A model generated the notes under the pieces. It saw only the letters and a program-made list of their open reading frames with translations. It was not told the origin of the DNA and did not search any database. 64,000 nt of DNA from Narcine bancroftii (taxonomy: Eukaryota): the NCBI RefSeq assembly GCF_036971445.1, contig NC_091470.1:187674001-187738000 (forward strand). Reading direction: 5' to 3'. This document shows, piece after piece, positions 1 to 64,000 of the stretch. Numbering within the stretch: the first letter of the stretch is position 1; every line of letters begins with the position of its first letter. Both the position numbers and the translations under genes were made by a program.

Positions 1-39
1 ACATGCTGCCAATGCTGGGGTGACTGAATCTCTGAGATC

Positions 40-710
40 AGGAACATAGAGATAGGGAAGGGTGTAGCAGACCAGAGTGCAGGGGGTTTCATAGATAGGG
101 AAGGGTGTAGGGGACCAGAGGGGGGTTACAGAGATAGGGGGGGGTGTAGAGGACCAGAGGGGTTTACAGAGATAGGGAGGAGTGTTGGAGATCAGAGGGG
201 ACTACAGAGATAGGGAGGGGTGTAGGAGACCAGAGGAGACTATGGAGATAGGGAGGGGTGTAGGAGACCAAAGGAGGTTACAGAGATAGAAAGCGGTGTA
301 GGGGACTAGAGGGGGTTTCAGAGATAGTGAGGGGTGTAGGGGACAAGATGGGGGTAAAGGGAGGGGTGTATGGGGACCAGAGGGGGTTACAGAGATTGGA
401 AAGGGTGTAAGGACGAGAGGGCGTTATAGAGATAGGGAGGGGTGCAGGGGACCAGAGGGGGTTACAGAGATAGGGAGGGATGTAGGGACGAGAGGGCGTT
501 ACAGAGATAGCGAGGGGTGTAGGGTACCAGAGGGGCTACAGAGATAGGGAGGGGTGTTGGAGATCAGACGTGGCTGCAGAGATAGGGAGGGGTGTAGGGG
601 ACCAGAGGGCGTTACAGAGATAGGGAGGGGTGCAGGGGACTGGGGAGGGGGGGGGGGGGGTGTGTGATTACAGTGATAGGAAAGGGTGTAAGGTACCAAC
701 ACTCCACCGG
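40..710. repeat. ~38-bp minisatellite (gagatagggaggggtgtaggggaccagagggggttaca)
   Basis: Visible degenerate tandem units. The same family occurs in reverse orientation at 52610-53390. Confidence 0.85.
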
Positions 711-783
711 TCTGGACACACACCCCTCCCACTTCCTGCCACCCGCCACCCCAGTCCCCACAACATGTGCTTTCGGCACTTAC

Positions 784-1732
784 TTGTAGATTTAACGGGC
801 GGTACTCGTCCGAGATCCCTGGGATACTCTCCTCGTCGCTGCCGGTGCTGACCCTTCGCCTCGCCGTGCCCCAGCTGCTCACCTTCCCTCCTGTGCGGCC
901 CCTGACCAGTACCGGGATCCTGCTGTGTGGCAGGATGCGGATGGGCCGATAGGCCACCCCCTCCAGCTGTTGGGTAAGGGCGGCCAGTGTTTGGTCAGGG
1001 CTGGGGCTGCTCCAAGCAAGGTTGTCAAAAGGTAGGTCCTCGCTCCCGGCTTCCGAGTCTGATCGGGTCCGCAGCGAGGAGGTGGAGAGGGAGCGGGGTG
1101 CCGAGCCAGGGTTGATGGCCCAAGAACTCAGGGAGGAGCTGGTCCTATCCAGCTGCCCGCTGCTGGACTTGCTGCGAGACAGTCGCCCAGAGGCCAGGGC
1201 ACTCGCCAGGCGCCGCGGGACCCTGCAGACAGCGTCGTACTCGTAATCAGAAACCCGCAGGGCGCTGCACCCAGCGCAGTTACGATTCGTGCAGGGACTC
1301 CAGCCCCCCTCACTGCCTTCTGACCAGCACTCGTAGCCAGCCAGCCGCATGTCATTCCGCAGCAATGCCGCGTAATCACCCTCTGCCTCCTCCTGGCCAC
1401 CCGCCATCTCCGGGGGCTGCCCGTGGAGCCGGGACAGGCAGCTGGCCAGCTGCCTCTTCTCAGTCAGCAGCCGGTGCACCCTCTCCAAGGACAAGGCTTG
1501 CACGCGGGCGATCACGCTGTCGAAGCGCTGCACCCTCTCCAGCGCCGAGGCGCACTTGCCGCAGAGAAACTCGCTGCCTTCACCCCGGGTCATGCGATAG
1601 CCCAGCACGTGGGACAGGACCACCCGCAGATTGACCGGAGCCCGGACGCTGAAGATCCATCGTCTCCGGTTCCCCTTCAGCTCCACGCCACACACACGGC
1701 AGACCTCGTTCATCTCCGCTGCAAGGCAGGAC
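784..1732 (-). CDS. Myomegalin (PDE4DIP)/CDK5RAP2-family gene, large N-terminal SMYLE-type exon; further exons are expected left of the window
   Basis: Translation MNEVCRVCGVELKGNRRRWIF...LRVVLSHVLG...EFLCGKCASALERVQRFDSVIARVQALSLERVHRLLTEK matches the recalled N-terminus of the short myomegalin isoform (CRICARELCGNQRRWIF...EFACSKCAFMLDRIYRFDTVIARIEALSIERL). It also has a second Cys cluster (CAGCSALRVSDYEYDAVCRVPR) and an EB1-binding SxIP motif (HSRIPV). Acceptor ttccattggttggcag| at 1733, ATG at 1713, phase-0 donor CAA|gtaagt at 783. Confidence 0.85.
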
Positions 1733-1934
1733 CTGCCAACCAATGGAAGGAGAGAGATGTGACAACCTGGATTGTTCAGGCCCCAGCCTGAATTTTGCTT
1801 CATAATGGCTCAAGCCTGAAATGTTGGTTAAGTACCTTCATCTATGCTACGTAATTTAATGCTGGTTGATCTGCTGAGATTCTCCAGCATTGTATTTTTA
1901 CTTCAACCATGGTGAAAGCAGTCTTTCGTGTTTA

Positions 1935-3045
1935 AGAATATAGAATAACATAGAATACTACAGCACAGTCCAGGCCCTTTGGCCCTCGACGTTGTGCCAA
2001 CCCATATATTCATTTCAAAAGAGTACAAAACCCTCCCTACCCCGCAATCCTCTATTTTACTTTCATCCACGGGCCTGAGACTCTTAAATGCCCCTAATGT
2101 TCCAGCCTCCACTACCATCCCTGACAAGGCCCCCACAACTCTCTGTGTGTCTCCTCGAAACTTCCCTCCCTTCACTTTGTGTACATGTTCTCTGGTGTTT
2201 GCTGATCCTGCCCTGGGAAACGGGTGCTGGCCGTTGTTAGGTCTGCTTTGTTCATGAATGAGTGAGACAAACACCAGACTGAGTCGAAATCAGGGTTCTT
2301 TGTTCTTTATTACCGGATTGTAACACTTGCAACTAACCATGTTAGTCGGAGAATGCATTCTGCCGTTATCAGCAAAATGGTGATTTTTTATACCCTTGGA
2401 TACGTGCTTAGAACATCATCATATCATTACTTGTCCAATGACTAAAACTGTTGCTATCCTTTCCCTGCTAGCTTCCTGCCTCTCAATCCATCAATGTCTC
2501 TCTTATCTTGTAAGTACAAGGATGCATTCACATCTTGTTACAGCCCTGTACAGGGTAACTCCTTACACATTCCCATCTCATGATGTTTTACCTTACACCG
2601 TCCACCCGATCGATGCCTCTCATAATCTTGTAGACCTCCATCAAGTCTCCTCTCATCCTTCTGCACTCCAAAGAGAGAAGACCCAATTCTGCCTCATAAG
2701 ACTTGTTTCCCAATCCAGGCAACAACCTCTCCATTAGCTTCCACATCCTTCCTAATAATGAGATGACCAGAGTTGAACACAATACCCTGGTCTCACCAGA
2801 GATCTGTGGAGTTGCGACATGACCTCTGGACTTTCGAATTCAATTACCCTATTAATGAAGCCCAGTGTCCCCTAGGCCTTCGTAACTCCCCTATCAGCCT
2901 GTGCGGTGGCCTGGAAGGATGTAGAGATTTGAAAGCCAAGGTCCCTCTGTTCATCCACACTCTTAAGTAACTGACCATTAACCCCACCCTCAGCCTTCTG
3001 CTTTGAGCTTCCCAAATGCATCACTTCATACTTAGCTGGATTGAC
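1935..3045 (-). mobile_element. CR1-clade LINE 3' fragment interrupted by a solo LTR
   Basis: Peptides LGLLSLECRRMRGDLMEVYKIMRGIDRVD and TQRVVGALSGMVVEAGTLGAFK are CR1 ORF2 C-terminal hallmarks. Confidence 0.75.
2235..2597 (-). mobile_element. Solo LTR (Gypsy-like) with 4-bp TSD CCGT
   Basis: TGTTAGG...CCTTACA termini, flanked by ccgt at 2231-2234 and 2598-2601. TATA-like and AATAAA motifs on the minus strand. The host CR1 rejoins across it. Confidence 0.8.
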
Positions 3046-3181
3046 ATAGAATAGTACAGGCCCTTTGGCCCTCCATGTTGTGCTGATCCATATATTAAAA
3101 AGGTGTTAAACCCTCCCTACCCTGTAACCCTCTATTTTTCTTTCATCCTTACCTTTAGTGCACTGTTTTATTTATATGTAT

Positions 3182-3186
<5 letters not shown>

Positions 3187-3238
<52 letters not shown>
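3187..3238. repeat. (CA)n(TA)n microsatellite
   Basis: Direct inspection. Confidence 0.95.
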
Positions 3239-3242
3239 AATA

Positions 3243-3972
3243 TGTTTTTGGGAGATAAATTGGGAAAGGTTTGTTGGAGTAGGTCACATACCAACACTTT
3301 AAAACAGATCTTATTTGAAATACTGGAGCTCTGCCCAATGTTAGACATATTGGCTCCAGAGCTTTTGCAAGAGCTTTGAAAAGTGCTCAAGAGACTTCAC
3401 TATTGGATTGTTGTTTACAAAAGGCAACAGACGAAAAAGCAGGCTGGAGCCGCTGCTGTCTGGAGGAGAGCTTGCTGTTGTAAGAGGGTCATGTGGTTTT
3501 GCAAGCAGAGAGAGTCAAACAGGCTTCCTCTCATATATACAGAGATCACTTGTACAGTGTTACAGCCAGCAGAAGCAGCTGGAACTGGAACAGGACAAGC
3601 TGGCAAGCCCGTTTGGAAGATGGCCTGGTCAAAGCCCTTGTGGTTCATGCAAGAAGAGAGGACTGATTGTCTAATGTTTCACTTGGAATAAGGGAAACAA
3701 AAAGGACCTGAAAGAAAGAAGTTATCATCTGGAGAACTCTAAAGGGGACAAGTTTCGTCAGCAAGATACTGGAGTGGCTGATGGAAATACAACAGTTGTG
3801 TATGTCCTGGAACAACAAATCTCTCTCTGAAAACCAACAAGAACCTTCCTGAGCGGTAACCATTTACCTTTCAAGCACCAAAGATTATTAAATGTAACTT
3901 TTGTTTAAGTAACCATTTGTCTTGGTGAATATCTATTGCTGCTGGGGTTATGGGTCCTCCGGGCTCGTAACA
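3243..3972 (+). mobile_element. Long solo-LTR-like element, family A copy 1 (5' boundary approximate)
   Basis: Shares blocks (atcatctggagaac; ctctctctgaaaacc..caagaacc; ggtaaccattt; tatctattgctgctgg..tcctc..gggctcgtaaca) with copies at 9394-10139 and 29490-30121. Ends in ..TAACA. Confidence 0.6.
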
Positions 3973-5699
3973 TTTGTAACTGCCAAATTCCTCAGAAGAA
4001 ATAATTCTGAGTTCACCCCCACAACTTTTGTCAACACTTCTTTCAATTCTATTCCAAAGGGTCTAATTTCATGCATAACTAGGTGGAATGTAAAAAGTTA
4101 CCAAAATCTATACCTAACCAAAAACACCAATCAGGAAATTCTTTTAATGCATCTTTTGAGGTAGGAGAAACTCTGGTACATTTTGAAACGTGGGAGGAAA
4201 AACCAGGGATTGAGTCACTGGGACTCCGTGCAGCTCTGGTGAGCTTGCTTTGAAGGCAGTGGAGAGGAGGTTCACCAGGGCTGATAGACTAATGGGGAGA
4301 GACTGAATCGTCTGGGACAGTACTCACTGGAATTTACTCGACCCCCTCAACGATAAACTCAGAAACTCTGTCTTGCACATCATTTATTACCCAATGCTTA
4401 CTTTTTTTTCTGTATTTCCACACAGTTTGTTCACATCTTTCTTTGCTTACATTTCTCTCTTTTGTATACACATCGTTTCACTTGAGTAAAGTTTACCCAA
4501 CCAATAGGTAAACATTCTTCCTGTCCCCACAGGTAAACAGATCTCCGATTGTACGTGACATCATGTACGTACTCTGACAATAAATTTGAACTTTGGAACT
4601 TTATTTTAAACTATAAAGCAGTCTCTCTAATCCAGGCAACATCTTTGTAAGTCTCCTCTGCACTCTCTCTATAGCGTCCACATCATTAAGATAACAATTT
4701 TATATGACACAACAGAAATTAGTAAGAAGCAGGCCCTTTGGGCTATTTTGTCAGTCCTGACTATCACTCCCAAATTAAACTAAAGCTCAGCTCCTTGCAC
4801 GTGATCCCTCTGGCATTATTCCGTGTGTAAGCACATCAGCTGCCTCTCCTCCCTCCGGGGTTTTGCAGCGGTTCGGTGCGACATTGGAAACTCAGGCAGA
4901 TTTCTACAGAGGCGCGGTGTGCTGACCGGCTGAATATCACGGTCTGGCACGGGGACACCGATGCCCCCAAGCAGCAAGCCCTGCAAAAGGTAGTGGGCAT
5001 GGCCCGGGACGTTGCAGGCAAAACCCTCCCCACCGTGGAGAAATTGCCATCAAAGAATCCCACCCCCCCTCCCCTCAGCACACGCTGCTGTCATCCATGG
5101 TGCCATAGACTCTCATGGCCAGGTTCAGAAACCCCTCCACCATCAGACCCCTTAACGACAAACTCAATCAGGGACGTTACTGATTTTTTTCTCTCTCTCT
5201 GCATTGCAGTCAGTTTGTTTACAGTTCTTTATTTGTTTGAGTACAGTTTTTGTTGCACTACCAATAATTCTGCCTCTCCTGCAAGGTGAAAAAAAAGGAT
5301 CTTTGGAGTAAAACAAGAAAATCTGCAGACACCATGGTTGACTTCTTCCCCATCCCCTTCCCCCAGCTCTGTACCTTCCTCCTCCCCCCCCCCCCCCCCC
5401 CCCCCCCGCCCCGTCCCCTCCACCCCTCTCCTTTCCCACAGACTAAAGTCCTTATGGTATCCACTCCCTGCCCCAGCCATCTGAGATTTCCTGGGGATTT
5501 TTTTGTTGACTTCTTGGAGAAGGGCTCTGGCCCAAAACGTTAGCAATATATCTTTGTCTCCTATGGACGCTGAAAAGACCAGCTGTGTTTCGGTGTGATT
5601 GGTTTACTACAATCACCATGTCTGCAGACTTTAGCGTTTCACCCAATGCTGGGGAAACCCAGTGTACTCTTACAACCAAATCTGGCCACACAATCTGGT

Positions 5700-7000
5700 T
5701 CAGCCTCGACCCCTGGCAGCGCGTTCTCACCCACCACTCTCAGCTGCCATGTAAAACGGGGTTAACGGGACAATTTGCCCGGTTAGCGCCCAACTCAGGC
5801 CGCAGTTTGAGAGGGTCCGACCGGGTCAGCGTGGTCCAAATACAACTGGGTCTGGGATTGAACAGGGGACGTCAGGCGTCGCAGGGAAACACCCGGCTGA
5901 AGTGTCTGCCGCGATCGGGGTGGATGGGGGGGGGGGGGGGAGAGGGTTCGCTGCCGTGGAGCCCTGATTGGGTGGGGTAAAGAGGTCGTGGTGGGGGAGA
6001 GAGTGGGGGGCGACTCAACGTTCGCGGCAGCGAGATGTTGCTGGGGGGTGACTGACGAGGGGGAGGAGAGGGTGACTGACTGACAGTGGGTGCTGACTAA
6101 CGGTGGGGGGGGGGGGGGGTGGCGACTGACGGCTGGTGGAGGGGCGGGGGAGACTAACCGATAGTTCCCGTGAGTGCGGAACGTGGGACGGCAATCTAAT
6201 GGGTCAATCCCCCTGCAGATTAAAAGGTGCTTTGCCCCAGTAACCGCACCGAGGTTCCAGGAGGGCGACCCAGGGGCTGCAGTTTAAAAGGTGCTTTGCC
6301 CCAGTGACCGCACCGGGGTCCCAGGAGGGCGACCCAGGGGCTGCAGTTTAAAAGTGCCTTCTAACCTACCCATCTGCCCTCTTGAGTGTAAAAACCTTCT
6401 GACTCTGCCCTGTAAATTACCCCAACTCAATTCTAAGTGTGACACTGGGCTCCTTCCAGGGGAGGGGGAGCGACGCCTTTGGGCGTGAAATGGCTTTGTA
6501 CTCACGTTTGCAGAGTTGGACGGGAGACCAGGGCTCCCTCGGGAGAGACGATCCCTCTGACCCGGCCGAAACTCGCTCCAAAGCCTGGAGCCTGCGTCCC
6601 GCCACTGCCTGCTGGCCGACGGGCTCGGTTCCCCACACCCCACCCTCCGTGCGTCCCGGGACACCGAGTCGTCTTCTTCTCCCCTCTCACCTATCCGGGG
6701 AAGGTGACCCCCACCCGGGCGGGTTGTCCGGGATCTTCTACCCCCACCCCACCCAACCCAGGCTGCAGGGGGTCCTGCTGGCGTCCTCGGCCGCTCCCTG
6801 TGCGGAGGCCGAATCGTGACGAGCGCACCTGAAGCTCGCAACTTCCCAGGTGGGGAGGAACTTCCCGCCGTGTGGCGGCGCTCCCTCGGTCCCGCCTTCT
6901 CCCGGCCCCGCGGCGCTCCCTCAGCCCAGCTTCATTCCTGCCAGAGACTGCCTGGGTCGCTCCATTCTGGATGGTGGACCCTTCGGGCCAGAGGCTGCGT
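5700..7000. promoter_or_regulatory. CpG island, probable promoter and first-exon region of the myomegalin-like gene
   Basis: High GC and CpG content in mostly non-repetitive sequence, against a CpG-depleted background. Minus-strand donors at 5730, 6506 and 6690. Upstream of the SMYLE exon. Confidence 0.55.
5731..5750 (-). CDS. Candidate first coding exon of the myomegalin-like gene (MAAESGG)
   Basis: ATG GCA GCT GAG AGT GGT GG|gtgaga is a phase-2 donor that joins the phase-2 acceptor at 1732 in frame (MAAESGG-SCLAAEMNEVC). It sits at the edge of the CpG island. Confidence 0.4.
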
Positions 7001-7799
7001 TGTACAAGCGAAAAGGGTTGCAATCTGGACAAAACAGGGTCTTGCAATGAGGTCAATAGGAGCAGCAGGTGGGCCGAACTCCCGAGAGATGCAGGAGGGA
7101 TGAGATTCGAATAGCCGGGGATCTGAACTGGAATCCCTTTGGTCATGAAAACTCTGGAATCTTTTGGCAGGTAACAAGCCCCTTTAGCTAAACTCCTCCA
7201 TGCCGGTCTATTTGCCTATTCACACTAATTGCATTTGGCCGCCTCATAGCTTCTTCCACCTCTCTCCATTTTTCCCGAATTCCTTGATATGGTACAAGAG
7301 TGATCGTGGACAAGAAGAAGGAGATGATAGTGGAGGACCAGGAAGGACCACCCTCCACTACACTGTAGCACCAAGTTCCTTGGAGTTCACTTAACTAGTG
7401 ACCTATCGTAGACAGGAAGGCTCAACAGCGACTGCACTTTCTGAGAAGACTGAAATGGGCAGGGCTACCGGACACCATCAGGTCCACCTTCACCAGGCTC
7501 TATCCAGAGCATCCCGTCCGGCTGCAATCACAGTGTAGATAGATCACCGGAGTCTTCCCCCACCCCCCCCCCACCCAATTGTTCTCTGAAGAGAGCAGGC
7601 AAACTGATTGAGACCCTTTCCACCTTGTACACAGCATCTATCAGGGAAGAGCTACAGGAGTGATCAGAGCCAGCAGCACCAGGCTGAGCAACAGCTTCTT
7701 CCTGCGGGCAGGCGGAGAGAACACTGAACGACCAAAGGAACTGCTCTCACTGACCATTCTGAGACTCTCATTTTTCATGAAACAGTCTTTATTTGCCTG

Positions 7800-8225
7800 G
7801 ATTGCAGTATCTCGAATACGGAGAAAGATTAATTAGACTGGGTCTTTATTCATTGGAGTATAGAAAGGTTGAGGGGGGATTTGATACAGGTATTTGAGGG
7901 GGGTAGATAGAATTGATATGAATGGGCTCTTCCCCTGAGGGTAGGTGAAATTGGAATGAGGGGGTCATAAGTTAAGGGTCAGGGGGCAAAAGTTTAGAAG
8001 TAACATGAGAGAAAGCGTCTTCACTCAGAGAGGGGAATGACCTTCCTGAAGAGGTGGTTGCAGCAGGGTCAATTTTGTCATTTAAGAGAAGGTTGGATGA
8101 ATGCATGGATGTGAGGGCATTGGAGGGTTATGGAGAGGGAGCAGGTAGGTGGGACTAGGGGAGATCATTTAAATCGGCGCAGATTAGAGGGGCTGAGATG
8201 GCCTGTTTCTGTACTGTGATTGTTA
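7800..8225 (+). mobile_element. CR1 LINE 3' fragment
   Basis: Contains the ttcactcagagag, ggttatgg and ggcctgtttctgtactgt 3'-end motifs shared with other CR1 copies in the window. Confidence 0.6.
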
Positions 8226-9393
8226 TATGGATAGATATATACATATATGTGTGTTATGTCTGGTTGCAACGTTTTGCACTGAGGACCGGAGAACGCAATC
8301 TCATCGGGTTGTACTTGTGCAATTAGATGACAATAAACTTGATCTCCCCCGTCCCAAGTTAGGAAGAGAGGAGGAGGGGAATTTCTTCACTGGGGTTTTG
8401 GATATCACGCCCCACGGTGGAGATGCAGGTTCAGCACAGAGACATATCAGGTTGGGGACTGAAGCATGGAGAAGTTGGCCTAAACTTACATGCCTGTCTT
8501 GGAGCTAAGTGTCCAGTGAAAGTTGGCTAGTTTGTTACTCGAGTGGAACTATATTGGGGAAGGTTGGGTTGGTGTAAAAAAAAAAACACAGAAATGCTTG
8601 TGGGGCTCAGATTAATTAACGTAAAGATTAATAAGTGATGATGTGGGCCTAAGCCCTTCTTCAGAGTTCCATATATGCAAATTGCAGGTAGACGTTTGAA
8701 TAAAGACTGGGGGAGAGAAAGGGGGAAAGAGGCCAGACCCCCACAGACAAAAGCTGTTCATTGCCCCTTGTGCTGCATGGATTCCAGATCCGATTTGGTT
8801 CCCACCAGGATCTCAGGAAACTGAAATAACACCATCTTCCCTCTGGGCACCCTTCAACCAGACTCCAGTTTCTGTTAAACAGCCACCCCCCCCCCCCCCC
8901 CCCACAGCCCAGAGGGCGCCCTGCTCCCAGCGGCCACCCATTTCAAATCCCCGTCCCATTCCTTGCTGACACGTCTGTCCTGGTCTCGTGCGCTGCTGGA
9001 CTGAGACCACCCGCAAATTGGAGAAACATCTTCCTCCAACTGGATGGCGTTAGCATCGATTTCGCTGGCTTTTGTTAATCCCCTTCCCCCCATCGCCTTT
9101 CCCTATCTCTGCCTCTCCAATCTGGCTCCTTTAACACAAACGATAATTCTAACCTCATCATTTATCAGAATCAGAAACTTATTGTCAAGCAATTCAGTTT
9201 ATAACCATCTTATGACATTACTATAAATTAAAAATAATAGTGCACCAAAAGTTCATTGATCATTCAGGAATCAGATTACAAAGGGGAAGAAGCTGCCCTG
9301 GTACTTGAGGGGGAGTCATGATGGTTGAGAGTACTCGGAGATTTGGGAGGAGTACAAACACGGTTTTATTAGCTTCCAATTAACAGCTGGTTT

Positions 9394-10139
9394 TGTGACA
9401 GAGCAGGTTACACACACACATTTCAAAATGCAGGATTTTTGTAGGACTTTTGCAGAGTGCTTTTCACAGAAAGAGCCACAACATTGCAGAATACAGCTCG
9501 CCCGGGAGAGCATGTGATCTTTGCAGGCTGACTCGGCACAGTTTTTGCTCTCAGAGAGGGAGGGTGTGAAACAGAAAGAAAGGAGACAGAGATCAGTTCC
9601 AGAAGGACAAAGCTGGCAGACTTTTGGAAGGCTGTCTGGTCAAAGGAGAAGACTTGCTGTCTGAGGTGACCCGAGAGAAAGAGGATCATCTGGAGAACCC
9701 TGGAGGGGGCAAGTTTCATCAGCAAGACTGATTGGAAAGGAATCAGGTGCAGATATCCTGGAACAAAAGGAATCTCTCTCTGAAAACCAGCAAGAACCCT
9801 CCTGAGTGGTAACCATTTGCGTGTTAAGCACTAAAGCCTGGTGAACTTCGTTAATGCTAACTTCTGTGCACAGAACAAGAATTGCCTGCAACCAGTGAGA
9901 TTGGATTGTGATCCAAAGAACTTCTCTAATCTTAAATATATATTTCACACACCTGGGCTTAGTATTAGAGGAGGGCATTAAGTAGGTGAGGTAGGTTAAA
10001 TAAGTAGGTTAAGTAATAAGTTAGTTTAATTCTGTTTTCTTGTTCAATTATAATTAAAAATTACTTTTGTTTAAGTAACCCTGTGTTGTGGTGCATATCT
10101 ATTGCTGCTGGTTTTTGGGGTCCTCTGGACTCCGCAACA
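9394..10139 (+). mobile_element. Long solo-LTR-like element, family A copy 2
   Basis: TGTGAC...GCAACA termini, near-TSD gttt/gtat, homologous to the other two copies. Confidence 0.65.
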
Positions 10140-10988
10140 GTATAACAGGGGTCTTCAGGTAATCGGAGGCGAGGCAGGAAAAGAGGGTTCATTTCGGAAC
10201 CGATGGGGGTGGGAGCCAAGAGGAGAGGTCTACTCAGACCGTGAATTCCAGTTCAACAGCTGGCCAGATGGGGAGGGAGGCAGGAGTGAAAGCAGGTACT
10301 GGAATCTGGGATTTAAAAAAAAAACTCTGGGAAGGGCGAAGCCAAGCGGCAGCGGGACGGTCGTCCCTGAACCGGAGCTCCTGATCTGGACAAGGACTAT
10401 GCGCCTTCGCACCAACCTGCGCCCATTGCTGTGCCTGTCACAGATGGTTGGGGGGGGGGGGGAATCTGCAGGATTTGGGCAAGTCAGTGCAAACTTAAAG
10501 CACAGTGTGGAAATTGAGCGGTTTGGCTGTTCTTCTTGTTCAAGGAAACGGACTCTAGCTGACACAATCCAATAAACTGCAAGAAAATATTAATGTTACT
10601 TTAGCATTAATTATTCAAAATCCAATTATAAATATACAAATCCGTTATGCTCATTACGTACTATACTAGAAATTCATTACATACAATCTATTGTTAGTTG
10701 ACAGTACGGTTATTTGCATAAATTTGGAAAGCATGAGCCAACCATTATACTGTTTTACCTTCTCTGTGTAACAAACCAATACTCTTATTTTTATACCTTT
10801 TGAACTCTAAGTTTGGACATCAGGGTTAAGTTTTTGTTTTACACACAGAGTTGCGAGTGGTTGGAATGCCTTCCCAGGGACTGAAACACAAGGTACAGTT
10901 AAGAGACTCTTAGACCGGCACATGGACAAAAGGAAAATAGAAGGTTGTGAGGTAGGAAGGGTGTAGTATTTTTTTTGAGAGGTATTTA

Positions 10989-11215
10989 CAGGTACATGAT
11001 CCTTTATCCAGACATCTAAAATCCAAAAATGTCCAAATTCTGGGAAGTGGGGACAGGTGGCCGAGGGACTGCGTTGGGGGAGACGGCCAGGTGACTGGAA
11101 AGGGATGGGGATGGAAATGTCAGCACAATTCAGGTGGGGTTTCCGAAATCTGTAAAAATCTGAAATTCGGAACACAGTGTCCCCCAAGGGTTCCAGATAA
11201 AGGATCGTGTACCTG
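10989..11215. mobile_element. Tc1/pogo (Tigger-like) MITE
   Basis: TIRs CAGGTACATGATCCTTTATC / GATAAAGGATCGTGTACCTG, TA on the left flank, inserted in a CR1 3' end. Confidence 0.7.
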
Positions 11216-12122
11216 TGTAGGTTGGCACAGCATAGAGGGCTGAAGGGCCTGTGCTGTAATGTCCTGTGTTAAGATGAGGGGAGACACCAATGGCCAAAAT
11301 CTGGTCAATGTGCTCTGAACGCCCCATCACCAGGGAGGTGACGTCTCTCCACTGTCTACCAGGTGACACCCATTAGATTGAATTATTATTGTACATCAAA
11401 AAGCTTTCTTTATGTTCTATTCAGGCAAGCCAACCCATACTTAGGTACAGCAGGAGGTGCAATAACAAGGGTTCAGCATGTAATCCCAAGGCATCGTGTG
11501 ACAAAATAAATGCAGCAGACAGTAATAGCAGTTAAACATTTCAAGGGCCTTTGCCAGCAAGGTGCCCATTGAAGTCTGATTGCAGCATCCAAACATGTTT
11601 CATCTTTGCGATTCCTCTCACAATGGTGGTGTCACTGGCCAATGGACGGACTTGGAGCAGGATCCGAGGACTCAGCCGGAAGGGGCACCGCCATTGAGAA
11701 TCATCAAGGGGTTGCTGATCCAGTTGTAGAAGTTTTGCCCATAGTCCCATAACTTGGGTAAAGCACAGGCTGTCCAACTGTTCCAGGGCAGAATGTAGGG
11801 CCAGGGAGATGGTGTCTGCATTTGATGCAAAGGTAGGCGAGTTGTAGTGGGTGCAGCATCGGGAGCTCTGCTGGGCGGGCAACCGGTGTGGTGGGGGGCG
11901 CGGGGATGTCTTTGCCGGTATTTCTAAACCTCCCTAGAGACTGTGTTATGACCATTTCTAGTCACAGACATAATGGCCAAGGCTACTTTCTGTTCTCTTT
12001 GTAGCCTGTTTTCTTGGGTGTGTCCCAATTAATTCTGGTTTTCTATTATCCTGCTGTAACCTTTACCTCTGTAATTTTTAGACAGCTTACTCGTCCAGTT
12101 TTTGCTTTGGTCAGTATAATAT

Positions 12123-12128
12123 TTTATT
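12123..12128 (-). terminator. Probable polyadenylation signal (AATAAA) of the BTN-like gene
   Basis: tttatt on the + strand, about 350 nt downstream of the B30.2 stop codon. Confidence 0.45.
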
Positions 12129-12478
12129 AATTGGTCAATTTTTGTGGGGGGGGGTGATGATGTAATGGGGGGTGTATAATACTGGCTGTTTCTCATGTAT
12201 GCAGTTGCTTACCATTGGCTATGGCTGTACAACAGACTGGTATAACAGATGGGAAGATTGGATAGGCGGGGCGTCGGAAGCTCAGATGGGCAGGCAGACA
12301 GGGCTGGAAATGAGGGAGGGGGGGTGGGAGTCAACTCTTCCACAGCATTGAGAATTACACCAGTATCTCTGATCTCCTGGGCCATGCCCCTTCTCTCCTA
12401 CAGTGACACGGGACCCTTCATCCCTGCTAAAGCTCCTTCTGGAAATGTGCCATCCAGGTTGTCCACGGCACGGAGACG

Positions 12479-13005
12479 TCAGTCCCCCACGTTGACAGGG
12501 ATAATTTGCAATGGATCGCTGGACCTCCATGGACAGAAGAAAGGGTGGATGCGTTCCTGAAAATTGGCTTGGAAAACAAACAGCTTCTGTTTGGTGTCTG
12601 TGTCATGAAATGAGACATACCCCTCGTCAAGGTTCAGGTAAACACCGACGTGGGTGGGCTTCTTCTGAAGGTTCACCACTATATTTGCCTTGTCTTTCGC
12701 CTCGTAGATGTCCCAAAAGCGCCCAAAGCACCAGAAGCCTTGTTCCGGGCACAGGATGACCTTGCCCTTGCGATTCACCGACTCCCTGACCACTCCCAAG
12801 TCCCAGTTAGTGGACCCCTCCACCGACACCTCCCAGTAGTGCTTGCCCTTCTCAAAGAAGTCCGTACCCAGGATGAAGGGGTAGCGATCGAACCTGGCGG
12901 GGCTGTTGGTGACATTGTGAAAGCTGCCTGGTGCACAGACTCCAGTCTGGTCATCGGACACCTTCAGGTTCCCGTTGGCTGTCTCGGGGTCCAGGTGAAC
13001 TGTAA
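12479..13005 (-). CDS. BTN-like terminal B30.2 (PRY-SPRY) exon
   Basis: VTVHLDPETANGNLKVS...RFD...GKHYWEVSV...WDLGV...VGVYL...VSFHD...HPFFCP, with LDP, YWEV and VGVYL motifs. Acceptor ttcacag| at 13006; TGA at 12479-12481. Confidence 0.95.
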
Positions 13006-16000
13006 CTGTGAATAGAGTGTTGTCAGGCCGGCGAATCTCTACTGTGGTCAAGAAGCACTCCTGCCATGCCCAATAAATCAATCCCAGATCTGCCCTCATT
13101 TCCAGTTCCGATCTGCATGAAATTTAACATTTATCAGAGCTCATTCCAACACCCTCCTCCCACTGTGGTAACAAGAACCCTTGAGCCTGGGGTGAACAAG
13201 ACCTTATGAGCAGAAATACCGTATTTGTCAGTGTATAAGATGGTATTTGAATCTTAAAAATGTCACCCCGAAACCAGGGTTGTCTTGTACGCCAAGTAGA
13301 AAATCCAAATTTTAATATTGCAGGATTCACATGGACACAAAACACTTGCATAACTCACACTGTCCTACTGCTAATTTTTTTTCAACTGAAAATAAATAAG
13401 CAAATTAATTTAAACAATTACAATGTGTTATAAACCTGTCTAACATACTGTGTATACTCGTGTAATAGTCGAGCTTTTTGGACAAATTTTTCAGGTCAAA
13501 TTTGATGGGGGTATTGACTTTTCCATGGGCCATACTTTTGACTGGGTACTTTTGAGCTCGGATGGCGAGTCTGGGGAGTTGGGACCTCAGATGGGTGGGC
13601 AGCCGGGGCCCAGGAGAGGGTCCGTGGCCGGGGTGTTGGGAGCTCGAAAGGGCAGGGGTGGGAGCCCAGGAGAATGTCTGTGGTCGGGGCATTGGGAGCT
13701 CAGATGGACAGGCGTTCAGGCTGAGGACTCAGGTTCGGGAGCTTGGATGGGCGGGCAGTCGGGGCAAGGATCCATGGTCAGGAAGGGCAGGAGCCCCGGT
13801 GGACGGGTGGTTGGGGCGTCGGGAGCTCGGATGGGCGGGCAGTCATGGCAAGAATCCGCAGTCAGGGCCTTGGATAGAGTGTGTGGCCGGGGCGCTGGGA
13901 GCTCGGGTGGGACCCTAGGGAGCTGCAGTGGCCGGGTGGCCAGTACGAGGATCTGAGATTGGGGCGCCAGGAGCTCAAGTAGGTTCAGTCGGGGCATCAG
14001 GATCTCAGATGAGTGGGCAGTCGGGTCAAAAACAGGGGGGGGGGGGATCATGAGCAAAATGTAATCTTTGGCCAAAAAAAGGGTTGGCTATTACACAGGA
14101 TCAACTATTACACAAGAATATACGGGACCTTAAAACAGCACAGCAAACAAAACTGAGAGCAATCGCCAGTCACCATTTGCAACCGCTCATGAACAGTCTC
14201 AGCACTGCCCCGTGGGGTCCATCCGCCTGGTGTTGGCTCTGTACAGGCTTTAAACGGCCTGTTAAAGGAGCCAATGGTGGTTCATTTTAAAAATATGCCA
14301 ATAAAATTAAAACCTTTACAGGGTCATTTGCTTTTAAAATAATGTGACAGCTTCACTGTACAAGTGCCAGACTCGCTGTGATCTTATACAGCGAGTGTAG
14401 CTCAGAATCTACATGTAGTGGAAATTTTGGGGTCATCTTATACATGAGTTGCCTTATGTGCTGACATGTATGGTAGGCTGTTCAGCCGACTGAGTCTGCC
14501 TCGCCATTTTAATCATGAGCCTAGCCGACCATTTTCCCACTCAGGCCTTCTCCCCATAATCTTTGCTGCTGTGGGTTGACCTCACTCCAGGAATGCCAAC
14601 TGTGTTCTGTGTAACCCTCCTCGACTCGGCCTCACTTCCTCCGAGAGGAGGTGGGCTTCAGGCCCGTGAATAAACTGTAACATCCCCCCACACCACCCCC
14701 CCCCAAAACCACCCTCACTCAGCTTCATCCTTACCTGAATGTCGCACCATCTTGTCCCACTCTAGAGAGAGAGAGTGCATTAGTGCTGATCCATGAGACT
14801 AGATTCACCAAGTGGCCATGCAGCCTATCAAACCCAGCCCAATCCATGGTTGCCCTCCACCTAGATCCACAGATTGAAAGGGGGTGGGGGGGGGGGGGGG
14901 GAAAGAGAGAAACTGGTGAGGACAGACTGGTGAGGAGGAGGGAAAACTGGTGAGGCCAGACTGGTGAGGACAGGGGGAATTGGTGAGAGACTGGTGAGGA
15001 CAGGGGGGAAACTGGTGAGGACAGACTGGTGAGGTCAGACTGGCAAAGAGGGAGGGGGAACTGGTGAGGACAACCTGGGTCATGAACCTCACAATCTGCG
15101 AGCTTGCTTATTTATACCGCAGACCTCATGCTATTAACCAGGATTTAATTTTTTCAGCTGCCCTTGGGGAGGGGTGGAACCATATCCTGGAATCAGGAAT
15201 CCCGTTATATGTCCACAACATGACCCTTGTGGGAGTTTTCACACCCAACTCCTGATCGCAACCCTGCCTGTCCATTTCAAAGTGAGATTCCCTAGATCAA
15301 CGGTCTGGGGAGAGGAAGTAATTTCCAGAACGTCTTACCTATGGAGTGGAGAAGCTTGTCATATTCTGCAAGAGATGGATTCAGATCGTACATTAATATT
15401 TGGCAGTTGCTTGAACAATGCCAACCAGAAGTCACTCCTAACACACATCCCATAATCTCAGCTCCCCCACCCTCTCCCCCACCGGTTCCTGCTAACCCTA
15501 TCTCCCTCAGGACCACCTTTCCCCTCGCCTACCTCTGCTTCCCCTGCCTCTTCCTAATCTCCGCTCCACACCTACCCTTCCCTCCTCTCCCTCACCTCGG
15601 CGTCCATCTATTCCTCCCCTTCCCTCTGCTCCCCCCTTCTCTCCAGTCCTCTCCCTCACCTCCTCCATCCATTCCTCCCCTTTCTTCACCTCCGCCCCTC
15701 CCCTTCCCTCCAATCCATCACCACCCCTTACCTCCACTATCACCTCCACTCCATCTCCGCTCCTCCCCTCCCTTCCACTCCTTCCCTTCCCTCATCTCTA
15801 CTCCTCCCCTTCATCTCCACTCCTCCTCTTACCTTGACCTCCATCCATTCCTCCCTTTCCTCTGCGCCTCCCCTTCCCTCGTCCCTCACCTCCTTTCCTC
15901 TTTCCCTCCACTGCCTCACCTCTGCTCCTCTATCTGTACTTCCCCTTCCCTCACCTCCTCTCCTCCCCCTACATTCCTCCCCTTCCCTCTGCTCCCTCCT

Positions 16001-19000
16001 TCTCTTCACTGCCTCACCTCCTCTCCTCCCCTTCCCTCCCCTGTCTGTTCCTCCACCTCTCCCTCACCTCTGCTCCTCCACCATTTCTTCCCCCCTCCCC
16101 ACGGCTCCACCTCTGCCCAGACTACACATTCTCACAGCAATGTACACACCAGCATGTGGGAGTGAAATAAAAGAGTTAAATTTAGAGATCATACCGGAGC
16201 AATCCCTACCTGATTTGGCAGCAAACCTTTCCTGTTCTGGAAGCAGAATAAAAAATGTTAAAACCCAAGCCCAGATCCCACTCCCCCAGACCTCCCCCAC
16301 TAACCACAGACACACACCTCCCTCAACCTCAATCTCTCTGCCTGGTCTGCCCCCAACACCAGGTTACAATCTCTTCTCTCCCGACATGAGCCGCTGATTC
16401 AGCCCCTTTGAGCCCTGCAGTTCAAGTGAATGAATTTTATTCATCTTCTAACCTTTGCATTGGTACCCCCCCCCCTCCTCCCCACCATTCAGACTGCTCA
16501 AAGTTTATGGGGTCCCCTTCCTTCTGAAGCAGTTAAGCTTTGGTTCCTTCTGCACTGCTCTCCTACTGACTCCATAAAAACCTTTTAAAAATTGCTTCTT
16601 AAATGTGCTGTGACCTGCCAGGGGTGCCGTAGGGCCCTTTTTGAGAACATTTGGGCTATAGGAAGTGAAGGGGCTGCAGTGAGAGGTTCTCATGGAACTT
16701 CCTTCGAAGAGAGGGCAGTGAGAGAGAGAGACTTGCACAAACCCAGTCTTCCCAGCTCAAAGGAACGTGTCCAACTTCTGAAAGCGCTCAGGGCACCCTC
16801 TGGTCAACGCCACGTGACGCTGCTCTCTCTGTCCTTGCGTGTGTATCAGACCCTTCACAGGGTCTGAGAATGAGGCCCCACCAGTCTGCTGGAAGGGGAG
16901 GTTTTAGATACAGTAAAGCCCCTGGTGTCCAGCTCCTGTGGGGATTGGTAGATGCCGGATACGTGCATTTTCCGATTTCATTGAGACTTTCTCTTACACT
17001 AATTACACCTGCATTAAAAATAAACAGTTTGAAAGACAAAAATACTAGACTACAAGCTAGCTACTGCTTTCTGCTGCCCGTCCCACAAACTCTACAATTC
17101 CGGATGCCAAATTCAGTTTGTGAAGGCGACTGTCACAGTCGCCAGGAGGTGTGTAGCAGTCACATGAAAGCCTGACTCCAAACTAAACATCGCATGGTGG
17201 AATACAGAGATACAGAGTCGTATTCCCCTGGAGAAAAATCGCGCACAATTTAAGGAGGAACTATGGCAAATTTGTTAGGGTGGCAGGCTTACCTGCAACA
17301 TATTGGTTCACAGATCTAGTTACACCATTTCTAAATAGAAGGAAGGAAAAAATCCGTACAAATAGAGGAACGATTGAGATAAAGGAAGTGGGTCGGGGCG
17401 CAGACGACATTCTTGTTTCGCATCTTTTTTATTTTACTTTATGTTACTCTGGGCTTACAATTTGATTCCTTTAACCATATAACAATTACAGCATGGAAAC
17501 GGGCCTTCTCGACCATTCTAGTCAGCACCGAACTAAGTCCTCTCCTCTAGTCCCACCTACCTGCTCCTTGCTCATCCCCCTCCCATCCATACACCTATCC
17601 AATTTTTCCTTAAATGGCAAAATGGACCCTGCCCCAACTACTTCTCCCGGAAGCTCATTCCACATGGCCATCGCTCTCTGAGTGAAGAAAGTCCACCTCA
17701 TGCAACTTTTGCTCCTTAACCCATGATCTCTTGTTTCAATCTCTCCTACCCTCAAGGGAAAAATCTCATCTACGTCAATCTTAATACTTCGATATATCCC
17801 CCCTCAACCATCTACGCTTCAAGGAATAAAGTCCGAATCTGCTCAATCTTTTTTTGTAATCTAGATTCTGAAACCCAGGTAACATTTCCATAAATCTTCT
17901 CTGCACCCTCTTCCCCTTGTTGATATCCTTCCTATAATTCAGTGACCAGAACTGCACACAATATTCCAAATTTGGCCTCACCAATGCCTTGAACAGTCTC
18001 AACATCACCTCCCAACTCCTGCATTCTATGCTTTGATTTATAAAGGCCAGCGTACAAAAAGCCTTCTTCACCACCCTATCCACATGAGGTTCTACCTTCA
18101 GGGAACAATGAACCGTTAGTCCTCGATCTTTCTGGCCCACTGCGTTCTTCAGTACCCTCCCGTTTACTACGCATGTCCTGTTTTGATTTATTTCTTCCAC
18201 ACTTCTCAGCATTAAACTCCATCTGCCAACTTTCGGCCCACTCTACCAAGTAGTCCAAATCCTCCTGCAGTCTCTGAAATTTACTAATTTACCACCCCTT
18301 TATGTCTGTTTCATTTACATCAGCTTCTCCTTGTGATAATAGGGTCTGGAAGGGAAGGGAGAGGGGCGGGCGTGGGGGAAAATCATTGTTTGAGAAGGTT
18401 GGATTTGTGAGTCTTGGAAAATCAAGAATATTTGGAAGTAAAAACGAGGTGCACTTTCCTGGGTGGGAAAGGGGGTGGTGGGTGAGGTCTGGACTCTCTC
18501 ACCCAGGGAAAGTGCATGTGTAACGTGTCACCCTCTCCTTTCTCAGTGTACTGATCACCGCGTGGCCACCATCTGGCTCGCCTGCCAGGTGGTCACTGCC
18601 AACAGCCTCTCCCACATGACTGCAATGCCTTCTTATCGGTGTAACCCCCACCCATCTTCGTCTCAGCGAGACCAAGTGTCCGGCGGCATAACTGGATGGG
18701 TAGGTATGGCTCGTTTGCCTTGGTTGGCAGCCGGCCTAAGGCCCCTTTTCCACCGGCATCCCAATGAATTGGCCGTGCCGTGTCCTGGGATAGGAAGCCT
18801 CTCATGCCGTTTCCACCAAGCCACCCTTAACTGGGGGACAATAATGGCTTTTCCACTGAGTGCAACTCATCCTTTAACTGGAAACAGGCAACTTTCTGCT
18901 CTCCCTCTTCCACTGGTTTTATCAGCAAACGTTGGTGATATCAGTATGGGTAGAGGCGATTAATTCCCGGTGTGAAATGACGTTATTTGACGCCGGCTTT

Positions 19001-22000
19001 CGGATCGGGTGCCAGTGCAAAAGGGGCTTAGGAGGTAACCTCTGATTTCAAACGCAGGCAGATGGGGCTGTTAGCCTCGTCAGGCCATCCACCTACAAAC
19101 CGAAGACCTGGCTGTCATCTCCCCAGCTTGCTGGGCCACGGCAGATACACCCCGGGTATAAAGGGTGGGGCCAGTACTACACACGCTGCACTCCCCCTTA
19201 AAATAATCGAAGGTCGTGCCTGCGTCAACCATCCTTCCTAAATCTTCGATCGCGAAGCCAAGCATGATGATTAGATAATAAATGCACAACAAAGCCTAAT
19301 CTGGGGTGGTACAGTCTGAAGGACCAGCAGCCGAGAAGAGCATGCCCACCTCCCCATCCACCCCTACCGCGGCCCCACCACACCCTCCCCACCAGCAGCA
19401 ACATCTGCTCCTTACCCATTCTCTGCAGTAGATCCTCTTTCTCTGAAAAGGAGAGAAAGAGCATCAATTAGACCAGGCGTTGCTGGCGCAAGGTTGGCAC
19501 CCTTTGGTGAAGCCGAAACCCTACCGGGGTAACTAATGAGGGATTACAGATTGTATTTTGAACAGAGGTTTACTAAAACCACAATGCGTCAAAACGACAT
19601 AATCTATACAGAACTACATCTGAACATACTGCAGGGTATGCGCCACTTAACGTGCACGATATGTTCTGTGAGACTGGGCGTTATGCTAGGTGCATGTTGG
19701 CCAAACGCCATACTATATACTTAGCAAAGTTATATGGTGTACCTATAAACTTCTTATTTGTAAATAGGGATCAGCATGGCGACCTAAATAGAGCTATGGG
19801 GAGAGAGCGGGGGCAGTAGGATCAGTGTGGGGACTGATACAGGGCTGTGGGGAGAATGCGGGGAAGTGGGAACAGTGTGGAGACTGATATGGAGCTGTGG
19901 GGAGAGAGTGGGGCAGTGGGATCAGTGTGGGATTGATAAGGGGCTGTGGGGAGAGAGTGGGGCAGTGGGATCAGTGTGGGAATACAGTCTACAATTTCCT
20001 ATAGATAGCAATCGCTTTTTATAAACTGTTGCGGTCGCTTGCGGTAACTGAATAATTATGGGAGAACAGACGTATATGTGATCGAGCTTTGTCTGAACAG
20101 ACATTAGGCGGTGGATACCTGTATTTACATTGTTGGAAATTTGAAATAAACAGTAAACAACACTGCCCCTTTGTATACCACACTTAACCCAAAAGAGGGG
20201 GCAGGCTGTCGGTTCGTCCAGAACACTCGACCGTCCTCCTCCTCAACCCACCAATAGCCAGGCCCCATAAACAACTCGAGTGACCCACCCACCCTCCCCT
20301 ACTGTACTGGGTAACCGTAAATCAAGAAGTGTGGGGAGAGAGCGGGGGCAATAGGATCAGTGTGGGACTGATATAGGGCTGTGGGGAGAGAGTAGGGCAG
20401 CGGGATCACTGTGGGGACTGATACAGGGCTGTGGGGAGGGAGTGGGTCTTGGATCTGTGTGGAGTCTGATACAGGGCTGTGGGGAGAGAGTGGGGCAGCG
20501 GAATTAGTGTGGGGACTTATACAGGGCTGTGGGGAGAGAGTAGGGCAGTGGGATCAGTTGGGAATGATATGGGGCTGTGGGGAGAGAGAGCGGGGGCAGT
20601 AGGATCAGTGTGGGAATACTCAGCTAGAACATGAGGAGCAGGCCCTTCAGGTTGGCAAAGTGGGGCTGGAACCTGTCCCATTGGCGCTCTCCCCTGCGCT
20701 TACCTTGTTTGCATTGAGTCTGTTCCAGAGCTGCAAAGGGGAAGGGAGGGGACAAATACAGGGGGAGAGAAATTAACATATCAAAGACACTGGCTGCTCT
20801 GCGGTGACCTGTGTGACACTCGTCAGGAAGGAGCCACAGCGACCACACCTCTCGAGAAGACTAGGGACCACCATCACGTCAACCTGCCACAGGAGCTCCC
20901 TCGAGAGCGTCCTGCATGCTGTAGACCCTCGGATCGGAGGTCAATCCACAGGCCCAAAGGTTTGGCAGAGAAGATCAATAGAATCACCCTTTCCCCACCA
21001 CCCCACCCACCATCGATGTGATCTACCGGGATTGTTGTCTGAAAAGGGCGCGCAAAATCATTGCGGGCCCCTTCCACCCCGCGCACACAGCAGCTGTGAG
21101 GAGATACAGGAGGATCAGCACCTTGTCCACCGGGCTGAGGAACAGCTTCTTCCCACGCGCAGTGAGAACAGCTGAATGTCCGAAATAACAATGGGCACTA
21201 ACCCTCTAGTTTTTATATTTGTATACATGTACTGTATATGCCTTGTCTGCCTGTATGTGTATGACGTCTGGCTGTGAACGCCGGGTCAACAGATTGTACT
21301 TCTACAATCCAATGTCAATAAACTTGACTTTGAGTGGCAGGGAGCCTGGGGTCAGTGATGGGCATTTAAAGAGAGAGCTGGCTACTGGGAAATAAAAGAG
21401 GGATTGCCTCATTAGGAAGGCACAGCAGCGCGCCTGCACTTCCAAGGAGACTGAGCAGGGCCCCCACTTTGAAAATATTTCACGGGGGCACAACTGAGAG
21501 GGTTCTGTCTGGCTCCGACGTCAGGAGTCAATACAGAAGATCGTCAAAATGGCTGAGAAGATCACTGGGGTCTCCGTTTCCTCTCTCGACGATATTCACT
21601 GGCAGTATTGCTGAAAAGGGCCTTAAAGAATTATTGAGAATCCTTTCCGTCTGTTCAGCTACAACAGTCAGCACTGGTGCCTGTTATAGCATGACGTTCA
21701 GATTTATGAAAGGCATCGATAAAATTGACGTAGGCAATTCATTTCCACCGGTAGGTGAGACTAGAACCAGGGGACATAGCCACAAGATCTAGGGGAGTAG
21801 ATTCAGGACGGGAATGAGGAGGAACTGCTTTTCCCATGGGGGGGGGAGGGGTGAATCGGCGGGATTCGCTCCTCGCTGAAGCAGTGGAGGTGACCTCAGT
21901 AAACAGGGTTTAAGACATTGGACAGATTTTTACAAAGTAGGCAAATGTAGGTGAAAAGGGAAGTCGGTGGAAATGAGCCCGTCATCAGATCAACCGTGAC

Positions 22001-25000
22001 CTCATTGAATGGCAGAGCAGGCTCGACGGGCCGGATGGCCGACTGCCATTCCTTTTTTGAGGGTCAGTGTTGCCTGCTCAACGTTGCAAAGGGAACAGCC
22101 ATCGAGGTCATGGTTGGGGGGGGGGGGGGGGGGGAGAAGAGGGAATGCTCCCGACCTCTCCACAAGCCCACTGTTTCACCACCACTTACCGAGTGTATGG
22201 TACACATTGGCATATTCTGAAAGGAGAAGCAAACCAGTTTCAGTAACAGGAGAAACTCACCATACTTTAGCAAAGATAGAGACATGACCAACGTTTCAGG
22301 CTTGAACCCATTATCAAGCTACGAGCAAAATATAGGCGGGCGTCTGAATTAAATGGTGGGGGGGAAGTGGGTGAGTAAGGGGCAGGGGCACAGGCCAACA
22401 AGCAGGAGGTAATTGGTGGGTACGGGAGGAAGGGCACACCAGCAAACGGGGAAGATGGGGGGCGGGGGGACATTTCTGTGAATGGAGAGGGAAGGGGGTG
22501 GAGAGCTGGAGGACAGAGGGATCGGGGGGGAGTGGGCCACGTTAACACCATCCAGTTGGAGGGTGTCCAGACACAATAGTGGGTGTTACCCCTCCAATTT
22601 ACGGGTGGCCGTGATTGGCCGGTGCACGAGGCTGTGGACGGACAACTTTAATTGTGGCTTCCCATCAATTGTGGGTCTTTTCATGAACTCTAAGAGGAAA
22701 AAAGGAATGTTACTGCTTAGTTATAGTCTTGCAATTTCCATGCTGAGCTGTTCGAGAGGTCAAGCCCGAGATCAGGGTGAGTTTCTGCCTTCTCACAAAC
22801 CATCACTGACTCGTCAGGACGGGACAACCTCCACCTACCGCACTGATATCTGCCACTAGCCCACTTGAAATATGTCTTTTATATAGGGGAATTAGTAGGG
22901 AGTCAGCCTACGAGGAGAGGTTGAGTCATCCGGGACTGTACTTGCTGGAATTTAGAAGAACGAGAGGGGATCTTATAGAAATGTATAAAATTACGAAAGG
23001 CAAAGATTAGATAGAGGTTGGCAAGTTGTTCCCATTGCTGGGGGAGACCAGAATCAGGGGAGATAGCCTGAAGATCCAGGTCGGAGATGAGGAGGAACTG
23101 CTTTTCCCAGAGGGAGGTGAACCTGTGGAATTCGCTGCCCTTTGAAACACTACAGTATATTTAAAATAGGGTTGGATGAATTTTTTACATAGTTGGGGAA
23201 TTGAGGGATTACGGGGAAAATGCAGGTCGGTGGAGATGAGCCCATCAACAGATCAGCCTGAATGGCGGAGCAGGCTCGATGCTCTGATGAAAGAGCAAAC
23301 CATAGTCTCTGTTCTACATTCCACGTCATCGCGCCATTACAGCGTCAGCGATCCAGGCTCGAATCTGGCGCTGCCTGTTTGTACGTTCTCCCATGTCCAT
23401 GTGGGTTTCTTCTCACGTTCCAAGGACAGAAGCACGGTCTTTGTGTAGGTTAATTAATCACATGGGTGTATTTGGGCAAAGGAGGCTTGTGGGCCGGAAG
23501 GGCCTGTTACCTTGCTACATCTTTAAAAATTACATTAATTTAAAAAAACTTTCTCATCTGAAAGAAAGTTATGGTCATGACATTGTGGGAAGGATGTAGA
23601 GTAGGGGGGTCTGCAAAGTGATATCGACCGCCAGGGGTAGACAGGACCATCTAGAGCAGGGGTGTCAAACTCAAATTCACAGAGGGCCAAAATTAAAAAC
23701 ATGGACTAAGTCGGGGGCCAAATATTTATTGAAAATTTTCAATAACATCTGCATGTTTTCTCTTCTTTCCAGAAGAAGCATTAACAAATGAGAAATAAAA
23801 TATTCAATAAATAATATTTCTCTATAGCCTTTAAGCTCCTTTTAAATGTATTTTTTTTCACAAGCCAACAAGTCAAAAAAAAACACCTTGCTTCAATGAT
23901 AAACAGGTTTGTGTTTTAAAATGATGAACATATAGTCTGCCTCCACCTGTCTTGAAAGGTCCTGCTTTCTGTCTTTCGTTTGGCCATTTTTCGTATGGGG
24001 TTTATTACATGTGAGTTAGGCGACAGGTCGCAGATGCTAGTGAAAGTAAAGAGAGAAGGTGGGGGCGATTAGCGGGCTGACGGGCCGGCGCCAATGCATT
24101 TGCAAAGCATTCTGGGATTTGTAGTATTAGGCTGTGCATGTGCTATACTGGCACGGCGGCCAGCGGGCCAGCTCTAATACATATTTGATATGATCTTGCG
24201 GGCCAAATATAATTATATCACGGGCCAAATTTGGCCCGCGGGCCTGAGTTTGACATGTGTGGTCTAGAGGGTCAATAAATGCCAGGTGGGTCAATAATAC
24301 CAGGGGGAAAGTCAATAACACACAGGTGGAGGGTGTCAATTTAAAATACTGCCTCCACACCCCCACGTACCCCATCCCCCATCCAGCACAGGTGGGGTGG
24401 GGGGGGGTAGAAAGCTGACCTGCCACGAACCTTTATGCCCCACCTCATCGCGCACCCACAAGCCGGCTGCTGATGGCCTGTGGACCCCGGGCCCCTCGGG
24501 CCCCTGCATTTAACAGGTAAGTGTCCTTTCAAAAGCCAGACTGTCCAGCCTACAACCGGACGTCTGGCCACCCTACCCGGTGGCCACCCCTCTCCCCTCC
24601 ACCTGTGCCTAGTGCCAGGATTCCATGCCTGGGGGGGTGGGGGGAGAATGGGGGGGGTGTCGATGAGTAGTCTCTGAAGGGATCGATGGTCTAAAAGGTT
24701 GGGGACCCCTGATGTAAAAGCTTCGGAGAAGATGCAGAGAAGGTTCACCTTGCTCTGCTCAGCACCATGGAGCGTAACAGGCAGGAGAGTTTTGTTTCAA
24801 TATGGTGCCATGGGCAAAGGCGTTGTTCCTACATCGTGCCAACTCTGGCTCTAACCTCCAACCTGCTCACCTTTTATCTTCTGCTGCAGTTTTCGACTTC
24901 GGCAGCAGATTATAATGATGACAAGAACAGAAACCAGAAGAAAACTGAACATACACCAGAAAGCCACCATCCATCTTGACGTTTGGGGGAAGAAGACATC

Positions 25001-28000
25001 TGGAGGACGGAGACCAGTCCGTTAGTAGCGTGTCACTCACAGTCTATACACCACAGAGCCGTTATTAGAAACCATGGTCCTACCATGCACAACATGGTCT
25101 CTAGCTCCTATCCAATCCTGGTCAAAACAGGTCATTAAATCGCAGTCCAACCTGGTCAACACGGGCCATTAAACCGCTGTCCAACCTTGGTCACCACAGG
25201 TCATTAAACCTCAGTCCAACTCTGGTCACCACAGGTCATTAAACCTCAGTCCACCTCCAGTCACCACAGGTCATTAAACCTCTGTCCAACCCTATTCACC
25301 ACAGGTCATTAAATCGCTGTCCAACCCTATTCACCACAGGTCATTAAACCGCTGTCCAACCCTATTCACCACAGGTCATTAAACCGCTGTCCAACTACAG
25401 CCTCAACTTGTCAGTAAACCCCTGTCCAACACTGGTCACCACAGGCCATTAAACCTCAGTCCAACTCCTGTCACCACAGGTCATCAAACCTCAGTCCAAC
25501 TCCAGTCTCAACTTGTCAGTAAAAAATGTCCAACCCTGGCCACCACCGATGTCATTAAACACCTGTCGAACTTTGGTAACTACAGGTCAATAAACCTCCG
25601 TCCAACCTTGGTTACCACAGGTCATTAAATTTCTGTCCAACACTGGCAAAAACAGATCATTAAACCCCCGTCCAACCCTGGTCACGACAGGTAATTAAAC
25701 CCCTTTCCAACCCTGGTCACCACAAGTCATTAAACCCCCTATCCAAATACAGTCACTACAGGACACCAAACCCCCTATCCAATGCCAGTCACCACAGGTA
25801 ACTAAACCCCCTGTAAAACCCAGGTCACCACAGGTCACTAAACCCCCTATCTAACCCCAGTCACCACAGGTCACTAAAACCCCTATCTAACCCCAGTCAC
25901 CACAGATCATTAATACCCCTATCTAACTCCCATTACCACAGGTCACTAAACCGCCTATCTAACCCCAGTCACCACAGGTCACTAAACCCCCTCATCTAAC
26001 CCCAGTCACCACAGGTCACTAAAGTCCCTATCCAACCCCAGTCACCACAGGTCACTAAACCGCCTATCTAACCCCAGTCACCACAGGCCACTAAAACCCC
26101 TAACTAACCCCAGTCACCACAGGTCACTAAACCCCCTATCTAACCCCCATTACCATAGGTCACTAAAATCCCTATCTAACCCCAGTCACCACAGGTCACT
26201 AAATCCCCATAAACCCCAGTCACCACAGGTCACTAAACCCCCTATCTAACCCCAGTCACCACAGGTCACTAAACCCCCTATCTAACCCCATTCACCACAG
26301 GATACTAAACCCCCTATCCAACCACAGGTCACTAAACCCTCCATCTAACACAAATCACCACAGGTCATTAAACTCCGTATCTATCCCCAGTCACCACAGG
26401 TCACGAAACCCCCTATCTAACCCCAGTGACCACAGATTACTAAGCCCCCTATCTAACCCCAGTCACCACAGGTCACTAAACCCCCTATTTAACCCCCATT
26501 ACCATAGGTCACTAAAATCCCCATCTAACCCCAGTCACCAGAGGTCACTAAATCCCCGTAAACCCCAGTCACCACAGGTCACTAAATCCCCGTAAACCCC
26601 AGTCACCACAGGTCACTAAACCCTCTATCTAACCTCAATCACCACAGGTCACAAAACCCAGTATCTAACCCCAGTCACCACAGGCCACTAAAACTCCTAT
26701 CTAACCCCAGTCACCATAGGTCACTAAAACCCCTATCTAACCCCAGTCACCACAGGTCACTAAAACCCCTATCTAACCCCAGTCATCATAGGTCACTAAA
26801 CCTCGTATCTAACCCCCTTCACCACAAAACAGTCATCAGCAGATTGTTTTTTTTTTTATTTTTTATTTTTCACACTATGAACCATATTAACCAAAATACA
26901 AACATTTCCCTTTTGAATATACACAGTGTAATTTTCTCCCCTTTTTACCCCTCCCTTCCCATTCTCCTTCCCACCCATTAAACGTTCAACATATACAATA
27001 CAATAAACCCATTAAACAATGTCATCACACAATGAAATTAAACAAGAAAATTGTGTCAGCCACTTTTAAACACTGGATCAGGTCATTTTGTCTTCTTCTC
27101 ATTTTATCATTTTAGGGGGTGGAGGTCCGCAGTAGGCCCTCTCTATTATGTTACATGTACGGCTCCCAAATTTGTTCGAATACTGTGACTTAATTTTTTA
27201 AATTATATGTTATTTTTTCCAATGGAATACATTTATTCATTTCCATGTGCCATGGCTGTATTCTCAGCCTCTCTTCTGATTTCCAAGTTGACATTATACA
27301 TTTTTTTTGCTACAGCTAAGGCTATCATAATAAATCTTTTTTGCGCTTCATCCAGTTTGAGGCCTAATTCTTTACTTCTTAAATTACTTAGAAGAAAGTT
27401 CTCTGGATTTTTTGGTATGTTATTTTTTGTAATTTTATTTAATACCTGATTTAGATCTTCCCAAAACTTTTTCACTTTCTCACATGCCCAAGTTGCATGT
27501 AATGTTGTTCCCATTTCCTTCTTACAGCGAAAACATCTATCTGATAATGTTGGATCCCATTTATTTAACGTATGGAGCGTGATATATAACCTGTGTAACC
27601 AATTATACTGTATCATGCGAAACCTTGTGTTTATTGTATTCTTCATAGTTCCAGAACATAACTTTTCCATGCCTCATTTTTAATCTTTATGTTTAAATCC
27701 TTTTCCCACTTCTGCTTAGTTTTATAGTTTATTTCATAATTTTCCTTCTCTTGCAGCTTAATGTACATGTTCCTTATAAATCTTTTAATTATCATTGTGT
27801 ATGTAATCACATATTCAAAGCTCCTTCCTTCAGGTAATCTCAAGCAGTTTCCCAATTTATCCTTTAAATAAGCTTTCAATTGATGCTATGCAAACATTGT
27901 ACCATGAGTTATTCCATATTTGTACTTCATTTGTTCAAATAATAATTTTCCAAAAAACAATTTTCTATTCTTTTAATTCCTTTTCTTTCCCATTCTCTAA

Positions 28001-31000
28001 AGGAAATGTTATCTATTGTGAAAGGGATTAGTTGATTTTCCGTCAATAATAATTTTGGTAGTTGGTAATTTGTTTTTTTCAAATCAGCAGATTGTTGAGC
28101 TACACCCAGCATTGGGACAATTTCAGATTTCAGATTTATACCTGACTAACATCAACCTACTTATTTCAAAGTTTCTTGTTTAATGTACGATTAGGAACAC
28201 CTGACAGACTCTGAATCCAAATTGGAATTTGTTCATTGGGAGCTGGTACAAGGGGAAGGATCCACCATATAAACGCAGGATGAAACAAAGGAAAAATTCT
28301 GTCACATGATTATCTCGAAAAATAACATTCCCAAAAATCATTCCAAGTTAAATAGCTGGCTCTGGTTTTCCCTGATTGGGTGAAATTAAAAGTGCAAATC
28401 TGTAATTTCTTAGTTAATGCAGGCACTGGTTTACAAGCCAAACTATCGACCACCCTGTTGTTTCATTACACTGTCTCTCCGCTCAGCTCTGAATCACCTC
28501 CACAATACCAACTCATCGATCCCGGTCCTCTTCATCAACTACAGCTCAACCTTCAACACCATCATTCCCTTAGGACCGATGTACAAACTCCAAAGCCTAC
28601 CCCTCTGCAACCCCACCCCCCCGCAACTATACCCTGGACTTCATCGGAAGACCACAGTGCATTTCCTCCACAATGACAATCAACACAGGCACACCACAAG
28701 GATGTGTGCTTCACCCATGGCTTCACTCACTCAACACCAGTGGTCCTCAACCTTTTTCTTTCCACTCACATCCCACTTTAAGTAATCCCTAGGCCTTCAA
28801 TGGTTTGTGATTGGTAAGGGGTTGCTTAAGGTGAGTGGGAAGGGAGGGTTGAGAACCACTGCCCTAGACCCAATTGTTATTTAAATATTTTGCTGGAGAA
28901 AAATAGTCATCGTCCCATTTCCTTTGGAGCAATGAAACCGTGCACATAACGAATCCATGAGGAACGATTAAAACAATGGTTTTCAAACCTTTTTACTTTC
29001 CATGCACATACCACCTTAAGCAAGTGTGGGGACTGATATAGGGCAGTTGGATCAATGTGGGGATGTCCCGCGTGCGCCGCCCCAGTGCTGACAGCCCGCG
29101 ACGGTCGCCCCACAGTGTCAGGACTGATATAGGGCTGTAGGGAGAGAGCGGGGCAGTAAGATCAGTATGGGGACAGCTCTTGCCAGCTGCCCCAGCGCTG
29201 ACACCCCACGCCAGCTGCCCCTGCTCTGACGTCGTGTGCCGGGGGGCAGGGGCAGCTAGGAGGGGGGCTGTTAGGTATGCTGACATCCCCTTAGCACCGC
29301 TTTCGGGCAGCTGCTTTCAGGTGCCGGGGGGGGGGACACGACACCTCAGTGCTCTGGCAATTATCCCTCCCGGAGGAGGGTTACAAAGTTCGCCTCAGAT
29401 GTGCCTCCTGTGCTTTCAAGTGGCTTCCCGAAAGCCACATATGGGCATAATATGCAGCTTTACATCGGGGGATTTTGGCCACCTGAAAGTGCCCAGGGAA
29501 AGACATGCTGCTGGCAGTTTGGATAGAGAGAAACACAGCTGTAACAAGCCAGAAGCTTGTTGGAACTGAAACATAAGCTCCAGTGTGGCAGACGGCTGGA
29601 AGTGCTATCTGTCTGATGTTTCTCTTGGAATAAGCGGAACAGAAAGGAACTCTGTAGTAGCCTGAAAGAAAGAGGTTATCATCTGGAGAACCCTGATGGG
29701 GCAAGTTTCATCAACGAGACATTGAGGAGACTAATGGTGGTACCTCAGTTGTGGAAATCCTGGAACAACAAATATCTCTCTCTGCAAACCTACAAGAACC
29801 TTCCTGAGTGGTAAACATTTACCTATCGAGCACCAAAGCCTGGTGAACTTTATACATGTTAAATTCTGTGCACAGTATAAGAATTGGCTGCAACCAGAGA
29901 ACTTGGAAGAAGGAGAAGTGAGATTGAACTGTGAACCAAAGGACTTTTCTTAAATTTACACACACATTGGAATTACAAGGGGGTTATGTTGGGTAAGTTA
30001 ATAGTGATAAGTTAGTTTGATTCTGTTGTAAAGATAATTATAAACAACTTTTGTTTAAGTAACCCTTTGTCGAGGTGATATCTATTGCTGCTGGGTTTTG
30101 CAGTCCTCTGGGCTTGTAACACTACTAACAACTAGTTTTGGGTGGCAGGATTGGCGTAATGGTTAGCGCAACGCTGTTACGGAGCCAGCAATCGGGATTC
30201 GAATCCCACGCAGTCTGTAAGGAGTTTGTACACTCTCCCCGTGTCCACGTGAGTCCCCCCCGCCCCCCCAGGCTCCAGTTTCCTCCCACCCTTCAAAACG
30301 TCCCTGATCGCATCCAATTAACACCTTCTGTTGGTCAGGATTCCTCCACCCACCTCCCCTCCACCCCCCCCCTCCACTCCACCCCCGTTGTTTGAATTCT
30401 TTCTGATCTATCCTGCTTCTGCCTTTTCTGATATTCCTTGTCAAATGGCTTAGGCCCGAAACGTCGGCAATATATCTTTGCCTCCCACAGATGCTGAAAA
30501 AGCCAGCTGAGTTCCTCCACATCTCGAGGCTTTTACTGGTTTTACAATCTACTGCCAACTCCACGATCTCTGCGGTATCACCAGCATTACAAACCATTAA
30601 CAACTCGGACATCTCCCTATCAGCACTGCCTCTCATTTGCAAACTACTTGAAACAAGATCGAATCAGAACACACTCTGCCCAGAGCGGGACCTTGGGCTG
30701 TCACCTACATACCTGCGACCTCCAGGATGCCCGCCTGCTCTTGGCCCACGAGGTGGTTGTAAATGTGGCAGGAGTATTGGCTGGGTGTCCCAGCCTGCAC
30801 AGTGATGGTGCTCTCCACTGTCAGGAACCCAGCGGTGTCTTCCACCACCTTCTCCTCGTGCCCTTCGAAGGCCTGTCCCGCGGAGTCCCGCCACTCAACT
30901 TGGGGCCTGGGGAACCACCTCTTCGAGAAGCAGCTCAGCTCAATTCCATTATTTTGGTGATTTTTTATCTTAATCACAGGCTCCTGTCCCACACCTGCAA

Positions 31001-32228
31001 ACATGCAATTCAGTCAGCGTTTAAGGCACAACAGTTCATTTCCTCATGTCACCCCCCTTCCCAGTTTACCCCCTGCTCTCCTTTCAGCCCCACCCTCCCT
31101 CAAATCCTCTTTCCCAACCTCACGACCCTCTCCGCTCTCCCTTGCACCCACCCACCCTCGAACCCAACCTCTGTGACCCTCGCCCTTGCTAGATGTCCCC
31201 TCCAGCTGAGTGGATGGGGGGGGGGGGGCAAGGTCTGGCTAGTGTGGTGTGTGGAGGAAGCATGGCCTCCCTGCCCGTCTGAATGAGTAGACTGTGGGTG
31301 GTCACGTGACCTCCCCGTCTGAAATTTATTCGGAAGTCACATCACCTATCAATCAAGGTTGGACTCCAGCCACTAATTAGCGCACACCTTGCCATTACCT
31401 AATTTAAACTCACCTAGGGTCCAGTAGCATGGATTAGCACTGTTTTTAGCAGCAACTCAGAGCACATTCGTTCTCTCTGCCTCGTGACCCAAGCCCCGGA
31501 CACTGCTCCATACCATGGACGTCGCTGGAAGGGTCACGGATAAAGTGTGCATTGCATTGAAGCTGAACTGGGCAGCCGGACACCCATTAATCAGGGAACT
31601 GGGGGCGTGAGTAAGAGCCCCTGTTTAAAGTATGTGAGTGGGGACACGTATACGTTTACCGTTGTTGGAGCCCAACCGAAGTCAGAGGTGAGCGTCTGTA
31701 TTGTGGCTTACGGGAATTAGTAATTGTATACAATTTAACGTTCTCCCCAGTTTATGTGTTAACAAATGTTACGTGTGATTGTGACATTTGTGTCCAGACT
31801 AGTCTCTCTGGGAACCACCAAACCTGATAAACAGCAGCTAGGTTCCTGGAACACAAGGGGAAAAAGGCATCTTCACTCACTTGCCACATTCAGCTGAAGA
31901 AGGGATTCATTTTTCTGAGTTTTTGACACCACAAAACACTTGTATTTCCCATCATCCTTCACAGTCACGTGCATCAGCAGCAGCGAGACATTCCCATTGG
32001 TCAGCGCCTCCTTGAACATTTTTGTTCTGCCCTGGTACCGCTCATCCTGAGCTTCAGGCCACTCCTGGCCCTTCCTGTACAAGTGAACGATATAGGACCA
32101 GTCCGTCTGGAACCAGCGCACCTCCATCTCCTCCAGGGACTTCTCTGGTATCAGCTGGCAATCGAGGACCACATCGCTGCCTACCCTGGCCACTACAGGT
32201 CTTCTCGGAGTGACCACAAGAAAAGACC
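12479..32228 (-). CDS. Butyrophilin-family (BTN/BTNL-like) gene span: IgV-IgC-TM-(27-nt exon)x7-B30.2
   Basis: All exons are phase 1 and join into one open frame with canonical BTN architecture. The IgV (348 nt) and IgC (282 nt) exon sizes are typical of BTNs. The leader exon was not identified. Confidence 0.92.
13219..14473. mobile_element. Nested degenerate Tc1/pogo-type non-autonomous DNA elements
   Basis: Outer imperfect TIRs ccgtatttgtcagtgtataag / cttatgtgctgacatgtatgg; inner ctgtgtatactcgtgtaatag / ctattacacaagaatatacgg; GC-rich repetitive core. Confidence 0.4.
14735..14761 (-). CDS. BTN-like 27-nt microexon 7 (EWDKMVRHS), pre-B30.2 exon
   Basis: ctctctctag| ... G|gtaagg. A Trp-containing 27-nt exon directly before B30.2 is typical of BTN/TRIM genes. 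Confidence 0.82.
15339..15365 (-). CDS. BTN-like 27-nt microexon 6 (EYDKLLHSI)
   Basis: ctcttgcag| ... G|gtaaga, phase 1-1. Confidence 0.8.
   Translation of the reverse strand, partial: NMTSFSTP
15460..16110. repeat. Polypyrimidine (C/T) low-complexity tract
   Basis: About 650 nt of cctc/ccct motifs; source of spurious Pro/Leu/Ser ORFs. Confidence 0.85.
16210..16236 (-). CDS. BTN-like 27-nt microexon 5 (EQERFAAKS)
   Basis: ttctgcttccag| ... G|gtaggg, phase 1-1. Confidence 0.8.
17465..18280 (-). mobile_element. CR1 LINE fragment (RT C-terminus and 3' end)
   Basis: WQMEFNAEKC, LVRPNLEYCVQFWS, RVQRRFMEMLPG, FFTQRAMAMWNELP. Confidence 0.85.
18519..19312 (+). mobile_element. Possible solo LTR
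   Basis: TGTAAC start, TATAAA near 19157, AATAAA near 19277, ..GTACA end. No clean TSD. Confidence 0.3.
19416..19442 (-). CDS. BTN-like 27-nt microexon 4 (EKEDLLQRM)
   Basis: ctccttttcag| ... G|gtaagg, phase 1-1. Confidence 0.82.
19795..20615. repeat. Two clusters of a ~50-bp minisatellite (gtggggactgatacagggctgtggggagagagcggggcagtgggatcagt)
   Basis: Units at 19795-19980 and 20330-20615. The family also occurs at 29020-29180 and 34500-34680. Confidence 0.8.
20704..20730 (-). CDS. BTN-like 27-nt microexon 3 (ALEQTQCKQ)
   Basis: cccctttgcag| ... G|gtaagc, phase 1-1. Confidence 0.8.
22190..22216 (-). CDS. BTN-like 27-nt microexon 2 (EYANVYHTL)
   Basis: ttctcctttcag| ... G|gtaagt, phase 1-1. 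Confidence 0.8.
22663..22689 (-). CDS. BTN-like 27-nt microexon 1 (EFMKRPTID), non-canonical GG donor
   Basis: Strong acceptor ttttttcctcttag|, 27 nt like its neighbours, open in phase 1. The donor reads G|ggaagc instead of G|gtaagc. Confidence 0.55.
23657..24261. mobile_element. hAT (Charlie-type) MITE with 8-bp TSD
   Basis: TIRs CAGGGGTGTCAAACTCA / TGAGTTTGACATGTGTG; flanks atctagag / gtctagag. Confidence 0.8.
24871..24999 (-). CDS. BTN-like transmembrane exon
   Basis: Hand translation DVFFPQTSRWMVAFWCMFSFLLVSVLVIIIICCRSRKLQQKIK gives an FFP..S.W motif, a hydrophobic span and a basic stop-transfer segment. Boundaries ctccag| and G|gtgagc; 129 nt. Not in the ORF track in this frame. Confidence 0.9.
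25110..26826. repeat. 35-36-bp minisatellite (accacaggtcactaaaccccctatctaaccccagtc)
   Basis: About 1.7 kb of tandem units in the BTN IgC-TM intron. Confidence 0.92.
26849..28082 (-). mobile_element. 5'-truncated L1/Tx1-clade LINE with 14-bp TSD
   Basis: ORF2 C-terminal zinc knuckle CFRCKKEMGTTLHATWAC, T-rich tail at the left end, TSD atcagcagattgtt at 26835-26848 and 28083-28096. Confidence 0.9.
28738..28861. mobile_element. Short hAT-type MITE (CAGTGG(T/C)TCAACC TIR family)
   Basis: TIRs cagtggtcctcaacc / ggttgagaaccactg. Related copies at 36142-36262, 55253-55383 and 59712-59802. Confidence 0.7.
29490..30121 (+). mobile_element. Long solo-LTR-like element, family A copy 3 (5' boundary approximate)
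   Basis: Same internal blocks; ends gggcttgtaaca. Confidence 0.6.
30141..30305 (+). mobile_element. tRNA-derived SINE
   Basis: A box TGGCGTAATGG and B box GATTCGAATCC followed by a gtaaggagtttgtac..tctccccgtg core. Reverse copy at 49905-50065. Confidence 0.75.
30713..30994 (-). CDS. BTN-like IgC (C2-type) exon
   Basis: VGQEPVIKI...GIELSCFSKRWFPRPQVEWRD...YSCHIYNHL. Boundaries tttgcag| and G|gtatgt; 282 nt. Confidence 0.93.
31881..32228 (-). CDS. BTN-like IgV exon
   Basis: SFLVVTPRRPVVARVGSDVVLDCQL...MEVRWF...VHLYRKGQE...QDERYQGRT...GNVSLL...DDGKYKCFV, a BTN/MOG-type IgV. Boundaries tttctcag| and A|gtgagt; 348 nt. Confidence 0.95.
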
Positions 32229-32759
32229 CTGAGAAAGGAGGAGGCAAACAGAATGAACGTACAGCATGGGAAATGGGAACAGGAGTTGGCCCAGTCGAGC
32301 CTACTCCCCCATTCAATATGAACTGGCCATGGATTCACCTCCACTTACTCACCCTTGATTATGTATCTTTATCTTTGCGCTATAAAGGACGCTGTTTGAC
32401 CTAACGTAAAACATGAAAAACTGTTGACATTGTGGTTGAAATAAAAACACAAAATGTTGGAGAAACTCAGCCGATCAAACAGTGCTCTTTATATAGCAAA
32501 GGTAAAAATATACAACTATGGCGGTGTGACCAGTAGAAGAAACACAGCCACCACGTTGAGGGTCGTTAACGACTGTTTTTATCCAAGTTCAGCGCGCCCC
32601 TTTAAGGGCAGCGTGAGCTCAGTCACCTGGTGCATGGTGACATGCTTATCGCTGCACAGGGATACTGGAGTCAGAGAGAAACCTCTGGCGAAGCCATTTC
32701 CCCATGGTTGTCCCGCCACTTGGCAATACAAGCGGGGCCGGTTCGCCATGAAGATGTAA

Positions 32760-33650
32760 CCAACGTTTCAGGCTTGAGGTATGGAAAAATGTCTGCAGGC
32801 ATCTGAACAAAAGTGTCAGGGCGGGGTGGGCAGGGAGATGTGGTTGTGCAAGCAGGAGGTGAGGGGTGAAAAAGGGACAGCCGCGATCAAGGGGAGGAGA
32901 AATGGCTGGGTGAGTAGAGAGGGAAGGATGGGGGAAGGAGAGTTGGAAAGGAAAGGAGGAGGGGAAGGGACGAGCAGGTTAGCAGAAACCAGAAAAGTCT
33001 ATCTGGATGGAGAGGCCCGGACGGAAAATCAGGTGTCATTCCTCAACTCGCGGGTGGTCTCAGTGAGATGGTACACGAGGCCGTGGACAGACAAGGCGAG
33101 TGCAGGAGGGTGGCACTGAACTGAAATGGTTGGTTATTTGGAGGTCTCTGTCACTGGTGTGCTCGGTGAAGCGATCTCCCCGTCTGCACCGGTCACTCCG
33201 ATGTAGAGAGGGCCACAGAGAGAGCTGGAGGCAGTAGACAAATTCCCATAGATGCACAAGTGAAGGGTTGCTTCACTTGAAAGGCCCATTTGGGGGCCCG
33301 AACCGTGGCGAGGGAGGAGGTGTGGGCGCCCACACCTCCTCCAGCCACAGGGGAAGGTGCCAGGGTGAGGTGGACGATTGGTGGGGAGGGATGAATGAAT
33401 GGACAAGGGAGGGATCCCAACAGAAGGCAGCGAGGGGAAGAGATGCGTCTGGGACTAGAATCCTGTTGCAAGTGCTGGAAATTCTGGGGGGGGGGGGGTG
33501 ACATGTTGGATGCGGAGGCCGGTGAGGATGAGGGGGGATTCGATGTTTGTTGTGTCTGGGGGTGGTGGAGGGGGCCAGGGCAGGAGAACGTGAAATGGAG
33601 GAGATGTGGGTGAGGGCTGAGTTGATGATGGTGGAGGGGAAGCCACTATT
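32760..33650 (-). mobile_element. Penelope-like element remnant (GIY-YIG region and 3' end)
   Basis: Frameshifted peptides HPGTFPCG..RC, FQVKQPFTC, FVYCL..SLCGPLYIGVT, RRGDRFTEH. Related 3' remnants near 5300-5640, 8600-9120, 22270-22640 and 51770-52020. Confidence 0.7.
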
Positions 33651-33763
33651 TTTATTTATTTTGGAAGTAGGTTTATATAAATGTTGTTTTTGCTCTGTGA
33701 TGCTGACAAAGAATTTTGCAATGTGTTCATGACAATAAATCCTGATTTTGATGCAAAAATATA

Positions 33764-34421
33764 CAGTACAAGTCCGATTATCCAAAATTCTCATTTATCC
33801 GATTTGTTTCAGAGCCGAACTGACAGGTGGAAAAAAAATTCACCTGACATGAAATTAGAACGATGATTGTCCTAGTTTCCAGTAACTCCCTCCCCTCACT
33901 CTTTCCATTTCTTCTTTACCTTCCCCTGTTGACTTTTTTCTCCCTCTCAAACTGCGCGCCACCATCTCCCAGCCTCTGGGGCAGCAGCAGGACCTTGGGC
34001 TAAGTGGCATTCCCTTCCCTCTCCTCCCTCCTCGACGCCAACTCCAAACACCCCTTCCGCCCCCCCACTCCCCTCGGCCTACTGCTGCACGTGCACATTG
34101 GAATCCCCGGTGTGTGTGTGGGAGGTTTCGGGGGAGGATTCAGAGTCGGGACTTGGGCATCAGGAGCTCCAGTGACTGGGGAGACAGGATCCCGCCAACT
34201 CACTAGTGAGTGTTTCACCGGCCCGGGAAGCATTCCCAGGGAATTAGCAGCAGCCAGCATTTTTTGGGTGAGAATTAAACATTATTTTAATGGCTGGAAA
34301 GGCTTCCCTTGTGGTTTAAACATTGTTACAAGTAATTGGCTGTCACTACTGGGCTGATTTTAAAACTGTTAATCCGAAATGGGCCCAGGCCCAATCATTT
34401 TGGATTATCGGAGTTGTACTG
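33764..34421. mobile_element. Tc1/pogo (Tigger-like) MITE
   Basis: TIRs CAGTACAAGTCCGATTATCCAAAAT / ATTTTGGATTATCGGAGTTGTACTG; TA on the left flank. Confidence 0.75.
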
Positions 34422-34733
34422 CATTACTGATGTTTCGGGCCTGAACCTATCTTCAAGATAAAAGCAAAATCCAGGAAGGCGTCCCCTGTATCCAAGGTAC
34501 TGATACAGGGCTGTGGGGAGAGAGCGGGGCTGTGGAATCAGTGTGGTGACTGATACAGGGCTGTGGGGAGAGAGTGGGGCTGTGAGATCAGGGTGGGGAC
34601 TGATACAGGGCTGTGGGGAGAGCGGGGCTGTGGATCTGTGTGGGGACTGATACAGGGCCGTGGGATCAGTGTGGGGAGGGGGCAGGGTCCAGACCAACAG
34701 ACAAAAGGTGGTCAGTGGATCTGATAAGAGGAA

Positions 34734-34933
34734 NNNNNNNNNNNNNNNNNNNNNNNNNNNNNNNNNNNNNNNNNNNNNNNNNNNNNNNNNNNNNNNNNNN
34801 NNNNNNNNNNNNNNNNNNNNNNNNNNNNNNNNNNNNNNNNNNNNNNNNNNNNNNNNNNNNNNNNNNNNNNNNNNNNNNNNNNNNNNNNNNNNNNNNNNNN
34901 NNNNNNNNNNNNNNNNNNNNNNNNNNNNNNNNN
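34734..34933. other. Assembly gap (200 N)
   Basis: Run of N; the round size suggests the true length is unknown. Confidence 0.99.
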
Positions 34934-36437
34934 TCCCCTCCCCCCAACCCTGAAACCCTCCCCCTTTCTCCATTGGAACGCTCCCTTCCCTCTCTGAAAC
35001 TCTTTCTTGAAACACTCCCCTCTCTGCACCCCTCCCTCCATCTCAAACTCTCCCCTCCTTGCCTCGAACCACTCCTCTATCTCCCCCAAAAACATTCCCC
35101 TGAAACACTCTCTTCTCTCCCCCTCCCCTCCCCTGAAACTCTCTCTCCCTCCCCTAGAAACACCCCCCCGCCCACTCCTTCCTCCTCCTTGACTCACTGT
35201 TTCCCTGATGTAAAAAAATGTACAACATTTCTCCTGACAGGGCCAAAGGGGAGCGCCACCCCCTCACAGATTCCCCCTCCCATCCCACCCTGAAGGAGCT
35301 CAGAAGAGATTTACCAGGATGTTGCGCAGACTTCAAGAACTGAGTTACGGGGAACAGATAAACAGGTGAGGACTTTATTCCCTGGAGCATAGAGAAATGA
35401 GGGGAACTTTGATCGAGGTATTTAAAATTATGAGGGGGTGGACTGTGCTACCAATCAACCGTATAAGAAAAAGACCTGGGATTAATAGGCTTTAATCACC
35501 TTTAGAGGTCACCATATCTTTCATGTTGCTGGCCTGGTTCCAATCTGGTACTGAGGGAGGGGCTTTGGGTGCAACAGCCTTTATGGGGATGGGAGGAGTC
35601 ACAGGTTCAGGGGGCGGCCCAGCCCATAAGCACACAGTGGTAACACCACTGAGGGTGGATGAGATACAAACCAGAGGATAAGGGCTAAGGGTGCGTAGTG
35701 ATGTGACATCTTAAGGACTGGTTCCTCCACCACCACCCCCCCCCCCCCCAGCATATCCCCGATATAAACCCCAGATCCCTGCCAAAACCCCAGTTCGGTC
35801 CAAAGATTACTGTGTGTTATTCTTACTAAATAAAAGCGTCTTGAGCACCCTCAGTTGCGCTACATGGTGAAAGGGGAAAGGTTTAGGGGGTACATGAGTT
35901 GGGGGAGGGAACTTCTTCACACTGAGAGCGGTGGAGTGTGGAGCAGTGGGAGTGTGGAACAGGTGAAGTGGTAAATGCGGGCTCAGTTTTGACAATGAAG
36001 AAAAATTTGGACAGGGACATGGACGGGAGGGGTATGGTTTGGGTGCAGGTCAGTGGTACTCGGCAGAATAATAGTTCGGCACAGACTAGAAGGTCTGAAG
36101 GGCCTGTTTCTGTGCAGGTGTTTTATGGATAAGGGTTAAGTCAGTGATTCTCAACCTTACTACCCATAGAGCACCAATGGCAGAGAAGCTCTGTGGGTAG
36201 TAAGAAGTGCTATTAAGTAAGGGGTTTGTATATGAGTGGGGGAGAAAGATTTGAGAACTGCTGGGTTAGGAAATAAATGCTGGTTATGCCCACGTCGGAA
36301 TGGATGGCGGTGAATGCTGGGAGCGGGAATTATATCCCCGTCGCTGTCAGCTAAGTTCCCACCCACTGCAAGGACAGGGAGGGGGTGCAGTGCCCAAATC
36401 ACGCACCCCTCCAGCCATCTGGCAACAGACCACTTAC

Positions 36438-36474
36438 CTTGCGTTCCCTCTCCGTCCCAACTCCGTCAGGGAAA
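36438..36474 (-). other. 37-nt exon of uncertain assignment (tapasin cytoplasmic exon or BTN 5'UTR exon)
   Basis: Strong sites ctttccccttctgtccccag| and AAG|gtaagt. Reads VSLTELGRRGNA in phase 1 and FPDGVGTERERK in phase 2. Confidence 0.5.
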
Positions 36475-36786
36475 CTGGGGACAGAAGGGGAAAGAGTGAG
36501 TGACCCGTGCCCACCTCCCCTCCCTGACACCACACAATTCTCCCGGGCCCACCCACCGCTCTGCTGTTACCCCTGGACATCGGTGCAGGACATCATCACA
36601 CACCATGTCGCATCTGCACAGATGCAGGCTCCCGGGGGGCAAGGGTCACCTTGTTCAGCAGCAGAAAGGGGAAGAGGCTGAGGGGTCTGGGAGGGGCAGG
36701 ACCCAGCAGCAGAAGGGGGACTCCAAGTGAGTGAAAGAGAGAGAGGAGTGTGGAATTCAATGATGTTGTGTTGCGGCTGGGTTATA

Positions 36787-39419
36787 TATATTTTATTTTT
36801 CACACTGTGAATCATATCAACCAAAATATGTACAAACGTTTCTCATTAAAAATACACAGTGGCATTTTCTCCTTTTCCCCCCTTTCCCTCCCTCCTCTCT
36901 TCCCACCACCCCTCCAAAACCCATAAATATTCAACATATACAATACAATAAAACCATAAAACAATATCTTCACATAAAGGAAAATAAACAAGAAAAATGT
37001 GTCGTTACACACTGAATCTAGTTGTTTTGTCTTCTTTATCATTTTCATTTTAGGGGTCGGAAGTTTAATAGGCAAGCTCTCTCTGTTATGTTCCATGTAC
37101 GGTTCCCAAATTTGTTCAAACAATGTGACTTTATTTTTTAAATTATATGTTATTTTTTCCAATGGAATACATTTATTCATTTCCATGTACCACTGCTGTA
37201 TTCTCAGGCTCTCTTCCATTTTCCAAGTTGACCTTATACAATTTTTTGCTTCAGCTAAGGCCATCATAATAAATCTTTTTTGTGCTTCATCCAATTTGAG
37301 GCCTAATTCCTTATTTCTTATATTACTTAGAAGAAAGATCTCTGGATTTTTTGGTATGTTATTTTTTTGTGACTTTATTTAATACCTGATTTAGATCTTC
37401 CCAAAACTTTTTCACATGCCCAAATTGCATGTACTGTTGTTCCCGTTTCCTTCTTACAGCAAAAAACATCTATCTGATAATGTTGGATCCCATTTATTTA
37501 ACGTATGGAGCGTGATATATAACCTGTGTAACCAATTATAGTGTATCATACGTAACCTTGTGTTTATTGATTTCTTCATAGTTCCAGAACATAACTTTTC
37601 CCATGCTTCATTTTTTATCTTTATGTTTAAATCCTTTTCCCACTTCTGCTTAGGTTCATAGTTTATTTCATCATTTTCTTATCTTGTAGCTTGATGTACA
37701 TGTTCATTATAAATCTTTTAATTATCATTGTGTGTGTAATCACATATTCAAAGCTGCTTCCTTCTGGTAATCTCAGTCTGCTTCCCAATTTGTCCTTTAA
37801 GTAGGTTTTCAGTTGGTGGTATGCAAACATTGTACCATGAGTTATTCCATATTTGTACTTCATTTGTTCAAATGATAATAAATTATTTGCCAAAAAACAA
37901 TTTTCTATTCTTTTAATTCCTTTTCTCTCCCATTCTCTAAAGGAAAGGTTATCTATTGTAAAAGGGATTAGTGGATTTTGCATCAATAATAATTTTGGTA
38001 TTTGGCAATTCGATTTTTTTCTTTCCAAGTGGATCTTCTTCCATATATTAAGTAAATGATGGATTACTGGTGAGCTTTTATATTGGATCAGCTTTTCATC
38101 CCACTTATAAAATGTACATTCCGGTACCTTCTCCCCTATTTTATCTAGTTCTATCTTAGTCCAGTCTGGTTTTTCCCTTGTCTGGTAAAAATCTGATAAA
38201 TACCTTAATTGTGCGGCTCTATAATAATTTCTAAAGTTTGGTAACTGCAAACCACCTTGGTTATACCTCTCTGTTAATTTATCTAATGCTACCCTCGGTT
38301 TCCTCTCTTTCCGCAAGAATTTCCTTATTATTCTCTTTAGTTCATTAAAAAAGAATTCTGTTAAGGGAATTGGTAATGTTTGAAATAAATATTGTATCCT
38401 TGGGAACATGTTCATTTTAATGGAGTTTACCCTCCCTATCAACATTAGTGATAATTCTTTCCAATGTTCTAAGTCTTCCTGGAATTTATTTATTAGTGGC
38501 TGATAATTTAGTTTGTACAAGTGCCTTAAATTATTATCTAACCTGATCCCTAGGTATCGGATTGTTTGTGTTTGCCATTTAAATGGTGATTCTTTTTAAA
38601 ATTCTGTATAATCCGCATTACTCATTGGCATCGCTTCACTTTTGTTTGCATTGATCTTGTACCCCGATATTTCTCCATATTCCTCATAAAGTTCTTTTAT
38701 TGATATTTCTGGCTCTGTCAGCTATACTATGATGTCATCTGCAAATAAACTGATTTTATACTCCTCCTCCTTTATTTTTATCCCTTTTATTTTATTTTCT
38801 ATTCTTATCAGTTCTGCCAAAGGTTCTATTACTAAGGCGAACAATGAGGAGGATAATGGACATCCCTGCCTAATTGACCTACTTAATTTAATTCGATACA
38901 AATCCATTTACTGCTACTTTTGCCAACGGTCCATTATACAATGCTTTAATCCAATTTATATATTTTTCTGGTAGACTGAACTTCTGTAATACTTTATATA
39001 ATTCCACTCTACTCTCTCAAAGGCTTTTTCAAAATCTAAAGCAACAGCCACTGTTGGTTTCTTATTTCCTTGAACTGTATGAATTAGATTAATAAATTTA
39101 CAGACATTATCCGCTGTTCGTCTTTTCTTAATAAATCCAGTTTGGTTTTGCTTTACTATTTTTGGTAAACAGTCGGCCAATCTATTTGCTAATAATTTTG
39201 CTATTATCTTATAATCTGAATTATGTAGAGATAATGGTCTATATGATGCTGGTGTTAATGGATCCTTCCCCGTCTTTGGTATTACTGTAATTATTGCTGT
39301 CTTAAATGAATCTGGCAACTTTTGTGTTTCTTCTACCTGGTTCATTACTGCCAGGAGAGGAGGAATTAATAACTCTTTAAACATTTTATAGAATTATATT
39401 GGGAATCCATCTGCCCTGG
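36787..39419 (-). mobile_element. 5'-truncated L1/Tx1-clade LINE (RT to 3' end) with 12-bp TSD
   Basis: YRPLSL, QTGFIKKR, LDFEKAF, RQGCPLS, LFADDI, GGLQLPN motifs with frameshifts. TSD ggctgggttata at 36775-36786 and 39420-39431. Same family as 26849-28082. Confidence 0.92.
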
Positions 39420-39937
39420 GGCTGGGTTATAGAGATGGGTTGGGGCATGGGGGGTTTTACAGAAGTAGGGAGGAGTCGGGGAAGTTCCAAAGAGGAGCAG
39501 GTTAAAGAGATAGGATAGGGTGGAATTACAGAAAGAGGGAAGGGTGTAGGAGATAGAAGGGATTCCAGAGATAGGGAAGGGTTTAGGAGCTAGAGAGGGT
39601 TCCAGAGATGGAAGGGGGTAGGAGCAGGAGGGGATTCCAAAGATAGGGAGGGGTATTGGAGTTAAAGAGATAGGATAGGATAGGGCATGGGTGGAATTAC
39701 AGAAAGAGGGAAGGTTGTAGGAGATGTAAGGGATTCCAGAGATAGGGAAAGGTTTAGGAGCTAGAGAGGGTTCCAGAGATGGAGGGGATTCCAAAGATAG
39801 GGAGGGGTATTGGGGCTGGAGGGGATTCCAGGGATGGGGAGGGGTGTTAGGGCTGGAGGGGATTCCAGAGGAGGGGAGAGGCATTGGAACTGGTGGTGAT
39901 TCCAAGGGAGGGGAGGGGGAGGTGTGTTGGGGCAGGA

Positions 39938-40125
39938 GGCAATTCCAGGGGGCGGGGAGGGAGGCAATTCCAGGGGCGGGGAGGGAGGCAATTCCAGGGG
40001 CGGGGAGGGAGGCAATTCCAGGGGCGGGGAGGGAGGCAATTCCAGGGGCGGGGAGGGAGGCAATTCCAGGGGCGGGGAGGGAGGCAATTCCAGGGGCGGG
40101 GAGGGAGGCAATTCCAGGGGCAGGG
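39938..40125. repeat. 24-bp minisatellite (ggcaattccaggggcggggaggga)
   Basis: About 7-8 near-perfect units. Confidence 0.92.
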
Positions 40126-40184
40126 AAGGAGATGAAGTACAGCAACCAGTGAGAGCCCACCATCACTCTCCACACTTACCGGCT

Positions 40185-41150
40185 CCCCCCCCCCGGTCGA
40201 GGCCTCCCCCCCCCCCGCCGCCCCCCCCCCCCGGTCCGACCCCCCCCGCCCGGTCCGACCCCCCTGGCCCCGGTCCGAACCCCCCGGTCCCGGCCCCGAC
40301 CCCCCGGTCCCGGCCCCGACCCCCCGGTCCCGGCCCCGGCCCCCCGGTCCCGGCCCCGGCCCCGACCCCCCGGTCCCGGCCCCGGCCCCGACCCCCCGGT
40401 CCCCGGCCCCGGCCCCGACCCCCCGGTCCCGGCCCCGGCCCCGACCCCCCGGTCCCGGCCCCGGCCCCGACCCCCCTGGTCCCGGCCCCGGCCCCGACCC
40501 CCCTGGTCCCGGCCCCCGGCCCCGACCCCCCTGGTCCCGGTCCCGGCCCCCGACCCCCCTGGTCCCGGTCCCGGCCCCCCTGGTCCCGGCCCCGACCCCC
40601 CTGGTCCCGGCCCCGACCCCCCTGGTCCCGGCCCCGACCCCCCCGGTCCCGGCCCCGGCCCCGACCCCTGCCCCGACCCCTGGCCCGACTCTCAGTCCCC
40701 CTGCCCCGGTCTGACCCCCCAGTTCCCCTGCCCCGGTCTGACCCCCCAGTTCCCCTGCCCCGGTTTGACCCCCCAGTTCCCCTGCCCCGGTTTGACCCCG
40801 TCTCCCTGCCCCGGTCTGACCCCCGGTCTCCCTGCCCCGGTCTGACCCCCGGTCTCCCTGCCCCGGTCTGACCCCCGGTCCCCCTGCCCCGGTCTGACCC
40901 TCGGTCCCCCTGCCCCGGTCTGACCCCCGGTCTCCCTGCCCCGGTCTGACCCCCGGTCTCCCTGCCCCGGTCTGACCCCCGGTCTCCCTGCCCCGGTCTG
41001 ACCCCCGGTCTCCCTGCCCCGGTCTGACCCCCGGTCTCCCAGCCCCGGTTTGACCCCCGGTCTCTTTGCCCCGGTTTGACCCCCGGTCTCCCTGCCCCGG
41101 TTTGACCCCCGGTCTCCCTGTCCCAGTTTGACCCCCGATCCCCTTGTCCC
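40185..41150. repeat. GC-rich composite minisatellite (cccgg variants grading into a 26-bp unit ctgccccggtctgacccccggtctcc)
   Basis: Direct inspection; source of Pro/Gly-rich spurious ORFs. Confidence 0.88.
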
Positions 41151-41245
41151 CCTGCCCGGTTTATGCCCAGTCTGTGGCCCGTTTTTACACCCAGTCTCCA
41201 TGTCACAGTTTTACGCCCAGCCCTGGCCCACCATGAGACACTTAC

Positions 41246-41347
41246 CCTCAGGCAACAACCAGTAGTGGAGCAGTTTCAGGATTCCGTGCAGAAAATAGGC
41301 ACAAATCAGCATCCCCACTACCTCTTCAAACGAAGGCCATGAAACTC
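41246..41347 (-). CDS. TAPBP: Tapasin exon 6 (transmembrane)
   Basis: Hand translation GVSWPSFEEVVGMLICAYFLHGILKLLHYWLLPE, compared with human GLSGPSLEDSVGLFLSAFLLLGLFKALGW. Boundaries ctttccag| and G|gtaagt; 102 nt. Confidence 0.9.
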
Positions 41348-44300
41348 CTGGAAAGACATCAGGAAGGTGAGCTCCCTGACATCGGCACAGGCTCAGTTCC
41401 AGAGCACTGGCCAGGACAGGATGGGGCTCTGATGTCTAAAGACTGGCCAGGGACTTGGGGTATGGGCTGGGTGGAGATGAGGAGGTTTGAAATCGTGGAT
41501 AGACCTCTCTGGGCGTTAAGTGTGGATGGTGGGAACGTGGGGAGTGTGGCCAGGTTCCCTGGGACAGAGGCATTGGACGTTCCTGAGAGGTCAGGAAACG
41601 ATCTTCACGAATGGCTGACAGTGCCTGACAGTGGGAGGGAGCTCCGCACGGTGGGAGAGGTGGCGAGGGAGCCCCGCGGTGTGGGAGCAGCGGTGAGGAA
41701 GCCCCGCATAGTGGTAGGGGTGGTGAGGGAGCCCTGCGCAGTGGGAGGGGCGGTGATGAAGCCCCGAGCAGCGGGAAGGCCAGTGAGGGATCATGCACTA
41801 GAAGGGGCATTGAAGGAGCCCTGCACAGTGGGAGGGGCGGTGAGGGAACTCTGCATGGTTGAAGGCGAGTTGATCCATGAGTCGCCCTCTTTACCTGCCA
41901 CCTTCAAGGTCAGGCTCCTCCTGACCCCTCCCTTCAGGGACACATGATCGACGTGACATGTGTAGACGGTACCGTGATCGGCCATGGTCGGTGTCACGGT
42001 GATCCCGCTGGTCAAGTTGAATGTCCCGTCACTGTTTTGCTGGTGCCCGCTCTGCCAGCTGTTGGGGAGGAGCTCAGCGCTGCTATTTCCAGGGATCCTG
42101 CGTGTCCAGGTCACGGTGACATCCAGTGGGTAGTAGTTGGCCACCTCACATAGGATGTTCTGGGCTTCACTCGGGCTGAGATACAGGGGGTCCGGCTTCA
42201 GCACAAGTTTCGGTGGCTCTGCAGAGACCAGCAGGAGACAGCAGTGAAACTTCTGGCTTCCCCCCACCCCCCCTCCAATGCTGCTGGGTAGGTCCCATTG
42301 GCTGTAACCCACAGTCTGGCCCCCTCTCCCTTGCCCAGAGGTCCCACAGTGTCAGCGGGCTGTTCCCACGCAGGCTGGCCATAAAGTCCCAGCAGGACTG
42401 CAGAGAGCCTGTCTTGTTACCACACCCTGGTCCTAGGCAGCGCGAGGGGGGGGGGGGCGTGGGGGAGGGGAGGGGTGGGGGGGGGGAAGGGAGGGGTGGG
42501 GGGGTGGGGGAGGGGAGGGGAGGGGTGGGGGGGTGGGGGGGGGGGAAATGATGGACCATCATGGTGTCTGTCTGTCGGTGTCGGTCTGTCGGTGTCGGTC
42601 TGTCGGTGTCGGTCTGTCGGTGTCGGTCTGTCGGTGTCGGTCTGTCGGTGTCGGTCTGTCGGTGTCGGTCTGTCGGTGTCGGTCTGTCGGTGTCGGTCTG
42701 TCGGTGTCGGTCTGTCGGTGTCGGTCTGTCGGTGTCGGTCTGTCGGTCTGTCGGTCTGTCGGTCTGTCGGTCTGTCGGTCTGTCGGTCTGTCGGTCTGTC
42801 GGTCTGTCGGTCTGTCGGTCTGTCGGTCTGTCGGTCTGTCGGTCTGTCGGCGTCGGTCTGTCGGCGTCGGTCTGTCGGCGTCGGTCTGTCGGCGTCGGTC
42901 TGTCGGCGTCGGTCTGTCGGCGTCGGTCTGTCGGCGTCGGTCTGTCGGCGTCGGTCTGTCGGCGTCGGTCTGTCGGCGTCGGTCTGTCGGCGTCGGTCTG
43001 TCGGCGTCGGTCTGTCGGCGTCGGTCTGTCGGCGTCGGTCTGTCGGCGTCGGTCTGTCGGCGTCGGTCTGTCGGCGTCGGTCTGTCGGCGTCGGTCTGTC
43101 GGCGTCGGTCTGTCGGCGTCGGTCTGTCGGCGTCGGTCTGTCGGCGTCGGTCTGTCGGCGTCGGTCTGTCGGCGTCGGTCTGTCGGCGTCGGTCTGTCGG
43201 CGTCGGTCTGTCGGCGTCGGTCTGTCGGCGTCGGTCTGTCGGCGTCGGTCTGTCGGCGTCGGTCTGTCGGCGTCGGTCTGTCGGCGTCGGTCTGTCGGCG
43301 TCGGTCTGTCGGCGTCGGTCTGTCGGCGTCGGTCTGTCGGCGTCGGTCTGTCGGCGTCGGTCTGTCGGCGTCGGTCTGTCGGCGTCGGTCTGTCGGCGTC
43401 GGTCTGTCGGCGTCGGTCTGTCGGCGTCGGTCTGTCGGCGTCGGTCTGTCGGCGTCGGTCTGTCGGCGTCGGTCTGTCGGCGTCGGTCTGTCGGCGTCGG
43501 TCTGTCGGCGTCGGTCTGTCGGCGTCGGTCTGTCGGCGTCGGTCTGTCGGCGTCGGTCTGTCGGCGTCGGTCTGTCGGCGTCGGTCTGTCGGCGTCGGTC
43601 TGTCGGCGTCGGTCTGTCGGCGTCGGTCTGTCGGCGTCGGTCTGTCGGCGTCGGTCTGTCGGCGTCGGTCTGTCGGCGTCGGTCTGTCGGCGTCGGTCTG
43701 TCGGCGTCGGTCTGTCGGCGTCGGTCTGTCGGCGTCGGTCTGTCGGCGTCGGTCTGTCGGCGTCGGTCTGTCGGCGTCGGTCTGTCGGCGTCGGTCTGTC
43801 GGCGTCGGTCTGTCGGCGTCGGTCTGTCGGCGTCGGTCTGTCGGCGTCGGTCTGTCGGCGTCGGTCTGTCGGCGTCGGTCTGTCGGCGTCGGTCTGTCGG
43901 CGTCGGTCTGTCGGCGTCGGTCTGTCGGCGTCGGTCTGTCGGCGTCGGTCTGTCGGCGTCGGTCTGTCGGCGTCGGTCTGTCGGCGTCGGTCTGTCGGCG
44001 TCGGTCTGTCGGCGTCGGTCTGTCGGCGTCGGTCTGTCGGCGTCGGTCTGTCGGCGTCGGTCTGTCGGCGTCGGTCTGTCGGCGTCGGTCTGTCGGCGTC
44101 GGTCTGTCGGCGTCGGTCTGTCGGCGTCGGTCTGTCGGCGTCGGTCTGTCGGCGTCGGTCTGTCGGCGTCGGTCTGTCGGCGTCGGTCTGTCGGCGTCGG
44201 TCTGTCGGCGTCGGTCTGTCGGCGTCGGTCTGTCGGCGTCGGTCTGTCGGCGTCGGTCTGTCGGCGTCGGTCTGTCGGCGTCGGTCTGTCGGCGTCGGTC

Positions 44301-47300
44301 TGTCGGCGTCGGTCTGTCGGCGTCGGTCTGTCGGCGTCGGTCTGTCGGCGTCGGTCTGTCGGCGTCGGTCTGTCGGCGTCGGTCTGTCGGCGTCGGTCTG
44401 TCGGCGTCGGTCTGTCGGCGTCGGTCTGTCGGCGTCGGTCTGTCGGCGTCGGTCTGTCGGCGTCGGTCTGTCGGCGTCGGTCTGTCGGCGTCGGTCTGTC
44501 GGCGTCGGTCTGTCGGCGTCGGTCTGTCGGCGTCGGTCTGTCGGCGTCGGTCTGTCGGCGTCGGTCTGTCGGTCTGTCGGTCTGTCGGTCTGTCGGTCTG
44601 TCGGTGTCGGTCTGTCGGTGTCGGTCTGTCGGTGTCGGTCTGTCGGTGGCGGTCTGTCGGTGTCGGTCTGTCGGTGGCGGTCTGTCGGTGTCGGTCTGTC
44701 GGTGTCGGTCTGTCGGTGTCGGTCTGTCGGTGTCGGTCTGTCGGTGTCGGTCTGTCGGTGTCGGTCTGTCGGTGTCGGTCTGTCGGTGTCGGTCTGTCGG
44801 TGTCGGTCTGTCGGTGTCGGTCTGTCGGTGTCGGTCTGTCGGTGTCGGTCTGTCGGTGTCGGTCTCTCGGTGTCGGTCTCTCGGTGTCGGTCTCTCGGTG
44901 TCGGTCTCTCGGTGTCGGTCTGTCGGTGTCGGTCTGTCGGTGTCGGTCTGTCGGTGTCGGTCTGTCGGTGTCGGTCTGTCGGTGTCGGTCTGTCGGTGTC
45001 GGTCTGTCGGTGTCGGTCTGTCGGTGTCGGTCTGTCGGTGTCGGTCTGTCGGTGTCGGTCTGTCGGTGTCGGTCTGTCGGTGTCGGTCTGTCGGTGTCGG
45101 TCTGTCGGTGTCGGTCTGTCGGTGTCGGTCTGTCGGTGTCGGTCTGTCGGTGTCGGTCTGTCGGTGTGTCGGTCTGTCGGTCTGTCGGTCTGTCGGTCTG
45201 TCGGTCTGTCGGTCTGTCGGTCTGTCGGTCTGTCGGTCTGTCGGTCTGTCGGTCTGTCGGTCTGTCGGTCTGTCGGTCTGTCGGTGTGTCGGTCTGTCGG
45301 TCTGTCGGTGTGTCGGTCTGTCGGTGTGTCGGTCTGTCGGTGTCGGTCTGTCGGTGTCTCGGTGTCGGTGTCTCGGTGTCGGTGTCTCGGTGTCGGTCTG
45401 TCGGTGTCGGTCTGTCGGTGTCGGTCTGTCGGTGTCGGTCTGTCGGTGTCGGTCTGTCGGTGTCGGTCTGTCGGTGTCGGTCTGTCGGTGTCGGTCTGTC
45501 TGTCTGTCGGTGTCGGTCTGTCTGTCTGTCGGTGTCGGTCTGTCTGTCTGTCGGTGTCGGTCTGTCTGTCTGTCGGTGTCGGTCTGTCTGTCTGTCGGTG
45601 TCGGTCTGTCTGTCTGTCGGTGTCGGTCTGTCTGTCTGTCGGTGTCGGTCTGTCTGTCTGTCGGTGTCGGTCTGTCTGTCTGTCGGTGTCGGTCTGTCTG
45701 TCTGTCGGTGTCGGTCTGTCTGTCTGTCGGTGTCGGTCTGTCTGTCTGTCGGTGTCGGTCTGTCTGTCTGTCGGTGTCGGTCTGTCTGTCTGTCGGTTTC
45801 GGTCTGTCTGTCTGTCGGTGTCGGTCTGTCTGTCTGTCGGTGTCGGTCTGTCTGTCTGTCGGTGTCGGTCTGTCTGTCTGTCGGTGTCGGTCTGTCTGTC
45901 TGTCGGTGTCGGTCTGTCTGTCTGTCGGTGTCGGTCTGTCTGTCTGTCGGTGTCGGTCTGTCTGTCTGTCGGTGTCGGTCTGTCTGTCTGTCGGTGTCGG
46001 TCTGTCTGTCTGTCGGTGTCGGTCTGTCTGTCTGTCGGTGTCGGTCTGTCTGTCTGTCGGTGTCGGTCTGTGTCTGTCTGTGTCGGTCTGTGTCTGTCTG
46101 TGCCTGTGTNNNNNNNNNNNNNNNNNNNNNNNNNNNNNNNNNNNNNNNNNNNNNNNNNNNNNNNNNNNNNNNNNNNNNNNNNNNNNNNNNNNNNNNNNNN
46201 NNNNNNNNNNNNNNNNNNNNNNNNNNNNNNNNNNNNNNNNNNNNNNNNNNNNNNNNNNNNNNNNNNNNNNNNNNNNNNNNNNNNNNNNNNNNNNNNNNNN
46301 NNNNNNNNNNNNNNNNNNNNNNNNNNNNNNNNNNNNNNNNNNNNNNNNNNNNNNNNNNNNNNNNNNNNNNNNNNNNNNNNNNNNNNNNNNNNNNNNNNNN
46401 NNNNNNNNNNNNNNNNNNNNNNNNNCGATAGACGTGTGTGTATCTATGGACATGTGTGTGCTTTCAGGACAAAGGTTTTGTGTCTGTCTGTCCATGGACA
46501 CTTGGATGCATGTACGTACCTATGGGCATGTGTAGTTTGCGTGTCTGCAGGCGTGGGTGCATGTATTTACAGGAGTGCATGTGCATGTCCCCAATATACG
46601 TGAGTATGTTGCCCCTTTCTCCTATTGGGGCGCCAGGCGACTCTCTGTTTGCCTTACGACAGGCAGATGCTGAAGTACATCACATATATTACATTTTCAA
46701 AGCATTATTATGTGGCAATAAAAGGAACCCTTGAACCTTCCAATCTACAGTTGGGTGTGGGCGTTTATGTGCATGTGTTTGAGTGTGCGCGCGTATTTGA
46801 ATGTGTGAATGCGTATGCGAGCACATGTGTGTGTGTGTTGGCATGTGCATGTGCGTATGGGTGTGTGTGGTGTGTGCGATTGCATGTGCGTGTGCGCCAG
46901 CGCATATATGTGTGTATGGGTGTATGTGGCGTGTGTGAGAGCACATGCATGTGCATATGGGTCTGTGTGCGCCCACGTGTGTTAGCGAGAGAGAGAGAGA
47001 GAGAGAGAGCGCGTTCAGAGGCTGGTTGTGTGTGCAGGGGGGGGGGGAATGATGAGAGCCCTCACTGAACGTGGTTGGGCCGCAGCAGAGTTGGACAGGA
47101 TCATGGAGGGAAGACACGTCCACTTGTTGAAGGTTCATGGACTGGGGGGTGTGGGGGGATGCAAAAAGTTTCAAAGTGAAGGATATGGTGTGGGGGGGGG
47201 TGAGAAGAGACTGTTCTCCCCAGAGGGCGGGGTCTGGGATTCAATGCCAGGGAGCCAATCACATGCTGGGGGGGGGGTTGGTGGTGAGACTGGCAGGGCT

Positions 47301-50300
47301 GCGGAGGTTGATGGGATAGAGAGACTTGGATAGATTAAAGAGTGGGGGGGGGGAGTGGGGGCAGATGATATACATTGTTGGAAAGAGTATGGTCATGCCC
47401 TTTGGCAGAAGAAACAGACGGGATTATTTAAATGGGGAGAAAATTCAAAATTCCGAGATGCAGAGATTTGGGCGCCTTCATGCAGGAAGGCCCTGAAAGG
47501 TTAACCTGCAGGTTGAGTCGGTGGGGGAGAAGGTGTGATAGTACAGACCTATCACCAATGTATATAGTTACAGTATCTAGAGTATGTAATGACTGTGCTT
47601 ACAGCGATTGGCTGAGAGCTAAGTCACGCCTATTGTCTGGGCCTTAAAGGATTGTGTCCCTAGCCAGGTCGGATCATTCTGGACTGGTTGGCCACCTGTG
47701 AAGAGCTCCTGCCTTTTACTAATAAAAGCCTTGGTTTGGATCAACAAGTCTTTGGTTCTTTCGACGAGCTCTACAGAAGGCGAATGCAATGTTGGCGTTC
47801 AGTTCCAGAGGGATGGCCTACAAAAGCAGGGAGATGATGTGGAGTCTCGACGAAGCACTGGCAAGACAGTTTTGGACGCTGTATCTGAGAAGAGTTGTGC
47901 TGGCATTGGGGAGCATTCAGAGATTTACTAGAATGATATCAGGATTGAAAGCACTCGTTGGGAGTACAGAAGGGTGGTGGGGAACCTCGTGGAGGTATCT
48001 CAATTGCTGGACAGAGTAGACGTTTCCCACGGCGGGCAAGTCATGGATGAGAGGGCGTAACATCAGTTTAAAGCAGAGATGCGGAGACATTTTTTCAGTC
48101 AGAGGGTTGTGGAGTGTTGCCACAAACAGTGAGATATTTAAGGCAGAGATTGATGAGTCAAGGCATCAGGGAGAGAAAGCCGGGGAGCGGGGCTGAGGGG
48201 ATGGATCCTCTCATGATTAGAATGGCGGGGCAGGCCCAACTTCTGCTCCTGTACGTTGTAATGGAGCAGGAGCCAGCATGTGTTCGATGGATTGAAGGGA
48301 AAACCTACCCAATATCTCCAGGGTGATAGCCTGCTGGATCTGGAAGTTGGAAATGTACAGGGTGCAGATGTATGTCCCCTTAGATCGCACGTCCACACGG
48401 CGCATCAACAGTGAGGCGTTCCCTCGGCTGTGTAGACGGTCAAGGAAGAGCTCAGTGCCCTCCTGAGCTGCGTAGACCCGGTCCTGTGGCCCATGGTATG
48501 CGTAGACCAGGTGCCCGCTGCCTTGGAACTGGTAACGCCACTCCACCCCGAAGCCTGTGGTACGGTCCAGCGTGAAGCCACAGTCCAGTACCACATCCTG
48601 GCCCAGTCTGGCACGGACCACCGATGTGCGGGTGAAGACGTTCAGGACCACTGAGGGAGAGAGAACAGGGGAGGTGAGTGTGATCTGCGATTGGGCGGGA
48701 GGGGGTGGGGGGGAGGTACGGCAGGTACAGACCCCTTCCGAGGCACAAATCCCGGGTACAAGTCACCCACCCTTCCACCCGTGATATCTGACATAAAGCT
48801 CTCCTGCAGTGGGGAGCTCCCTCACTGTTTCCCCCCCCCCCCCACAGTTGGGAACTCTCTCACCATGTCTCCCTGTGGTGAATGTCTGCCAAGCTGCCTG
48901 TCTCCCCTCTGGCAAGCCTTGCTGTATTAACATTGGCTGTGTATTATCTCGACTATCAAGGACACTCCCCTTGGGTATAACTGTATATGCATCTATTGTC
49001 TTTCATTATTGTACCACGAGTTTCTGCCAATAAAAGCCATGATTATTGTTTAACCACATCGTCCTTGTCTACTTCATCAACTGGCACTTCACTCCTACAG
49101 TGGGAGCCACCCGCACTGCCCCTCCCACAGGGGGCTGCTCCCTCACTGCCCCTCCCACAGGGGGCTGCTCCCTCACTGCCCCTCCCACAGGGGGCTGCTC
49201 CCTCACTGCCCCTCCCACAGGGGGCTGCTCCCTCACTGCCCCTCCCACAGGGGGCTGCTCCCTCACTGCCCCTCCCACAGGGGGCTGCTCCCTCACTGCC
49301 CCTCCCACAGGGGGCTGCTCCCTCACTGCCCCTCCCACAGGGGGCTGCTCTCTCACTGCCCCTCCCATAGTCAAGAGCTCCCTCACTGTCCGTCCCCCCC
49401 CACAGTGGGGAGCTCCCTCAACATCAGACCAAGTGCGGAGGGAAGGAGGGAAAGCCACCCTCCACACCCTGCTTGCCCCCCCCACCTGCCCCCAGGGCTC
49501 ACGCAAATGGAGCCAACTCGGCGGGCGGGACAGTGCTGGGTCTGGGGTTACCTGAGGTCTGGTAGGGCGCTGCGTCCTCCTCTCCCCTGGGTCCCGACAG
49601 CACCCGATGCAGGCTGGTCACACTGAAGGTGCGGTCTGGGCTCTGCAGGTAGGTGCTGAACCAAAGTCTGGATTGGTAGGCAGGGGTCTTTTCCTCCTTG
49701 GTCAGCTGGGAGCCCCAGGGCACTGCCGCTTCCTGGGGCGTGTATCTGTTGATCTCACATCTTGGCTTTGGCCTCACACCCCTGGGCTGGCGGAAGCTAG
49801 GGTGTGCTATGACCCGCGAGTCATCTGCACAGACAGGCAAGGTACATTTAGATCCGCAGCACGGTAACAGACCCACGAGTCTGTGGCGCACAATCACATC
49901 CAATTGGCCTACAGCCCCCATTAAGTTTTGAGGGTGGGAGGAAACTGGAAACCCACACAGTCACGGGGAGAACATGCAAACTCCTTACAGACAGCGATGG
50001 TATTCGAACCCCAGTCCCGATCGCTGGCGCTGTAATAGTGCTAACCGCTACGGCAACCATGCAGCCCCTTGTCAAACAACAAAATCTGCAGGCACTCTGA
50101 CTGGAGCAAGACACACAGCATAATTTATGTAATGGAGAGGGTTCAAATCCCTACATCCCTCAAGGTCACCGTACAGGCTGATAGGATAGTTAAGAAGGCC
50201 GATGGGATGCTGGGCTTCATTAATGGGGGGACTGAGTTCAGGAGTCAAGAGGTCACGTCGCGACTCCACCAATCTCTGGCGAGGCCACGCTTGGGAGTAT

Positions 50301-53300
50301 TGTGTCCAGTTCTGATCACCTCATTATAGGAAGGTCATGGAAGCTTTGGAGAGGGTCACAAGATTCACAAGACAGAGGGAGAGAAAGTTGGCCCAACTAG
50401 GCCCAACGAGTCTGTTCCGTAAATCTACACTCAGCTACTCTGCACTAGTTCCAGTTTCTGGCCTTGTCCCCATATCCCTTGATGCCCTCACTAATGAGAT
50501 ACTTGTGTATTTCTTGTTCAAAATACTCCCAGTGATCTGGCTCTACTGCTGTATGCAGCAGCGAGTTCCATGGATCCACGACCCTCTGGCTAAAGAAGTT
50601 CTTCCTAATCTCTGTGTTAAATGGATAACCTCTCATTTTCAGACTATGACCCCCCCTTGTCCTTGATTCACCCACCAAGGGAAACATCTTACCCGCATCC
50701 ATTATCGAAACCTTTCAAAATTCGAAAAGCCTCAATGAGACCTTGTCTCGTTCTCCTAGACTCCAATGAATACAACCCAAGAGCTGCCAAATGCACTTCG
50801 TATATTAGCCCTTGCATTCCGGGAATCATCCTGGTAAATCTCCTCTCCAACAACATCACATCCTTTCTAAGATAGAGGGCCCAAAACTGCATACAGTTCT
50901 CCAAATAAGGCCTCACCAGGGCCCCATAGAACTTCATCAACACCTCTTTACTTTTATACACTATTCCCCTTGAAGTGAACGCCAACATAGAATTCGCTTT
51001 CTTCACTGACGATCCCACCTGGTCATTAACTTTTAGGTTTCCCTGCATGAGGACACCCAGGTCCCTTTGGACATCCGAGGTCTGAATTTTCACCCCATTC
51101 AAACAGTATTCTGCCTGTTTGTTTCCACTGCCAAAATGTACATCTCTCTATGTTAAATCTCATCTGCCATATTTTTGCCCAGTCTTCTAATCTCTCTATA
51201 ACCTTCTGCAACTTTACAGTTTCTACTACACTTCCTGCTCCGCCACCAATCTTGGTGTCATCCGCATATTTGGCCACAAAACCATTCATACCACAATCCA
51301 AATCATTATTAATTGCAGAGCAAATTTATCAGGGTGTTGCCTGGATTGGAGAACGTGTCTTTATGAGGCAAGGTGAGGCTTTTCTCTCTGGAGTGTAGAA
51401 GGATAAGAGGAGACTTGGTGAAGGTCTGCGAGGTTATGAGAGGCATCGAGAGGGTGGCTGTTTCCTGGGGCAGGACCAGCAAACACCAGAGGACGTCTGT
51501 ACAAAGTGAAGGGAGGGAAGTTTAGGGGCGATGTCAGGGGCATGGTTTTTTCTTAAACACCGAGTTGTGGGGGCCTGGAATGCCTTGATGGGGGATGGTG
51601 GTGGAGGCTGGAACATCAGAGAAGCATTTAAGAGTCTCTTAGGCATGTGGATGAAAGAAAAATAGAGAGTTATGGGGTAGGGAGGGTTTAGTACTTTTTG
51701 TATATGGGTCAGCACAACATTGAGGGCTGAAGGGCCTGTACTGGGGCTGTAGTTCTATGTTCTATACGTAACCAACGTTTCAAGCCTGGGACCTTCGTCA
51801 ATCCATGTGCAAAAAGCAGTCTGGCGGCCGAATAACCTGGTGTGGAGGGAGGGGCACAGGCCCTCTGGCAAGAGGTGGAGGTGGGTGGGAGGGTAGAGGA
51901 GAAAAAAGCTGAGAAGCGATAGGGGCGGGAGAGGGGGGATCTGAATGGAGAGGGGATGGGTTGGAGAAAAGGAGAGAGGGATGGGATAAGAGACAGGCGA
52001 GGGGCCAAATTGAAACCAGAGAGGTTGGTGTCATTGCCGCCCCATGGGAGGGTACCAGACATTTAAATTCATGCCGTCCAATCAACCCCGTGTTCTTTGG
52101 AGACTGGGAGGACACCGGGGCACTTGGGGAAAAACCCACTTAGACACGGCCAGATGATAAAAAGAAGACAGCGCCAGATTCAAACCCGGGACTGTACCTC
52201 CTGACCAAAAAGCTTTTCTCTGGATTACGTACAACCTATAGTAATACTGATATAATTTAAATAAATATAAGGGACTGTTACCGTTATAATTTAAATTATA
52301 ATAATTTATAGACAGGTACTCCACGACATGATCATAATTCGGATCAAAGGATTGGGCATATTGAAAGGACGTGCGCACTTGTTAGTCGGCATCCTGGGGT
52401 CTGCAAGCTGGGTGTGGCCATCTTGATTCCTGTGCACTTGCGAGTCTTCAGTTGGCACATGCATGAACGGTTTGCACTTTGGAGGTCAGTGGGCGCAGGC
52501 GTGAGAGTTAAGCGGCCTGAAATATATTTGACTTAGCGCCCTTAAAGGTTGTCACAATGCGGCGGATTAGCCTTGCACTCGTCAACCTTCTTGGGGAGCC
52601 CTGCTGCCCCTTCCTCTGTAACACCTTCAGTCCCCTACACCCTTCCCTGCCTCTGGAACACCTTCACTCTCCTACACCCCTCCCTACCTCCATAATACCC
52701 TCACTTTCCTACACCCCTCCCTACCTCTGTAACACCCTCCATCCCCTGCACCCCTCCCTACCTCTGTAACACCCTCCGTCCCCTGTACCCCTCCCTATCT
52801 CTGTAACCCCCTCAGTCTTCTACACCCCTCCCTTTCTCTGTAACCCCCTCGGTCCCCTACACCCCTCCCTACCTCTGTAACACCCTCACTCTCCTACACC
52901 CCTCCCTACCTCTGTAACAATCTCCATCCCCTACACCCCTCCCTACCTCTGTAACACCCTCAGTCCCCTACACCCCTCCCTGCCTTTGTAACGCCCTCAG
53001 TTCCCTACTCCCCTCCCTGCCTTTGTAACACCCTCAGTTCCCTACACCCCTCCCTGCCTTTGTAACACCCTCAGTCCCCTACACCCCTCCCTGCCTCTGG
53101 AACATACTCCGTCCCCTACACCTCTCCCTACCTCAGGAACACGCTCCGTCCCCTACACCCCTCCCTATCTCTATAACCCCCTCAGTCCCCTACACCCCTC
53201 CCTACCTCTGGAACACGCTCCGTCCCCTACACCCCTCCCTACCTCTGGAACACGCTCCGTCCCCTACACCCCTCTCTACCTCTGGAACACGCTCCGTCCC

Positions 53301-53804
53301 CTACACCCCTCCCTACCTCTGTAACCCCCCCTCAGTCCCTACACCTCTCCCTATCTCTGGAACACCCTCAGTCCCCTACACCCTTCCCCATCTCCTTGAT
53401 CGGAGAAGCCAGGGGAAAGCTACACAGTGAGATGAGTATCGTAATTGAACCCAGTGCACAGCACCACTGCCATTTTGAGCGCCTCTAGTGAGGGAATGTA
53501 TTGCCCCATTCCGCAGACCCCTGCTCTGGGGATGAATCTTTCCTTCCAACCCCATTTCCCACACACTTTAGAATTCCTGGGATCTTACCAAAGACATTCA
53601 GGAGCACAGCAGACTTCACCTCAGCCGGCAGGTCTCGTTCAGAGGAGGGATCCCCTTTCACCTTCCGGTTGGACACTTCACGGAGCAAAAGGAGAGTATC
53701 CGTCTGGATCACGGAACCAGGGGAACTCCCTTTGCCAACTGCATCCTCCACAAGCGTGCAGTCCACCAACGTTCCAACTTCCGGAACCCAACCCTGCCTA
53801 AAAT
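41246..53804 (-). CDS. TAPBP: Tapasin gene span (exons 2-6); leader exon and cytoplasmic tail not resolved
   Basis: Five phase-1 exons join in frame and align in order with recalled human and fish tapasin: DCTLVEDAVGKG, PRCEINRY, FGVEWRYQFQGSG, EPPKL, and TM PSFEEVVGMLICAYFLHGILKLL with the intramembrane Lys. The WRYQF.G.G motif and TM Lys favour TAPBP over TAPBPR/TAPBPL. Confidence 0.9.
41895..42218 (-). CDS. TAPBP: Tapasin exon 5 (IgC1 domain)
   Basis: EPPKLVL...LCEVANYYPLDVTVTW...SGHQQNSDGTFNLTS...YTCHVDHVSL...LTLKVA. Boundaries tctctgcag| and G|gtaaag; 324 nt. Confidence 0.93.
42566..46109. repeat. 3.5-kb CpG-rich satellite (14-bp tgtcggcgtcggtc, with 8- and 22-bp variants), running into a gap
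   Basis: Direct inspection; lies in tapasin intron 4. Confidence 0.95.
46110..46425. other. Assembly gap
   Basis: Run of N. Confidence 0.99.
47534..47775 (+). mobile_element. Solo LTR with 5-bp TSD GAAGG, inserted in a degenerate CR1
   Basis: TGTGA...CTACA termini; gaagg at 47529-47533 and 47776-47780; AATAAA at 47721. Confidence 0.8.
48309..48650 (-). CDS. TAPBP: Tapasin exon 4 (IgV-like domain)
   Basis: VVLNVFTRTSVVRARLGQDVVLDCGF...FGVEWRYQFQGSGHLVYAY...GNASL...GTYICTLY. Boundaries ctccctcag| and G|gtaggt; 342 nt. Confidence 0.93.
49113..49368. repeat. 30-bp minisatellite (gggggctgctccctcactgcccctcccaca)
   Basis: About 8-9 near-perfect units in tapasin intron 3. Confidence 0.93.
49552..49824 (-). 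CDS. TAPBP: Tapasin exon 3 (N-domain, second Cys)
   Basis: DDSRVIAHPSFRQPRGVRPKPRCEINRYTPQEAAVPWGSQLT...WFSTYLQSPDRTFSVTSL. Boundaries tgtgcag| and G|gtaacc; 273 nt. Confidence 0.88.
50440..51305 (-). mobile_element. CR1 LINE fragment
   Basis: KYADDTKIGG, WQMRFN, RDLGVLM, LVRPYLENCMQFW, RTRGGHSLKM, FFSQRVVDPWNSL. Confidence 0.88.
52610..53390. repeat. ~37-38-bp minisatellite (tgtaacaccctcagtcccctacacccctccctacctc)
   Basis: Reverse complement of the family at 40-710. Confidence 0.88.
53589..53804 (-). CDS. TAPBP: Tapasin exon 2 (N-domain, first Cys, editing loop)
   Basis: FRQGWVPEVGTLVDCTLVEDAVGKGSSPGSVIQTDTLLLLR...LLNVF. Boundaries tcttcccag| and G|gtaaga; 216 nt. Confidence 0.88.
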
Positions 53805-53970
53805 CTGGGAAGAGACAGGACTCTGATTAACCTTGGAAGCGTGCTGGCCAGCTGCCTCATGGGGAGCATCAATGCCTCTGAGTGGAAAGCCCTGCAAAAG
53901 GTGGTGAACACAGCCCAGCACAGCACAGGCAGAACCCTCCCCACTATAGAGAACATAGAAATAAAAATAG

Positions 53971-55090
53971 ACTCTGCATGCCAAACTGCATGAGTTTTTC
54001 AAGCTCTGCTGGGACCAAGGAAAGCTGCCTCAGGACGTTCGTGATGCCATCATCATCAGCCTGTGCAAAAACAAAGGCGAAAAATCAGACTGCTCAAACT
54101 ACAGGAGAATCACGCTGCTCTCCATTGCAGGCAAAATCTTCGCTAGGATTCTCCTAAATAGAATAATACCTAGTGTCGCCGAAAATGTCCTCCCAGAATC
54201 ACAGTGCGGCTTTCGCACAAACACAGGAACTACTGACATGGTCTTTGCCCTCAGACAGCTCCAAGAAAAGTGCAGAGAACAAAACAAAGGACTCTACATT
54301 ACCTTTGTTGACCTCACCAAAGCCTTCGACACTGTGAGTAGGAAAGGGCTTTGGCAAATACTAGAGCGCCTCGGATGCCCCCCAAAGTTCCTCAACATGG
54401 CTATCCAACTGCACGAAAACCAACAAGGTCGGGTCAGATACAGCAATGAGCTCTCTGAACGCTTCTCTATTAACAATGGCGTGAAGCAAGGCTGCATTCT
54501 CGCACCAACCCTCTTTTCAATCTTCTTCAGCATGATGCTGAAACAAGCCATGAAAGACCTCAACAATGAAGACACTGTTGACATCCGGTACCGCACGGAT
54601 GGCAGTCTCTTCAATCTGAGGCGCCTGCAAGCTCACACCAAGACACAAGAGCAACTTGTCCGTGAACTACTCTTTGCAGACGATGCCGCTTTAGTTGCCC
54701 ATTCAGAGCCAGCTCTTCAGCACTTGACGTCCTGTTTTGCGGAAACTGCCAAAATGTTTGGCCTGGAAGTCAGCCTGAAGAAAACTGAGGTCCTCCATCA
54801 GCCAGCTCCCCACCATGACTACCAGCCCCCCCACATCTCCATCGGGCACACAAAACTCAAAACGGTCAACCAGTTAACCTATCTCAGCTGCACCATTTCA
54901 TTGGATGCAAGGATCGACAACGAGATAGACAACAGACTCGCCAAGGCAAATAGCGCCTTTGGAAGACTACACAAGAGTCTGGAAAAACAACCATCTGAAA
55001 AACCTCACAAAGTTTAGCGTATACAGAGCCGTTGTCATACCCACACTCCTGTTTGGCTCCGAATCATGGGTCCTCTACCGGCATCACCTA
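53971..55090 (+). mobile_element. RTE-clade LINE internal fragment (RT domain), truncated at both ends
   Basis: FVDLTKAFDTV, GVKQGCILAP, LLFADD. Nearly identical in peptide to the 60300-62285 copy, in the opposite orientation. Confidence 0.92.
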
Positions 55091-55639
55091 TAATGTAGCA
55101 TACATGAAATTCTGTGATTTTGTCTATTGTAAGGAAGTCAGAGTCGCCACTTTATCCTGTGCCCCTTCACAGAAATGAGGCCACAATGAACTCACAACCC
55201 CTGGTTTACAAGGCCAGTGCTCTAACCACTGAGCTCTCAGAGCCTCTACAGTCAGTGGTTCTCAACCTTTTTCTTTCCACTCACGTCCCGCTTTAAGTAA
55301 TTCCTATGCCATCAATGCTCTGTGATTAGTAAGGGATTGCTTAAGGTGGGATGCGGGTGGGAAGGAAAGGCTGAGAACCACTGCTCTAGACTGAATTGTT
55401 ACTGAAATATTTTGCTTGAGAAAAATTGGCATTGGCCCATTTCCTTTGGAGTTCTGAAACCATGCACATAACGAGTCAATGAGGGACGATTAAAACAGTG
55501 ATTCGCAACCTTTTTCTTTCCGCTCATAGACCACCTTAACTAATCCCTATGCCGTCGGTGCTCTATGGAATTCCTTAAGGTGGTCTGTGGGTGGGAAGTT
55601 TTAATCATCCCTCATTGACTCGTTATGGGCATGGTTTCT

Positions 55640-56930
55640 TCTGGCTCTGGCAGGTATATTTTGTGACATCTTTAGCCGCAGGCAAGGATTGAAGGATAGC
55701 TAATATAGTTCTGTTATTTAAAAAGTAGCTCCAGGAATAATCCTCAAAGTTATCGGCCAGTGAGCCTGGTGTCAGTGGTGAGTAAGTTACTAGAAGATAT
55801 ACAAGTATTTAGAGGGATGGGGTCTGATTAGGGAGAGTCAACTTTGAGCGTGGTAGGTCGTGTTGAAGCAATCTTTTAGAGTTTTTTTCCCGAAGGTTAC
55901 CAGGAAAGTTGATGAAGAAAAAGCTGTGGAAGTTGTCCATGTAGACTTTAGTAAGGCTTTTGACAAGGCCCCGCATTTGGGAGGTCAGCCAAGAAGGTTC
56001 AGCCACTCGGTATTTAGAATGAGGGCTTTAATTGGATAAGACATTGTCTTCACAGGGGAAGGCAGAGAGCGGTAGTAGATGTTTGTCTCTCTGACTGGAG
56101 GCCCACAGGGCTCAGGGATTGGTGCTGGGACCATTGTTGTTTGTTGTCTCTATCAGTGATCTGGATGATAATCTGGGAAATTGGAATCAACAGGTTTGTA
56201 GATTACACTAAGATTGGAGGCATCGTGGACTGTGAGGAAAGGTTTCAAAACTCGCAGTGGGATCTGGACCAGCTGGACAAATGATCAGCAAAATGGCAGA
56301 TGGAATTTGTGTGAGGTGATGCATTATGGAAGGACAAACTGAGAAAGGACATACACAGTAAATGGTCAGGCACTCAGGAGTGCAGTGGAACAGAGGGATC
56401 TGGGAATACAGATACATCATTCCCTGAAAGTGGCGTACTGCATGCAATTTTCGTGACCTAATTCCAGGAAAGAGATCAGTGAGATTGAAAGCGTGCGGAG
56501 AAGATTCACTAGGATATTGGCTGACTTGAGGAACTGAGTTACAGGTTAGGACATGGAGAAGGACGAGGGGAGAATGGATAAAGGTATGCAAAATGATCAG
56601 GGATAGAAATAGAGTAAATGCCAGCAGGTTTTTACACTGAGGTTGGTTGAGACAAAAGCCAGAGGATATGTTAAGAGCGAAAGGGGAAGTGTTTAAAGGG
56701 AATATTTGGGGGATCTTGTTCACGCAGAAAGTGGTGAGGGTGTGGAACGAGCTGCCAGCTGAAGTGGTGAATGCGGGCTCAATTTTGACATTTAAGGACA
56801 GGTCCATGGATGGGAGGGAAATGGAGGGCTATGGTCCAGGTGCAGGTCATTGGGACTAGACAGAATAATGGTCTGACTAGATAGGCTGAAAGGTGTGTTT
56901 CAGTGCCGTGGTGTTCGACCGTTCTGTGAT
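55640..56930 (+). mobile_element. Degenerate CR1 LINE
   Basis: gactttagtaaggcttttgacaagg (DFSKAFDK), FTQKVVRVWNELP, CR1 3' end. Confidence 0.8.
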
Positions 56931-57297
56931 TCTCAGGAGCAGGGGGTCAGCAAACTGGCTTGAGTCTTCTCCATCACCCAATAAGATCTTGGCTCCTTAT
57001 TTCTCCTACTGTGCAAAAATCTCCCAAACTGTGCCTGAAATAGATTTAATGAGGCAGCCTCCTTTGGCAGAAAACTCCACAGAGTAAAAGCATTTAGACC
57101 AACCTTTTTCTTCCCACTCACATCCCACTTTTAAGTAATCCCTCTACCATCGGTGCTCTGTGATTAGTAAGGGATTGCTTAAGGTGGGATGTGTGTGGAA
57201 AGAAAAAGTTTGAAAACCTCTGTTTCAATCGTCCCTCATTGACTCATTATGTGCCCAGTTTCAGAACTCCAGAGGAAATGGGCCAATGACAACTTTT

Positions 57298-57880
57298 TAA
57301 AAATATTTTATTTAGAATTTTAAATTACATAACATTGATTATAATATTGATATAAACACATGATTAAATAAACCCATCCATCCCAAAATCCCTCAACCAC
57401 CCCTCTAACACCGTCCCTTCTCCCCTACCCACCTCCAAACAAAGGAAGATCTTCAATAAAAAAACGATCACAATCAACTTCCTAGCTGCGGACACGGAGA
57501 TATCCACCAGAGCGAACCGAGAGATCCAATTTTAACACCAAGAATTTTTAAATATAGACTCCACACTGTTACCACAGAGAAGGCATATCACACAGGGGTA
57601 AAGATGAACAATTACTTTATTAACAAAAAATTCACCTTCAAACTTTAATTCAAAATCCCTCCTTTTATAACAATGCCCACTGATTACTATGCAAATTTCT
57701 ATAACAGTGTAAAACTAATAAATACCCCAGCCTAAACAGAACATATATAATTAAAGTCGAAGTTATATTTCCAAACAGCCCACAGAAACACAGACACAAA
57801 ACACACAAAACTTCGATCTCAACCGAAGCAAAGATCATAAACAAAATTCAGTTTGTTTGATAAATTGAAGCCAAAAGATC

Positions 57881-57919
<39 letters not shown>

Positions 57920-59657
57920 AAATTTCGAAGTTGTCTTGTGTTGCTGCAGAGAGAGGAACCACTGGCTTGGTACGAATCCTTCTGGCTGCCTTTGGAATGT
58001 TCATCCCTTTTAAAATGCCCATCATTCTAAACTGCCTCCCAGACAATGACTCATGCTTGGGCCTCCTTCCACTTCACAGCCACAGTTGGTTTGTCTTCCA
58101 ACTCCAGAAATTTCTAGATCATCTGCACATGCCCAGTCCGTCTCCCACTCTCTCAGCAGTCCACCTTCACCTTGGCTCTTAAAGGCAAACTGTCATTTTC
58201 CAACGCAAAACCACACAACACAAAGGCCAATACACACAGAAGTCTGTAACAACACTTCTACGCAAAAAAAATTTATCTCTCAAATTATACATTATCTTCT
58301 CTAAAGGAATACAAGCTTTCATTTCATCAAATCTTTTCAGACTTAAAACCAAATCAGATTTCCATGTAATAGCTAAACGTTTTTTTAGAAACAGCCAAAG
58401 CCAAATGTAAAAATTCAATTTGATACGCAGCCAATCTCAACCGTAAGGCTTAATATCCCCTAATAATAACAATGGATCAAGTGGTAAATTCACTTTTGAT
58501 ACCTACTCTAAAAATATCTGAGTTAAATACGATTGGTGTAAAAAATTATATTGTACCAATCTATATGGTATATTTATGACCTTAGTCAAACTGTCTCTAC
58601 ACAAGTTCCTCCAAACACTTTTATCTATCTTTCTATTCAAATCCAATTCCTATTTCACCCTCGACTTATGAATATCCAGTTTAGGTATTTTATTTTGTAA
58701 TAATTTATAAATCTCAAAATGAATCTTCCTTCACAAGTAATAATTCTAAAGTAATAATTCTAACGTCGAAAGAAATTAAAGCTTTAAATTCTATGCAAAA
58801 TGGGAAATCTCCTGAAGAGGATGAATTTTATTATAAATTCAAGGATTTATTGATGCCTTTATTAATGGTAATACTAAAACAACTGACTGTAATTTGTTCT
58901 ATTCCTGAATCTTTTTTCAAACTCTGTAATAACAGTGATACCCAAGAAAGATAAAGACCGGAATATTAATTATAAAATTGAGGTGAAGATTTTGGCGAAT
59001 AGAGTAAATTAATATTTACCGAGTCGGTCCATTTAGATCAGACTGGATTTATGAAGAAAAGATATTCTGATAGTGGAGTGAAATTGATTAGTTTAATACG
59101 TAGTTCTCAGAGACAATTGGATTTGGCGTTAGTTTTGTCGTTAAATGCAGAAAGGCTTTTAATAGATTGGAATGGAATTTTTTTTAAATGTTTTACAAAA
59201 ATTTCAATTTGGGTCAAAATTTATTAATTGGATTAAAGCTTTATATAGAAGTCTTCTGGGTAAAGTAGTTATCAATGGACAACTTTCTTCATATATTCCA
59301 TTGACACGATCAGCTAGACAAGGCTGTCCTTTATTTCCTGCATTGTTTGTTTTAGCAATTGAAACATTGGCACAATTAATAAGACAAGATGTTGATATTA
59401 AAGGGATTAAAATTTAAAATTAGTCGTTTTGCAAATGATGTATTAATTTATGTTAACAGATCTGGAGAATTCTTTAGTTTCATTACATATAAAAAATTAT
59501 AAGACTACGGAGCAATATGGGGATTTTAAAAGTTGATTGTTTTGATGCAGGGAGATTTTTTTTATCTTTTAATCAAATGAAAGAGAAGTTTCAAATCCCT
59601 TCGAATACTTTTTTTTTGTTATTAACGGGTTTAAAAAAAAATTGTTAGGAGAAATTT
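57298..59657 (-). mobile_element. L1/Tx1-clade LINE with 5' inversion, inserted in a hAT MITE
   Basis: 3' part on minus (57298-58750; KRLAITWKS..CIPLEKIMY) and RT part on plus (58750-59657; RQGCPLFPALFVLAIETLA). Degenerate TSD ggccaatgacaactttt (57281-57297) / ggccaaggacaattttt (59658-59674). Confidence 0.78.
57567..58251 (-). mobile_element. Solo LTR (Gypsy-like) with 4-bp TSD ACAC, nested in the L1
   Basis: Perfect TGTTAC...GTAACA termini; acac at 57563-57566 and 58252-58255; contains a (GA)n tract at 57884-57917. Confidence 0.82.
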
Positions 59658-60299
59658 GGCCAAGGACAATTTTTCACAAGCAAAATATTTCAGTCACAAT
59701 TGGGTCTAGAGCAGTGATTCTCAACCTTCTCTTCCCACTCACCTTAAGCAATCCCTTACTAATCGGGATTACTTAAAGTGGGAAGAAAGGTTGAGAACCA
59801 CAGATTCACATAGGAACAGAAATAGACCGTTCAGTCCATCGAGTCTGTCCCACCAACATGAGCTGATCCATTTTCCCCACTCAGCCTTCTTCCCATCACC
59901 CCTGCCTTAAATACACCCAATGACCCCACCTTGGCCACAAACTCCACAGATTCTGGTTCTTCCGCAATGACCCCCCCAGTTCTGGTCTCAGCTACGTGGA
60001 AACAACCTCTATCTTATTTAATTTTTTTAAAGTATTTTTTTTTAAATATATTTTTATTGAGTTTAATCAAGAACATAAAGAACCAAATGCAATATATATT
60101 AATATTGATTAACATATTATACATTAATGATAGTACATGAAATCTCAATCAAACCCATAAGTATTTATTGTCCCAAGAGAAAAAAGGTAAATAAAAAAAA
60201 ACAATTACTCTGACCCCTCCTAAACAAGGTTGAATTAATAATATTAGCAGCCTTGGAATCGAGCGGAAACCTTCGGAGATCCAGATCGCTGGTGCTGCA

Positions 60300-62285
60300 A
60301 TCTTCTTTCTTCTTTGGCTTGGCTTCGCGGACGAAGATTTATGGAGGGGGTAAAAAGTCCACGTCGGCTGCAGGCTCGTTTGTGGCTGACCAGTCCGATG
60401 CGGGACAGGCAGACACGATTGCAGCGGTTGCAAGGGAAAATTGGTTGGTTGGGGTTGGGTGTTGGGTTTTTCCTCCTTTGCCTTTTGTCAGTGAGGTGGG
60501 CTCTGCGGTCTTCTTCAAAGGAGGCTGCTGCCCGCCAAACTGTGAGGCGCCAAGATGCACGGTTTGAGGCGTTATCAGCCCACTGGCGGTGGTCAATGTG
60601 GCAGGCACCAAGAGATTTCTTTAGGCAGTCCTTGTACCTTTTCTTTGGTGCACCTCTGTCACGGTGGCCAGTGGAGAGCTCGCCATATAATACGATCTTG
60701 GGAAGGCGATGGTCCTCCATTCTGGAGACGTGACCCATCCAGCGCAGCTGGATCTTCAGCAGCGTGGACTCGATGCTGTCGACCTCTGCCATCTCGAGTA
60801 CCTCGACGTTAGGGGTGTGAGCGCTCCAATGGATGTTGAGGATGGAGCGGAGACAACGCTGGTGGAAGCGTTCTAGGAGCCGTAGGTGGTGCCGGTAGAG
60901 GACCCATGATTCGGAGCCGAACAGGAGTGTGGGTATGACAACGGCTCTGTATACGCTTATCTTTGTGAGGTTTTTCAGTTGGTTGTTTTTCCAGACTCTT
61001 TTGTGTAGTCTTCCAAAGGCGCTATTTGCCTTGGCGAGTCTGTTGTCTATCTCATTGTCGATCCTTGCATCTGATGAAATGGTGCAGCCGAGATAGGTAA
61101 ACTGGTTGACCGTTTTGAGTTTTGTGTGCCCGATGGAGATGTGGGGGGGCTGGTAGTCATGGTGGGGAGCTGGCTGATGGAGGACCTCAGTTTTCTTCAG
61201 GCTGACTTCCAGGCCAAACATTTTGGCAGTTTCCGCAAAGCAGGACGTCAAGCGCTGAAGAGCTGGCTCTGAATGGGCAACTAAAGCGGCATCATCTGCA
61301 AAGAGTAGTTCACGGACAAGTTTCTCTTGTGTCTTGGTGTGAGCTTGCAGGCGCCTCAGATTGAAGAGACTGCCATCCGTGCGGTACCGGATGTAAACAG
61401 CGTCTTCATTGTTGGGGTCTTTCATGGCTTGGTTCAGCATCATGCTGAAGAAGATTGAAAAGAGGGTTGGTGCGAGAACACAGCCTTGCTTCACGCCATT
61501 GTTAATGGAGAAGGGTTCAGAGAGCTCATTGCTGTATCTGACCCGACCTTGTTGGTTTTCGTGCAGTTGGATAATCATGTTGAGGAAATTTGGGGGACAT
61601 CCGATGCGCTCTAGTATTTGCCAAAGCCCTTTCCTGCTCACGGTGTCGAAGGCTTTGGTGAGGTCAACAAAGGTGATGTAGAGTCCTTTGTTTTGTTCTC
61701 TACACTTTTCTTGGAGCTGTCTGAGGGCAAAGACCATGTCAGTGGTTCCTCTGTTAGCGCGAAAGCCGCACTGTGATTCTGGGAGAATATTCTCAGCGAC
61801 ACTAGGTATTATTCTATTTAGTAGAATCCTAGCGAAGATTTTGCCTGCAATGGAGAGCAGCGTGATTCCCCTGTAGTTTGAGCAGTCTGATTTCTCGCCT
61901 TTGTTTTTGTACAGGGTGATGATGGTGGCATCACGAAGATCCTGAGGCAGTTTACCTTGGTCCCAACAAAGCTTGAAAAACTCATGCAGTTTGGCATGCA
62001 GAGTTTTGCCGCCAGCCTTCCAGACTTCTGGGGGGATTCCATCCATACCTGCTGCTTTGCCACTTTTCAGTTGTTCGATTGCCTTATATGTCTCATCCAG
62101 GGTGGGAACCTCATCCAGCTCTAGCCTTAGGGGCTGTTGAGGGAGCTGGAGCAGGGCGGAATCTTGGACTGAGCGGTTGGTACTGAAAAGAGATTGGAAG
62201 TGTTCTGACCATCGGTTGAGGATGGAGATCTTGTCGCTGAGGAGGACTTTGCCGTCTGAGCTGCGCAGCGGGCTTTGGACTTGGG
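60300..62285 (-). mobile_element. Young 5'-truncated RTE-clade LINE with uninterrupted RT ORF
   Basis: 688-aa ORF with GKAAGMDGIPPE, NYRGITLLS, QCGFR, DLTKAFD, QGCVLAP, FADD, FTYLG, a C-terminal CNRC..H..C finger and an (AAG)-rich tail. Inserted in a tRNA-SINE remnant. Confidence 0.95.
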
Positions 62286-62739
62286 GTCCAAATAGTGTTG
62301 CGCTAACCATACTACCCCATGCAGGTAATGTGGGAAATGCAGCAGTTAAATTTGAAAAGAGGAAGGTTTAATAAATAGTGACATGATAATGGGCACATAC
62401 TCTGGTGATGTTAATTGAGGGATAAATGTTAGCCAAGCCAAGGTCCTTGACATTCCTCCTTTTAAGATTGGACTTTTACATTCACCTGAAATGGCAGGCA
62501 ACCCCACAGTTTAACATCTCATCTGAAAGACTTTGTCTCCAATTACCCGACACATGATCTACTCCACTGAACTGCTGGCCATGATTTTCGTGCTTGTTTC
62601 CCCAGGGAGGCATTTGAACCAATAACTTAATCTCACTTAAAAGTGCTGCTATCTGAACCACAGCTGACCATTAATATAAAGGGGACTCTGTGGAAATGCA
62701 GTTTCAAAATAGTAATATCTGAATTACTGTATATTTTAG

Positions 62740-64000
62740 CCATATCACCATATACAGCACAGAACAGGCCAGTTCGGCCCTACTAGTCCATGCCGGAACA
62801 AATTCCCACCCTCCTAGTCCCACTGACCAGCACCTCGTCCATACCCCTCCAATCCTCCCCCCTCCATGTAATTATCCAGTCTTTCCTTAAACGTAAATAA
62901 TGTCCTTGCTTCAACCACCCCTGCCGGAAGCTTATTCCACATCCTAACCATCCTTTGCGTGAAGAAATTGCCCCTCATGTTCCCCTTATAATTTTCCCCC
63001 TGCAATCTCAAACCATGGCCTCTGGTTTGAATATCTTCCACTCTTAATTGAAAAAGCCTATCCACGTTGGCTCTCTCTGTCCCTTTTAAAATCTTGAACA
63101 CCTCCATCAAATCCCCCCTCAATCTTCTATGCTCCAGAGAAAAAAGCCCCAGGCTGCTTAACCTTTCTCTGTAACTCAAACCCTAACATCCTGTCCACAT
63201 TCTCGTGAACCTTCTCTGCACTCTCTCTATTTTGTTTATATCCTTCCTATAATTCGATGACCAAAACTGCACACAGTATTCCAAACTTGGGCTCACCAAT
63301 GCTTTGTACAATTTCATCATAACATCCCAACTCTTGAATTCAATACTCCGATTGATGAAGGCCAACATTCCAAATGCCTTCTCACCACTCTATCTACCTG
63401 AGTATCAACTTTGAGGGTACTATTTACCATAACTCCTAAATCTGCACTCCTCAATTGTCTACCATTCAATGTATAGGACCTATTTAGATTTGCTTTTCCA
63501 AAATGCAACACTTCACACTTATCCGTATTAAATTCCATCAGCCATTTCTCAGCCCACTCCTCTAGCTTTCCTATATCTCTTTTTAAGCCAAGGTAATCTT
63601 CCTGACTGTCCACAATACCACCAATCTTTGTATCATCTGCAAACTTACTTATCCAATTTACCACCCCTTCTTCCAGATCGTTAATATATATAACAAACAA
63701 TAGTGGACCCAGGACCGATTCCTGAGGAACTCCACTAGTCACCAGTCTCCAATTGGACAAACAATTATCTACCACTACTCTCTGACACCTCCCATCCAAC
63801 CAGTGCTGAATCCATTTCACTACATCCTTACTTATACCTAATGCCTCCACCTTTTTTCCTAACCTCCTGTGGGGAACTTTGTCAAAAGCCTTACTAAAGT
63901 CTAAATAGACAAAATCCACAGCCTACCCTTCATCAATCTTTTTTGTAACCCCCTCGAAAAACTCTATAAGGGTTGTTAAGCATGATCTACCCGACAAAAC
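62740..64000 (-). mobile_element. CR1 LINE (RT and 3' end), continuing beyond the window
   Basis: YLDFSKAFDKVPH, SGVPQESVLGP, KFADDTK, LEYCVQFW, FFTQRMVRMWNKLP, with a few frameshifts. Confidence 0.93.

What the first reader, a model, noticed from the sequence alone, without database searches (positions are those of the whole stretch)
784..53804. Tapasin, butyrophilin and a myomegalin-family gene in one head-to-tail array: a slice of a primordial MHC
Seen: three co-oriented minus-strand genes. Known: TAPBP is an MHC gene (peptide-loading complex), and BTN/BTNL genes, which act as gamma-delta T-cell ligands and co-regulators, sit in and around the MHC in tetrapods. Inference: this is the MHC of an early jawed vertebrate, probably a cartilaginous fish, where a complete B30.2-bearing BTN directly abuts tapasin. 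This links alpha-beta antigen processing with a putative gamma-delta ligand, an adjacency that differs from the human TAPBP-ZBTB22-DAXX/RGL2 neighbourhood.
Basis: partly seen in the sequence, partly recalled or inferred. Interest (0 to 1): 0.75.

Follow-up and report, generated by a model that had tools for sequence, protein, structure and literature searches.

The report
Ray MHC: tapasin beside relocated butyrophilin
These are three real, already annotated genes of the immune-gene (MHC) region of an electric ray; the butyrophilin sits next to tapasin here but not in the sawfish or white shark gene lists, so the pairing is likely a reshuffle in this lineage rather than a relic of the first MHC.

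Summary
Observation confirmed. The window holds tapasin (TAPBP), a spliced IgV-IgC-TM-B30.2 butyrophilin and the SMYLE-domain gene si:ch73-95l15.5, all on the minus strand, in the MHC of the electric ray Narcine bancroftii. BTN-MHC linkage in sharks and rays, and the alpha-beta/gamma-delta 'supra-complex' idea, are already published (PMC12841164). The block lies 2 Mb from a class I gene and 3.8 Mb from TAP-like genes and PSMB8. In the sawfish list TAPBP is followed directly by si:ch73-95l15.5, and in white shark by CLIC1. 'Directly abuts' is not shown: the 200-N gap hides tapasin's last exon, and the BTN leader exon lies on an unplaced 78-kb contig. Flanking gene order matches sawfish, so the join itself is likely right. 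Not found in print: this BTN is a conserved shark-ray lineage with six 27-nt linker exons and 0 of 7 BTN3 phosphoantigen-pocket residues; si:ch73-95l15.5 is likely the MHC-linked whole-genome-duplication sister of PDE4DIP and CDK5RAP2. The scan had earlier noted tapasin exon 1 and the neighbouring SOUL gene in this genome. Largely ordinary.

The parts
53589..53804 (-). Tapasin (TAPBP) exon 2, N-terminal domain. Exon 1 (leader) lies outside the window at window-equivalent 73962-74027
   Evidence: 100% tblastn match to P0001; splice sites read
49552..49824 (-). Tapasin exon 3. The position of human Cys95 (ERp57 link) is Thr
   Evidence: Matches human tapasin chains but no TAPBPR chain in PDB; alignment
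48309..48650 (-). Tapasin exon 4 (IgV-like) with the conserved N-glycosylation sequon
41895..42218 (-). Tapasin exon 5 (IgC1)
   Evidence: Pfam C1-set
41246..41347 (-). Tapasin exon 6, transmembrane helix with the TAP-contact lysine (Lys432, aligned to human K408)
36438..36474 (-). Tapasin exon 7, missed by the RefSeq model. It is 37 nt in the assembly; an RNA contig has one more base in a C run, which keeps the frame seen in other rays
   Evidence: Splice scan; loose ends at 36437 and 36471
34734..34933 (.). 200-N stretch that behaves as a scaffold gap. Tapasin exon 8 is absent from the whole assembly; the BTN leader exon is on unplaced contig C366 (78,348 bp), which likely belongs here
31881..32228 (-). 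Butyrophilin IgV exon
   Evidence: Pfam V-set; RNA joint to IgC in 3 of 3 RNA-type runs, 0 in the DNA run
30713..30994 (-). Butyrophilin IgC exon
   Evidence: Pfam C2-set_3, E=4.5e-24
24871..24999 (-). Butyrophilin transmembrane exon
   Evidence: IgC-TM loose end and TM joints
14735..22216 (-). Six 27-nt phase-1 linker exons (22216-22190, 20730-20704, 19442-19416, 16236-16210, 15365-15339, 14761-14735); the first is skipped in a minor form
   Evidence: Predicted; all joints in 4 of 4 RNA-type runs, the skip in 2 of 4
12479..13005 (-). Butyrophilin B30.2 (PRY-SPRY) exon with stop codon
   Evidence: Pfam PRY and SPRY; joint 13005-14735
784..1713 (-). First coding exon of the si:ch73-95l15.5 orthologue (four-Cys zf-AD-like finger, SMYLE_N, SxIP motif); eight further exons lie left of the window

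Best explanation
This is a stretch of the electric ray's MHC holding three functionally independent genes, and the butyrophilin likely came to lie between tapasin and si:ch73-95l15.5 through a local rearrangement rather than by ancient pairing. Tapasin likely works as in other vertebrates: an ER chaperone that holds class I, docks on TAP through its transmembrane lysine and is retrieved by a KxKxx tail, probably without the covalent ERp57 link. The butyrophilin likely acts as a B7-like surface regulator of T cells; its B30.2 domain is predicted not to sense phosphoantigens the way BTN3 does. si:ch73-95l15.5 likely encodes a non-immune EB1-binding coiled-coil scaffold, the MHC copy of the family that includes PDE4DIP and CDK5RAP2. 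Shown: gene structures, splicing, gene order, trees and residue states. Inferred: all functions, and the direction of the move.
For: Flanks read CYP2K - TRIM - VPS52 - GPANK1 - TAPBP - [BTN] - si:ch73-95l15.5 - TRIM - NELFE - SKIV2L - CFB/C2 - EHMT2 - SLC44A4 - TRIM - TRIM - ATF6B - BTNs. Names were recognised from translations; 11 of 13 C5 exons tested had a fitting Pfam hit, two of them the proteasome exons. This is the sawfish chr34 order, except for the BTN, one extra TRIM, and the CYP strand. Sawfish has no gene annotated in the 32 kb between TAPBP and si:ch73-95l15.5, but has one BTN just upstream of ATF6B; the ray has no BTN exon in that interval. White shark TAPBP is followed by CLIC1. 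The devil-ray orthologue's model runs into a TRIM gene. The TAP-like genes and PSMB8 lie 3.8 Mb away. Cartilaginous-fish BTNs form their own group (SH-aLRT 97), apart from the group holding turtle and cat BTNs (98). 0 of 7 BTN3 pocket residues are kept. The SxIP motif is present in 24 of 28 relatives.
Against: I could not obtain the sawfish BTN next to ATF6B, so its orthology to this gene is untested. The ray has another 200-N gap exactly in that interval. In the sevengill shark (Heptranchias) the orthologous BTN, si:ch73-95l15.5 and tapasin share one chromosome and have RefSeq numbers within 14 of each other, which would fit an old linkage; in sawfish, though, consecutive gene numbers lie up to 0.4 Mb apart. 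The white shark list carries few gene names. Both trees used here are quick trees without bootstrap.
Confidence: 0.72

Rival explanations
1. TAPBP - BTN - si:ch73-95l15.5 is the ancestral elasmobranch order, and sawfish, white shark and devil ray lost or moved the BTN.
For: The BTN is an old lineage with orthologues in batoids and sharks (SH-aLRT 96). Heptranchias accession numbers for the three genes are close.
Against: It needs several independent changes. Basking shark tapasin and the si:ch73 orthologue have consecutive accessions on one 153-kb contig (weak). Sawfish has a named BTN and white shark an unnamed same-strand gene just upstream of ATF6B. Accession closeness does not imply adjacency.
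Confidence: 0.17
2. The adjacency is functional: tapasin and this BTN are co-regulated, coupling class I peptide loading to a gamma-delta ligand.
For: Same strand; both are immune B7-type Ig proteins; both are spliced in RNA-type runs.
Against: Separate leader exons and upstream regions. About 55 kb of GC-rich satellite plus LINEs lie upstream of the BTN leader. The pair is not seen in two other elasmobranch lists. No read-through joint is listed (not a strong test). Butyrophilins persist in squamates, which lack gamma-delta T cells (PMC12841164).
Confidence: 0.06
3. The arrangement is an assembly artefact: the BTN belongs at the gap near ATF6B (C5:187,025,271), or other genes hide in the window's gap.
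For: A 200-N gap lies where sawfish has its BTN. Sequence is demonstrably missing at 34734-34933.
Against: No N and no long tandem repeat lie between the BTN and si:ch73-95l15.5. Both flanks are colinear with sawfish. C366 shows no recognisable gene besides the BTN leader, in a limited check.
Confidence: 0.05

Closest known systems
Elasmobranch MHC as mapped by Verissimo et al. 2023 (PMC10751288): sawfish chr34, white shark chr19
   Same: Same framework order around TAPBP (VPS52, GPANK1, si:ch73-95l15.5, NELFE, SKIV2L, CFB/C2, EHMT2, SLC44A4, ATF6B, BTN cluster); 11 sawfish rows are named butyrophilin in the supplement.
   Different: Here one BTN lies between TAPBP and si:ch73-95l15.5 and none upstream of ATF6B. 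The main text never mentions butyrophilins (0 hits).
BTN-MHC linkage across jawed vertebrates (Marenco et al. 2026, PMC12841164)
   Same: Reports BTN and class I on one chromosome in Hemiscyllium, Carcharodon and Hypanus, and proposes an ancestral alpha-beta/gamma-delta gene complex.
   Different: In the two of four parts I read it works at chromosome level and gives no gene order next to tapasin and no exon structure.
Human tapasin (TAPBP)
   Same: Best PDB match (174 bits against 122 for TAPBPR); TM lysine, glycosylation sequon and KxKxx tail present.
   Different: Cys95 is Thr. PMC5824609 reports Cys95 missing in its non-human sequences too.
Mammalian BTN2A1 / BTN3A1
   Same: IgV-IgC-TM-helical linker-B30.2 over the full length (298 and 254 bits).
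   Different: Not a one-to-one orthologue. The linker is six 27-nt exons, whereas mammalian BTNs use mostly 21-nt heptad exons (recalled). The BTN3 phosphoantigen pocket is absent.
PDE4DIP isoform MMG8/SMYLE and CDK5RAP2
   Same: SMYLE_N domain, four-Cys N-terminal finger, SxIP motif and coiled coil.
   Different: A separate, shorter gene (683 aa) with no further Pfam domain. It sits in the MHC and has relatives in sharks, rays, bony fish, a caecilian and squamates; no mammal or bird is among the 18 species-named hits of 28 (weak for absence).

Membership tests
Tapasin (TAPBP) versus TAPBPR/TAPBPL | Closer to tapasin than to its paralogues | tested here: met
   PDB 174 versus 122 bits. Groups with named tapasins; the ray's own paralogue on C29 is 32% identical. 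No named TAPBPR or TAPBPL sequence was in the tree.
Tapasin (TAPBP) | Transmembrane lysine that contacts TAP (absent in TAPBPL per PMC5824609) | tested here: met
   Lys432 aligns with human K428 precursor / K408 mature
Tapasin (TAPBP) | C-terminal di-lysine ER retrieval signal | tested here: met
   Read from RNA loose ends: the exon 6-7 junction in one run, the exon 7-8 junction in two. Absent from the RefSeq model; 79 of 104 relatives of at least 400 aa have it.
Tapasin (TAPBP) | Cys95 for the ERp57 disulphide (human feature) | tested here: not met
   Thr141 at that position; reported missing in non-human sequences, so it does not define the family
Tapasin (TAPBP) | Encoded in the MHC | tested here: met
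   Class I at C5:189.78 Mb, TAP-like ABC exons at 191.50-191.57 Mb, PSMB8 at 191.60 Mb
Tapasin (TAPBP) | Binds class I and TAP, and edits peptides | not testable with these tools
   Needs biochemistry
Butyrophilin (BTN/BTNL) | Leader-IgV-IgC-TM-linker-B30.2 in one transcript | tested here: met
   Chain of splice joints in RNA-type contigs; leader on C366; Pfam domains
BTN3-type phosphoantigen sensor | Basic B30.2 pocket H381, H408, W421, K423, R442, R448, R499 | tested here: not met
   Ray has Y, D, K, I, E, N, C (0 of 7). Mapped indirectly through the BTN2 equivalents given in PMC12152872 and cat BTN2A2 in alignment A1.
Gamma-delta TCR-binding butyrophilin | IgV domain binds a TCR V-gamma chain | not testable with these tools
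   No orthology to mammalian BTN2A1 or BTNL3 to lean on
Myomegalin/SMYLE family | SMYLE_N domain and EB1-binding SxIP motif | tested here: met
   PF18615 at 66 bits over a cut-off of 25; S[RK][IL]P in 24 of 28. That SxIP is the EB1 motif is recalled.
MHC-paralogon ohnologue set | Paralogues linked to NOTCH1/2/3 regions | tested here: inconclusive
   Two paralogues: one 1.4 Mb from NOTCH1 and within 0.2 Mb of a phosducin-family gene, one on the chromosome of a NOTCH2-like gene but 23.5 Mb away. Their names (CDK5RAP2, PDE4DIP) rest on recall and position, not on a named match.
Core 'adaptive MHC' / class Ia region (PMC10751288) | Lies within the tight class Ia-TAP-PSMB block | tested here: not met

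The most novel reading that the evidence does not exclude
This butyrophilin is the one elasmobranch BTN kept as a conserved single-copy lineage since sharks and rays split, perhaps since chimaeras, while its paralogues turned over. It is the ancestral MHC-encoded selecting ligand for shark gamma-delta T cells and signals through a 9-residue-repeat linker and a B30.2 pocket for a ligand other than phosphoantigen.
Probability: 0.15. Interest if true: 0.65.

Novelty: new member of a known kind. Interest (0 to 1): 0.27.

Why it matters
A conserved tapasin-BTN pair would tie alpha-beta and gamma-delta recognition together at the origin of the MHC. The evidence points instead to a lineage-specific neighbourhood inside a known MHC map. 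What remains useful is modest: a conserved shark-ray butyrophilin lineage as the best candidate for testing gamma-delta TCR binding in cartilaginous fish; corrected gene ends for two RefSeq models; placement of an unplaced contig; and a likely new MHC-paralogon gene family (si:ch73-95l15.5 / PDE4DIP / CDK5RAP2).

Tried and rejected
MHC class II beta family search of the own genome: 0 matches and no control rang, so uninformative. Run search: no holder on record as RNA; X4-X7 are RNA by guess only, and I use their GT-AG joints, not their depth. Candidate 27-nt exon 13385-13359 and candidate acceptor 13112: rejected, RNA joins 14735 straight to 13005. Candidate tapasin last exons at 35233 and just left of the gap: rejected, the RNA shows another exon. 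IgV-only homologue search returned 2 of 75 candidates and missed orthologues found later, so the absence of a sawfish hit means nothing. RefSeq accession closeness as proof of adjacency: rejected on the sawfish calibration. IgV-only PDB search ranked CD276 and TAPBPR above tapasin; exon 3 and the full length reverse this. The C29 paralogue could not be named TAPBPR or TAPBPL. The Atlas search of the C1 paralogue gave only zf-AD leads under 0.9. Rfam on 4 of 8 C366 stretches gave 0 hits; TRF on C366 timed out. The linker's hydrophobic periodicity shows no peak near 100 degrees in 3 of 3 proteins, a crude test. The careful BTN tree did not finish; the quick tree was used. The N-terminal SMYLE tree does not resolve the paralogues (long branches). 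No structure or complex prediction was run. Candidate NELFE and SOUL exons and two C1 exons had no Pfam hit (4 of 16).
Full report
1. What is in the window. Six of the seven segments scanned hit the expected Pfam families: SMYLE_N/zf-AD, PRY-SPRY, V-set (twice), BTN-type C2-set_3 and C1-set; the transmembrane segment had none. The window is G000:C5:187,674,001-187,738,000. Homologue searches returned 100%-identical proteins named tapasin-like, butyrophilin 2A1-like and 'flagellar attachment zone protein 1' of Narcine bancroftii on a contig of C5's length. All three genes are therefore already annotated. The third gene's best relatives are named si:ch73-95l15.5 in sawfish, devil ray, white shark and sevengill shark.

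2. Tapasin. P0001 maps to five exons in the window plus a leader 10 kb to the right. Full length it scores 174 bits against human tapasin and 122 against TAPBPR. In a tree of 20 of the 120 listed relatives plus the ray's only close paralogue (C29, 32% identical) it groups with ray, shark and chimaera tapasins. It keeps the transmembrane lysine and the glycosylation sequon but not Cys95. PMC5824609 (passages) says the lysine is absent from TAPBPL and that Cys95 is missing in its non-human sequences. The RefSeq model reads through the exon 6 donor and has no ER signal. RNA-type contigs instead splice exon 6 to 36474-36438 (one run) and that exon to a further one (two runs). The RNA has one more base in exon 7 than the assembly, giving a KxKxx end like other rays. 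The last exon is not in the assembly (0 matches at up to 1 mismatch).

3. Butyrophilin. A splice scan found seven candidate 27-nt phase-1 exons between TM and B30.2. RNA-type contigs confirm six of them and every joint from TM to B30.2 in 4 of 4 runs, with the first skipped in a minor form in 2 of 4. The IgV-IgC joint is in 3 of 3 RNA-type runs and not in the DNA run. The runs are RNA by guess and come from one study. The protein matches BTN2A1 and BTN3A over its length. The IgV+IgC tree had 146 rows: every ectodomain match of at least 175 aa among the listed hits, with P0311-P0326 left out, plus six own-genome paralogues. In this quick tree the gene groups with devil ray, skate, sevengill shark and catshark proteins (SH-aLRT 96), a chimaera protein is weakly its sister (85), and the ray's other BTNs fall elsewhere. 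All named cartilaginous-fish BTNs lie in one group (97), apart from the group holding the named turtle and cat BTNs (98). Mapped through the BTN2 equivalents in PMC12152872 (passages), 0 of 7 BTN3 pocket residues are kept.

4. The gap. The BTN leader exon, whose peptide resembles the shark orthologues' leaders, lies at the very start of unplaced contig C366, 78,348 bp. It is followed by about 55 kb of GC-rich 50/31-bp satellite and LINE pieces. So 34734-34933 hides at least tapasin's last exon and likely all of C366: the two genes are probably neighbours, but tens of kilobases further apart than drawn. The join is supported by synteny on both sides.

5. Neighbourhood. About 1 Mb around the window was fetched. 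To the right lie GPANK1, VPS52, a TRIM and CYP2K-like genes; to the left a TRIM, NELFE, SKIV2L, CFB/C2, EHMT2, SLC44A4, two TRIMs, ATF6B and a BTN cluster. Names were recognised from translations; Pfam fitted 12 of 16 test exons in all. This is the sawfish chr34 order in the supplement of PMC10751288, apart from the BTN, one extra TRIM and the CYP strand. BTN IgC exons occur at 11 places on C5 between 178.5 and 187.7 Mb. Class I genes are at 189.78-191.08 Mb, two opposed ABC-transporter genes at 191.50-191.57 Mb, PSMB8 at 191.60 Mb and a second proteasome gene at 191.64 Mb. The window is in the MHC but outside the tight class Ia block.

6. Is the adjacency old? Sawfish: TAPBP is followed by si:ch73-95l15.5 with nothing annotated between, and a BTN lies 0.42 Mb away, upstream of ATF6B. 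The ray has no BTN exon at that spot, though a 200-N gap lies there. White shark: CLIC1 follows TAPBP, and an unnamed same-strand gene precedes ATF6B. Devil ray: the orthologue's model is fused to a TRIM. Lungfish: RGL2-TAPBP-three unnamed genes-DAXX-ZBTB22, as in human. Against my reading, the sevengill shark's three genes share a chromosome and have close accessions, and orthology of the sawfish BTN is untested. I put a move in the electric-ray line at about 0.7.

7. The myomegalin-family gene. It has a four-Cys finger, SMYLE_N, an SxIP motif (24 of 28 relatives) and coiled coil. SMYLE/MMG8 binds EB1 and AKAP9 (PMC13678657, passages). The ray has two paralogues. One lies 1.4 Mb from NOTCH1 and near a phosducin-family gene; the other is on the chromosome of a NOTCH2-like gene, 23.5 Mb away. 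By recall of the human map these are likely CDK5RAP2 and PDE4DIP, which would make the window gene the MHC member of a whole-genome-duplication set. Its link to TAPBP is the better conserved one: adjacent in sawfish, one gene apart in white shark, and on one 153-kb contig in basking shark.

8. What is in print. PMC12841164 (parts 1-2 of 4 read) reports BTN and class I on one chromosome in three elasmobranchs and proposes the same alpha-beta/gamma-delta complex. PMC10751288 (parts 1-3 of 7, term passages, supplement parts 6, 7, 16, 49 and term searches; figures not seen) maps the region, and its main text has 0 mentions of butyrophilin. PMC9586880 was seen as passages only. Searches (listings only) showed no title on a tapasin-BTN pair or on elasmobranch BTN exon structure. 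Searches returned 0 papers on si:ch73-95l15.5 or a PDE4DIP/CDK5RAP2 paralogon, and one search returned 2 unrelated ones. The library lacks most subscription papers, and the supplements of PMC12841164 were not opened.

9. Verdict. Real genes, right region, known linkage; the headline adjacency is likely derived and is interrupted by hidden sequence. Interest 0.27.

Noticed in passing
G000:C366 (L119-L127): Unplaced 78-kb contig starts with the BTN leader exon and upstream region, then about 55 kb of a 50/31-bp GC-rich satellite whose unit resembles the short arrays at window 19793-20614 and 34499-34664. It likely belongs in the window's gap.
   Followed up: yes
window 36438-36474: The assembly has one base fewer in a C run than an RNA contig. 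An assembly error or an allele; it may explain why RefSeq missed tapasin's true C-terminus.
   Followed up: partly
window 14735-22216: The BTN linker is built from six 27-nt (9-residue) exons; the repeat register is kept in shark orthologues at protein level.
   Followed up: partly
window 42563-46107: A 3.5-kb array of a 14-bp unit in tapasin intron 4, next to the 316-N stretch, giving long spurious ORFs in all six frames.
   Followed up: no
window 39935-41144, 25127-26826, 52608-53388, 48-640: Further minisatellites (periods 24-38 bp) in introns.
   Followed up: no
window 60244-62367, 53971-55017, 36812-39393, 27233-28145: LINE reverse-transcriptase fragments of at least two families (recognised from translations); 60244-62367 is an open 707-aa frame.
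   Followed up: no
L047 (C5:185.614-185.620 Mb): A BTN paralogue with in-frame stops in IgV and IgC; L044 and L045 hold identical IgV exons in opposite orientation, suggesting a recent inverted duplication.
   Followed up: no
L063 and L131-L147 (C1:206.2-206.4 Mb): A long myomegalin-family gene near NOTCH1 with a SMYLE-type first exon; if it is CDK5RAP2, that exon type may predate the split of the family.
   Followed up: partly
C5:187,025,271 and 187,408,530: Two more 200-N gaps in the same MHC block; the first falls where sawfish has a BTN.
   Followed up: partly
G000:C9:222.78 Mb and C396: MHC class I family matches off C5, both with stops inside; PMC10751288 found no class I gene outside the elasmobranch MHC.
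   Followed up: no
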